Assembly (NCBI GenBank): GCA_965235115.1
Contig: OZ249452.1
Span: 6,882,001 to 6,946,000, forward strand
DNA length: 64,000 bases
Direction of reading: 5' to 3'
Origin: Laetmonice hystrix
Taxonomy: Eukaryota
Position numbers and translations under genes: made by a program. The notes under the pieces were generated by a model, which saw only the letters and a program-made list of their open reading frames with translations, made no database searches and had not been told where the DNA came from. Shown in pieces: positions 1-64,000 of this stretch (positions are counted from its first letter, which is position 1; every line of letters starts with the position of its first letter).

Positions 1-3000
1 CTGAAGTTTTGGATTTTATGTCGTGTATATTATCAGTGACTGTTTTTTGGAAATCCCCGGCAAGCTTAAAGATCTCATCTGAATTTTAGAGGCGTGCTGT
101 TTTCGGATTGGCGTAATTCTGTTGACCTTACTTGATATACGATACATCGGCATAATGCAGCAGTATTATAGGTATTATCAATATCAGGTATGCTAACGCA
201 CACCATAAATAATTTTTGGTGTGTGATCGCGGGCAAGGTTGAATTTTTTGTTTTTCGAAAGGCTCACTGTTTTACGGAATTTTCTAACGAAATCATATAA
301 CTAAAAGTCCTTCACCCTTTCCCCCATCTCCACTTCCAAGGCGACCCATGACCTGTGTACTATTTATAGAACAGCATTTTATGATTGTTCATTTTTTTTT
401 TCATCCAACATTTTTCGCTGCCATTAATTTGGGACCAAGAAACAGCATTATGAAAAGTCCACGAATGGCTTTTCACTCTGAAAAAAATTTAATTAAAAAA
501 AATGCAAAGAAAAAAGTTATTTGTTTGCAAATGCTGCAGTATTGGAGAAGTTTTCGGAACCGGGGTTGTCTCGCCCACGCGGATGTGATTCGAAGAACGG
601 CGATGTTTTTGTGATGCTAATTGTTGCCAATAAACATCGCAAGTGTATTATAGACACGGCATTAGTTCAGTGTATAAACCTTCAAATCTTGCTGCAAGGG
701 TGTACGTATTCTCAGATGTAGCGATTTTCTATGTGATCATGTATGTAAAAGCACCAACGTCAAAGCAGTTAGCTGTGTGAAGTATTGTAGATATTGGACT
801 CGTTTGCACTGTTCTCACTAGGTGGCGCCGGAAGCTAGCTTTCTCATAGGCCCCGGACTCATCAGTCATGAGAGTACATTTATGTGACGTCACAGATTAC
901 GTTATCTGTCGACGCCATCATCATATTTATCATTCTCATCATATCATTATCACTGATCAAGCATTAAGTTGTCGTTATAATTCACTAACATGTTAACTGT
1001 TATTAAAACTAAAATGTTGCTGACCATCAGTAAGGCATCGATGTATAGTGTCCGTTGGGAATATCCAAAGTTGGGCATCGCTCGATGCTCCCAACTAGTT
1101 TACGGACTTGTAAATAAACTTCTTTATGTCTCTGCATTCTATAAAAGTAAGAAATTTGAAAAACCCCTTCATGTTTTGGCCATAATTTATAGTCTCTGTG
1201 CTTTGTGTTTACGTATTCTTTTTGCAAGTTCGTGATGGAATTGACCGATCGTGCAGGACAGTTAGCACTCTATTTTTTCTTCCATTATATATTATAGACT
1301 CGCTTCATAATAGTCTTTCCATGTAAATGACGTATCGTCAGGTGCACCAGTGATGGTATCAGAGACAGATAAGGAGTTGTAGTAATTTTTGTGTCCGAGG
1401 AAGACAAAATGCAATATATTTATGTCGGAAAAGGATAAGTGTGACCATTTTTGTGCTGTGTACAAAAGAAACTTGGAAAGTTTCGTGGTTCATCACTGAT
1501 CATTATAAAAAAAACTTCACATTTTACTGTGCTTGTATTCTATGACATTCGAGGGAACATCCCATAATATTGAAGCTATGTATAGTTATAATTTTGGAAA
1601 AGTTTCGGGAAGTTGAAGAAAAGGAAGGATGCTGTAAAAATGTGCCCCAGGTGAACGACTGAAAAATTCAATGTCTCAGGAGTTGTCCCTGGGTTATAGA
1701 AACTATAAGCAACCCAACCATGATACTGTGAACAGACCAATTAAAATTCCCCTAAGTCGGTTTTAATTTCAAATTCTCCAACATTCACATTACCCTTTAC
1801 ATGTATTTAGATATTTAAAAAAATATATTTCATGATATTTTTGTGGCCATATGTTCTAGCACCTGTGTAGGACTAGAACGTTTATGGATTTTCCTTTTAG
1901 AAGTGTTTGAAGTTCCTTGTCCCACATAAACAGGTCAAGGTGGAGGGGGCAGTACATGATTATGATATAAGTGAGCAAGTGGTGATTACAGCTGTGTATA
2001 ATTGTGACAAAGTGAGTGACTGAATATTCTGGATGTGAGTTAACAATACATGAGCGACTTACGAATTCATAAAATAAGAAAAAGAAAAAAAAGACACGTA
2101 GACCACAAAGAGACTAAGAAATCCCAGGTACAAAATGTAATTTTTATTGTTGGGATGAATGAACTATTTCTTAATGAGCAAGTACCGAAATGGTGCAGGG
2201 TTTTCTTGTATGTACCAGTAGGCGCCAAAGGCGATGGGGTTCATTTTGTTTTTATGGTCAATATCTGTAATTTATTATAAATCTCTTCTTGTAAAGCGTC
2301 AGAGAAGAAGAAATGAAATGTTGACCTAACATTTACAAAAAGCATTGAAGTGTTGCTGTTTTCTGTTACCGCGCAGGGGGCCAATCCAGAATATAAAAAA
2401 TAGGGGCATTTATTTGGAACTTCCCTATTCCCATAATCGGTTGGGTAATACATATGGTTAATAATAATTTTACTTGACTTGACCCATGTTTTTATGTCCC
2501 TTTGTATGAAAGTTCTGGAGGCGAACATTCCAATGACTCCAATATCACGACGTAAAAGACTGCTGAAGCAAATACAGCGCCACCTGTCGATTCTAATTTG
2601 TCTAACTAGGCCGCGCGGCACCGTCGGATCCCCAACTACGCCACCTTTCGAGACAAGTTGGAAATAATCAAACGAAAATGTCTTTTAGTGTTTTCAGAGT
2701 GAAGTGCCGAATTATGGGGTCAATTCATGAAAGTCAACAAGAGAAAACTTTAACTGGGCTTGATATTTGTGATAAAACTTTCTCAAGATCTTACAATATA
2801 AATACATGTATGATATTTAAACATAGTGGACGCGTCTGTTAGAGAACGGACCAGGCTACTCGGGTCGACCACAGAGCCACCAAGCGAGGGAGCCGGGAAC
2901 CAGCTTATCATTTAATCTCCTCTCGAGAGGTGGCGCTGTATTTGGCCACTGGGCTGGGCCAGGTATTTAATGCATGCAAGATTCAAGAGGTGGCGCTGCA

Positions 3001-3253
3001 TTCGCCTAACAAGGCGTAATCGCGCGTAATCAGTGACTATCAAGGCAGCCGAATATCTTGTGGTTTTCATGGTTCCTTTGAGTGTATCTTTATTTAGATA
3101 CACTCTGAGCAGTCGTACTATAAAGGATTTTGCAACGGGGGTGGGGAGTAGTAGGGTGGCGGCTTAAGCCCCGAAAGCCCCCCCCCCCCCCCGCTGGATT
3201 CGCCACTGATAGGCCTAAGTGAAAAAACGACACAGCCTCCCTCGACGATAGTT

Positions 3254-3435
3254 TCAGTCCTCGGTGTCGCCCGTGTAAGTAACGTTCTCGTAGACGAGTT
3301 GCGTTCTTTCGTCGTCCGCACTCGACCGACACGACCCGACGTAACGACGGCTCACGACCAACACGACCACTGCGATCAGGGCGACTCCAACAAGTGTCCC
3401 CAGAACTATTCCCGTAATCTGACCACCAGATAAAC
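3254..3435 (-). CDS. Terminal exon: TM helix + 31-aa cytoplasmic tail
   Basis: GLSGGQITGIVLGTLVGVALIAVVVLVVS-RRYVGSCRSSADDERTQLVYENVTYTGDTED*; polypyrimidine+AG acceptor in phase 1; basic stop-transfer RR. Not present in the supplied ORF track. Confidence 0.9.
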
Positions 3436-6400
3436 CTTGAACGATTTAAAAAAACGTGTCTTATCATTGAAGGAAGTAGACATCTACAGGGTCCTCCTGG
3501 AAAACCGCCTAGAAGTGCAGTCCTCTAGCCTACACATCGTTGACCCTCGCCTGATTTAGGAAATCGGATTTAGATTTGGGGTTTAGACCAGTCTATGCCG
3601 ATCGAAGTAGCTTTTCACAGCTAATTTGGTGCGTTTCTCATCTATCGTTATCCTGTCGTGCGTTAAAATCCCCATTGAAAATACATTAGAGTTAACGATA
3701 CGACAAGCTATCGATATGATGAGAAACACCCCAGTGGTGCATAGGCTACTACCGGACGACAGGGAAAAAAACACTGGTCAACACAGCAACCAAAGCCACC
3801 GTTTTCCAGTTTAGGCTACTGACTCTTTACCTGTTTGTGGCTCCCTCTCCGACTGTGTAGAGGATATAATGGAAGATGACGACCCTGACGTCGGTCGAGA
3901 TGACGGTGAAAGGCTGGCTGTGGAAGTCGAAGGCTGGGTCGGTGAAGTCGAAGGCTGGGTCGGTGAGGTCGAAGGCTGGGTCGGTGAGGTCGAAGGTTGG
4001 GTCGGTGAGGTCGAAGGCTGGGTTGGTGAGGTCGACGACTCGATTGTAGGCCTACTTGTTGATGGAGGAGTTGGAACGGTCGACGGAGTGGTCAAAAGAG
4101 TCGATGTCGGTGTTGATGATTGGGTCGATGGTGTTGATGAACGGGTTGATGAGGATGATGCGCTAGATGATGGTGGAACTGATGGGGGCGTGGTAGAGGG
4201 CGCAGCAGTCGACGAGAGCGTTCCTTCGGACGGTGACGTGACGTCAGACGCGGATGTCGTCATTAATGACGTAGTGGGCATGGGCGGTTGCTCTGTAACG
4301 GACGAAAAACTATCCTAGCACCATTGAAAACCTAGAAACGTCTCTCAGGCCTATCTGTTGAAAAAAATATAATGGGGGATACTGTCCCGGTGGGATATTG
4401 AACAGGGGGATACTGTCCTAAAGAGTATCCTACCATCATCCCTGAGGTTATCCACAGTAAACATCCACGAGGCCGAGTTTCCTGTCACCGTCCCAGCGCT
4501 ACACGCCGTAAAATCCGGGATGCTGGGGTCACGAAAGGTCAGAAATATGGCCTCCGTCAGATTCTCCCCACTTCCGACATTCAACGTCTGCAACGATTTT
4601 CCAGCCCATTTTCATTTTCACATAAAATAGTTTGCTGTCCTTTATTCTTCAAAAGATTACAACGTTTAAAGTATAATAATCTCGTAATTAAAACATTAAT
4701 GAAATCGGAGGAGCAGGAGCAGAAAGAGAAGGAGACGTAGAAGAAAGAGACGTAGGAGACGTAGAAGGAGACGTAGAAGAGGGAGACGTAGAACAAGGAG
4801 ACGTAGAAGGAGAACCAGAAGGAGACACAGAAGAAGACGCAGAAGGAGACGCAGAAGAAGATGCAGAAGAAGATGCAGAAGGAGACGTAGAAGGAGACGT
4901 AGAAGGAGACGTAGAAGGAGACGTAGAAGGAGACGTAGAAGAAGTAGACATTGAAGAGGACGTAGAGGAAGGAGACATATAGAAGTGGACGTAGAGGGAG
5001 GGAGACGTAGAGGGAGGCGTAGAAGGAGGCGTAGAAGGAGACGTAGAAGGAGACGTGGAAGGAGGCGTAGAAGGAGACGCCGAAGGAGACGTAGAAGAAG
5101 ACGTAGAAGAAGGAGATACAGGAGAAGCACAACGACATTGAAAAAAGCAATAGGCAGACGTACATTTTCCACCCATGTGATCCAAAATGGCCGGTATTCG
5201 GACACAGACAGCATACCGTTCGTGCTGTTTTCGGCGACGACCGCTCCTGACATTCGATCCTTGATGTACGAGTTACCATCCTGAGTGCCCAGATGTATTT
5301 CGTAGGCGAGTGGAACATTTTCTCCACCAGGAATGTAACTCAAGTAGACAGACGCGTCATGAGCCGTCATGACGTGGAAAATCACGTGATTTACGTCCAT
5401 GACGCTAAAGTAGCCGCCCTGTGATTGATCATTCCCATTTGTCGTCATCATAATGGTGTCACCTAACAAATGGGACAGTCAATGTGCAATTTGTCTTACT
5501 ACAAAGACTAGAATCGAAAAATGGTGCCAATTTTAAGAATACAAAATAATTATAAGAAAAACAACAAAAGCGAAAAAGTGAAAACGTCTTTTTCTTTATG
5601 AAAACGGCGGCATGGAGGCCTATATTTTGGTGTGACAGCGACTTGAAATCACCACTCTAGAACAAAGCCAGCGCATATCAAAATGATTATACCCTAATTT
5701 GGGCTCATACAGAATATGTGTTACGATTGAGCTTTGTTCTGTTGTGACCTGCTGGATAACTCCTTTATGCCCATTTACCCTTCATGGGTAAGCCTATACT
5801 GTACCTTCACTGAGATCTATTTCCCAGTCCCCTGCACAGTTGAACCAGGTACCAATGGAGATGATACCGATGTTTATAATTGGTGTTGGATCATGGAATT
5901 CAAGCATTGTTTTCCGACCCGGGAGGTCCTGTCCCGCCGTTATCAGACCGGCCTGCCACCGCACCCATACTGGTGTGTACCTATAGGAGGTTTCATGTTT
6001 ACAAACATGTGACGTCATTTCACACATGCGCAGTGCACTGGCTGGCAAGAAACACATGACAGCTGTTCTTTCATAGTGTTTATATGGAGCAGAGAGCAGA
6101 GAGACAAAATGCATATTTTTCCCTCGTACCGTTGAAGCCAAGGCCTTGCCCTCAATAATAATTTGCTTCCGGCGCCGTTGGGTAGGGGAACCGAGGATTT
6201 GGAAGGGGGAGTCCAAGGAAGAAATCTTAGAAAAGAGGGCTCCAAGATTATTGATTAGTAGAAAGAAAAGTTTTGTAAGCAAAGTCCTTCCTCATTGATG
6301 GCAGCAAAACCCCAAGTCCCCAGTCTTGTCAGTGTTGACGAGATTCAATACAACCAGGGGCTCTGGGGGTGGGTGGATGGGGGGCATGCCCCCGCCTTTG

Positions 6401-9400
6401 GTAGCGTTCTGAAAAGGAAAAAGCCCCTGGACATCAGGCCTACGGTGCTACCTCGATCTGGGGAAGGGGCGGTCAAAGAGCTCTGACTTGTTCCCACCCC
6501 CAACCCCCACTTTGATATAAGTAGCGGCGCCCCTGGCAACTGCATGACAAATGGAAAAAATAGAATATTACAATAATACGCATACGCCTCCTTGCCATAC
6601 ACACCCCACACACGTTTTAGACTAGACTCTACCTGCTTGCTTTGGTGTCAGGCAAAGATATGCCTAACACTGATAGCCTACCTTGAAGTCGACAAGAAGG
6701 AAGGTGTATCTTTGGTGTCCCCAACTTTCGGACCACGCCGAATCTCACATCTCGTGTTATCGTAAGACCCAAACACGACTTCGTATTTGCTCTGCTCGGA
6801 AGGAGAAGTCGATATGAGCGCGACGTGAGCGTCTCCACATGAACGAACGCGGAACGAGAACGTGACGTCACTAGGATCACGTGGTCTGATACGGAGCCGG
6901 TTGTAATCGTGGGTTTTGGGGGAATGTTCGTTGAGAACTTTGCCTGTCAAGTAGGACATGGTTATACATTGTATCTAGATCTATCTTTATTCTACAGAAT
7001 ATATAACATTTTGATCTCTGTCTGTCTCTGTCTGTCTCTGTCTGTCTCTGTCTCTCTCCCTGTCTTGCTTTCCCTATCTCTCCCTGTCTCTATCTCTCTA
7101 TCTCTCTCTATCTCTCTGTTGCTATCTCTCTCTCTCTGTTGCTATCTCTCTCCCTCCCTCCCTCCCTCTCTCTCTCTCCTCTCTCTCTCTCCTCTCTCTC
7201 CTCCACTTATTTAAGTATACACACTGACCAGTCATTTGCACGAATTCCCAACTTCCGGAAGAGGATGAGTTTGAATAAGGTCCGGTCGCTAAACCCACTG
7301 CACTGATGTCGTGCAGCATTTCATCGTACCTATGTGAAACATAGTAAGGCCTACAAATAAGCGTGTCTTTATCTACTCAAAACGTTAACACACTGCCTCT
7401 ATCACATGCAACTAGAGTGAAAACAAAACAGATCGAAATGGAAATCCATAGACAGAAGGGCCTTTGTATAGAAAATATACCCGGTAGATTTATTTACGTT
7501 AAAATGACGTTGATGCCGATAATGCCTCCTTTTCCGACCGCCAGGTGGCCAGGGTTCCACGTTACCCAGAATGTCCGGAAGTGACGACATTTCAGAACGC
7601 CGGGCGTCGAATTGGCCGCCAGAGGTCGCCCTCCAATACTGTCCAACACAACCGTGCTGCAAAACGATAGACGTAACAGTGCCATTCTGAATATTTTGTG
7701 GGTTGCAGGGGCGGATCCAGCTTTTTCCGTTAGGGGGGGGTTCAAGGTGTTTAGGGGTAACACAGACGTGACTGTACGAGCCCCGAAGGCGCGAAGTCTG
7801 CAAGCGCCGAAGGCGCGAAGCCTTCCTAGGGGGGTGCGGGGGCATGCCCCCCCCGGAAAATTTTGAAATTCAAGGTGTAATTTGTTGCAATCCGATGCAT
7901 TTTGGAGCACAAAAAAAGCTATTCAATGACCAATGTGACCAAGGGCAAAAGGGCCTCCTCAAGTCCAACAGCATCTTTGGCTATATAGCATGAAATCATG
8001 CCGACCGTAGCGAGGCAAAAATCTTGCAACTGAAAGAAAAAAAACTTCTAAATTATAATGTTAAGTTAAAATTTGTGTATCTGCAAAATTTTAGGGGGGT
8101 TCGAACCCCCTGACCCCCCCCCTGGATCCGCCAGTGGGTTGGGCTGGGGTCGTTTAGCGCTAGCAAGCTCGAGGATTCTTTGACTGTTATCAAATGGTCC
8201 GCCCCTTACTACATACCGTGTGTTTCCTTCTGAGCCAATCACAAGCTCTGAATTCATGACGTTTGGGTTGCCAAGGATACCAGCCAAAGACAACCGCGTG
8301 GTATGGCATGCTTTCACCCGGAACACGATGCTAGATCTCCCAGTAACTGCCATCCATTGGCTGCCATATTTTCCGTCGCCAGGTGTCACTAGTGTCAGTA
8401 TCTTCTCTGAAGAAGACGCCAGTGGAATCTGTCATTTCTAAATTATTATTCCAGGGACACCCAGAGTGAACTCTTTTCAATCGGAAAACATTATGGGGTC
8501 CCCTCAAAAGGTCGTTTTGGGTGACAGATCAAATTATTTGTTAATCGCTTTAAGTAAAAGCGCGAGGCCTTATAAGGTTGAACTGAATAAAGATTGCTTG
8601 CAATCATAGTGTCTAGTTTATACGAAAATTCTCTTTATTACGTCATTATGGGAGCAGCGGTCCAACTGGGGAATAGCTGACACGCAAAGAGTGTGTTATA
8701 CCTTGACCTTGCACAACCCTCCACTCTGCTGAACTCTCCTGTTGGGAGGCGAAACCAAACGCTCTGACCACATGTATTCCTTCCGGTCTGGTCACATGGA
8801 GGAAACTTCCGGTTGATGACTGCTTACTCTCTCCGATAGCAATGCTGTGCTCATTCCATGATATCCAGAAGTACTTCAAGATGTCACAGTCCAGTAAACC
8901 ACCCTGCGAAGTCCAGTCCAATTCCGTATTCTGCAGACACAAAAAGGCAATTTTGCAGTGGTGTAGAAAGGAAAAAATATTGGGGGGGGGGGGGGTAGAA
9001 GTGACGTCACAATGACTTACGCCAATGGCTTTGCATTGAGCCTGCGTCCATTTGATAAATATTGGGGGGGGGGCCCCTCTGCCCCAAGGTTCCTACGCCA
9101 CTGCTTTGTAACCCTCCTTCAAATATTTATATCCATGAACTTTAATAGAGGTATAAAGAAACAGTACTCTTGCACTTCACAATAACAATATCGACGTTGC
9201 TTATGATGTTATCTTTTTTATCGGAAATACCCCCACTTCCACTTTACCGCTTTTGATCAATGTTGATTAAACAATATTATTTATCTACGCAGTAAAATAA
9301 TTTATGATTACGTATCTTTTCATCCTAATCTGATTAGCGGGTTATTAAAGATGAACCTTTTCGAAAATGGCCGCTCTGGTGTTGTTGAGACCCCCTAACA

Positions 9401-12400
9401 CCACCCTGAATCCAACGTCTGTTTGTTGTGGGACGCTCGTCACCCAGATTACGGCGTCCCGACATGACTGGACAGAAAACTCGAATTGCGTGGAAGCCGG
9501 AACGAACCAACCAGCTACTGGAATACGAGAGTCTCCAGTCCTGATGAAGATGTCGTTACCTTCAACATGCAAGACAGGCAAAATTCAGGTTCAGGAATAA
9601 TGAAGGGAAAATCTTGGAGCATCTTCATATAGACTCCTTCATCTTTAGGTTAATATAAGGTGAGCTTTATCAAGCAGGGTGGGTGTTTTAGGGGTGGGAT
9701 GTTTGAAATGCGATTGGGGGAGGGGGGGCAATTTCAGCCTTTTTGTTTTGTTGGTGGTTCGAAAATTTCGAAGGTTAGAAGCTTTTCGCAAAAGGCGGTT
9801 CAGCCCCCCTCCCTCTTACAGTCATGGCTCACCTACGCTGTGTTGAAACCGCCAGGTGGCGTTGCTTGTCGCTCCGAAAGACACAGCGTTCACCTGGATA
9901 GTGGGCCCACCAGCTGTGGTTCCTTTGAGTAAAACATTGGGCCCAGCAATGGGCCCTTCTCCGACCTAATGAAAGAAAGTGTCTCATCATCTAGGCCTAC
10001 TGTAAACCGCAGTATTTTTGTATTCCCTGGATTTTACGACTTTATGAAGCTGTGAGGTTTGTAACATACAGCTAAGTTATATCAAATATATCATCCAAGA
10101 ATAACTTTTTGCAATTCAAGAACTGGTCGGATCAATTTTGGGGAGGGGAGGGCGGTTTCAGGAGGTCTAGTCTCGATGGGGTCAACTGTCAGAGGAGGGG
10201 GTTCTAATACTGTATTTTTACTTGATCATTTTGACCCCCCCCTTTTGCCTAGCTTTCCCCTTTCGAAAACTCTAGATAAAATCCTGAAAATATGCCGGTG
10301 TAGATCTAGGTGAAGAGAAGGTACTTGCTTCAAACGTGTCTTGGGACCACTGACACCATATGTAAACAAATCGGCGATCGTCCAGAAGGTCACGTGATTC
10401 CGATTTCGCGAGTATACGATTGGCACCCTCTATATTGATTTCCATTAACGTGGACACGCTGTTGGAGAGCCCCAGCACATATCGGGCTAAAGTAGCGACA
10501 CCTGGCGTTGATGTGAAGATCACCTGGACGTCATCAGATGACCTTACGCTGAAGGTGACCTTGTCATGACCTTGGACCGTATACCACAGGTCTTTGAAAC
10601 TAGACTCTTGCGTCATGGGATACTCCGCCATTGGTACTGAAGAGGTCGGCAAAATGATAAGTTAAATCACCATAACACCATATTCTTCTTAAAAGGTTAT
10701 AATGAGAAACGTAGTTTCGAAGGCATTATCAATTAAAAACCTCCTATTAATATTTTCACAAAGACAGTGACAAGACAAGACAGTGCGGATACTATGGAAG
10801 AGAAGATGATGTCCCGTCCATGATGTTTTCAAAAGTTCAGCCCATATGTTGTTAAGTTTTGCATCAATGACAAAGTCACAGACCTGACAAGCTGTCAAAC
10901 GACCAATCGACTGTTCTGTCTCCCTCCGTCCCAAACCCAGCACCGTGAGCCTCAATAGAGTGGAAATCCACCCACTTCAGAATTTGAGCACCAGAGGGAC
11001 CTCCAAAAGCCAATGACAGCTCATTTTGTTTCCAACCGACCCAAAAATGGCGGGACTGACTACAATCGAGAATATCCGGAGTGTCCTGTATTAAAATACA
11101 ACGGTCAGGAAAAAGGTTTGGCCATTTTTAAAGATGACAGTGAACTAATCAAATAAAACTTCAAAGTACTTCAATTTGTGGAGACTGTAATTATTACAAA
11201 GTCTCACCCCCTAAATTGTCTGACGGCGTTGTGCAGAGTTTCTGTATGAACCAGAAAGTACAGAAAGTTTTGCTGATAGAACCCTGCATTGAAGTCTTTT
11301 AAAGAAAACGGTTGCACACAATAACTGCTTTAACCCACACAATCTATCCGGTGGGGTTAGGCTTGGCGGGTTATCCCTTACCATTGCGAATACAGGCAAA
11401 CCATCCTTCCACACTCGAGTTTCAGTATTTCCATTGGCGCCCAAAACGAGTCGGTATGTGGGTTCATTATCCGTAACTAACCGCCACAGCGTCACGTGAC
11501 CTTCACTGCAGCCCCGCACAGTAAACGTCACGAATTGATTGTCCAAGAACAACCGGAATTTGGAGTGCCTGTTTCCGGTTGTTTGAAGGTGATATTCGTC
11601 CGCTGACAGTAACCAGGAAAATAGTTTACGTGGACGACTTTATGTTATATATACTGAAAATATTACCTACTATCTAATGGACAAAAATGTATGAAAGACA
11701 GAAATAGAGGTTTGTAATTACGTAAATAAGAGGTCATTTGCCATTCTGCCGTTCCCGTAAGTACAACTTGGTGAGCTGTACTCGGTTCAGTATCAAAATA
11801 CGTCACAACACGGTCCTGCTCGATCACGTGACCACGTCCGAACGAAATCCGAGACTTTGACCATGTGACCCAAAATGGCCGGAAATAAGTTCCAGAAAGG
11901 ATCCCACGTGTCGGGACAGACGATACTATCCGCTGTCCCCTAACGGAGAACAAAATCATATAAAAATCAAAATTAGGTTCCATAGTTTTGTCTTCGTAGA
12001 AGAAGCCATAGTGAAACTGTATAAATAGAGGAGGCGCCGGGACGACTATAAGAGGCTGTAAAATTTTAAAAAGGCGGTCTCAATACTAAACTGGTCAAAA
12101 TCAGAGGAAGCGGCAAAACGGTATACAGGAATAAATTCTGATTATTCGCACAATGTCGTACTTTTTAATGCTGGTGTACGTGTTGTTATCAGCTCCAACA
12201 ATAATTTCATAGATCAGCTTATGGTAGCTACCATACAGCTGAATCCGAGCCTCCCATTTTGATCGGATTTCAACCACAAAGTTCGATTCTTTCACCGTGT
12301 AATACAGCGCGTTGGTTATGTTGTTGATTTCTGTAGACAAGTATGTAGAAGCTCCTGGAAGAATTTGAGGATGTTAATGTAAGAACAATGTTTTTATAAG

Positions 12401-15400
12401 AGAAAACTTATTTAACTATGTAAAAATATTACAGTCTGAGAAAAGTACATTTTCAACTATAGTATAAGCATTTGAGTGTTGTATTACGTGCTAGCTTGTA
12501 CTCTGGTCCAGTTGGAATCACCAGTGTACAGTGTAAAGGAACCAATAACGCTGTAGCCCCGATTCGGATTTGTTTTGTTTTCCCATCTGGGAAGGGGGAG
12601 CCGTCCTGAGGGGCGGGTGCACACATCTCGCCAGAACATGTGGTTTTCCGAGCTATAAATGTAAATCTACTTGCCTTCTTCACTACCAAATACCCATTGT
12701 CCGTCATTGCTTTGTGCCCCAGTGTCCCTCAAAGTTGTAAACGACACGGCAAGAATATCAAACGGTGAAAAGAAGTCTTCGTACTCGAGAAGAACTCCCT
12801 CCCCAGTCACGTGACCAGTACCGGCCTGAATCATCTGGGACCGAGCAGGAGGTGTCGTCCATGACAACCACAGCTCTCTGGAAGACATGCAGTCTAGCAA
12901 GGAAGGCGTCAACTCCCTGGAGAGTTCCTCATGTATGCCAGGCACCCGGAGCTTGGTCAATACTGTCGCTGTGTTGTTGGTAGCGCCGAAGTGGACTTCA
13001 TAGGCGTTGGCGTCAATCTTCAGGGGTACTGTGTTTAACAGAACCTTTGCGGATTGACAGGCCTGGTAAAGATATAGCTTTTAGATTTGGGCCAAGAGTT
13101 TATCATTGAATTGTCATACTTTTGATGATATCTTGTGATATAATATGCTGACCCTCAACCAAATTAAAACTAACAATTGTGATAGACAGGACTAGATTTC
13201 TGGCCTTCAATATTATGCAATTGAGTGAGCAGACCTACTCGGTATCATGCGCAAAATCTGTCAGTCACATAATGTAAGCATGACTCTCCCGGCATATTCT
13301 GACTCACCTTGACCCGGAAGCGAATGGAGTTTCGGTTCATTGTCAGCCAAACAGGGGTCTGGGCCCAATCGCCGGCTGTCGTCTTGATCTCAAACATCTT
13401 ATCTAAATCTACATCAGACATCAATGATTCAGGAGAGCAAAACTTCACATCTTTGCATCTTCTTATCAAGGATGTGAGATACACGTACGTGTGAAGTAGT
13501 TTGAAGTTATTGAACCATCTTTGCCTTTCTGGTTTATGTGCATACACCTCGTTTGATACTTTCAACTTTGTACGAATATTACTGACACAAACCAATCAAC
13601 CCATATCTAATATCAGAAATTGAAATTGAAAGATTTTAACCTGATATATCCGTAAATTCCCACAATCCTTCAATATACTCTGCCGTTCGGAAACCGATGG
13701 CCTCAACCGGATGTGCCATGGAGCTTCTAGTGGCGTTCCATTCCATCATGACGTCACGGTCAATTTCTATTCCTCGTCCAACTCTTATGACGTCATTGGC
13801 CCAACCAATCCAAAACCAGGAACCTACACAAGAATAAGCGATACATCCGGCAACTTTCATGATAACGCACACTACATCAAAAAAGAAAAAGAAATATCCT
13901 TACCAATATGTGGATCTAACACGCTTCCTTCGAATCGCGCCACGATTTCTCCACCTAAGCTATCCTTGATGGCGCTGTGCCTGTTCCCAGACTCCCCAAA
14001 GACGACCTCGTACGCTGATGACGTCACGACGTCAACATATGTCGTAAGCACAACGTGTGCTCCCATGGCAGCACGTAATCGGAAGACAACCCCAGTTTTA
14101 CCGAGGACCATCAGCCACTTATTGAAGACAACATCGGAGTCGTTTGTACGCAGTACTGTTCCTTTACCTGTCACAGTTTGCAGAGGTTTAGGAAAGAATA
14201 ATATAACAATGCAAACTTCTGTCGCTGCTAAGGTTCCTTTGTTCTTTTTCTACAAAATACTTTGTAAAGTGTGTCTCCGGGGAGCTAGTGACCATGGTTA
14301 CTGGGCCACGTCCAAAAGACGGCATATCTACGTGAAGTAGATGCAGTAGATGCCACCAACAGGTAACAGCTAGACTGCAACTAGCTAATATTCGAGACAG
14401 AGTGCCCCCTCGTCCCCCAGTCCCAACGTTCTCAAAGTAACTGGGTTACGCCTAATGCCCGTGCATTTAATAAGAAATGCCAGTGCCAGGATGACCTTAA
14501 CAGTGGAATGTTCTGTAGAAATCATGTGTAGCTCTATCTAGGAAAGCATGGATTCCGTCTCAACTCGTGTAGGGGAGAGGGTCCATTGTCCTGCTCGACC
14601 ACCAAAGCTTTCTTTTTGAGAAGTGGCGGTGGCCGAGTGGGCATGGGCGTCGATACCTTATGCTATGCGAATGGGTACAGTAATCTTGGGGCTGGGGTTC
14701 AATTCCAGTAGATGACTATACAACTTTTCTCTTTCCGGACATTCTCAAAGTAAAACTGGGTTACGCCTGATGCCCGTGCATTCAATAAGAAAAACACTTG
14801 GAGTTACTCACCTGCGTCCCTCGATACATGCCACTCGGCCGATGTCTCCTGGTGCCCAGTGCTGAGGGAGACCTCCTGCACTGTCACGGGTCTCCCGTCC
14901 TTCCACTCTAGGAACTCTTCCTCCAGCAGCCGGCCCCGACCCACCCTCACCTCCCCGGCGAACCAAGACACCCAGAACGGGCGGAACGACTCGCAGTCCA
15001 CCAGGTCGGAGGTCCTCACTGTGGCCACAACTTCACCGTCAGGTTGCCTTTAGACAATATCAGGAAATGGAAATAAGTGAATGAATGGAACAGTGAATGC
15101 ATAGGACTACGGCGGCAGGCAGCAAAGGTAGAGAATGAATAACTTTGCTACAACTTTCCAAAAGAAAGGAAATAATTTACAGGCATCAGGAAAGGGGACG
15201 GACCTCAAAGGGTCCCTGACAGTAGCGGGTCCAGGGAGTTCATTTGGGATTAGAAAGAGAATTTTTCTGTTGGGGAAGTACAATAATTATATTCTCATGC
15301 ACATAATGCACACCCTTTCCTACACTGGCCATTATTTCTAGGAGATTACCCCAAGAGATATTGTGGGTCTATATTACGTTTTTTGGAAGATTTTGATGCT

Positions 15401-18400
15401 ATTGTCCACAGCCATAAATGGAAAGTATCAACTCTAGGCCTACTAGTGGCAGACACTATTTAAGTGATTTCACCTTGTTATAGTGGACAACCCGGGTTCT
15501 CCACCACCCTGTAGACGGATGATGTAGGCTGGGGAGCCCGGGGACCGGTCGGCGGGGCCCAGGTACAGGGAACCGGTGAAACATGTCCGTAACTCAAACT
15601 CTACGTAGTGACGGTCAACCTGGATGTACACCTGATCAAAGGTGTTCCCGGGCGGCATGGGGAAATAAAAGGCATCTCCTGCAAGAGGGGGAGGAGGAAA
15701 TAAAGGGGGGGGGGGGAAGGGGGAGGTGAAGGATGAGAATGTGAAAGCATTTTTTCTCCGATTTTATCAACATTAAAAGGAAAACATTTTTTCAAAAGGC
15801 AACATCACTGAAGTGGATTTGTCAGATTTTAAAAGGTTAGTCCTAAGAAGCAGGGCCATAGATACAGCTGTTTTAACTGGAGAATCACAAGTCAAAAACA
15901 GCTAGAAAGGCTGTCGTAAAGTGTATGGGCTACCAGAAACGTGGTCAAACTGCCATGCTCCCGTTGAGTTGCTGCCTGTGGCGAACGTGATTGCTGTGAC
16001 GTTCAACACGTGTTCGACGTTCTCGAGGCTAAGCATCATTGGTCCAGCACCGACCACGTGACCTTGGCCGACAACGATGTTACCATGGTCCCATAGCAAC
16101 CAAAACGTTTTAAATACGTCACAGTTCAGTACCCCTGCTGTCTCCTGTCTGTCCTCTAAACCGGTACCACCTTCCTTAAGTTGTCTGCAATGGGAAAACA
16201 GCTATGAATGCATGTCTTCATACTGAGTGTTATTAAAACAAATCAAATATCCTATAAATGTTAAAATGATTGCTGAAGGTCTCTCTGCAGAACAAGCTAC
16301 AGGGTTCCCACAGGTTGGCTATATTGAAATTTCATGACTTCTCTATGACCTTTCCTGACGAAAACTCCCAAATAGGCCTAGACAAAATAGACTAAAATCC
16401 TAGAATTGTCCCCTATACGTCGTGAAACTTTACAAATTAGACCCAACGTGCAGAAACTGAAATATGGCTAAATAAAAATCTCAAATTCCATGACTTTTCC
16501 ATGACTCTCCCTTGTTTTTCTATTGTCCATAACTTTTCTAGGCCTGGAAACCCAAATTTCATTTTACATGACTTTTCATGACTGTGGGAACCCTGTCTTA
16601 TGATGCCCTTGGAATGAGTGTAGGACCTACTATAGAACCAACCTGATCACGGACTCCGTATTTTCGTTCGCACCAATGACCAACTCCACAATTCCAGAAG
16701 ATTCTCCGTCATGGCCGCTGCTTAAAAGGAGTTTGGCATCCTTGCATGCCATGACTCGGAAAACCAGATGTTTATAGTGTCGAGCCACCGCCCACAATTC
16801 TCCATAGGTTGTTGATGGTTCCGTTGTGTAGTGCAAGGTAATCGCTGAAACAGGACCGTGGAAAATAGTCCCTTAACTTTTAACATTCTTGTGAAGCTTG
16901 GGCCCCCTTTTTTCATTACTGTCCCCGAAAAAAAGAGAGCTGACGTTTGGTTTGGTTGGTTTGGTTTGTTTTGGTTTGGTTTGGTTTGGTTTGGTTTGGT
17001 TTTTGGTTTGGTTTGGTTTGGTTTGGTTTGGTTTGATTGATTAATCGTCTTGTTCAAACCAATGGAAAATGTCGCATTTTGCCCGCAAATTTGGCAGGAA
17101 AATGCCCAAAATGAAATAATTAGTCTTAATTAACTATTTTACAACGAACCGGCCGATTTCCTGATTTCCCAGCGTCCTGTGATTCCATCTTCTGTAGCCA
17201 CTGAAACTCCGTGAATGGTCTGCATGTTGCCGTCATCCAGAAACACAATCTCCTCCGCCCCGAGCTCCCTTCCATAGCCGAGACTTACTCTTTGATTACT
17301 CCACCTCAGCCAAAATGTCAATGTCGTATTACATTTCAAAATGTGCGGCGTCGACACTGACTTCGACTCTGTTGTCCTGATGTTCGCGATGTATGTTTCC
17401 TGATTGCCGTCAGCCCCGATGCTGATCCGGTATCCTTGGTAGGAGAATTGTTGGGGGACTTCAGAGAGGTAGACGAAGGCGCTGGAACACGCTTGGACCG
17501 TGAATATAAGGTGGTCCTGGGCGCTGGTCCATGACACGTGGCGCCCTCTGCCGAGTGTTTCCATGACGTACGTGTCGTCTGCGGGATGAACGCAGTACAG
17601 GACTAATTATTTCCTGTACTGCAGGAAGGCCCCCTCCATTAAACTTGAATTATGTCTTTTCTGATGTCGATTTTTTTATTAGAGATGCTTCTTTCCAGGT
17701 TAGTTCAAGAATGGAAGCATTAGTCAGCTTCTATTTAGTGTTAAAGTTCCATCATCTTACCTGACAGACCCTTAAGCTGTACGTCCACTTAAAGAGTAAA
17801 AGTAACATGTCGTAAATGATCACTCTTAGTAAATGACACACACATACACAGGACAAGAAACTGGAAGGCAAAGATAATGTCTCATGCCTATTGTCATTCG
17901 ATTATTACGAAATACACAGAAAGCTGTCACAAATTACCTTATAAGGAATATGTTCTTCCCAAGCAGTATGGAGCCACCCATGATTGCAACTACATTTGGC
18001 AGCGGTGTTCTTCTTTGACGTCACGTCAGCATAATGACATATTGCTATAACTACGAGCACCGACTACTAAACGTTTCATAAACTTTGTAAAAAAATGAGG
18101 AGGGGTGACCTACTTAATATCCGCAAAGTACGTACAGGCCTACTACTTACCATCCAGGTGCCCGAACACCCACATGCCATGCGCCCCGTTGCCAGTAGCA
18201 ACACCAAGAGAGTTCACATTGACAGGCAAATCCACTCTGCCAGCCACCAGTAACCTCTGATTAACATCCGGTCCCTTACCGACGGAAATTACATTGCCTG
18301 ACCACGTGACCCAGAACGCCTTCACGGCGTCACAACTCAGAATCCCTGGCGTGCTGTGATTGGTCAGAACGTTGGCGTTGTGCTCTCCAAGGCTGGCGAT

Positions 18401-21400
18401 CGACGTCCATTTATTGTTACCACCGCCTATGGTGATCTAAAGATGGCAACACGCTTTTATATAATATAAAGACACATTTATAGATTTTTAGTTTATGGGT
18501 TTTATCTCCTATACAACGAGAACGTAACTTTAGCCTACTGGGGGATTGAATGTGAAATTGAAATTTTAGTTGAGGCGTTTAATCTGTTTCAGATTTAAGA
18601 AAGAGACAGTGAAGCTGAGTAGGCAGTTTTAAATGAAGGAATATTATGACGCTTTTGACCCATTAATTTATCTTAGATCTAAGTTCTATTTTCTGGATTG
18701 TATGAATCATTGTTTAATTTTATTTCCATTCTTTCAACACGTTGACCGTGACGTGTGATTCTTACTTGGTAAGCCATCTCTTGGTTTTGGCCTGGAATAG
18801 TAGCCAGAACAATGCGCCCCTCTGCGCATGCCTGAACTTTGAACCTGACTGAAGTGGTTCCGGTGACACCAATCCAGTGTTGATTGTCGACGGCCGGGTC
18901 AGTCGTCATCCAGTAGGTCTCCGCTGCCAACAAGTTTATCTTGTTTTAATTTGATCAAATTTCTTTTGTTTCTTAATCGACAATTTTGTTCAGGCCCCAT
19001 AAGGAAGAAGATATCGTCACTACGCGACCCTCGTTATTTTAGCTAGCCTAGCCTAGCACATAAATGTCCTACTTCTGGCTAAAAATATCCGATAGACATT
19101 TGACGTTGTGCGTCATTTTGAGATAACAGTTAGCAATAGTTAACGGTAGTATGGCCGTACCCAGTCCTATCAACAGATAAACATCGTATCCTCCCGGTCT
19201 ACTGGTCAGCGCAAGGTCGCCGTCTTCACACAGCGCCACCTGGCAGTCGTTCGGGTTGTAGTTTATGGCGTTACCGCCGAGGGCGCACGCTTGGTTCATG
19301 CAGTCCTCGATAGACGGCGCTGGTATCTGGCGCATGACGGGACAGCCCGAACCCTGTCCCGCGGCAGCTTTCCGGGACTGTTGGAAACTTTGGTTGCACT
19401 GACCTTCTGTAAATGGGCCCGGCAGTCTCTTATTTCAGTAATAAGTAATAAGTAATATTGCTGTCAGTATAAACACTTAAGGCTGTGCTTAGCTCTTTTA
19501 TTTTATTTTTTATCTATTTTTTTTAACCATATTCAAAAAAATAGATTTAGTTTGACATATCGCTACCTCATTAGAAAAAAGGTTTATGTAAAAACAGTAA
19601 TTAAAAACCACTTCTTACTGTGCAACTCAGCGGATTAAAACATTTAAACTTACACTTGGATCTAATGCAAGTGTAAGTTTAAATATCACCTTGTAAGTTC
19701 TTACAAACCTTTCCCTAATTCACATCTCTGAATTGCACTTAATTCATTTTCATGGAATTGTCAATTACAACCTTTCTTCACTGTGCGGTAGCGATATTCC
19801 ATTTGTTCACCCATTTAGTTATTTATGACATCTCTATACCGTAATGATGGTCAAACTTCCAGTCTCCTCCATTGTCTGGTGTTCTGGCCGATATGAACCG
19901 TATATCTCCTCCTGTACTTCTCCAGGCCAGGAGGGAGTTGTCCTTGGGGTAACCACTCCCTACCTCGACGATTCCCTCCTCCCACGATATCCAAAATCTG
20001 CGACAAAATGTAAGAAGGAGGAATGTTCATCAGCAAGTATAGCCCCGCTGTGGTATATACTGCGTCTATAAAATTACAAGTTGGTGATCCATTATGTATG
20101 AATGAACAACCCCAGATTAGGATTGCTAATTGTACAAACCTTCTAAAACTGTCGCAGTTCAGGGGGGCTTTGACTTGCGTAGATGCTACTGGTTCACTCT
20201 GAGAGTACCGAATGATTTCCACCTAAATAACAATACCGTAAAATGTTGTATATAAAGGACACCACCCTGTATGGGTGCCAAAAGTGATATTTTGTCAATC
20301 GAATCATTATCTAGTTGAGAAGAGAACAGACCTGCTCCAGATTTTAACATTAGAATTCAAAACTTTCCAAAGAAACATGCCCTCAGACTGCTCCAAAACA
20401 ACAACGCAATTTGAGATTCCCAAAACTGATATTCTAGAATTGTTCTTGGCGCCCCAAACTGCATATATTCTAGACTCTGCCTTCAGAATCGCTGTTAGCG
20501 TACCTTGGTGTTTTCCCAGCCACCGATGACAATCTCAAGGTCAGACTGCAGTTGGTCTGTCATGGTGGCGGCTAGCAGGACGTGTGCACTTCGACATGCA
20601 CGCACGCGAAACGTGACGTAATGACGACGTACGAGCAGCCACGCGCGACCGAACGGCTCGCCAGCAACCGTCCACAACCGGAACGAGTTCCCTGTCATCG
20701 GGGAAAATACCAGAATTGGTAAAATTGTTTCTTCCGTCAGAGAAAGGATTTATAGGCCCTGGGTCTGAGCGAGGATGTTGTTTGTAGTGTGGTATTAGCC
20801 TTGGGTTTGAGCGAGTATGTTGCGTTTTGTGTGATATTGGGTCTGGGCCCTGACCGGAAATAGCAATGCTGAAAGTGTCTCAAAAAAGGTAATCCATGTT
20901 ATACAATTGGAAAATTGATGCCTACATTTTATGGTAGAGCCATACTAAATATAAATTAAACAATAACTTGACCATATTATTTGAATATGGATTGCTTTTT
21001 TCGAGACGCCTTGCATGTTTTGACCTCATATAATTAGGCCATACCCTTTCGATATTCAAATAATCTAAGTTCAGCATACCATCGTCGCCTGTAACAATCC
21101 ATGTGGCCGAACTGTTCCCTTCCGACGACAGACCCATACTACCGACGGTGTAGCTGAACTCGTGCTGATAGGACAACAAGTTCTGACGGCCTGGGAAGAT
21201 TCCTTGTCCCACCGCCAGGTGGCCACGAGACCACGTGACCCAGAACGTGTGGTACTCAGAACAACTCAACAGCCCCGTGGTTGTAGCACGATGTAGCACA
21301 CTTCCATTGATGTTTGTGATTTCCGTTGTATTGTCAAATTCCTAAAAAAAATCATCAATTAAGATGTTCTTATGAGTCAGGAGACCGCGATAAAATCACA

Positions 21401-24400
21401 TTCATGACGATGTTTATGTCATCCTAAACGTTATATTTACCCGAATTCTGATTTCCAGCGTATATGGAAGAAGTTCGTTGGCACTTCCGGCTAGGAGGAG
21501 ATTTGCGCATGCGCAGGCCTTAACGGTGAAGATGAAAGATGGTCGGCTGGCGACATCAGTCCAGAAACGATCAACTCTGCCCGCCATGGTAGTCACACTC
21601 ACAATCTCCACTGTCAAAATGTCAACAGAGGAGGCTGTAGTGAGATCGAGAGAGAGACAGAGAGAGAGAAATACACGGACAAAGGGAGGAGAGAGAGAGG
21701 GAGACAGAGGGGGGATAGAGACAGAATGTCGCTTTAATGTCAGGGCACATACTTCCAGAAAACTAGATTAGTTCATGCGCATGCACAATGTACGTAACGA
21801 GTCTCTGTTGAGNNNNNNNNNNNNNNNNNNNNNNNNNNNNNNNNNNNNNNNNNNNNNNNNNNNNNNNNNNNNNNNNNNNNNNNNNNNNNNNNNNNNNNNN
21901 NNNNNNNNNNNNNNNNNNNNNNNNNNNNNNNNNNNNNNNNNNNNGGGTTTCATGAAATTCCTGAACTTGAACGACCAATTTTGGCTTGGTTATTTTAAAA
22001 CACATCTCCTACCGCCATCTAGTGGGACGCTCCATTTCTGTGCTCCTTCCGGTTTCGTAGAAAGAGCCATCGCCCTCACGGTCCGAGGATGGGACCCAGA
22101 CGCGGCCATTAACGGCTGAACATAATCACCAAAGAACAGATATATTTGTTCTCGTTGCCACCGGACACGGAATTTCCTCAGTTCTCCACATTCAATGACG
22201 TCATCAACTACCCGTCTGTCTAGAAGCTTTCCATCGATGCCGTCACGGATTTCAGCCACCATCTTACCGCCAACCTCGTTTTCGCCCAGGTAGATCTCGT
22301 ACACGTCATCGGCGAGACTTCCCGGGAATGACGTCATCGCTACCCGTGCATGTTGACAAGACGCCACGCGGAACTCGAATTGCTGAGTGTTGTGGTATGG
22401 TGCGAGCCAGATGACACTGGACGGAATAGCCATAGCACGCTCTGCTTGTGTGACTACATGGACGCTGTTTGCTGAGGCGAATTTATTAAAGCAATGTAGA
22501 GAAATTATCACCCATCCTCCTATGAAAACCCGTACAATCATAATATGCTTCCTGGATTTTTAGCGGCAGATTCAGGGGGCACCCGGACCGGGCTCCCTCT
22601 TTTCCAAACTCTTTCCTATTTTCTATGTTTTATGCGTAAAAATAATGGAATTTCGTTGAAAGATTTGGGAGAGATTTCTACTCTACATGTTCTGAAAAAA
22701 GTCTCCGGAGTTCCTTAAAAATACACTTACCTTCTGGAGCTGTTAATTGCCAGATTCCGTCGGTATTGTTGGTTTGAAAAGATATGAACTTGATTACTTT
22801 TGGTTGACTGTCAGCCCATTTTATAAACGATGTCCACTCGGTGCTATTCCATGCACCTAATTCAACTCGGCCATTGTCCCACGACAGAATAAACTCCTCA
22901 AATTCACCCTTACAGTCCTGTCTTCTCTCGGCAACTTCTTCCGCCCTTGTCGTTCCATCAGAGATAATCATAAATCGGTTTGTTTTGTCCCTGTCAATCA
23001 CAACCTCGTACGCGTCGCGGTTGGTTACGCCTGGAATGGTGCCGAGAGCGACGGAGGCGACACCACACGCCTGAAGATGGAAGCTGAAGAAGGCGTTGTC
23101 AGGGCTGGTCATCCAGAACTGGTCATAGCTACGGACCCCGTCTGTCTTAAACGTAAACTCCTGCGCTGAAAGAGGTAGATATAATTGCCGTGTAATTTAG
23201 GTTCTGAAATAATGTTGTCTGTCAGATACATCCAGATTTACGGATCAAGTTTAGAGCGATGCGAAACGAGCTAAATCTGTCACCCCAAGAAAACGACTTC
23301 CTCTCCAGGCATGTACACGTACCTGTCATTTTCTGGTACCTAATAAAAGTATTGAGCCTTATAGAGTTCGCCTCTCCTAATCTATGGAGTTCTTTTGGCT
23401 GAGCCTTCCCCTTACACCCCGCCCCCCCCCCCCCCTGTGGCTTCGCCAATCGTGTTTCCAGAGCTTCTTCCTGGCTAAGGACGTACCGAATGTTTTCGAA
23501 AGCTGCCACTGTGTGGCGCCACCAGCTGTGTCAGCTTTCCTCAATGACGCGAACGAATAGGCGGTGATGGCGCTAGCATCGTCACTCTTGTCCATCCAAG
23601 AAAGCAGCGACTGCCCAGGATATTTTCCCTCTCCAACTTCAATCAGGCTATTCATCCAGCTTATCCAGAAGTATTCAGGGACATTTTCCGTCACCAAGTT
23701 AGAGTATGGGACTCTTTGTAGTAACGCCTACAAAAAGTATTATTAGATCTTCCGGTTACTATTGCTANNNNNNNNNNNNNNNNNNNNNNNNNNNNNNNNN
23801 NNNNNNNNNNNNNNNNNNNNNNNNNNNNNNNNNNNNNNNNNNNNNNNNNNNNNNNNNNNNNNNNNNNNNNNNNNNNNNNNNNNNNNNNNNNNNNNNNNNN
23901 NNNNNNNNNNNNNNNNNNNNNNNNNNNNNNNNNNNNNNNNTCGGACAACGTATTTGAATTTAACCAGGTATCCCCACGTGATACACCTGTAAAGGGCCTA
24001 ATTACCAAGCTTCCATTTTCAAAGACTCTGTATAGGCCAATATCGTCAGTTTCCTTTACTCCAATTGCCACCTCAAAGTTCTGTGTCAGAGTCACTCCTG
24101 TGGCGTGGGGAATCTTGGCATAAAGAGCGATTCGACCTCCCATAACGGTCTTCAACTGGAACTCCGCCAGAGACTGTGCTGCCACCACGCGGTTTCCAGT
24201 GAAACCATCCACAGGTATGGTTTCGATGTGAAGAACATTATCTAGGCAGCGAAATATATACATGTACCATTGATTGGGTCAGTGGGGGATCCAGAATTGT
24301 GATAAGGGGGCACCAGGATTTTGATAGGGGGGCCAACTTAAACTTTTTTTGCCTCGTTACGCTCCGCTTTTAATTTTGACTGCCTACTAATGCATCTTCA

Positions 24401-27400
24401 TCCAACAAAAAAAAAAGAAAAAGGTAAAATCTAAGGGGGCCTAGGCCCCCTGGATTCCCCACTGGATTGGGTACAAAATTATAAAAGTTTTATCTCCCTA
24501 TAAACATAACAAATTACAATTAAAAATCTAGGCCTACCGGCAACGTTCGAGAAACGCCAACTTCCGGTTTCATGGTTGGCAGTAGAAACAGACACAGCAT
24601 GGACACCACGTGAGTCAACATCCAACCAATGCACAACCCGGCTTTGTCCCACGTCATGACCTTGGCCAAGTTCAAAATGTCCGCCATCCCAGCGCACCCA
24701 GAATGTCTTCCATTCCGTTTCGTTAAGAATGCCTTCCGTATTTTCCTCCGCGATAATGGAGTTGTCGACATTCCGTGTTTTGCGTACGACCGTTTTGTTG
24801 TTGTTACAAGCCCCGAGCGTGATTTCGTAGTCGTTTTCCGTTACTAATCCAACAGTGTTGGCGAGCAGGATGGAGGCATCATGGGAGGCCTTCACCTCGA
24901 GTATAAAACTTTTCGCTGAGGGCACCGAGGACCAGAAACGTTGGAAGCCGTATGTTCCATCCGTCATCAGTCGGACCATAGAATCTTTAAATGAGATGAA
25001 ATAAATAAAGAAACAAAAAAGAACAAACAAAAATACATAAGACATGCTGTCCGTTCTATATTTGCGTGCATCCCCTCTTTCAATGATCTTGTAAACACCA
25101 GAGCCGTCAACTTTACTCGACTCTCACGGGTGGAAATTGATTTCAACTTAACTAGAATTCACATAACTTTCCTTGAGATCCAGGCCAGGAGGAAAGAGGG
25201 CTATACGACTGCTAGGAATGGAGGGCCTCCTCTGAGAAGGGATTTCTGGGTGGTGACAAAGAAATTCGTTCTAAAAATGGTTCTCTGCCATTTTATGTTC
25301 ACTCATAGACAAATCGCTCATACACACCATCTTCAGACGGAAACACCCACTCGGCTCCCGAGGCCGACGGAGACCGAAAGGAAACACCTCTGACCGGAAC
25401 CGACCCTATATTTGTGACGTTCAATGTCAGTATGACGTCATATGGCGGCGTCCCTCTTCCTACCTGGACGACGTCTGACGTCACGCTAACCCAAAATGAC
25501 CTCAGTTCGCTGTCGTCTAGGACATTGATTGTACGTGCTCTTGTGAAATGTGACGTGCCGACGTACTCTAGCTTTGATTCGGTATTGAGGTTGATTCCCA
25601 GAGACAATATGTAGGTCATTGTGCGTGTCTGTCCTGGTGTGCGGAAGAAAATAACCTGGGCATTCTCAGCGCCACGAACTTGGAACATGAACAGGGACTT
25701 GTGGGTAACTGCCCACAGCGTGTCGAAGTCGGCAAAGTATGGGGGCGTGTAGAAGACATGGTACGGTCCTGTTCAACAACAACAACAACAAGCGCATAAA
25801 AATACAAGTTATGACTAAAACGCATGATACGAAGGAGCTATTAATGTATTATACTCCTTGAGATACTAAGTATGATATTGAACAGTAATATTTTCCGGTG
25901 GACAGGTCCAGGGCTGTAGCCTGGCCCAAATGCGTGGGGGGCAGTGAGCCTGCCAAGTGATTGCGCGTCATTGCGCCGGTCGAGCTGGCCCGGGGTGTGG
26001 GTTAACAAAAAGCACACAAAAACTGGAAATCCCAGGGGGGCAGCTACCCCCTGCCCCCCACGCAGGCTACGGCCCTGAGGTCGTTTATCAGGAGGTATCC
26101 CGGGCGTCTAATTGGCGGGCAGATGAAATGATAGGTCCTTGTCTAAAGTAGACAGACAGAATCAACCCACCTTGAACATGATTGATCTGCCAGACAGCGT
26201 CTACCTCGGAGGCAAACGACACAGCGTTCACCTCGTACGGTTCGGCGTCTTCAAGACGAAGGAACGTGTTCACACCGGGCGTGACGTCACGACCAGCATG
26301 CACCTTACCGGAACCCCACGTCACCCAGAAATACCTCCCCACGTTACAGTCTAGCAGGTCATCTGGGGTCACGACCCCTGATCCTGGGGTTTCTACCCCG
26401 TCTTTCCATATCCCAGAGAGGGTGTGGTTGGACCCTGTGGCCAAGTGAACTTGGTACACACTCATGGATTCGATGTTGATGTACGTTGCCAGGAGAATCT
26501 GAACGCTGTGACATGCGGTCACCTTGAAAACAAGGCTTTTCTTCTCAGCCACTGTAAGCCAAGCCTCGCGGTGCCAGTAGGCACGTGACGTATGTAATGT
26601 GACGTCACGTCCTGTCATGAAACAACGAAATTGTACGTATCTTTTTCGCATAGGAACCTCAGTTATACTGCACAGACATAGTACATTATACAGATAAGCT
26701 CTATTTACTAATGAAGGTGTCTAAAGCAAAGTAAAGTTTGAGACATATAGGCCTGAATGATGCTGTTCATATACTTGCCTTGGCCACTGTCGAATTGCCA
26801 TTCGATGTCCGCGCCATTTTGTACCCCACCTAGGTCGAGACGCTGAGGGGTGAATGAGGGGTCGGGTAACAGGGCTGTAATAACTACGTCACCAGCGTCC
26901 TCGTAACCGTATGATAACGTCAAGTTATTTTCCTGTAGGACGGAACGTATAGGAACGTATCGGTCCTCGTCAAGGTCAAACATAGAGGAGCTAAAATTCC
27001 TTTTAAAATGATACATATGTAGAGAAAGAGGAGGAGGAGGAGGAGGACGAAGAAGAAGAGGAAGAAGAAGAGGAGGAAGAAGAAGAACAACAACGAAAAT
27101 AGGAATCAGAAGAGGAAGAGCATCAGGAAGAGGAGAAGAAGAAAATGATTAAGAAGAGGGCGAAGAGAAACAGGAAGAAAACAGAACATAAACAGAGGAA
27201 GAGCAGAAAGATGATAAAGAACAGAAAGAAGAGGATGGGAAAGAAGAGGAGGAAGAGAAGGAGAAGAAAACTCAAATATTCCTTTTTGAAGGACCTCAAG
27301 GTGTTACAACATCAAGCTTATCCAGCAACAGACCTTCCAGTGTAGCCAGAAGGACCGGAAGGAATCACACGATAAGACCGTCGGAGTTGATAACCTCTTG

Positions 27401-29544
27401 ACCTCCTCCACCGTCCCATTAGGCCAAAGTGCCCGGATGACGGTAACCTCTGCAGCTACCCCTATGTGAACGTCTAATTCCGGTTTGTTGGACGCTGCCA
27501 CTGGGTGGAGCTGCAGTACAGCGTCTCTACAAGCTCTGACGTGATACCTGAATGTTTGTCGACCCTGGACGTTTAACCAATGAGTGTTGACGTTGCCTCG
27601 TGTTGTTAACATGAATTGGTTGTCTGTGGGGTTTCCCGGTTTGGTTTTAAGGAAAACAAATGTACAATTAACATAACGGTATTTGAACAAATCTGAACTT
27701 GGTACAAGGACACAAATGCGTTGTTGTAAAGAATTCAGTCTCCTTCTCTGTCTCCTTCTCCGTCTCCGTCCCCGTCTCCGTCTCTCTCTTTCTCTCTTTC
27801 TCTCTCGCTGTCTCTCTGTCTCTCTGTCTCTTTCTCTGCCCGTCTCTTCTCTGTCGCTGTCTGTGTGTCTCTCTTCTCTGTCTTTCTATCTCCCTCGCCC
27901 TCTCTTCTCTGTCTGTCTCTCTCTCTCTCCCCCTTCTTCCCTCCCTCCCTCTCTCTCTCTCTCTCTGTTTCTCTGTCTCTCTCTCCCCCCTCTCTCTCAC
28001 CAAGTGGCGCCATAATGCACCTAATATCGCTCACCATCCACTCCGCGGAAATGCCACTCCGTCCTCACGTTCCCGTACAGCCCGAGAGCTGTGATTGGAT
28101 GCTGCTCATCCGGGTTCCACCGTAAGAACCCACGGGCGCCCACCTTCAGACCTCTCCCCATCTCAATCACTCCTCCTGCCCAGCTCAGCCAGAAATACCG
28201 CGTCTCCTTCCCACTGAGAATCCCTTCCGTCTCCACCACGTGATCAAGAGCGTCCCCAATGTCCGACTTGATGACTGTCTTTGTGTTCTTGTCGTATCCA
28301 AGGATCACAAGGTGCACGTTCTCTTCCTGGCCCTCCGACTCACTGAGCAGGATCTTGGCGCGTTCTGAAGCTCGCACGCCGAACAGGAAGTGGTGTCGCC
28401 GAGTCTCGGTCAGCCACATCTCGCGAGCGTTGTTACCACGTGACGAGATGAAGACGTCACGACCTTTACAGCCGAAATTAGGAGAAAATACGAAACTGTG
28501 ACCAGAGCCCACCAAATTAAACTGTGGATGTCTATTCATTCGATAAAGTGTAAACAGGGGCCGTGCAGGTGCAGGTTTTGGCAGATGTTGGGGACCAACT
28601 GCACCCATACAGATGGACCTTGCCGTTTCATTTAAATTTGGATACTAGACAAATCATATATTGCCATATGTGCCCACGCTTAGATCTATGCTGGAGCTAG
28701 TAGGGAATTGCCATCATTTGAGGCGACAAGGAAACGGAAATAGCAAAATGACTACATTCATAACAGACCTGTGTCCCTGAGGAACCGCCATGTTGCCGCG
28801 TTGTCCGACCCACCGGAAACCGATAACGTCACCGGAAACAGAATCATCTCTGTGCTGGACAACAGTTTGTTTTTCCCGACCTCCCGTCCGGTCCCGACCG
28901 AGATACCCTCCGTCCAGTCCACCCAGAAGTCCGTGTAATTCTTGCAGTCCAAAACACCTGACATGTCTTCTTCTGCCATTGTTTCTCCGCTCACCCGACG
29001 TCGAAGTCGTATTTTATCGGCGTTCGTCCCGAGCGTAATCTCGTAGCCATATCCGGTTGAATCTCGTGGAATCTCAGAGAGGAAGAGATTTGCTTGCCGA
29101 CATGCTTTGACCCGGAATGTGACGGATTTGATGTTAGTAGTCAGCCAGGCGTATTTATAATCCTTTGATCCCTTGTTTGTGAAGATGGTGACGTGATCTG
29201 TTTCACGAAAAATAATGAAGCCATGCACCCTCGAGGCGTTATATATCTACTCACACCGCCGTCTAGGGATCTAGAAAGATGCTATAGATTATACATCTGA
29301 CGGACGATACGTATCAACATGGGATAATGCAATTTAACCAACGTGGTTTAGAATATGATTACATAAACCAACCTCCTAACAAAGGCTACAACGAACTTCA
29401 CATCTAATACCCAAACTTATACATGTACAGTGCAGACCGAATTGGTCGAGGATCAGATAATATTGTCGCTGCATACGTACCGTCATCTTCTCCAGTGACC
29501 TGACCAACCAGAATAACCACTAGCAAGTAAACAATGCTTTCCAT
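3254..29544 (-). CDS. Giant type I membrane protein, ~3853 aa: SP + 11x FAMeT-like + PAN/apple-like + 13x FAMeT-like + mucin stalk + TM + ITIM-like tail (46 coding exons)
   Basis: Exons in transcript order: 29481-29544, 28769-29197, 28035-28463, 27334-27623, 26779-26932, 26171-26611, 25328-25768, 24538-24984, 24006-24241, 23487-23727, 22731-23165, 22013-22471, 21441-21610, 21080-21341, 20504-20691, 20140-20222, 19840-19997, 19161-19406, 18766-18923, 18151-18436, 17150-17578, 16643-16844, 15934-16184, 15474-15678, 14812-15047, 13904-14167, 13641-13823, 13308-13402, 12675-13062, 12162-12354, 11722-11939, 11382-11602, 10884-11085, 10329-10636, 9833-9965, 9357-9559, 8702-8930, 8217-8406, 7498-7656, 7229-7329, 6682-6943, 5805-5980, 5164-5462, 4434-4587, 3831-4292, 3254-3435. 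All 45 introns have AG acceptors and GT (42) or GC (3) donors with matching phases; total 11,562 nt is divisible by 3. Recurrent motif F.V.AC..A.I.L...YEI.IG...N..S.I...TPGIL.C..F..FW..W....I.VG.G....L.W.D....V..V...W.F matches my recollection of Pfam Methyltransf_FA. Confidence 0.9.
3831..4292 (-). CDS. Ser/Thr/Pro-rich mucin-like stalk exon
   Basis: 154 codons, phase 1-1, PTS-rich, containing five TQPSTSP 7-aa repeats. Confidence 0.85.
3924..4034 (-). repeat. Coding 21-bp minisatellite (TQPSTSP x5)
   Basis: gtcgaaggctgggtcggtgag tandem units. Confidence 0.9.
4434..5462 (-). CDS. FAMeT-like domain 24 (2 exons)
   Basis: FHVMTAHDA...YEIHLG...GMLSVSEYRPFWITWVEN|TLNVGSG...SWMF. Confidence 0.88.
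4729..5112. repeat. Intronic 12-bp minisatellite (GGAGACGTAGAA)n
   Basis: Degenerate tandem units within the intron 4588-5163 that splits domain 24. Confidence 0.9.
5805..6943 (-). CDS. FAMeT-like domain 23 (2 exons)
   Basis: FRVRSCGDA...YEVVFG..DN...TPSFLSTSR|YTPVWVRW..ITAGQ...DWEI. Confidence 0.88.
7016..7202. repeat. (CT)n/(CTGT)n microsatellite
   Basis: Direct reading; intronic. Confidence 0.9.
7229..8406 (-). CDS. FAMeT-like domain 22 (3 exons)
   Basis: FRVKACHTT...LVIGSEGNTR|TVV...TPGVLKCRHFRTFWVTW..LAVGKG...ILT|YDE...SWEF. Confidence 0.88.
8702..9559 (-). CDS. FAMeT-like domain 21 (2 exons)
   Basis: FSVQSCRDA...VVLGGLNN...FEK|NTE...GLLDCDILKYFWISW..IAIGE...EWRV. Confidence 0.88.
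9833..10636 (-). CDS. FAMeT-like domain 20 (2 exons, internal GC-AG intron)
   Basis: FSVRSSDDV...LLDDRRFVYIWCQW...TFE|VGEGP...TWRF. Confidence 0.85.
9966..10328 (-). other. GC-AG intron (inside domain 20)
   Basis: GAA|GCAAGT in phase 0 restores the conserved E-VG-x-G motif; no nearby phase-0 GT. Confidence 0.75.
10884..11602 (-). CDS. FAMeT-like domain 19 (2 exons)
   Basis: FTVRGCSEG...YRLVLG..GN...FAM|DTPDILDCSQSRHFWVGW...DWSF. Confidence 0.88.
11722..12354 (-). CDS. FAMeT-like domain 18 (2 exons)
   Basis: VEIRSKWEA...YEIIVG..NN..TSIKK|G...GILSGTYFRPFWVTW..ISFGRG...EWQM. Confidence 0.88.
12355..12674 (-). other. GC-AG intron (between domains 17 and 18)
   Basis: GAAG|GCAAGT donor in phase 1; a weak GT alternative (G|GTAGTG) lies 12 nt upstream. 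Confidence 0.65.
12675..13402 (-). CDS. FAMeT-like domain 17 (2 exons)
   Basis: FRVK|ACQSA...YEVHFG...LLDCMSSRELWLSW...IQAGTG...QWVF; ends at a GC donor. Confidence 0.85.
13641..14167 (-). CDS. FAMeT-like domain 16 (2 exons)
   Basis: FRLRAAMGA...YEVVFG...VLDPHI|GSWFWIGW..IRVGRG...LWEF. Confidence 0.88.
14623..14730 (+). mobile_element. tRNA-derived SINE head (Pol III A and B boxes)
   Basis: A box TGGCCGAGTGG 14630-14640, B box GGTTCAATTCC 14696-14706; no intact cloverleaf acceptor stem seen. Confidence 0.55.
14812..15678 (-). CDS. FAMeT-like domain 15 (2 exons)
   Basis: FELRTCFTG...STITR|QPDG...LVDCESFRPFWVSW..VRVGRG...EWHV. Confidence 0.88.
15934..16844 (-). CDS. FAMeT-like domain 14 (2 exons)
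   Basis: FRVMACKDA...LVIGANENTESVIR|Q...GVLNCDVFKTFWLLW..IVVGQG...AWQF. Confidence 0.9.
16300..16595. mobile_element. Non-autonomous DNA element (hAT-like TIR CAGGGTTCCCACAG)
   Basis: 14-bp TIR cagggttcccacag/ctgtgggaaccctg, internal catgact repeats; TSD not evident. Confidence 0.7.
16947..17035. repeat. (TTTGG)n microsatellite
   Basis: Direct reading. Confidence 0.9.
17150..17578 (-). CDS. FAMeT-like domain 13 (single exon)
   Basis: FTVQACSSA...YRISIG..GN...TPHILKCNTTLTFWLRW..VSLGYG...RWEI. Confidence 0.9.
18151..18923 (-). CDS. FAMeT-like domain 12 (2 exons)
   Basis: FKVQACAEG...AYQ|ITIGGGNN...TPGILSCDAVKAFWVTW..ISVGKG...MWVF. Confidence 0.9.
19161..19406 (-). CDS. PAN/apple-like six-cysteine domain (single phase 1-1 exon)
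   Basis: EGQCNQSF...GSGCPVMRQIPAPSIEDCMNQACALGGNAINYNPNDCQVALCEDGDLALTSRPGGYDVY: S.EDC-x4-C, hydrophobic-NY, C..C pattern typical of PAN/apple modules. The exon itself is certain; the fold name is by recognition. Confidence 0.65.
19840..20691 (-). CDS. FAMeT-like domain 11 (3 exons)
   Basis: FRVRACRSA...IVIGGWENTK|VEI...PLNCDSFRR|FWISWEEGIVEVGSG...DWKF. Confidence 0.88.
21080..21610 (-). CDS. FAMeT-like domain 10 (2 exons)
   Basis: FTVKACACA...LEIRIR|EFDNT...GLLSCSEYHTFWVTW..LAVGQG...TWIV. Confidence 0.88.
21813..21944. other. Assembly gap (others at 23768-23940, 30355-30517, 41934-42143)
   Basis: Runs of N. Confidence 1.
22013..22471 (-). CDS. FAMeT-like domain 9 (single exon)
   Basis: FRVASCQHA...YEIYLG...VIECGELRKFRVRW...KWSV. 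Confidence 0.88.
22731..23165 (-). CDS. FAMeT-like domain 8 (single exon)
   Basis: FHLQACGVA...YEVVI...QDCKGEFEEFILSWDNGRVELG...IWQL. Confidence 0.88.
23487..24241 (-). CDS. FAMeT-like domain 7 (2 exons; N-gap inside the intron)
   Basis: FEVAIG...ENGSL|ALLQRVP...EYFWISWMNSLIEVGEG...QWQL; phase-0 junction. Confidence 0.8.
24280..24464. mobile_element. hAT-type MITE with 8-bp TSD
   Basis: TIR cagtgggggatccag/ctggattcccccactg, flanked by a perfect GATTGGGT duplication. Related CAG-ended, poly-G/C MITE relics near 7710-7910, 8080-8135, 25909-26077, 37652-37904, 54928-55227 and 62910-63091. Confidence 0.8.
24538..24984 (-). CDS. FAMeT-like domain 6 (single exon)
   Basis: LEVKASHDA...YEITLG..NN...GILNETEWKTFWVRW..FELGQG...SWRF. 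Confidence 0.9.
25328..25768 (-). CDS. FAMeT-like domain 5 (single exon)
   Basis: FQVRGAENA...VLDDSELRSFWVSV...VQVGRG...EWVF. Confidence 0.9.
26171..26611 (-). CDS. FAMeT-like domain 4 (single exon)
   Basis: FKVTACHSV...LLDCNVGRYFWVTW..VHAGR...VWQI. Confidence 0.9.
26612..26778 (-). other. GC-AG intron (between domains 3 and 4)
   Basis: CAAG|GCAAGT donor in phase 1, as the next acceptor requires; only a weak GT alternative (A|GTGGCC). Confidence 0.7.
26779..27623 (-). CDS. FAMeT-like domain 3 (2 exons)
   Basis: YHVRACRDA...VLSCDSFRSFWLHWK|ENNLTLSYG...EWQF; ends at a GC donor. Confidence 0.85.
27028..27270. repeat. GAA/GAG purine-rich simple repeat
   Basis: Direct reading; intronic in domain 3. 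Confidence 0.85.
27740..28000. repeat. CT-rich microsatellite
   Basis: Direct reading; intronic. Confidence 0.85.
28035..28463 (-). CDS. FAMeT-like domain 2 (single exon)
   Basis: FGVRASERA...ILGYDKNT...GILSGKETRYFWLSW..IEMGRG...WHF. Confidence 0.9.
28769..29197 (-). CDS. FAMeT-like domain 1 (single phase 1-1 exon)
   Basis: FRVKACRQA...YEITLG...VLDCKNYTDFWVDW...VGTG...WRF. Confidence 0.9.
29481..29544 (-). CDS. First coding exon, signal peptide MESIVYLLVVILVGQVTG-EDD
   Basis: accATGG context, hydrophobic core, small residues at -3/-1 (V-T-G), GTACGT donor in phase 1 that matches the next exon. Confidence 0.85.
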
Positions 29545-31593
29545 GGTAACATATTTTCAGTAAATAATCTCGGAGATTTTCTTTCTGGACCTGTATGTAT
29601 GCAGACAACCTCACAAGCCTTTCTACCAGTGCACAAGTTCAAATCTAAAGATGTTCAAGGTAAAGACGTTTTGTCAGTACAATTTTCGATTTTCGATTCT
29701 TTCTGCGCGCGAATGACCCTTCATAACAGATAGGAGAGATGTACAATGATAGACACGAGAACGGCAGGAATCCATACACTGGCTAGGATAAATTTGGACC
29801 TTGTTCTAACAGTTTACGTAGGAATCCATAATGTATTGGACATCACGGGTCTGAACCTGAACGGTTTACGCAAAAGAGACCCTTGAGAAGTCTGGGTACC
29901 TCCAAAGCTCCTAAACTGAACAGGGGTCCATGTGCTGATATGTTGGCCGGACGAGAGTTTTGAAAGGGAGAAATTAGAATTGATAGTTTTTTCCTTGTTA
30001 GTATATGGATCTTTTCGGTGTTTAACAGAATAGGCCTACGTGTATGCCGAAGAAGAGAAACGACGTATAAATATATCCCTCATTATGGACCTATAACAGG
30101 GCCCCTGAAGTGTATGCTACTGTACCAAGAAATAAATTCAATGTGATTATCAATAATTATCATTTTATCAGTCTTAATCAGCCAATATCACCGTGGCCAA
30201 TAAAGGAGGCAGTCACATCCTCTCCGCGAGCCAGATAATACACTGGGCCCCAGACCCTCTCGACAGCTCTCTCTCTCTCTCTCTCTGTCTCTTTCTCTCT
30301 CTCTCTGTCTCTCCCTGTCTGTAGGTCTCTCTCTCTGTATGTCTGTCTGACTCTNNNNNNNNNNNNNNNNNNNNNNNNNNNNNNNNNNNNNNNNNNNNNN
30401 NNNNNNNNNNNNNNNNNNNNNNNNNNNNNNNNNNNNNNNNNNNNNNNNNNNNNNNNNNNNNNNNNNNNNNNNNNNNNNNNNNNNNNNNNNNNNNNNNNNN
30501 NNNNNNNNNNNNNNNNNTATTTCTTTTGTATCCATTTTCTAAAAACTGAAAAATTGTTTCGTTTTTAAAGACTATTCATAACACTGAGCGTGGCACCAAT
30601 GATCATGCATCACAAGGTCACAATATAAGATAAGGAAGATTTTCTCTGCAAAGTGCTCAGAAACGTTTTAAGACGGAGAGTTGGCGGCTGTGTTCGTGCG
30701 AGCCCGAGGCGTTCGGCTCCATTACAATCAGACATCGAAGCACGTCACTGCCATGGCACGCCGACCTGAAGCAATAACGGCTATCTACTCGCTACGATCT
30801 ATCAATGTTCGTCTGGAGGACACACAGCAGACTGGGACGGCGACCCGACCACAGCGCCCCCTGTCGAGAGAAGCTCTCTTTGGTAGTCGCTTCCGGTCCC
30901 TGTAATGAGGTCAGGGCACAGGAGCGAGGCTGGTCGAGTGACGACATGAAGTTTGGAAAATGAAAACGAACAGGTCAGCTGTCGCTAATAATTATATAAG
31001 ATGAGTTGAGTAGGCTTCATGGTTCGGCCATCTTAAAGGGACAAGAAAAGAAAGGGGACATTTTACGATAAACTTGGCACCTTTAATTTTATTATGACAA
31101 AGAGGACGTTGTTTGCTAAGCATAAACCGTAGGACTCTTATCCTCTGTATGCTAGCAAGTCTCTGTTAACTGAATTAAGGCAGGGTTGTCGGAACCGTAG
31201 GCAGCCGAAAATTGCTGGGGAGGGGGCAGACCTAGGGTTCAGAAGGGCACCCTCATTACAAGGATGAATTCACACGCTTGAAAAGGGCACCTGATCGTAA
31301 AAAGGACACTTTTTCACCATGACCAGCCCCCCCCCCCCCCATACGGCCCTGGCTAGGTGGGACAGGTTCCCCCCCGTTAAGTGTCCAGGAAAAAATATAA
31401 AAGATCAAACGTTAGGGTCAGTAATAAAAATATGGAATCTTATCTGAGGTCAAATTAAACCATTCCCAATCTCTCCAAAATAACTTCAAACTCCGTAAAC
31501 ATATAGGCCTACATCTGGAATGACTTGGTTCGGCTTATATATTATACAAAATATACTTTAATACATTCTAAAAATACGACATTCCACTGATGT

Positions 31594-31938
31594 TTACTCT
31601 CCATCGCCTTTGCGAACAGTATATCGTGAAAAGGTTCTGAATACAATGCGACACGTAGACAAGAGTAGGATTCCGATGACAATTACAAGCACAACGACTT
31701 TAATCATTTGTAGTTCATTAATCGACAACCAGGGGGCAGTAGTACCGGCAGGCCCAGCAGCTGATGTCTGGTTGCCCTTAGACACTATGTCCTCATAAAA
31801 GCTCAGATTTCCGGGTTGGGAGTCGTTAGACTGTACCACATCCATGAATTCTTCTTCGCCTCCTGCTCTGTAGGTGCTATCCACATCCGGTTGTGATCCA
31901 TCGTCAAGTTGAGAAGTTACTTTCGTACAAAGTGGCAT
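31594..31938 (-). CDS. Uncharacterised 114-aa single-pass membrane protein (no signal peptide)
   Basis: Acidic N-terminal region with N-x-S/T sequons (NDS, NLS, NQT), TM IKVVVLVIVIGILLLSTC, basic tail RIVFRTFSRYTVRK, TAA at 31594-31596. Frame is open upstream to ~32076 with no ATG, so a spliced N-terminal extension is possible. Confidence 0.7.
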   Translation of the reverse strand: MPLCTKVTSQLDDGSQPDVDSTYRAGGEEEFMDVVQSNDSQPGNLSFYEDIVSKGNQTSAAGPAGTTAPWLSINELQMIKVVVLVIVIGILLLSTCRIVFRTFSRYTVRKGDGE

Positions 31939-33402
31939 TATAAAAGTTGTTCCGCTTCCGAAGAAGTTGTGATTTGTAAAGATACTCCAAACCAGGTCTG
32001 TGCTGTATTTACTAGCGTTCTTAGGATTTCCCGCATTCCGGATTGGACAACATAAAACAACGATATGTACAGTAACCTATTATTCAACTTTTACATGGTT
32101 GATGAGGTCCATGTAGAAACATGTAGCCCTAACGATGTAGTTTCGCATTCACCGATGTCCGTTTGTTGTATAATAAACATCTGCAAAAAAGGAAATATAC
32201 CAAATTAGTATTCACATAGGAGAAGTGGCCTACTTTCTGTTATGTAGGCCTACAGGGGCAGGATTAAACTGCCTCGTCACTAAGCCCCCGTGGACAAACC
32301 TCAATGTCTTGCAGTTATAGGGTACATAACCATTCTGCGGTTTCTGTTAACAGACATTGTTACCATGGCAACGTAACCACAGTTAAAATTCGCTGCCGGA
32401 GCTCCCAGCAAACTCTTAAACACAACGTTTTCGCCACATTTATTATGTGGTGAAAACATGCAACGTTGTAAAAACGTTATGTTTCTTGGGAGGGATCCTG
32501 ATGGCATTATGGTCCTGGCGTGTTTTCTTGGGGTGTTAAACAGCCATGTGTTAAATCTCTGTTAAACCCGATAACGCGCAGAGGGTCTCTTATAGTGTAA
32601 AAGAAATCCCTTGTCAGGGGCGCCTTTTAAATCTCATGTAAGATCACAGTTTAGATATAAGAGTACATGTGCACCGAATCCATGAATTCAGTACACGCGG
32701 TGTTTCTTGGCTATAGTGGCTGGCGCTGAACTGTAGTACAATCGCCATCATGGCAAATACGACAAAAGGTAGTCCATAATTTTTAGAAGTAAACATTAAA
32801 GCTCGGGATAGAAAATAACCTTTTGGACGTGAAACGTCATAGACCACTTGTCGACAAACGGAAGATCAGAGAAAGAATAAAACTTGTTCAACAGATAATG
32901 GTTTCCTATTTTGTATATAAATGCAAGGAAGGAAAGACACTTTGAATTATATACCCACTGCTTATCATAGCATAATGTTATTTCCGAATTTTATCAAGGT
33001 CTTTTTGTTTCCTTGTAAAAGGCCTGAAAACAATAAGATATTAAAAGCATAGCAAACCTGTATTCTTGATTCCCATGTGTTACGATGAAGGAAGTAATTT
33101 TCACGTTACAAGATGTCAAATGTAGGCCTTGTGTGTTCAGTGCATGCATGAACGTAGCATACTTCAGTCGGCCGCTGTGAGGGGGTGTGTCAGTACCACA
33201 GTGCACACCTTCCTCCCGTACCCTCCCCTCTTTCGTTCCTTCTCCAGCACGTGCCGGGTTTTCATCCAAGAATAGAGTACATTGCGCATGCGCATGAGCT
33301 AACCTCGTTTTCGGGAAGTATGTGCCCTGACGTTGAAGCGATATTGTCCCGCTATAGGTCTTATTGCTGGTAGTGTATGCTCTCTCTCTGTCTCTCTCTG
33401 TC

Positions 33403-33449
<47 letters not shown>

Positions 33450-34080
33450 GGGCTTGCACGCGGCAGACAACACCGTTACGTAACGTTAGCCGGAGAGGGA
33501 ACGCTGCAGTCACCGACGGAGTATTATGAAAATAAACGAATGTGCTACACGTGGGCGAAATGTAGTTATTTTCTCAGTCAAAAGCATAAGAAAGGTCAGA
33601 AAGGTGGGAAGAGCCGATTACAGCACTATTATGTACTATTAATGATGGCAAAAAGTTCCTCTAGATAACCAGTTCACCATAACATGTAGAGTTCTAGGCC
33701 TACCCAAATTTACGACAGCATATTATTTCATACACGTTTCCTCAATCTCTTGGTCGACTCTGGTATTTATGTAGACCTAACTGATATAGATAATATGGCA
33801 TACCAAGTAGTTGTTTACATGCCAACCCGACGTTAATATGTCGATGCCACAGCAGAATTGTTGTCGAAGTCTGCAACCCATCACTTTCAACCAAGGGGCC
33901 GAGTGACTTGATTATTTTTTGGCGCGAGTTGCCTTGGAGACGAGCCTAGACAACGTCACAGTCAAGATTGCGATGAAATTCACCGATACACAGAGCAGTG
34001 ATGTTATAATGCATTGATATGTTGTGCCAAGTAGATAGTGTACATGGGTAGCCTAACCTGGCGTTGACGACAAACACCTG

Positions 34081-34249
34081 GGGTGCGTTTCAATATTGCC
34101 CAAAGATATCTTTGAAAACCTCGCTGGAGCCAGGTGTGAGGTTTTTATTGAAACACTCGCTCTCCACCTTTTCAGACTGCACTAGTCCAAAAGATATCTT
34201 TGACAAAGACATCTTTGGCAAAGAGATCTTTTGATATTGAAACGCACCC
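34081..34249. mobile_element. PIF/Harbinger-type MITE
   Basis: TIR gggtgcgtttcaatat/atattgaaacgcaccc, flanked by a CTG 3-bp duplication; internal aaagatatcttt repeats. Confidence 0.7.
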
Positions 34250-35721
34250 CTGGTGTGAAGATATGTATGTATATAAAGCGAAGATCTTGTCCCGGGAGCA
34301 GCAATCCCGGGCAGGCGATGTAGGAGACGCCAAGGTTGGCGTTCGACTCTCAGATCTGTGTAAACAAAGACTAAGATTCCACATGTGTGCCTCGGGAGGC
34401 AGTTCGACAGGTTTCGTTTTACTGTACAAGCTACAATGACTTGCGCACACTATAGAAAACAACAACCCCAGAATATCCTATATCAGGGTGGGCGTACGAA
34501 AAAAAAAGGGGGGGGGGTCCAAAGATGAAGGTGGGTTAACCTTGGAAAATATGGCAAACAGTGGAAACGTTATATCACGTATAGTCCGGAAGTCCGTGCG
34601 GTTTGTAAGCCTACTGAATGAAAAGGTGCTGGGGTCACTTCCTGTGAAAACGTCTCGACAAGATCTCGTTGTTTCACGTACGCTGTTCACGTAATTCCGG
34701 GAATGTAGTCACAACAGTATCTATACGTTAAGTAGAGTTCCATTAGTGTTTCAACAGGAGGCGCCTATCTTGATGTCTACCTATCAGCGGAAGGTTTTAG
34801 CGCGGCTAAAGTAGCAGTAAGTTTCGGACGTAAACCACACAGTGTTGTCTCAGGTCATGTGCTGTCGAGTCTTCCCGGGGCAAGGTCTCGAACGTGTGAA
34901 TGTCTTCTCTTTCATTAAACTTATCGGAAACCTACAATGTATACAGTCAGATTAGAAATCAATGCTCCTAATAATTGAATCCCCCATGCTAATATTCTCA
35001 CAAAATTGGGGGTAGATGTTAGGGTTAATAGGGATACGTTCTGGAGGAGAACGTTTAAGGGCTAGGTTTGAGACTAGGAATAATGATAACTTTTAGAGTA
35101 GGGGTGGGGTGTGTAATATGTTTGGACGGTTTGGAACTTTGATCACGAAGACACACACGCACATACAAAACACCTGTCAGAGTCTGGTGGCTCTCATTTC
35201 AAATTCCATCGGGCTGCTGTTGCCGAGAGCTTCGATCAACACGGATGATGGAAGGCTTCGTGTGTTGCATTAAGTGTGTCAATGCAATTTTTCATCTTAA
35301 AAAGGGAACCTGTCCCACTTGTTGACAATGTCAATGTCATAATAACAAAGTGACTGAATACCATACAATATAGTGGGAAGGGCAATTCTTACTTCTTTTT
35401 AAAAAGCTGGCCTACAATATTAAGCCAAGTCTTGATTGGTCACTTGGATTGGCCACTGTGATCTATATTTTAGAAAAAAGGGTCTGGACGCAAACGCCTA
35501 TCTAGGTTACACGAACACGATGACCGTGATAGAAAACGATCATTGGCGCTGATTGGACGAGCGCGGCAATGTGACCTAGAAACCTAGACCTTACTCTGGG
35601 CCTCTGCTCTAAATGCCGCCCCGCGAAGCGAGAGAGTCAGGGGACCCACCTAGGTCATATCCAAATATGTGAAGGCAGGTCAGGGTGCTGACATCTGGTG
35701 GCATGTCCAGTCCATCTATCC

Positions 35722-36680
35722 ACTGTACAGTGAGGAGTCCCTATACATGGTACTGGCTGCCCTAGTACCCAATCAAACAGTACAGTGAGGCCAAACAGTA
35801 TAGTGAGGCCAAACAGGCAGGTGGCGTATACAGTGTTCTAATCACTATCGGCAGATGCCGTATATGCTTGTACTGCCCAGTGAATGATTTAAAACGCTAC
35901 ATACATATGTTTTACAAAACATTAGGTCATTTTTGCAATGTTTGTACGCATATCTGGTATTGTAATTCGCTACTGGAATTTTTGCATAGTATTCGTCACG
36001 TACGTTCGCTCATAGAAAAGAGAGCACTCCAGTTTCCACTGTTTAAAAAGTATCGAAGTATTTCTATATCAAAACCATGTAATATGACTACCTCCATCTG
36101 TTGGCATTGTATAAATATCGTGTGCTTCTTGAAATTATTCAAAATAACTGTAAAACATTTCCGTCACGTACGTTCGCTACAGATAAATGCTTGTGACATG
36201 TATACTTCCCATTTGAGTGTCTTCTCCAAATTTTAACATTAGATGCCCCTCACCTATACCTTTCATTTTCACTACCTCACTGTACTGTTTGCTTGGGTAC
36301 TAGGCCAGCCAGTACCATGTAGGGACTCATTGTACTGTTTGGCCTCCCTTACTGTTTGGCCTCACTGTACTGTTCGGCCTCACTGTACTGTTTGGCCTCA
36401 CTGTACTGTTTGGCCTCACTGTAGCGTTCGCTTGGGTACTAGGCCAGTCAGTACCATGTAGGGACTCACTGTACTGTTTGGCCTCACTGTCCTGTTTGGC
36501 CTCACTGTACTGTTTGCATGGGTACTATGGCAGCCATTACCATGTAGGGACTCCTCACTGTACTGTTCGGCCTCACTGTACTCTTTGGCCTCACTGTACT
36601 GTTTGCATGGGTACTATGGCAGCCATTACCATGTAGGGACTCCTCACTGTACTGTTTGGCCTCACTGTACTCTCTGGCCT
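35722..36680. repeat. Foldback-like structure of 18-bp ctcactgtactgtttggc units
   Basis: Left arm 35722-35815 is the reverse complement of the repeat array at 36275-36680. Confidence 0.7.
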
Positions 36681-37147
36681 CCACAACCCGAATCGGACAT
36701 AATGGAAGCGGTAAGTGGAATCTTATATGTTGTCGCGCCAAGTTGTTATTTAATCTCACATAAAGGGGGGGGGGGCGAAGGCGTTTACCGCTTGCTGTGT
36801 CTGTGATATTCCCTGCTGGGAGATAGTATACTGATTACATCGGCCTGTTCAGCGCCTGATAAAGTCGAATAGGAATCGAGTTAAACGACAGATGGCGTTA
36901 GTGTGCCCTGATGCGCCACCTGGTTGTAAATGAAGACAGAAAGTATAGACTCATTCCCGAGGGCGTTGCTACGATCCAAAACTTCTCTCACCATTCGACT
37001 CCGAGCCGTCGTACCTCCAGAATTCCTTGTTTTCACAATGATTCCACAAAGGGCAGAGCTATACCCTCCAATTTCACTATTTGGTTACGCTACTTCTGAT
37101 GTATTGTTCATCGACGGATTGGTCAAAACTGTGCAGGAAATTCAAGA

Positions 37148-37351
37148 TCAGATTTTCATATTTTTATATGCACCATTCTGATAGAAAGGCGAACTAACAT
37201 CTGCTGGACTGATCCGGCAAGAACTGATCCCCAAAACAAAAAGCACCAGGAACAGGAAAACTGCTATAGCTAAAAAGAAAGTTGCGTTTGTTTGAGGGGA
37301 AGACTTATTCGTGATATAAGATAGAGACGACTTTCCGTCGGACATTGTCAT
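37148..37351 (-). CDS. Candidate 67-aa single-pass membrane microprotein
   Basis: MTMSDGKSSLSYITNKSSPQTNAT-FFLAIAVFLFLVLFVLGISSC-RISPADVSSPFYQNGAYKNMKI: two sequons, a 21-aa non-repetitive hydrophobic stretch and a Tyr-containing tail; short, so could be chance. Confidence 0.4.
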   Translation of the reverse strand: MTMSDGKSSLSYITNKSSPQTNATFFLAIAVFLFLVLFVLGISSCRISPADVSSPFYQNGAYKNMKI

Positions 37352-39782
37352 CGGAAGTTAAAAGTACACCGCACGTTGCTTCGAAAATAAAACACTTACT
37401 TGTCACCGACAGCAACCTATTGACATATATGTGAAGAAACATTGTTGCTGTAGTACTGCAGTATGATGATCTTTGTTAACTAAGATTCGGACCAAAGGTA
37501 TAACATGATAATAGCAGGAGTTTGAATTTGCCTCCGCTCTCCGAAAGTGACGCTGCAAATAACGTCGAACAACATCCCATAATAGTCCCATGTTCAAGGG
37601 AATCCTATGCTAACTTCCCGTATCTCTCCACTATATTTGAACATACACTTTCAGGGCCGGATCCGGGGGGGGGGGGTTGCAACCCCTCCTTAGAATCCCC
37701 CCCCCCCAAAAAAAAGGAAAAAAGGAAAGAAAAGGAAACAAAGGTGTCAAATGTTCGTCTTCCAGCCCAGGAACCACAGTGTGAATCTAGAATCTAAAGC
37801 GATAAGTATACTAACGTTATATATTTCATAAAATGATAATAATTTCGGACTTGACGACTGCAATCCCCCCCCCCCCCTTGAAAAAAATCCTGGATCCGGC
37901 CCTGGCTTTTAAGCGACAAAAATCGATGTATCCAACAGAATCAGCTAAAAAGCTGAAAAGGATAGCAGAAGTAGATCACCTGCGCGCGCATCAGGGAATC
38001 CCCCTGTTGATTGGTTATCCAAAATGGCGAAGCAGTTCGAAGATAGAGCGTTTGATCGCAACGGATTCAGCTGAGCGTTCTCAGTGGTTGGTCTCATTTC
38101 AATTTATTTGAGTTTTGCATGTGATACTAAGCTGATTTTACAGGTTTTAAAAACTGTGGAGCTTTAACGTCCATCTTGTTGATCATAAACAATAAGCAAT
38201 CATAAACAATGTTATCATCGACGTCACCAAGATGATTATGGCCCCTGGCTGACCGGGAATAAAACCAACTATCCCGGATGTAACCATACGATATGCTTCC
38301 AGCTTTCTGTCGCTGGCACTCAAACCCCTCCAACAGAAACATCTTATCTCAATTTAGATATTTCTTTATCTGAGAAATCTTCTTGAATTTATAGTCTAAC
38401 AAAACAGAACGCTTAAATATATAATCCATGCGTTCTACAAATAACGGAACATTAAGTCATCTTCATGAAAATGGACAAAGAAAACTATATATTTGAGCTC
38501 TACGGGTCTTTTAGCCTTGGTTAAGGGTCTTATGACTGACACAATGGAATATCAACAAAGACTTAAAGAAGAAATACGCTGCTGCCACCTGGTGGTTATA
38601 ACAAACACCACTATCTCATGCTTGCAGTACAAAGATGGAAACCGACCTTTTTCTGTGTGATCAATAAATGTAAAGAAAAACACAGACGTTAGTTTTCCTC
38701 CTTTCTATTCTTATTGCTCATTAAACATTTTAATTATTAAACATGGTAGTATCCCAGAGTTTCATTAATGGATCGTTTGTGACATGAGTTTATAGAGCTA
38801 TCAAACTGGGAGATGCCTTTGTCTCAAGATTAGGTATCTTCAGTCGTATTAAAAGACTTGTATCTAAAACGGCTACAATATACAATCGTTTTCACACGTC
38901 TTCTATACGTTGGTTAAATTTACTTCTAACTTACTTGGCCTACTCGGCCTGCTCCTATGATCACTCTTCATACAGCCATCCCATTTGAGTACTCACTGTC
39001 TGTAAGACGTTTGAACTTAGGTTTTTTCTATCCAGATGCGCCATAAAGTTTCCATGAAATGGTGACTCATCCAGCCGTAAGGCGGCGCCACTGTCGGGCA
39101 CATAGTTACACTTTAACAGGACAGATGGCGATTGGAGCTTTGTCATTGAGTTTATGCTTTGAAAACTTTGTCTCTGACTTTGGAAATGTTACTTGTCAAG
39201 CACAGGTCGACTAACACATGAGCCATCTAGCGGATAATTCCAGACGTCAGACACTAGATGGCGCCAGACTCTAAAGTTTTTCTTAAAGTCAGATTGACAT
39301 TTTCACAGCCATGGATATTAATCGATATTACACCAACACGGGTGTCGTATGGCGTTTATTTCTTATGTTTTATTTTTTTAACATCATTTTTGTGTTCGCA
39401 AATGTTCGCAGATACTCTTCATGATGCGTCACAGATGAAAACATTTAGATCAATAGTATGTAAAGACAAAATGATGAGTATTAAAACGAACAACACCTTC
39501 CCTCTCTCCAAACAGTCTCTCTACTCATCAGTATTGTAGAGTTATCGTTTTTCATAAAGAGTCAAAATGTGACAACATACGTGAATCGACCAAAAATACT
39601 CCCATTTGGTACCTGCAGGATGACCCTGGATTATGATGACGATATCGCTGGCATTAGATGAAGGTCCTTGTGCCGCTCTTTAGGTATCTTACAATGATAA
39701 GGCCCGTGTATCACAATGTGTAAGTCTTTGATATGAATAACGTCTGCTTTTTGACTGACGTAATACTGTCATGCCGTCGGCG

Positions 39783-42342
39783 TTAAAACACAGTCTCATA
39801 CTGCACCAAGGAGGCGTCGTCACTCTCTGTCATCCAATCAGGTGTGCTGATCTCATCCGGGTACTCCGGGTGAACCAATGAGCCCCTTACATGCAGGTCA
39901 CGTGGTACGTCGAAACCAGGCAGAGACGAAAGTAGCAGTTCGTCTGATACGACTGACACGTTGTCATGGAGACCAGTAGTGTTTTTCCCGCTCCGGTCTC
40001 GACAGACGGTGCCGTTAAAATAAGTTTTCGCGTACCGATGTCTCAGGTAGCTCTCAATAGACTTCTTCATGTAGGTCAGGTTCGATTTGTAGGTTGGCAA
40101 GTCTATCAAAAATAAAAAGGCAAGCAAGATGGCGAGTACGACGACCACTGACGTGCCCATTGCTATGGCGGCGGGCGTGTCATCTATTCCAACAATCACT
40201 TCCGGTGGAGGCGAAGGTGTGGTCGTGACAGGCGGCGCCCACGTCGTTTCGTTCACGATTTCCACGACAGGGGGCTCCCCTGAAAAGAGAATCGGGGGTG
40301 TCTACGATTTACCAGTCACCGGCTGTAGGGGAATCCGGGACCAGTTCTTCCGGTCTCCGGACTCCCTAGCAACCGCGCCCCCATCTTGAATGAGGTGCAT
40401 CTCGGATAAAAATACCTGATTCGTCAGATGTGCAAAAGTGGCCCATTTAATTGACCCAGATCTACAGACCTGGACAAGTGACTACGTCGACCTTCACACA
40501 GGAGCGCCGCCTATCGGACTTGGGTTGAACTTTCAATCTCGATGCGTACAAAATATAGATGATTTTCTCTGCATAGACGATAGGTGGACTCGTAGTGTTG
40601 GATAACGAATCGTTTGAGGGCGCCACCTAGTGAGTAGATAAAATGGTAAAAGACATTCTTTCTTTCTTTCTTTCACGTTTCTATGGTTTTGCCTGGGGCA
40701 AAGAGGGAGTCTGAACAAAAAGGATAGAGAACCTCCTGACACTTGCCTCGTATGTTGTCCATTTCCGGTAGCGTCCCTCTGAGTGTAAAAATAGAAATGG
40801 ATGCCGGAAGTCCGCTCCCTCCGAGTGCGTTGTGATCAGGTAAACCAACCTCATTCCAGGCAGGCTCAGCTTGAATCAAACCAAAGAGTTCAGAAACTCG
40901 GCTAACAAAGGTCATTCCCGGCAGGCTCAGCTTGAATCGAACCAAAGAGTTCAGAAACTCGGCTAACAAAGGTCATTCCCGGCAGGCTCAGCTTGAATCA
41001 AACCAAAGAGTTCAGAAACTCGGCTAACAAAGGTCATTCCCGGCAGGCTCAGCTTGAATCAAACCAAAGAGTTCAGAAACTCGGCTAACAAAGGTCCAAT
41101 GAATGTTTAGATAACAAAAATGAAACGTTTTCTTTAACTTATGGGTTGCTGTTCATCATTATATGTGGATGGCTACATTTGACACTTTGATAAGATATAA
41201 CTTAGCTGTTGTCAAAGAACCTTGTGATTTGGTCCTAAATATTAAAGATCGAATGTAATTAATTTCACTGTAAAGTTGGGTGGAGGGGGTTGCGTGGAAT
41301 TTTGTGCATTTTTATCAAAAACATTGTAGGATGCTATGACGTCGCGTCATGTTTACAGTTGGCGTACTGACCTCCACATCCAGACGACCCTGACTAGTGA
41401 TGGCGTCACGCGCGCACCAGTTCCCGCCTGCCAACATGGCCATGGAGCCTCGTCCTGGCCTGTCACGACCCGGAAGTAAAAGCAGCGCCGAATATCCGCC
41501 GGCTAATATGGCGAACTGTTCACAAGCCGCTGTGTCAACAGAGACAAAATGTTATTGTTTGATCTGAGGCCATCATTAGAAAGGATAACTTAAAATAAAC
41601 ATATCATTACATCAGTTTTGGGGTGTACGTTTTATTTTTACTTGGGCCCAGTTCGTAAAAACTTAAGATCTTGCTTAAGCTTAAGCTTAACGCTTCTGAT
41701 TGGCTGGTCTAGACCAGCCAATCAGAAACGTTAAAACTAAACTTAAGCAAGATCTTAAGTTTTTACGAACTGGGCCCAGGGTCCGGTTTTTAGTTCGTCA
41801 TTTTTCCAATCTTAAGGAATTTTAAGTTAGACTTGTGTTCTGGTCTCTCATTGGCGGACTTCATTTGAAGGACCAATCAGAAGCTCTGAAACAAGAGTTC
41901 AGTGTTCAGATTTGAATCTTTAGACTCGGTTTGNNNNNNNNNNNNNNNNNNNNNNNNNNNNNNNNNNNNNNNNNNNNNNNNNNNNNNNNNNNNNNNNNNN
42001 NNNNNNNNNNNNNNNNNNNNNNNNNNNNNNNNNNNNNNNNNNNNNNNNNNNNNNNNNNNNNNNNNNNNNNNNNNNNNNNNNNNNNNNNNNNNNNNNNNNN
42101 NNNNNNNNNNNNNNNNNNNNNNNNNNNNNNNNNNNNNNNNNNNTCCAAATCATATCGTCCGAGTACCTGGGAAGAAGCACCTGCGGAGGATGGGATCGAA
42201 ACAACACGCCAGGTTTGTACACTGCTGTCGTTCGATGCCGTACTGACCACAGGATAGTCGAGCTGGAAGTGCTACTCCAATACATTCCTCCAGGGTCGGG
42301 GCCGGCGGTGGAACTGGTGGAACAGGAACAGAAGAAGTAAAC
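39783..42342 (-). CDS. Trefoil (P-type) domain single-pass membrane protein, 5'-partial (exons 42167-42342 and 39783-40279)
   Basis: ECIGVALPARLSCGQYGIERQQCTNLACCFDPILRRCFFPG has all 6 trefoil Cys and the R..CG, GI...C, CCFD, CF.P motifs. Phase-1 G|GTACTC donor joins the tttttcag acceptor at 40279. Then Pro/Thr stalk, TM AMGTSVVVVLAILLAFLFLI, and a tail ending SLVQYETVF*. Confidence 0.82.
40853..41096. repeat. 61-bp tandem repeat, ~4 copies
   Basis: caggctcagcttgaatcaaaccaaagagttcagaaactcggctaacaaaggtcattcccgg. Confidence 0.9.
41643..41778. mobile_element. Palindromic MITE (hairpin element)
   Basis: tgggcccagttcgtaaaaacttaagatcttgc... near-perfect self-complement over the whole length. Confidence 0.8.
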
Positions 42343-43115
42343 CTATGTCAGTGATGTCTTGGAGAATGCACAGGTGCGGAACAATATACCGCAGTCATGG
42401 AACCGCCCCCCCCCCCTTGAAAAAATTACTACAATGTATATTAAGATATTTCTGAAAAAGGGGGTGTAAAATGCATTATTTTAACCAAAGTAAACCTTCA
42501 TATTTCCAAACAAGATGCCCCGAATTTGCATTATTTGATGTCTTTTGTTTTTAATTTCCCAAAGGAGCATTGGATATGTGATGTGAAACAGGCTGAAAGT
42601 TATCAAATCTATAGACCTAACATATCCCAAGTACAAGGGGGAATTCCACTACCAGCACAAAAGTGATGGTAAACTGATCAAAAATTCTAAAATCTTTCCT
42701 TAAATTTCTTTTCTTGCATTCTTAAAACACGTCTATATGATACTATGGAATGCTGACGTTAATTACTTCATTTTACGTTTTTTCCTTGTGACATTTGTGA
42801 ACAAAATTGGATAGTTTCCCTTGAATTTAAAAGAAGATAATCTTTTACACGGTTTGTTTTGGGATTTGTGGCCATTAGTTCACAGGAAAACGATGTTATT
42901 TGTACCTAATTTAGACTACAAGATTATTATCTGGCCAACAATCCGTTATAAAAGAGTTGGAAGTATTTTTTTCTGCACATTTTTTGTTTAATCTTCCCTT
43001 TACGCTCTGGCTTCAAGGCGCTGGTCTATAAAAAATATTTCAGCTTCATCCATAAAAGAATGATACTCCAATGACTGGGCCAACCATGTCGAAGAACAGC
43101 TTAAAGGGACATTTA

Positions 43116-43493
43116 TGCCTGGTACACACTCAGGCGATTTTCGTTGCGATTTAGGGTCCGACGACAATCCTACGATTGTCGCCACGACGCAGAAAAGATC
43201 GCATTAGTGAAGTCAGAGATCGTACGATCATCGCAGAAGTTTATTTTTTTACGACGTTGCAAGATGTTGCGATGCTGTTGCGACATTTTTGGCTGGTACA
43301 CACTAAGGCGATTTTGGCTGGGATTTATGGTCCTACGACAAATCCGACAATCGTACGATTTTCGCCACGACGCAAAAAAAATCGCATTAGTGGAGTCAAA
43401 GATCGTACGATTTCCCCTTCGAATTCGCAAAGCCTTATTAACTTCGTACGAACTCGAGTTCGTTGCAAAAATCGTGCCAGTGTGAACGGCGCT
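43116..43493. mobile_element. Degenerate Harbinger-like MITE with an internal duplication
   Basis: gcctggtacacact..gcgatttt versus aaaatcgtgccagtgtgaacggc; internal repeat of ggtccgacgacaatcc...aagatcgtacgat. Confidence 0.55.
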
Positions 43494-44082
43494 TAATTCC
43501 AGACAAATAAACAATAATTATTTATTGATTTCATGGTGGATTTTAATTTATCGCTGGCTAACTGTACCCGTGGTATTGCCTCAAATCACGGCCATTATAG
43601 ATGACTTGACGGCATGTAAAGCCACCAGCAAACATACAAGATAAAAAAAACCTGCTATGACTTTATGTCTGCCAACTCATGTCTGCCAACTTTCCATCAG
43701 TTCCCAGTGCCATATTAGGCAGAACCTGTTTCCCCATCAATTCCTATCAGGAACTTTGAAAAGAGCAGACGATCATGAAAAAAAACTAAAAATTTGGGTT
43801 TTGTTATATTTGGTTCCCCGTTTGTCATCTTGATTGTTATCTGATTGATAAATATTCATCTGTAAACAAATAAAAAAATCATTTGATTTGCTGCGTCGTT
43901 GGTGATAACATAAATCTCCGGACTTTGAATTTATTAGGGAAGACGTTCGCGATGGATTTGTTTGATTGTGCATAACATTAAGAACACCCAAAGTAAAGTT
44001 ACTTTTGAAAGTTATTTTCCTTTCTTGGGGGTTTTATTTCAAAGTTTATGAATCAATGGCTCGGAAATCACGTCGAGTGCAT

Positions 44083-44548
44083 GACCCTCACAGCCGAGTG
44101 TGACAGACTGTTTCATCATGACCCTCACAGCCGAGTGTGGCTGTTTCATCATGACCCTCACAGCCGAGTGTGACAGACTGTTTCATCATGGCCCTCACAG
44201 CCGAGTGTGGCAGACTGTTTCATGACGACCCTCACAGCCGAGTGTGACAGACTATTTCATCACGACCCTCACAGCCGAGTGTGGCAGACTGTTTCATCAT
44301 GGCCCTCACAGCCGAGTGTGGCAGACTGTTTCATGACGACCCTCACAGCCGAGTGTGACAGACTGTTTCATCATGACCCTCACAGCCGAGTGTGACAGAC
44401 TGTTTCATCATAACCCTCACAGCCGAGTGTGGCAGACTGTTTCATCATAACCCTCACAGCCGAGTGTGGCAGACTGTTTCATCACGACCCTCACAGCCGA
44501 GTGTGGCAGACTGTTTCATCATAACCCTCACAGCCTGTGGCAGACTGT
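44083..44548. repeat. 37-bp minisatellite, ~12 copies
   Basis: accctcacagccgagtgtgacagactgtttcatcatg. Confidence 0.9.
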
Positions 44549-47500
44549 CGCATCGTGAACATGGACGGTCAGCTGGTGCGAAATGATTTTCAAATGAGAT
44601 ATACCTTGCCGAAATGTCAATTTTTTTTGTGGGGAGAGCTATTCAAGCATGGCAGCTTACATAGGTAAAAAGCATTGGTAAGCATTGATAAAAAAGGGCC
44701 CTGTCGATTGAGATGGAAATAAGAATCTGATTTGAGGTTGAAGTTATGCAAAAATACAGAAACAATTCTAAACCCTTTTCATGCCATTATACCAAACTTT
44801 GTATGATTGGGGAAACAGAGGGCCTACAGTCCTTCCCAGAATCGCTCATAATGACGTCACTTCTAAAAAATGCCGCAACTTCAACTAATGGAGTTTTAAT
44901 AGTGATGCTAAATACCAATTCTATACTATATTCACACTACAGATAACAATGCCTGAGTCATACCTCTCTTGTGAACCATTTCCATGGAAAGACTATAATG
45001 GTTTGTCTCCGTACACAGATCTGACATCGTAACCGGAATGTACACAGATCATTGCTAATAATTGATGGAGCCATGAAAACTCCAACTGTGTTTGATTTTA
45101 TGTAACGATCAGGCCATTAGTGCGAGGAGTGCATGTAAAAGGTGTTCAATAAAAGACTAATTTGAATATTCGATCAGTGGCGCAGTTGAAAACGCAAGGG
45201 CAAAATGCCAGATTTCTTCGCCTCGTTTTACAACTATACGTGGTGCACTGTAGTTGTCTGGTGTAGTGCTTTATAAAGCGATCACTTTAACGATAATTAC
45301 GTTAACGTGTACTGTTTAAAAACATATTTATTGGTATAAAAAGCAAAAGATGTGTATGTAGGTGTATATACCTATGTATGTAATGTATAATTTGATGACA
45401 ATCAATGCATTTACCACAACATAATTCAGTTTAGCATAATTAACATGACAAAGAACCGTATTAGCTAAAGTGTGCTAATTGAGGCATCTGAAGGTAAAAA
45501 CCATGATCCATCTATAGCTATAACTGAGCTTGCTAGGCTTGAATAAACATCAGGATATAACCTATAGCCTCTAGATAACATTACACCAATGAACATATAT
45601 AGTATATACCGTGTCAAAATGCCAATGTGCCACCGTGGATGCATTCCTGTATAAAATTCCCACAGATCGATCCTGAATAAATGCATAGCAGTATACCCAG
45701 GGTATTCCGGTCGACAAACTGCCCGCTACTTCTCTTCTCCCCCAGGGCTGCAACCCAAACGGCTACCCCATCTCAATTCCTATCCAGAGAGAGAGGGAGA
45801 GAGAGAGAGGGGGGGGCAGAGAGAGAGAGACAGAGAGGCTCGCCACGACTATCCACGACGATCCCACTGCACATTCCCTAAAAGCTATTAATCGATTTTG
45901 TGGCGACTTCAACGATTGGTCCAGTCTTCAGAATGACATCCTACTCTAAAAAAACCTGGACAAGCTGATAATGAGAACCCCTCCACAATAGACAGCTTCC
46001 CAATCGTGCAACCTCTTCGATAACCCACACACTATGTAGCCGACAATTTAAATTGCCTTAAAGGAATATCGACTCATCTCAACGAAAGATACCGCCCTTC
46101 TAGAGGGTTTGATAATATTTATCAATTCTAAATTAATTATCTCAATTCTCAAGACTACAAGAAGTTCAAAGAAAATTCAAGAACACAGACCGTCGGCCTA
46201 CGGAAAGGAAAGGGGAAAGTTATTCCACTTGTGAGTAACACTGTCAATACAAGTATACCATTAGTCAACATGTCGCCAATCGAGCGGACATCTCTAGTGG
46301 ATAAATATCATAGACTGAGTCAGAACGAGAACCCCGAGGAGCTACAGATTGAATGGAAGGACTCCTCACCGGTATGTTTACAATGAGGTCCTCCTGGAGG
46401 GAAATTATGCCTATCAACGGAGATGTTACAGGTTCTGTGCCTGGGCCGGTGATTGGTCTGCTGTGTTTCAGGCATGGCTTATGAGGCGACCTTTAGTTAG
46501 GCCAAGGCAGACAGAGAGTAGGCAATAGAGCACACTCCGATCTGTGCCTATATCTTGTCTAAACAGAGATGGACAGCGTGGTATTTTGCTAAAGAGGTTC
46601 CAATGGAGAAATCTAGTAAAAGGGAGCCCGACCAATCAATTCGGGAAACCCTTTAAAAGGAAAAAGGGGAGATTGAATCCCTTGTATAATCCCCCGGACT
46701 TGGGACTGTATTCAGAGGGGACGCCAGTTTTTTTTAGCTTCACAAATAAAGCCCCCAGAGAGCGCCCTCCAGAGGTCGATTTCCAAAATCCGTGGTCTTC
46801 CCAGTTTGTGTTTTTCCGGTGGGGGTGGGCAACCCACCAATCGCGTACACCTGAGTATCATATGAGACCTCCTCTGTCAAGGCCATCCCGTAAAGCCCAG
46901 GACACAATATCTCCTGACAGTAACTGACCGACTAAATCACAGAGAATGTATCCAGGGAGATGACCTTGCCATCACAGCTCACCATAACCATCGCTCCTAC
47001 GCCCCGGACTTGTATTTTGCCATAGTCCCGACGAGGCTATAGGTCAATATGAATCGCAATATTTGTATCGATTCTGAACGTCCCCACAACAGGAAGGTAC
47101 ATCTACCTCTAAAGCATTAAAGTGCAATTAAAGTTATGCGTGTTCCGACTAAAAAAACGTGCAGAGTTCCTATGGCAAATTGTAGGTCCATACAGGACAG
47201 CGGAAAGCCCTTCATGCAGGCTTCGATTGGAGCAACGCTACTGTCAATTTGTATAGTTTATCTCTCGCCAATGTCATACATCTTTGAGCTTGGCTATCTG
47301 ATGGGCAACAAGGATAGTAAATGGCGCCTTCCTGTCATAGCAGTACCAAACGCGTCACAGCGTGCCGGAGTGTATACTTACTGTTAGGAATGTCATAGAT
47401 CACCTCAATGCCATGAGGACGAACGTTATGGTCAGTAATGAAATTACCACGTGTCTATGATGCATCGCCCCACTCTGCGGTATTACTTGTAGTGTGCCCT

Positions 47501-50350
47501 GGCACCCATAGAGGGCGCAGGGATCTCATGCTTCATTCGCTCAGCAGGATCGGATTTTTTTTATCCGTTTCTTCTTATTTTTTCTGGTACACCCAAATGT
47601 TATACTGATCTCATGTGTAGTCTATAAGCACATATTGGAATCAAGTTCCGCAGAAATTGCAGGGGGTAACTCCAGCTGAAGTAAAAGGGGGTACATGCGT
47701 GTGTGTGAATCATTAAGTCGAACTATGGCCAGTAGATGGAGGGTAAGCCCAGAATACAGGTTACGACAGGTCCAAGGGGGAAGTACCTGGATCCAGGGTA
47801 CATACAGGGTTCTCCACACCGAGGGTGACTATGACCCTGAACCCGGTTCCTCTAAACGGACAGGGTTCGTCGCCTGGAAGTCAGGGTTCTCCAAACACAA
47901 GGAACACATAACAAAGAATCAAGGGTACTACTCCACACACCGATGACACACGAGAATCCAAGGCATTCCAGTTGGGTACTAAAATCACACTATTCCAAAG
48001 GGAAAGGACAATTTTAACGTTTTAGGCAGAGATCCACTTCAGGTATCAAGACGAATCAACTTTTAAGCCTTTTAGAAAATGACATTGAAAAATAGATCGC
48101 ATCATTACACACATTACGTCAGGTGTGGCTTCATTAGCTTGGCTCCGTCGTCATGATATTTTTATGTGCCGTTTGGTCTTCGGGGAAAAATGAATAATGA
48201 AGGGGCGGTGCTCTTGCAGCCAGGTAAGAGGAACATTAATTGATTAATCCATCATGCCATGCTCGCCTGGCAACAGGTGGGCCACGGCTACTTTAACACA
48301 ACTCAATATCGTGTTAACGGCGCCTCGCTTCCGTCGATTGAGTGGCGCCACCAGTCCTCAGCTGTTTATTGCTAAAAAGTAGAAAAAAGGGGCCAATGTC
48401 TGGAAATTTGGTGCAGATCGGCCCTAGGGTAGAGCGATCGATGGATTGGGATCGATCTATCTCTTGAACTTGAGTTCGTAAATATTGAATTGATTTGTTG
48501 AATGCTTAACAACTTGCAGTATGATTGCTTTTAAAATGTTGGACAGCTACAAATATATCTGTTTAAAAATTGATGTCTACACCATAACAATTATGGATGG
48601 ATTTAAGACATGTTCAGTGACAAGATTTAAGGATTGTCCTCGCGTTTTTAGCATCGACTGGACGTACTTCCTGCGGATAAAATATGACGTGACAGCGGCA
48701 GTTGATGTCACAGCGCCCCCTATAGGATACGTGCGTAAATCGTGAGAAACTAATAGGAACTGTGGTGCGACTTTTTACCCACATACAAAGATCAATGACG
48801 TCGGTTGAACGCTCTCGTTTGACTTCACAACATTTAGGTTTGTCCCCGAAGAATTATCAATAGTTCTGCGAGCGTCTCAGAAAATAAATCTCTTTCAAGT
48901 GTATTTCTTATGTTTATGACCCACCTGGGACTGAGTGGTCTATACTTGATTTAGATGCGTCGACTGAGAAACTCCGACTCTAATTTAGTTTGACTTTCAG
49001 AATAGAAAACAATCCAGCAATCACATTCCATCATCGGTACTTTTCGTTTTATTCATAGATCTAACAGACCAGGAGGGTTCGAGTTTATTCAGCTGTGTTT
49101 AGTAGCAATTATTACTCAGAGTGGCTTTATAATGGAACAATAATTTCTATCTTTATTATTGGCTTCTTTGGCGTCTGTCATACTTCGTGCGACTAAATCC
49201 AACAATTGCATTTCTCTTCACGGGGAACTCGAATTAACTTTTTTTCTCCAGTGCATTCGTTTAGCCGAGTAAACCATGATTGACTCATTTGTATAAAGTG
49301 TCCCGTAATAAAGCTCTCTTTAAGGGGAATACCTCTTCTCTGCACAAATTCATGAGTGACGCTTGGTAAACGCGTAAAATGGAAAAGACAACCACTACAC
49401 CTCCAAGGGCCTTGGAAGCACATGCATTGTTAATTTTCGCAGGCTACTTTCATTACGGCAGTAATAAAGTACAACTTTAATAACAGAAAGTCATTATCAT
49501 TTTACATCACATTAATCACGTGACTTGGGGTAATTTGAATGGCGTGTGCTGACTTGGACACAAGAGGGCGCTGTAGGTTACTGTCAGCGCATTGGCTGAC
49601 TGCATCTGTTCTCGGAGGTCTCGCGGGAACAGGAACCATAACGCGGTGCGCAGAACGGCTAGATAATGACCACACTGCGCAGGTGGTACAGTACAAGCCC
49701 ACTTACCCCCAATTCATCACGTTCCTTGACTGCGCGTTTCACGCCATGCAGACAAGGTCAGCCCTCAGCAGGGCATGCATGGGCCGGAGCTATGAAATAT
49801 ACATGGCATGGTATTCAACAGGCGAGGTAATGCCTTTGAAAGACGGGGGATGGCTTGGCTCAACATGACAATTGCTCGGCGTAAAAGGTGGCAAAATTAG
49901 GACAGTAGGGTGGTACTTCCGGGTAAGGACATCAGACATCCGGTATGCCTGCACCCTATCAGCAAAATGTTGAATTCCTTTCATTCACGTTTACTAATTG
50001 AGGCTCGGTTTAAACCAAACTGGGATTACGAAAAAGTATTGAAAGATTGATCTCCTAGTGGGCCTTTAACGGTGCAAGAGGTTTATCCAGGATTCGCTGG
50101 AGAATGGGGACGGGAAGGCGCCACATAACTTGGAAACCAGAAATGCGTCCCATTATTTGGCAACCAGCAGCGGAAGTAGAATGGAGACAGAAGCAGGTCC
50201 ACGCATTTTATAAAGGGGGGGGGGGGGGGGAGAGGTCCCACCTGAGTCTGTCTCTCAAAAATCTATCGTTGGCGGGGCCGTTACATTTCAGATAATTGCG
50301 TATAATTCTGAGATTGACAAGGGGCCAAGGGCCAAGGGCCAAGGGCCAAG

Positions 50351-50880
50351 GGGCGTTAGAATTTCATCTGATCTGACATGGAATACTCATATTGATTGAT
50401 GTTTAAAAAGATGGTAAGCGTATTTATACGTTATACAAGCCGAAACAGGTTGGTATTGACTAATCTAACAACTTACCTATCCGATAACATTGAAATAGTG
50501 CAAAAAGGAGACTTAAAAATAATTTATCCTGGTCTCAGTTATATTTAAACCTTAAACAGAGTTAAGGTCTTATCTTTTGCCCGCCACATCTGCCATACCC
50601 ACTGCGATCATGCAAAATAATATACAATGGTTAATGCAAGGACTGAGAGGTACAGAAAGTTCCTCATCCCATGGTGCATCAGTAACTCTCAAAATGACTC
50701 GTAAATCAGGTTTTCTTATTTTCTTATAGATATTTTATGTCGTTGTTTATTTGTGTGTGTTTTTGCGTGATTTTTCCTCCCGTTTTAACCTGCCTACTAT
50801 ATATCAAATTGTACATATCTTATTTTTACAACTTTATATACCGAATCCAAATAAAATGAATACAATAACCAAATAAATAA
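50351..50880 (+). mobile_element. 5'-truncated, decayed L2/CR1-type LINE 3' end
   Basis: Translates GVRISSDLTWNTHID and ARTERYRKFLIPWCISN, motifs typical of the ORF2 C-terminus, with stops; followed by an AT-rich tail. Confidence 0.65.
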
Positions 50881-52186
50881 ACTGGTTCTTATCTTATCTT
50901 ATCTTATCTTAACGTATCTTGTAATAATAACAATGGTGCGCTTGTGCCTTTAAGAAGAGCAGAGCATCAATCTTGAACAACGCCTTTTTATCGGCTTTCT
51001 ATATCATCCCTTTAAAGACTTGCGTTTTTAACTTACCATTATAATGAATATGATTTATTTAATCAATTTCGTTTACCTGCTGGAAAGCGGTGTTGCCCTC
51101 TTTCCTATCCGCTTCTATCGCATAATCCCATTTTATGACTTATGAGCTTCGGTAAAACCAGCTTTAAATTGCGTACAGACAAAAAAACGTATACCGAATG
51201 GAAAACATGGTAGATTTAATGGAGATATTGCAATGGTTAAAGTGCCTTCCGTTCTTCATCACTAAACCAACAAAGTTAGCGATGATAAATTGTTGATCCG
51301 ATGTTCTCTTTTAAAAGGGATGCCCCTGCCCGCTGCCCATTTCAGCGACCCATACATATCCTAGCTTTTTTGCGGTAAATGCACAATTTTGCCGAAAGGA
51401 ATCCGTCTGGGCACTGTCAGATAAGTTCATTAGGTTCTCTAGACTTTGTCATCAAAAATAGCTCGATTAAATCTATGGACATCCAATAATCTAATGTGCT
51501 TTTATTGGCCATATTGATCGCGTCAAGTGTGTGAGTAGGACTCGAACAGACGGCCTGCTAACCTCGCCAATATTGTTCATTAATTACTGGTCGTATTGCA
51601 TAAATCACGACATGACATGAAGCCGCTGGCCTTACCCCCTGCCCCCCCCCCCAACTCCCCCTAACTCCCTACCCAACTGTGAATATAATACCTTACAATG
51701 CCGGACGCCATCCGAGATCTCGCGTTACTCTCGCCGGCGTTCATTCTCTCACCAGGGGGAGCTACGAGAGCGCTGGGAGTATAAAAATTGTGACATCTTT
51801 CCCTCCTTTAAAAACTGCTTATACATAATGGCGTCATTATTAATAGCCAGTCCTTAAGAGCTCTCATGCGTGTCAAATCATGCGTTGTAGTTTTTTTCTT
51901 GTGAACCATCAAGATATTTTCATTAGATTACACACTTGCAAACTTCCATTAAACCACAAAACGGCACTGTGGTTGGATATTTGGGTCTACTTGTATGTTC
52001 GTAAAATCGCCTGAAGAACCTCCACTTCCACCATTGCAATGACAAGACCATCGGCCGATTCCGTATAGCTATTTCTTTTCTCTGTCATTTTACTTTCTTT
52101 CTTTTATTTCTCTTTCAATGTAACACTCGGCTGCTATCAGCTGTTAACGACAGAGCTGCTCCTATTTTATTGCGTTAAAAACGTCC

Positions 52187-52254
52187 CAGCCACACAGGCC
52201 GACGGGGACCGGACTAGAGATCGTTGACCCCGATCGGGTCGGTCTGTGTGGCTG
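52187..52254. mobile_element. 68-bp hairpin mini-element
   Basis: cagccacacaggccgac ... gtcggtctgtgtggctg inverted repeat. Confidence 0.5.
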
Positions 52255-52695
52255 AAGTTCCAGCAGATTAATTATCCACAAGTGGGAACTTATCTAGAAA
52301 AGGTTCCACCAAATTACGTCTGAAATCTACTCATTTTTAAACGTCCACCTACTAGATGGTTCTTCTGTAACCAGTGGTCTCTGCACAATGTTAGGCTGGC
52401 TCAGAAAACAATGAATGTGTTTTTTATTGTGACAGGTAAAAACGATCAACTGTTGAAATAATAAAGTTACATATAAAGGTGAAAGCCAAGTCACATTTGT
52501 GCGATCTTTTCTTGAGATTTCCCATACTTTCTCGCTAAAACCCCCTTTGAATCTGAACGTAATTCGTTCCGTCTTTTAAAGTCAAAATCTCAATGGAATC
52601 ACAAGAAACTTCGGATAGTGTGTCTGGGCCCTAAGATATGGCATATCGCTTTGCGCCTCCACCAAGAAAATCTTCTAGTCGCACAGACAAGGCGA

Positions 52696-52726
<31 letters not shown>

Positions 52727-54040
52727 CTCTCACACACACTATCGAACGGACCGAAACTGTTGTAAACCCATCGTAAGGCGAGTGATCTAGAAGGGCACTC
52801 TAAGTTCTATGTCCCCTGGATGTCAGGTAAAATACATTACACAGTCCACCCCGGACACAACAGCCCCATCACTTAAAACCAAAAAGGAGGGACGAGGAAC
52901 TGGAGTAAATACAAGGCGGTCGGTAGTAATTAATATCAACTGTATGCTCCCGAGATGGCTGTCACATTCATCTATTGTACCACTGGGATCGATACAAGAT
53001 CTTGAGGAGGATTTAATCGCTTTAAATGGCAGACTGTCTCTTGCCATCTCCCCCGTTTTATTTACTGTTCCTCGGTAATCCATCATCAAGGGTGGTTATC
53101 AAGTAACAATTCCATGGACAGCAACCACAGCTCTTCCAGCGTTCTTTGCCCAAAAGAATCCGGGCGTCAGAGACGGTAGGGACGTTACTTAAAGGGGCAC
53201 AGAAAATGTCTTTTAATGCAGCCCGAAAACACAACCAAAGCCTGGATTGCAGCCCTGATAATAGTGTCGGTGTCGGAATGGTCGTAAATCTGAGAAAATT
53301 AAAATTAAAACATTAAAATTAAACAAGCACCGATAGCTGCGCTAGATGTACTCCCCAATTCGGGCCGATTTGGAAGGAGTAAACATTTATTTCTCCCCAG
53401 TTTAAGGACCATTATAATTAAATGTAAACATGCCAATATCTTTCTTAGCTTAACCTAAGGCTGCAAGGAACATATTATATTTTTGTTTGTTTGGTGGGTG
53501 GATATATTTGCGATGTATCCTCGAGGTAGGCCCTATACATGTGTGATTCTATTTCACAAGAAGTGAGACTAACTCCATACGAAAGCAATATTATTATCAA
53601 AATCAAGATGAAAAAAGTTTACTATGGTTATGTTGCTTTCGATCGGATATTTTGGACAACGTGCAAAACGTAAGTCTCATCCAAGGAGAATAGTGACTCT
53701 TTACTTGTTACTAGCAGAAGTGTACGCCTCCCTACACAAGACAGTGAGCATCATGTCCCCATGCGGGTTTTATTTTAATGATATTTCATACCATCCATTC
53801 CTGTTGACTGTCGACGTCCGAGTTTCTGGCGGCGTGCAGAACGGTATTTCAGTTATATTTAGGTGGAGCATACAATATTTATGACATGTTAAGTCCCAGA
53901 AGGCACCATTGTTCCTACGAGGTCTAGGACGTGATGATGAATATAAGCTAAAACAATAAGTCTGCCCCAGGGAGGTAATCTTCTCTGGGTAAAAATGGTT
54001 AGGGTTCTTATGTTGAATCGCCACGCATGTATACCATTAA

Positions 54041-54454
54041 AGCAATCACCGAGTATCTGTCATTTCAAAGGCTCCAAAATGCAGACATGGGCTGTTAGGT
54101 GAGATAAGGCCTTAGACTACATAAATGTTTACCCACGGAAATGGAGAAATCTACTGATATTCAACATTTCAGTTGCCTGTTGTCGCCATGAAGCGAACGT
54201 CTCATGGTTGGTTTTTGACCTGACATTGACTTGAACAGCCAATGAAATTCATCGGTTCATCGCCCGATGAATTTCATTGGCTGTCTAAGTCAATGCCAGG
54301 TCAACAATAGGCAACTGGAATGTTGAATTTCATTAGATATCTCCATTTCCGTGGGTAAACATTTATTGATTTATGTAGTCTAAGGTCTTATCTAACCTAA
54401 CAGCCCATGTCTGCATTTTGGAGTCATTGAAATGACAGATACTCGCTGATTGCT
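54041..54454. mobile_element. Palindromic Kolobok-type MITE
   Basis: TTAA on both sides, AG...CT termini, arms complementary over nearly the full 414 bp. Confidence 0.75.
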
Positions 54455-55015
54455 TTAAAAGAGGGCCACTGTGGGAACTATTACTTTTGTGCCACGCAAA
54501 TGCTTCTGCAATCTGACTCTCAACCTTTTCCCCGCACCATAGCACAGCAGCCCTCGCCACATTCCTCGCCTCTTATAGAGACACCCATGAGACCGTGGAG
54601 GAGTGGTCTTACCTGCCCTGGAGGGGGAGTACAGCGGCTGGAGAAGAAACAGGAGGAGCGCTGAGTGGAAGGGTACGAAAGCCGTCAGCTGTGGCCCTCT
54701 CATCCCGACCACGATTGTGCGATCCCGGTTCAAGGCAACCTATGTGAAAACAAACGCACCACCTTCATATGAGGCAGACACGTCAGCTCTGTGAAAACAT
54801 TGAGTCAGCTAGGTACAGAGCCCTCAGCGCATGCAAATCTACTGATTTTTTTTGGACAAATACAATGGCAGCATTTATGTTTTCTTTTTAGTGACTTTCA
54901 GCGGCGTAAGTACAAAACCTCCATGTTCAGGCACGGATCCAGGATTTTTCTTTAAAGGCCGGGGGGCACAGACGTTTTCAGACTAAGCACTCTCTTATCT
55001 CGAAATTCCTACTTG

Positions 55016-55016
<1 letters not shown>

Positions 55017-55075
<59 letters not shown>

Positions 55076-55076
55076 C
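55017..55076. repeat. (CAA)n microsatellite
   Basis: About 20 units. Confidence 0.95.
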
Positions 55077-55467
55077 GTTATTTGAACTAAACGAACATCA
55101 TTTTTTCAAGCAGGCAAATAATGTAACAGGTCACATTATAATACCGCGGTTTTTAAATTGAAAAAAAACAGCAATGCTCGGCCAACTAAAGGGGGCACGT
55201 GCCCCCTGTGCCCCCTGGCCCGTGCCTGGTAGTCCTCATGGGATTTCTTACGCTCAAGAAGGATTGTTTGGTATGGAGCACAGCCAGGCTCCATATTTCA
55301 CAGGTTTTTTTCCTTTGCAGGGGAGGGTCATCCGTAAGTGATACAAGCTAAGCAATCCACACGGGCGGTGAACAGTTTAAATTGTCTATGGAAACCACTG
55401 TCGTCATAAATGTTACTGATGTATGAATCATTGAAACACGTTTACCTATCGATATATTCACTAACAG

Positions 55468-58103
55468 GTAACTGCATGAATTATTCACTGTGTAGGTCTG
55501 TAACTGCATGAATTATTCACTGTGTAGGTCTATAACTGCATGAATTATTCACTGTGTAGGTCTCTAACTGCATGAATTATTCACTGTGTAGGTCTATAAC
55601 TGCATGAATTATTCACTGTGTAGGTCTCTAACTGCATGAATTATTCACTGTGTAGGTCTATAACTGCATGAATTATTCACTGTGTAGGTCTATAACTGCA
55701 TGAATTATTCACTGTGTAGGTCTATAACTGCATGAATTATTCACTGTGTAGGTCTCTAACTGCATGAATTATTCACTGTGTAGGTCTATAACTGCATGAA
55801 TTATTCACTGTGTAGGTCTATAACTGCATGAATTATTCACTGTGTAGGTCTCTAACTGCATGAATTATTCACTGTGTAGGTCTATAACTGCATGAATTAT
55901 TCACTGTGTAGGTCTATAACTGCATGAATTATTCACTGTGTAGGTCTATAACTGCATGAATTATTCACTGTGTAGGTCTATAACTGCATGAATTATTCAC
56001 TGTGTAGGTCTATAACTGCATGAATTATTCACTGTGTAGGTCTATAACTGCATGAATTATTCACTGTGTAGGTAACTGCATGAATTATTCACTGTGTAGG
56101 TCTATAACTGCATGAATTATTCACTGTGTAGGACTATAACTGCATGAATTATTCACTGTGTAGGTCTATAACTGCATGAATTATTCACTGTGTAGGTCTA
56201 TAACTGCATGAATTATTCACTGTGTAGGTATATAACTGCATGAATTATTCACTGTGTAGGTAACTGCATGAATTATTCACTGTGTAGGTAACTGCATGAA
56301 TTATTCACTGTGTAGGTCTATAACTGCATGAATTATTCACTGTGTAGGTCTATAACTGCATGAATTATTCACTGTGTAGGTCTATAATTGCATGAATTAT
56401 TCACTGTGTAGGTAACTGCATGAATTATTCACTGTGTAGGTCTATAACTGCATGAATTATTCACTGTGTAGGTTTATAACTGCATGAATTATTCACTGTG
56501 TAGGTAACTGCATGAATTATTCACTGTGTAGGTCTATAACTGCATGAATTATTCACTGTGTAGGTCTATAACTGCATGAATTATTCACTGTGTAGGTCTA
56601 TAACTGCATGAATTATTCACTGTGTAGGTCTATAACTGCATGAATTATTCACTGTGTAGGTCTATAACTGCATGAATTATTCACTGTGTAGGTCTATAAC
56701 TGCATGAATTATTCACTGTGTAGGTAACTGCATGAATTATTCACTGTGTAGGACTATAACTGCATGAATTATTCACTGTGTAGGTCTATAACTGCATGAA
56801 TTATTCACTGTGTAGGTAACTGCATGAATTATTCACTGTGTAGGTCTATAACTGCATGAATTATTCACTGTGTAGGTCTATAACTGCATGAATTATTCAC
56901 TGTGTAGGTCTATAACTGCATGAATTATTCACTGTGTAGGTCTATAACTGCATGAATTATTCACTGTGTAGGTCTATACCTGCATGAATTATTCACTGTG
57001 TAGGTCTATAACTGCATGAATTATTCACTGTGTAGGTAACTGCATGAATTATTCACTGTGTAGGTAACTGCATGAATTATTCACTGTGTAGGTCTATAAC
57101 TGCATGAATTATTCACTGTGTAGGTCTATAACTGCATGAATTATTCACTGTGTAGGTCTATAACTGCATGAATTATTCACTGTGTAGGTCTATAACTGCA
57201 TGAATTATTCACTGTGTAGGTAACTGCATGAATTATTCACTGTGTAGGTCTATAACTGCATGAATTATTCACTGTGTAGGTCTATAACTGCATGAATTAT
57301 TCACTGTGTAGGTAACTGCATGAATTATTCACTGTGTAGGTCTATAACTGCATGAATTATTCACTGTGTAGGTAACTGCATGAATTATTCACTGTGTAGG
57401 ACTATAACTGCATGAATTATTCACTGTGTAGGTCTATAACTGCATGAATTATTCACTGTGTAGGTAACTGCATGAATTATTCACTGTGTAGGTCTATAAC
57501 TGCATGAATTATTCACTGTGTAGGTCTATAACTGCATGAATTATTCACTGTGTAGGTCTATAACTGCATGAATTATTCACTGTGTAGGTAACTGCATGAA
57601 TTATTCACTGTGTAGGTCTATAACTGCATGAATTATTCACTGTGTAGGTCTATAACTGCATGAATTATTCACTGTGTAGGTCTATAACTGCATGAATTAT
57701 TCACTGTGTATGTAACTGCTTGAATTATCCACTGTGTAGGTAACTGCATGAATTATTCACTGTGTAGGTCTATAACTGCATGGATTATTCACTGTGTAGG
57801 TCTATAACTGCATGAATTATTCACTGTGTAGGTAACTGCATGAATTATTCACTGTGTAGGTCTATAACTGCATGAATTATTCACTGTGTAGGTCTATAAC
57901 TGCATGAATTATTCACTGTGTAGGTAACTGCATGAATTATTCACTGTGTAGGTCTATAACTGCATGAATTATTCACTGTGTAGGTCTATAACTGCATGGA
58001 TTATTCACTGTGTAGGTCTATAACTGCATGAATTATTCACTGTGTAGGTAACTGCATGAATTATTCACTGTATAGATCTATAACTGCATGAATTATTCAC
58101 TGG
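55468..58103. repeat. Satellite array, 32-bp unit with a 28-bp variant, roughly 85 copies
   Basis: taactgcatgaattattcactgtgtagg(tcta); no unique spacers. Confidence 0.97.
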
Positions 58104-60318
58104 TTTATAACTGCATACATTATTCAGAGTTTGGAGGCCGACATTATGCAGGTATATATTCTGCAGACGAATTGCAAAAGCTCAAGCAAGAAAATCATCA
58201 GCTTTAAAAAAAAACCTGCATTTTCTAAGTAAAGTAATATTTTTGTCACAATGATGATCCTTGGATGAACATTCTAACTTCACAATGGGGGATCGTATAG
58301 TGGAGGTAGAACATGCACGATAACGTGCACAAAGTATTGAGAAACACTTATGTATATGACTATCTGGTTGTTGGCCCAACAAATCACATATAATATAGCA
58401 ATTTTGTACGCTCAATCGCCTACAAATATAATCTTTTTTCCTGCGACTAATGAAAAACAAACAAACAAACAAACAAACAAACAAACACACAAAAGAGCAG
58501 GTAAAAGACGATCTTCTTTTCCGATTCATTAGAAAATATTCAATTTTAACCGCAAATTTTGTAAGAAAATATACCCGAAATGAAGGCATTATTGGCAGCA
58601 TTCTATAGTTGAATACTCAAGTGTCATACAAAGGTATTTTTTCTAGCCAGTCTTCCTTCACTTTAAGTCATGATCGTCCATGTTGAGAACTGACCTGACA
58701 GACAAAAGCTAGTCTCGGCGTGTCTATTTTTAGGTAATCTTTTTGAAAACAATAATCTGCTCCTTTTTTATCTGCGGGGGTGGGGGTCAGACTCAGACAC
58801 ATTGGAATTCTCCCTCAATCAATTTATCCCTTCCTTCCAACCCTATACGGCTTTCTAAAGACCCCGGTTGTTAACTTACCGTGGTGTGTGACTGTACGTA
58901 GGTGCCGGGGGCGGGGCTACCTTGGGACCAGCTGGACGTCCTCCATCGCCTGCTCGGTGTGAACGGATCCTGTGAACCCCATACCTCCCTCCCTGTCTCC
59001 CGTCATGTCACGTCCGGACACTGCCATCAAGGCCAGTTCCATTGCCCTCCCCCGCCATCCTCACCCATCCTCCAGGCTTTAGGCTACCCCACCGCACGCC
59101 CCTCCTCTTCCTGGTCGATGGGGTCGCAGCCAAGACGAGCCACTGGAGTTGAATGGAGAGGTTTTTTTTCACTCCTCAGCTGTAAAAAGAAACCTTTACG
59201 AAATCAATAAACCTCTGCTTGCAGCAGCCAAATCTTATTACAAACACTGATCAAATGTAGACTCGATCCTCCGTCGCTCAAACATTTGTTCTGTGTTCGA
59301 TGCTCAGGGCACTATGTTTTCCCACTTATTGCAGGCGCATTGGTAAGTGTAAGTTGGCCTATATCAGTAGGTGTCAATGACCCACGTCGTTTTCGGTGAC
59401 TCGGGTTAGCCTAATAACCATCGTCCTGAATCCGCAACGTGATCATCCTAGTCAATAGAATCGTCCGGTAGGTGGCTATTTCTGTCAGACAAATGTTCTC
59501 AGCGATCCGCATTACTGACAGACAAACGACAGAATTAGTCCACTGGCTTGTCAAACAACCAACCTGACAAGCCGCCGTTTCCTGGCCGTATGTTGGGACC
59601 TAGGGCCGTTCGTGCAGTATAAGCCGGTAGAACCTAGACCGCCTACATTGCCCCTCGGTGATTCCCAAAGAGACAGAACGAGGGAGTCTGCACGGAGCTA
59701 TGTGGCTGGCTGCTAGCCTAGCCGAGCATGAAGACACTAATGCGCCAAACCCAGACACGAGTGGCTAGGCGAATGCCTCCGATGTAATAACAGTTGTACG
59801 TCGGGCGTTACGTACGTCCCACGTGGAACGCGCAACGGACGGACGTGGAAATCAATACTCTAGCTCACGGATGATGGAAAGTCTTGCCCTGCCAAATGGG
59901 TGGCTTCCTCCTTCCCCTCCTTCTCCTTCTCCTTGTCTATCGGTCTCAGCACCCGCCGAGTGTCATGCAGGGCGTCAATGGCCAGTTAGGGAGGCGACAT
60001 TGTGTTCGCCACCCGACCACCAGCCTGGTCACGTGTCACCTCAGTCGCACGTCTTGGTGTGTAAAAAGGGTCCGGGACTTAAAGTCCTAATCCGGTGGAA
60101 TGGAAATTCTGTGTCCTTAAAGGTCAACACCTACCATATAAAGGGCATACTTAGGCTACATCCGTTGCTATGTGTGAAAGTCAGTTTTGTGTTAAATTCA
60201 AATATACAATGAGAGAAAAGGCTCACGTACATTCGGGTGTGATTTTCTTTGCAATTTCCCTGTGATTACCACTAAAAATAACATTATGTCCTGATCGAAG
60301 CTACCATATTGAATAATA

Positions 60319-60344
60319 CTAGCAAGAACCCGTGCGCCGCACGG
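60319..60344 (-). mobile_element. Helitron 3' terminus
   Basis: Minus strand reads CCGTGC-GGC-GCACGG hairpin, 7 nt, then CTAG|T: the canonical Helitron 3' signature. Confidence 0.6.
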
Positions 60345-60461
60345 AACCGAAGGGGGCTAAAAGGGGTCGACCATGAAGTACACACAAAATCATGGAAAAA
60401 TGACCCCCTGTCCCAGTCCCTTGCGTACCATCTTAATGGACGGCCCCTAACTGAGGCTTAA

Positions 60462-62260
60462 GGCCCGGTCCCACTGGCCGATGGACACAAAGGAACGTTG
60501 GAGCCGCAGGCTCGACGAGTTTTATGCAGGAGAACTCGGTAATTCTCATCTAAGCCGCAAGTGGGCGCTACTTCTCCGGATAACTCAAATTTCCCCTGCC
60601 TCCGCCAGGGGAACACGTGACGTCATATACAGTTGAGGTCAAGGTCATCTTCCACATGCGTCTCATCGTCGCCATTACGTCTTCAGTCGGACATCCACGA
60701 ATTTTTCAATCCCGCCGCCTCCCCATCTTCCTCCTACCGTATTCCGGTTCTTCGTGGCACTGTCGCCACCTACTACCCCTTTTTGACAGACACATAATTC
60801 AGAATCTATACCACTTACAACAACTTTGTTCATTATTACACCCAGTCTCCTCAAACTTATAACAACCCTTCCAGGCAGTGCAGTGTGGGCTCACTGTCCA
60901 GGAGAAACTATCGTCACAATATTATCCTTAGATAACTTATATCTTCTTCTGTTTGAATCATATTCAATTTTTACATTCTTCTTAACCCGGATGGTGCAGT
61001 GAGGGCTCACCCTGGGTGGTGACACATTTCAATCTTATCTTGTATATCACTGTCAGTCAGTGCAGCGTGGGCTCACTTTCTGAATATTTACATCCTTTTG
61101 TTTTAATATTGAATAAATATGTGTCACCCATTCAACAACAATAAGGTGTCCGAGTTCTGCCTGCATAAAACGTATGCATAAAGGATACAGCAGACGAGCA
61201 AAATTTCGGGGGTGGCTCCATCCGTTTTTATCCGCTCCAGAAATGGACAAGCTGCAGTGGATGTGAGTTGCGAGGATGCCCAGAGGATGCAGAGAGGATA
61301 CAGCGGACATTTAACGGATGATAACGGACATAGAACGTTTGTTGCTCGTATATGTCGCGGATTTACATCGTACACGGCATAAAGTTCATCCGTTCTAGGC
61401 CCGGTCCCACTGCACTTACGGATGCAAAGAGTATGTAAAACGTAAAAAGATCTTGCCATCCGTTGGAAAACGCTATGCATCCGTTGTGTACCCATTGCAT
61501 ACGTGTTTCATACGCTCTATCCATCGAGCATCCGTCCACTGTGATTTCATCCGCGCAAAAAGTTTTGAGCTGCACAAAACTTTTAGAACGGATGAACTTT
61601 CCGCCGTGTACGATGTAAATCCGCGACATTTACGAGCAACAAACGTTCTATGTCCGTTATCATCCGTTAAATGTCCGCTGTATCCTCTCTGCATCCTCTG
61701 GGCATCCTCGCAACTCACATCCACTGCAGCTGAAAACGGAAAAGGGAGGAAAGATAAGGTACATGGAACGTCTATACATCGTTAGTAGCACGGAAATAGA
61801 AAGGATGTAAGCGTATGCATATCGTATATAAAGTATTCAAAACTATCATCCACTTCCATCCGCTTTCATCCGCTAGGCTTCCGATGAACATCCGTTTAAC
61901 ATCCCCGCTACATACTACCCACGTCCGTTCTTTTCCATTCTGTTTTCGCAAATTTTCGCAAATTTTGTCCATTTCTGGAGCGGATGAAAACGGATGGAGC
62001 CCCGAAATTTTGCTCGTCCGCTGTGCCCTTTATGCATACGTTTTGTGTCCATCGGCCAGTGGGACCGGGCCTTAAAAGTTTTGTGCAGCTCAAAACTTTT
62101 TGCGCGGATGAAATCACAGTGGACGGATGCTCGATGGATAGAGCGTATGAAACACGTGTGCAATGGATAAACAACGGATGCATAGCGTTTTCCAACGGAT
62201 GGCAAGATTTTGTTACGTTTTACATACTCTTTGCATCCGTAAGTGCAGTGGGACCGGGCC
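60462..62260. mobile_element. Rearranged complex of PIF/Harbinger-type non-autonomous elements
   Basis: Four GGCCCGGTCCCACTG termini (starting at 60462 and 61398; ending at 62071 and 62260), flanked by TAA/CTA/TTA; long internal inverted repeats. Confidence 0.75.
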
Positions 62261-63276
62261 TTAAGCGGTATGGTGACAGCTGCTCCACTCGATTATCGCG
62301 GTCTCGAGAGAAACTTTCCCCTCGGAGAGGGTCAGAGTCTCTCAGACTACAGCACAGATCAACCAAGTGGGCGGCCGGGTGCGGGGGTCAAGTCCATGGC
62401 ACAGGCTTGACATGAATTATGTTGAAAAGTTGCTCGATTGTCGCGATTGCCGTAAACGGCGTCAGTTGTTGGCTGGAGACCTGCCCTCTGCTGCTGTCCT
62501 CTACCGCCGCACCAGAGATGGTGCGGCCAGACTGCCACCAGAGGGCGCAGGTCTCCAGGCAAGGTCAGTTGTCGTAGCCGATCAACAACAACAATGGCGG
62601 ACAGTTCGGGCGGTTGTAGTGAAACATGTGCCAAAATACCTCACAGCGCCAAGGAAACAAACATTAATACACATCAAAACAAACAGGGGAATACTGTAAA
62701 TATGCCTGGCGTACTTTCACGTTGATGCTTCGAAAGGGAAAAGCGGTAGAGTGATGACAACGCAGCCCCCCTACGGTATTAGTATATAGATTGCACTTTT
62801 AGTGACTGGGGCAAAATCCTATGCTACAGTGACTATGCGGTATACGCCAGAGGCGTAGCCGAGGATCACGGCATAACCCCATCACGGCATTGCACCTTCA
62901 TGCTCTAGTCACTAGCGTATTTAGGAGGGGCGGGGTTGCCCCCCCCTTAGGGTTGCAGATCATAGGTTATAATATACGGTCTTTAGCAAATGCCCCCCCC
63001 CCCCCCCCATTCAGGATTTTCAAAGTGTAGGCTTTATGGGCTGTATTTGGCCATTGGCCTGCTCCTTCAGGATCGACTAAATACGCCACTGGCTATGTAT
63101 AGTCACTAAATGTTTGACACGTTCAACTCGTGCATAGGTAGGTGAACCTCGGAACAACGATATAGCGAGGAAGTCTGTACCAGGTCTTTTCCTGTCTTCC
63201 TGTCTTTTCCTGTGACAAATGGTGATGTATTTAGCCATGTGCTCCAGTTTTTATTACACAATGCCACGCGACTATA

Positions 63277-63755
63277 CAGGGTGTTCCTCCAAAAGAATGT
63301 CCAGGCCAAACTAGGCAACCTCAGAATTTATGTTCCCTCGGATCCTGATGGGATTTTCTTACATGAAAAACAATCTTTATTTCATCAAAATCGGTCAAGC
63401 GAATCAAAAGTTCTGTCATTTATGAACACCCTAGTTCATGAACCAGATCTAATTATTTGACAAGAAGAACTGGCCGCCGTAAAAAGAGACAAAGGAAATT
63501 AATTGTAAATGATAATCATAATTGCAACCTAAGCAAAGGAAAAAAATTGAGAAAATAAAAGGAAAAAAGATAGAAAAGTCAAACAGCACTGCTAGTTGAA
63601 GGCTTGCAGCACCAAATATGACATAACGTTTGATTCGAGTAACTCGTTTTGATGAAGACTATTTTTCATCTAAGAATGTTCCCGTTCATGATCCAGGGAA
63701 ACATAGATTCTGAGTTTTCTTGGTTTATCCTGAACATTTTTTTCCGTACACCCTG
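63277..63755. mobile_element. Tc1/mariner-type non-autonomous element
   Basis: TA|CAGGGTGTTCCTCCAAAAGAATGTCCAGG ... CCTGAACATTTTTTTCCGTACACCCTG|TA. Confidence 0.75.
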
Positions 63756-64000
63756 TATTCCCGATTTCGCCACGTGCCTTGCTCAGTCACCAACCCATAC
63801 CGCCACGTGACTATACTTAGATATATATCATATCTACCAGCCTTCATGCTATGATATATTTGGATTTGATTTCGCTTCATACAGGCAGAGTTCTGCCGCT
63901 ATGGTTGAAATGGTCTGTGGTGATCATCCATTAGGAGAACCAACTTGACGGTGTTATCAATCATCGACTGCCCAGACATATACCGTTTTATCATCGCCGT

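What the first reader, a model, noticed from the sequence alone, without database searches (positions are those of the whole stretch)
3254..29544. ~3,850-aa cell-surface receptor built from 24 tandem FAMeT-like domains
Seen: 46 phase-compatible exons encode SP-(FAMeT)11-PAN-(FAMeT)13-mucin-TM-tail, and the repeats are mutually divergent (only motif-level similarity by eye). Known: Methyltransf_FA domains usually occur in one or a few copies (crustacean FAMeT, CPAMD8, DM9-associated proteins) and their catalytic role is disputed. Inference: 24 copies displayed extracellularly on a glycosylated stalk point to a multivalent binding, adhesion or recognition receptor rather than an enzyme. I know of no characterised protein with this architecture.
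Basis: partly seen in the sequence, partly recalled or inferred. Interest (0 to 1): 0.92.

Follow-up and report, generated by a model that had tools for sequence, protein, structure and literature searches.

The report
Giant 24-domain FAMeT surface protein gene
This worm gene encodes a 3,863-residue membrane-anchored surface protein made of 24 sugar-binding-like (galectin-fold) "FAMeT" domains, one of four similarly built genes in the genome; it is very probably a binding or uptake receptor and not a hormone-making enzyme, though no experiment has tested this.

Summary
On the minus strand, 46 exons (ATG 29544, stop 3254-3256) join into an 11,592-nt ORF with no internal stop. It encodes a signal peptide, 11 FAMeT domains, a 6-Cys PAN-like module, 13 more FAMeT domains, a 154-aa S/T/P stalk, one TM helix and a 31-aa tail. 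Both assembly gaps lie in introns and no N is in the CDS.

All 24 domains match PF12248. The PAN module has no Pfam match and only weak fold and language-model support.

New here:
- The domain folds as a galectin/ConA-like beta-sandwich, not a methyltransferase fold, with a co-varying Cys pair.
- The genome holds three more genes with the same 11-PAN-13-stalk-TM layout. Domains group by position rather than by gene, so the array is old and each position is kept.
- All four tails share an aligned [FY]xNxx[YF] (NPxY-type) motif, whereas the ITIM match occurs only in this gene.

No protein with more than 17 FAMeT copies was found in 1.84 billion representatives, and no paper describes such a protein. 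No RNA data exist, so expression, isoforms and ligand are untested. The scan had not noted this on other DNA. Verdict: a real, new architecture of a known domain, with function inferred.

The parts
3254..29544 (-). Whole gene: 46 exons, CDS 11,592 nt, 3,863 aa
   Evidence: Splice model with no internal stop and no N in the CDS. The in-frame stop lies 4 codons upstream of the ATG.
29481..29544 (-). Exon 1: start codon and signal peptide MESIVYLLVVILVGQVTG|EDD, phase-1 donor G|GTACGT
   Evidence: Read directly from the sequence. The cleavage site is inferred from the -3/-1 rule.
28769..29197 (-). FAMeT domain D1 (single exon)
   Evidence: PF12248 41 bits. An orthologue fragment, P0117, is 75% identical.
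28035..28463 (-). FAMeT domain D2 (single exon; alternative in-phase acceptor at 28598)
   Evidence: PF12248 67 bits. An orthologue fragment, P0047, is 79% identical.
26779..27623 (-). FAMeT domain D3 (exons 27334-27623, 26779-26932; GC donor at its end)
   Evidence: Own-HMM hit. PF12248 on the first exon.
26171..26611 (-). FAMeT domain D4 (single exon)
   Evidence: PF12248 37 bits. An orthologue fragment, P0056, is 71% identical.
25328..25768 (-). FAMeT domain D5 (single exon)
   Evidence: PF12248 50 bits.
24538..24984 (-). FAMeT domain D6 (single exon); the domain that was folded
   Evidence: PF12248 76 bits. AF2 model pLDDT 93.7.
23487..24241 (-). FAMeT domain D7 (exons 24006-24241, 23487-23727); its intron holds the assembly gap 23768-23940
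   Evidence: PF12248 24.9 bits on the second exon. The domain aligns full-length.
22731..23165 (-). FAMeT domain D8 (single exon)
   Evidence: PF12248 48 bits.
22013..22471 (-). FAMeT domain D9 (single exon; alternative acceptor at 22519)
   Evidence: PF12248 29 bits.
21813..21944 (.). Assembly gap inside the D9-to-D10 intron (22012 to 21635)
   Evidence: It is not in the CDS.
21080..21634 (-). FAMeT domain D10 (exons 21441-21634, 21080-21341)
19840..20691 (-). FAMeT domain D11 (three exons: 20504-20691, 20140-20222, 19840-19997)
19161..19406 (-). PAN/apple-like module: 82 aa, 6 Cys, symmetric phase 1-1 exon
   Evidence: No Pfam hit. ESM neighbours are PAN clusters at 0.90-0.93. The AF2 model has pLDDT 66 and its top Foldseek hits are PAN/apple at E 0.1-1. 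The module is conserved in three paralogues with 14 invariant columns.
18151..18923 (-). FAMeT domain D12 (18766-18923, 18151-18436)
17150..17578 (-). FAMeT domain D13 (single exon)
   Evidence: PF12248 54 bits. Position clade support 100/99.
15934..16844 (-). FAMeT domain D14 (16643-16844, 15934-16184)
14812..15678 (-). FAMeT domain D15 (15474-15678, 14812-15047)
13641..14167 (-). FAMeT domain D16 (13904-14167, 13641-13823)
   Evidence: PF12248 28 bits on the first exon.
12675..13408 (-). FAMeT domain D17 (13308-13408, 12675-13062; GC donor)
11722..12354 (-). FAMeT domain D18 (12162-12354, 11722-11939)
10884..11602 (-). FAMeT domain D19 (11382-11602, 10884-11085)
9833..10636 (-). FAMeT domain D20 (10329-10636 with GC donor, 9833-9965); the weakest Pfam support
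   Evidence: PF12248 21.6 bits, E 1.9e-4, on the first exon. Own HMM 5.7e-12.
8702..9559 (-). FAMeT domain D21 (9357-9559, 8702-8930)
   Evidence: PF12248 23.8 and 20.3 bits on the two exons.
7229..8406 (-). FAMeT domain D22 (three exons: 8217-8406, 7498-7656, 7229-7329)
   Evidence: PF12248 27.9 bits on the middle exon.
5805..6943 (-). FAMeT domain D23 (6682-6943, 5805-5980)
   Evidence: It is 45% identical to its counterpart in paralogue B2.
4434..5462 (-). FAMeT domain D24 (5164-5462, 4434-4587)
3831..4292 (-). Mucin-like stalk exon: 154 aa, 75% S/T/P, five PTQPSTS repeats
   Evidence: No Pfam family was found.
3353..3418 (-). Transmembrane helix ITGIVLGTLVGVALIAVVVLVV, followed by SRRY
   Evidence: It is the only hydrophobic 19-mer above 1.8 in the protein. 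The juxtamembrane GLSGGxIxGIVLG is shared with the paralogues.
3275..3292 (-). Tail motif YENVTY = [FY]xNxx[YF] (NPxY type); it overlaps the ITIM-like LVYENV at 3281-3298
   Evidence: It aligns with FVNPMY, FANKTF and FSNPIF in the three paralogues. In shuffled tails the motif appeared in 0.4-1.7% of trials per tail, and in all four together in 0 of 20,000 trials.
3254..3435 (-). Last exon: juxtamembrane segment, TM helix, 31-aa cytoplasmic tail and stop codon

Best explanation
The locus is one intact gene for a type-I membrane glycoprotein.

Shown:
- A cleavable signal peptide is followed by a string of 24 divergent FAMeT (PF12248) domains.
- The string is interrupted after the 11th domain by a small disulfide-rich PAN/apple-like module.
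- It sits on a mucin-like stalk, followed by one TM helix and a short tail.
- It is one of four paralogues in this genome with the same 11-PAN-13-stalk-TM layout. Domains are orthologous position by position, so the whole array is ancient and each position has been kept separately.
- The folded domain (D6) is a galectin/ConA-like beta-sandwich, not a SAM-methyltransferase fold.
- Fifteen of the 24 domains carry a conserved, co-varying Cys pair.

Inferred:
- The Cys pair forms a disulfide.
- The ectodomain is a long, probably of the order of 100 nm, multivalent, non-enzymatic binding surface for glycans or matrix or microbial ligands.
- The conserved cytoplasmic [FY]xNxx[YF] motif couples it to PTB/FERM-type adaptors, that is to clathrin-mediated uptake or to the cytoskeleton. 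This is how LDLR-family receptors, the mannose receptor and integrin beta tails use NPxY/NxxY motifs.

My odds: real single gene with this architecture about 0.9; non-enzymatic binding function about 0.8; specifically an adaptor-coupled (endocytic or adhesion) receptor about 0.45.
For: - Gene integrity and phases.
- PF12248 on all 24 domains.
- Fold: AF2 pLDDT 93.7. AFDB hits are the CPAMD8 FAMeT domain at TM 0.89 and Haliotis UP5 at TM 0.80, followed by grifin and galectins. PDB galectins reach TM 0.5-0.6. VIA Z is 12-13 to CBM66, galectins and thrombospondin-C.
- Cys pair: 15 domains have both, 8 neither, 1 only one (Fisher 1.2e-5). In 54 single-domain homologues the counts are 49 both, 5 neither, none single (p 3e-7).
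- Paralogues with the same layout and with S/T/P and TM exons.
- Collinearity: longest increasing chain 17/25 and 13/25, against a null maximum of 12.
- Position clades in the ML tree: D2 100/96, D13 100/99, D8 98/92, D5 97/92, D4 90/91, D1 93/88.
- Tail motif aligned in all four paralogues.
- Collinear orthologue exons at 71-79% identity on another assembly.
[quoted passage not shown] The domain occurs in secreted sea-star adhesive and mollusc shell proteins (PMC9382459, PMC6003135, PMC8194122).
Against: - No RNA data exist, so expression, exon use and the exact 5' end are unverified.
- The fold resemblance to lectins is at 5-13% identity, and I did not check galectin sugar-binding residues. 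A shared fold shows no function.
- I defined the tail motif after seeing the four sequences, and two of the four lack the Pro. The shorter fifth member (C29) lacks the motif.
- Known extracellular FAMeT proteins are matrix or adhesive components rather than receptors.
- Some acceptor sites are weak (AAG).
Confidence: 0.6

Rival explanations
1. It is mainly a structural or adhesive component of the apical extracellular matrix, glycocalyx or cuticle. On this reading the anchored or shed ectodomain builds or holds a matrix, like the FAMeT-bearing sea-star footprint proteins or mollusc shell-matrix proteins, and it neither signals nor takes up cargo.
For: - FAMeT domains occur in six sea-star adhesive footprint proteins, in Haliotis shell protein UP5 and in Mytilus shell-repair genes.
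- Other FAMeT proteins combine the domain with discoidin, FN3, EGF and Big_12 adhesion modules.
- The protein has a long rod-like array and a mucin stalk.
Against: - Four paralogues keep a TM helix and an aligned NPxY-type tail motif, which a purely structural protein would not need.
- No cleavage module such as SEA or GPS was found.
Confidence: 0.28
2. It is an inhibitory immune-type receptor that signals through the ITIM-like LVYENV in its tail.
Against: - None of the three paralogues has an ITIM match. What is conserved in that column is [FY]xNxx[YF].
- A six-residue degenerate motif is weak evidence on its own.
Confidence: 0.07
3. The locus is not one functional gene. It is instead several neighbouring FAMeT genes, a pseudogene array, or an assembly artefact around the two gaps.
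For: - There is no transcript evidence.
- Two assembly gaps lie inside the locus.
- Some acceptors are weak.
Against: - 46 exons join without a stop over 11.6 kb.
- There is a single SP and a single TM.
- Every module boundary is phase 1.
- Three paralogues and an orthologous contig show the same order and even the same exon splitting.
- The gaps fall in introns.
Confidence: 0.05
4. It is an enzyme array: farnesoic-acid or other O-methyltransferase domains displayed on the cell surface.
For: Only the Pfam name of PF12248.
Against: - The fold is a galectin-like beta-sandwich without a Rossmann/SAM site.
- An extracellular location has no SAM supply.
Confidence: 0.02

Closest known systems
Lingula anatina uncharacterized protein LOC106167937 (XP_013402294, 3,814 aa; a related entry has 4,785 aa)
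   Same: It is the largest known tandem array of PF12248 domains, with 14-17 copies, from another lophotrochozoan. It was the top hit of the profile search.
   Different: My scan found no signal peptide or TM segment. The domains start only after about 1,000 N-terminal residues and repeat at a longer period of about 210 aa. It has no PAN module or mucin stalk and is only 25-37% identical with no positional correspondence. It is uncharacterised.
Sea-star footprint (adhesive) proteins Sfp1, 3, 4a, 5, 7, 8 and mollusc shell-matrix protein UP5
   Same: These are extracellular, secreted proteins of marine invertebrates that carry FAMeT domains whose role is unknown (PMC9382459, PMC6003135). UP5 matches the fold at TM 0.80.
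   Different: They have one or two FAMeT domains mixed with EGF, vWF, hyalin, WAP and other modules. They are secreted and not membrane-anchored, and they have no array.
Human CPAMD8 (alpha-2-macroglobulin family), residues 949-1093
   Same: It is the best structural match of the domain, at TM 0.89, rmsd 2.1 A and 26% identity, and it sits in an extracellular protein.
   Different: It is a single inserted copy in a thioester-protein scaffold, and the architecture is unrelated.
Arthropod FAMeT (2x PF12248 or PF12248-DUF3421)
   Same: It belongs to the same Pfam domain family.
   Different: It is a small protein with 1-4 copies and with DUF3421. The papers read here describe no secretion signal, membrane anchor, PAN module or stalk for it. 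Its enzymatic role is itself doubted (PMC10015273).
Multi-lectin endocytic receptors (mannose receptor family, with 8-10 CTLDs and an FENTLY tail motif) and LDLR/LRP (FxNPxY) - a working analogy only
   Same: These are type-I proteins with a linear array of many divergent binding domains, a small Cys-rich accessory module, and a short tail with an [FY]xNxx[YF]-type motif. The tail motifs of these receptors are quoted from my own knowledge.
   Different: The domain families are unrelated (C-type lectin and LDL-A versus the FAMeT beta-sandwich). There is no homology, and neither uptake nor sugar binding has been shown here.
Galectins, CBM66 and ConA-like lectins
   Same: They share the beta-sandwich fold, at Z 12-13 and TM 0.5-0.6.
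   Different: Identity is 5-13%. The galectin sugar-binding signature was not examined, and PF12248 is a separate family.

Membership tests
Pfam PF12248 Methyltransf_FA (FAMeT domain) | HMM match at or above the gathering score (24.2 bits) | tested here: met
   The 8 single-exon domains score 29-76 bits. Exon-level hits at E<1e-3 exist for all 24 domains. D20 reaches only 21.6 bits on a half-domain, and D21 reaches 23.8 and 20.3 bits on its two halves.
Pfam PF12248 Methyltransf_FA (FAMeT domain) | Same fold as recognised FAMeT domains | tested here: met
   The AF2 model of D6 matches CPAMD8 residues 949-1093 at TM 0.89 and Haliotis UP5 at TM 0.80.
Arthropod FAMeT proteins (putative farnesoic acid O-methyltransferase) | Architecture of 2x PF12248 or PF12248-DUF3421 in a small protein without a secretion signal or membrane anchor | tested here: not met
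   This gene has 24 copies, SP, PAN-like module, stalk and TM, and no DUF3421 hit. The reference architecture comes from PMC10015273.
Arthropod FAMeT proteins (putative farnesoic acid O-methyltransferase) | Methyl transfer to farnesoic acid | not testable with these tools
   The fold is not a SAM-methyltransferase fold. The activity is doubted even for the arthropod protein.
PAN/apple domain (PF00024, PF14295) | Pfam HMM match | tested here: not met
   No PAN family was found at E<=1, and a profile of four copies found no PDB sequence relative.
PAN/apple domain (PF00024, PF14295) | Beta-sheet plus helix fold with three nested disulfides (6 Cys) | tested here: inconclusive
   Six invariant Cys are present. 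The AF2 model has pLDDT 66 with a b-b-a-b-b-b order. About 25 of the top Foldseek hits are PAN/apple domains, but at E 0.1-1 and TM 0.45-0.62. ESM neighbours are PAN clusters at 0.90-0.93.
Galectins | Galectin-type beta-sandwich fold | tested here: met
   Z 12-13 with rmsd 2.6-3.0 A over 123-131 residues, and TM 0.5-0.6.
Galectins | Conserved beta-galactoside-binding residues (His-Asn-Arg ... Trp ... Glu-Arg signature) | not tested
   Identity is only 5-13%. I had no access to the superposed coordinates, so I do not file the domain as a galectin.
Membrane mucin-like glycoproteins | S/T/P-rich tandem-repeat stalk next to a TM helix | tested here: met
   The stalk is 154 aa, 75% S/T/P, with 5x PTQPSTS, and is followed by the TM exon. 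O-glycosylation itself is not testable here.
NPxY-type adaptor-binding receptors (LDLR, mannose receptor or integrin-beta style) | Cytoplasmic [FY]xNPx[YF] or NxxY motif | tested here: met
   YENVTY in this gene, and FVNPMY, FANKTF and FSNPIF aligned in the paralogues. Only two of the four have the Pro.
NPxY-type adaptor-binding receptors (LDLR, mannose receptor or integrin-beta style) | Binding of PTB/FERM adaptors and internalisation | not testable with these tools
   This needs cell biology.
ITIM-bearing inhibitory receptors | (I/V/L/S)xYxx(I/V/L) in the tail, conserved among relatives | tested here: inconclusive
   LVYENV is present in this gene only, and none of the paralogues has an ITIM match.

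The most novel reading that the evidence does not exclude
The four 11-PAN-13 genes would define a previously undescribed class of about 100-nm-long multi-lectin-fold receptors. Each of the 24 positionally conserved galectin-fold domains would have its own ligand specificity, giving a fixed 'reading head' for complex glycan, microbial or matrix patterns. The array would be coupled by an NPxY-type tail to uptake or to the cytoskeleton. This would be a functional counterpart of the mannose receptor or LRP, built from a domain whose function has been an open question since it was misnamed a methyltransferase.
Probability: 0.25. Interest if true: 0.8.

Novelty: new variant of a known kind. Interest (0 to 1): 0.58.

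Why it matters
1. The FAMeT/PF12248 domain is widespread. It occurs in human CPAMD8, sea-star glue, mollusc shell and arthropod 'FAMeT', and it has no established function. A family of surface proteins made almost entirely of this domain is a clean system for asking what the domain binds, given its galectin-like fold and conserved disulfide.

2. The strict conservation of the array across four old paralogues is unusual for long tandem arrays. The shared features are 11 domains, the PAN-like module, 13 domains, the same exon splitting and position-specific orthology without homogenisation. This implies that every position matters.

3. There is a practical warning. This genome carries well over 100 PF12248 domains in surface-protein genes, while annelid transcriptome studies count PF12248 hits as markers of methyl-farnesoate hormone synthesis (PMC12023644). 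Such counts can be dominated by these genes.

Tried and rejected
- RNA evidence. Two searches for sequencing runs found only three DNA-type runs from one sample and no RNA. I did not use read laying, because DNA contigs of the probable source sample add nothing and could expose the gap letters, which I was told not to look up.
- The window's own annotated protein. It is not in the 1.84-billion-protein library. The top hit, P0001, is a Lingula protein at 25-37% identity and not an orthologue.
- Multi-domain library proteins P0002-P0036. They are only 22-36% identical with no positional match, so they are not orthologues.
- Orthologue contig (ENA ERZ26222911).
- PAN module. Pfam at E<=1 and a PDB sequence profile both found nothing.
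- The fifth locus, C29:11.31-11.33 Mb (about 12 domains plus TM). It is not collinear with the window gene (chain of 8, null mean 6.5) and lacks both PAN and the tail motif, so I do not count it as having the same architecture.
- Rest of the window (1-3200 and 29600-64000). It has no FAMeT pieces and no long ORFs relevant to this gene.
Full report
**1. What is in the sequence**

The window reads as animal DNA, about 44% G+C, with four N gaps. Stop-to-stop frames carrying motifs such as FWVSW, F.V.AC.DA and YE..IG...N occur only on the minus strand between 4354 and 29246.

Pfam gave PF12248 (Methyltransf_FA) on all eight long single-ORF copies, at 29-76 bits against a cut-off of 24.2. An HMM built from those copies, and later one built from all 24 domains, found 41 domain pieces. 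All were on the minus strand and inside the locus, and none lay elsewhere in the 64 kb. This cannot be chance.

**2. Gene model**

I enumerated phase-compatible GT/GC-AG pairs between successive frames and chose them with the help of the domain alignment. The resulting model has these properties:
- 46 exons, with ATG at 29544 and an in-frame stop four codons upstream, and a stop codon at 3254-3256.
- A CDS of 11,592 nt (3,863 aa) with no internal stop and no N.
- 45 introns of 80-701 nt (median 305), of which 42 are GT-AG and 3 are GC-AG.

The order is SP (21 aa), D1-D11, a 6-Cys module of 82 aa, D12-D24, a 154-aa stalk (75% S/T/P, five PTQPSTS repeats), a TM helix and a 31-aa tail.

All 26 boundaries between modules are phase-1 introns. 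At 23 of the 24 domain ends the donor lies exactly seven residues after the conserved C-terminal Trp, and at D24 eleven residues after it. This is the signature of an exon-module array.

Eight domains are single symmetric 1-1 exons. The others are split once or twice, at various positions and phases.

A few acceptors have in-phase alternatives: D2 at 28463 or 28598, D9 at 22471 or 22519, D10 at 21634 or 21610, and the AAG acceptors of D2, D6 and the TM exon. These change the length by at most 45 aa and never change the frame.

**3. The assembly gaps**

Gap 21813-21944 lies within the 378-nt intron between D9 and D10. Gap 23768-23940 lies within the 278-nt intron inside D7.

The flanking exons join in frame regardless of gap length. 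D7, D9 and D10 align over their full length with the other domains. Paralogue A has the same 11 domains before its PAN-like module, so a hidden domain is unlikely. A small hidden exon cannot be formally excluded. I did not try to recover the gap letters.

**4. Domain identity and fold**

At exon level, PF12248 matches at least one exon of all 24 domains at E<1e-3. D20 is the weakest, at 21.6 bits on a half-domain.

The domains are 137-163 aa long and only 22% identical on average, with a range of 13-33%.

An AlphaFold2 model of D6, built with 62 aligned sequences, has pLDDT 93.7 and is an 11-stranded all-beta sandwich. Its matches were:
- Best: the FAMeT domain of human CPAMD8 (TM 0.89, 26% identity) and Haliotis shell protein UP5 (TM 0.80).
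- Beyond the family: grifin and galectins, CBM66, the thrombospondin C-terminal domain, SPRY and L-type lectins, at Z 12-13 and TM 0.5-0.6 with 5-13% identity.

The domain therefore belongs structurally with the ConA-like/galectin beta-sandwiches. It has nothing of a Rossmann-type methyltransferase.

Two Cys columns (the 'AC' and 'LDC' motifs) co-vary. Within the gene, both are present in 15 domains, both absent in 8, and one domain has only one (Fisher 1.2e-5). In 54 single-domain homologues the counts are 49 both, 5 neither and none single (p 3e-7). I infer a disulfide, which fits an extracellular life.

The ectodomain has 29 N-x-S/T sequons. The only hydrophobic 19-mer above 1.8 is the TM helix at residues 3808-3830.

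**5. The 'PAN' module**

Pfam finds no PAN family even at E<=1. A profile of four copies finds no PDB sequence relative.

The support that exists is as follows:
- Three paralogues have the same module, with 14 invariant columns including six Cys.
- Language-model neighbours are PAN_1/PAN_4 clusters at 0.90-0.93.
- A moderate AF2 model (pLDDT 66, b-b-a-b-b-b) has a Foldseek list headed almost entirely by PAN/apple domains (SML-2, Eimeria PAN, plasminogen, HGF N domain, factor XI), but at E 0.1-1.

I call it PAN/apple-like, with membership inconclusive.

**6. A gene family with a fixed architecture (new)**

A six-frame PF12248 scan of the whole 627-Mb assembly found 84 matches, clustered at five places. 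I fetched those places.

Three loci each show 11 FAMeT domains, a PAN-like module, about 13 more FAMeT domains, an S/T/P-rich exon and a TM exon beginning GL[SD][GA]G.[IT][VT]GIV.G, as in the window gene:
- A, at C12:6.531-6.558 Mb.
- B1, at C12:11.981-12.012 Mb.
- B2, at C12:12.016-12.045 Mb.

In A, even the pattern of single versus split domain exons is largely the same as in the window gene.

The best tblastn hits of the window's modules are collinear with A. The increasing chain is 17 of 25, against a permutation mean of 7.5 and a maximum of 12. They are also collinear with B1 and B2, at 13 of 25 each.

In a maximum-likelihood tree of 27 single-exon domains, domains group by position and not by gene. 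Support values are D2 100/96, D13 100/99, D8 98/92, D5 97/92, D1 93/88, D6 92/86 and D4 90/91.

Positional counterparts are 30-47% identical, compared with about 22% between positions. The 24-domain array therefore existed before the genes duplicated. It has not been homogenised, and each position has been retained in every copy.

A fifth locus, at C29:11.31-11.33 Mb, has about 12 domains and a TM exon. It has no PAN module, no collinearity and no tail motif.

On another assembly (ENA ERZ26222911, a 124.8-kb contig), ORF fragments 71-79% identical to D1, D2 and D4 lie in the same order and strand with further PF12248 ORFs. This is an orthologue in a related species.

**7. The tail**

An alignment of the four TM-plus-tail exons puts YENVTY of the window gene in one column with FVNPMY (A), FANKTF (B1) and FSNPIF (B2). 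The shared pattern is [FY]xNxx[YF].

In shuffled tails the motif appears in 0.4-1.7% of trials per tail, and in all four together in 0 of 20,000 trials. The caveat is that I defined the pattern after seeing the sequences.

An ITIM match exists only in the window gene. The conserved element is thus of the NPxY/NxxY type. From established knowledge, not tested here, such motifs bind PTB- or FERM-domain adaptors in LDLR-family receptors (FDNPVY), the mannose receptor (FENTLY) and integrin beta tails (NPxY, NxxY).

**8. What is known elsewhere**

A profile of the eight single-exon domains, scored against 1.84 billion representative proteins, gave 3,847 hits at E<=1e-3.
- The top hit is an uncharacterised Lingula anatina protein (3,814 aa, 14 domains; a related entry has 17). 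My scan found no signal peptide or TM segment in it, and it shows no positional correspondence with this gene.
- Next come unnamed ORFs with 6-9 copies. Some of these carry Big_12 and EGF modules and a C-terminal TM, and one carries discoidin and FN3.
- No protein has more than 17 copies, and none has the 11-PAN-13 layout.

In the literature:
- FAMeT domains are reported in sea-star footprint adhesive proteins, with the remark that their role is unknown (PMC9382459).
- They are reported in Haliotis and Mytilus shell proteins.
- Only a handful of papers mention the Pfam family at all.
- One annelid study counts PF12248 hits as a proxy for methyl farnesoate (PMC12023644).

**9. Interpretation**

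Shown:
- One intact 46-exon gene for a type-I membrane glycoprotein of 24 FAMeT domains.
- A galectin-like fold and a co-varying Cys pair.
- A conserved four-gene family with positional orthology.
- A conserved NPxY-type tail motif.

Inferred:
- The Cys pair forms a disulfide.
- The ectodomain is a long multivalent, non-enzymatic binding array.
- The tail couples it to uptake or to the cytoskeleton.

The main rival is a structural or adhesive matrix role like that of the other extracellular FAMeT proteins. The two readings are not exclusive.

Expression, isoforms, ligand and localisation are all untested, because no RNA run exists for this organism in the served collections. Earlier notes of this scan call the organism a marine annelid worm. 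I did not verify that.

**10. Verdict**

This is a new architecture, and a small gene family, built from a known but functionally unexplained domain.

Noticed in passing
G000:C12:6531000-6558000 (L001-L004), G000:C12:11981000-12012000 and 12016000-12045000 (L009-L016): Three further giant genes have the same 11 FAMeT - PAN-like - about 13 FAMeT - S/T/P - TM layout. B1 and B2 are tandem neighbours. Their tails carry FVNPMY, FANKTF and FSNPIF.
   Followed up: partly
G000:C29:11312000-11335000 (L005-L008), minus strand: A shorter, divergent poly-FAMeT gene, on the same contig 4.4 Mb from the window, has about 12 domains and a TM exon at locus coordinates 8181-8498. It has no PAN-like module and no NPxY-type motif.
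   Followed up: partly
G000:C12:14800812-14801216 (L017) and G000:C4:30883269-30883998 (L018): There are two isolated PF12248 loci. The C12 one is the best Pfam match in the genome (118.6 bits, single exon) and may be the 'ordinary' small FAMeT-like gene.
   Followed up: no
window 39786-40301, minus strand: An open frame has a P/T-rich stretch followed by a strong TM segment (AIAMGTSVVVVLAILLAFLFLIDL). It corresponds to the separate first-reader note on a membrane-anchored trefoil protein and was not examined here.
   Followed up: no
window 27700-28030 and 30180-30575, minus strand; 32997-33665: Introns and flanks contain GA/AG-type simple repeats that translate as long RERERE/RDRE runs. They produce spurious long ORFs next to real exons, for example upstream of D3.
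   Followed up: no
L012:8249-8500 (G000:C12:12012249-12012500): A long CTG/CAG-type simple repeat, translating as poly-Leu, poly-Ala or poly-Cys, lies just upstream of the TM exon of paralogue B1.
   Followed up: no
P0106, P0034, P0055 (unnamed ORFs of 2,884-3,030 aa from public run assemblies): A different FAMeT architecture exists elsewhere: 6-8 FAMeT domains with Big_12 repeats, teneurin-like EGF and a C-terminal TM segment, encoded as intron-free ORFs on 10-14-kb contigs. The organism is unknown.
   Followed up: partly
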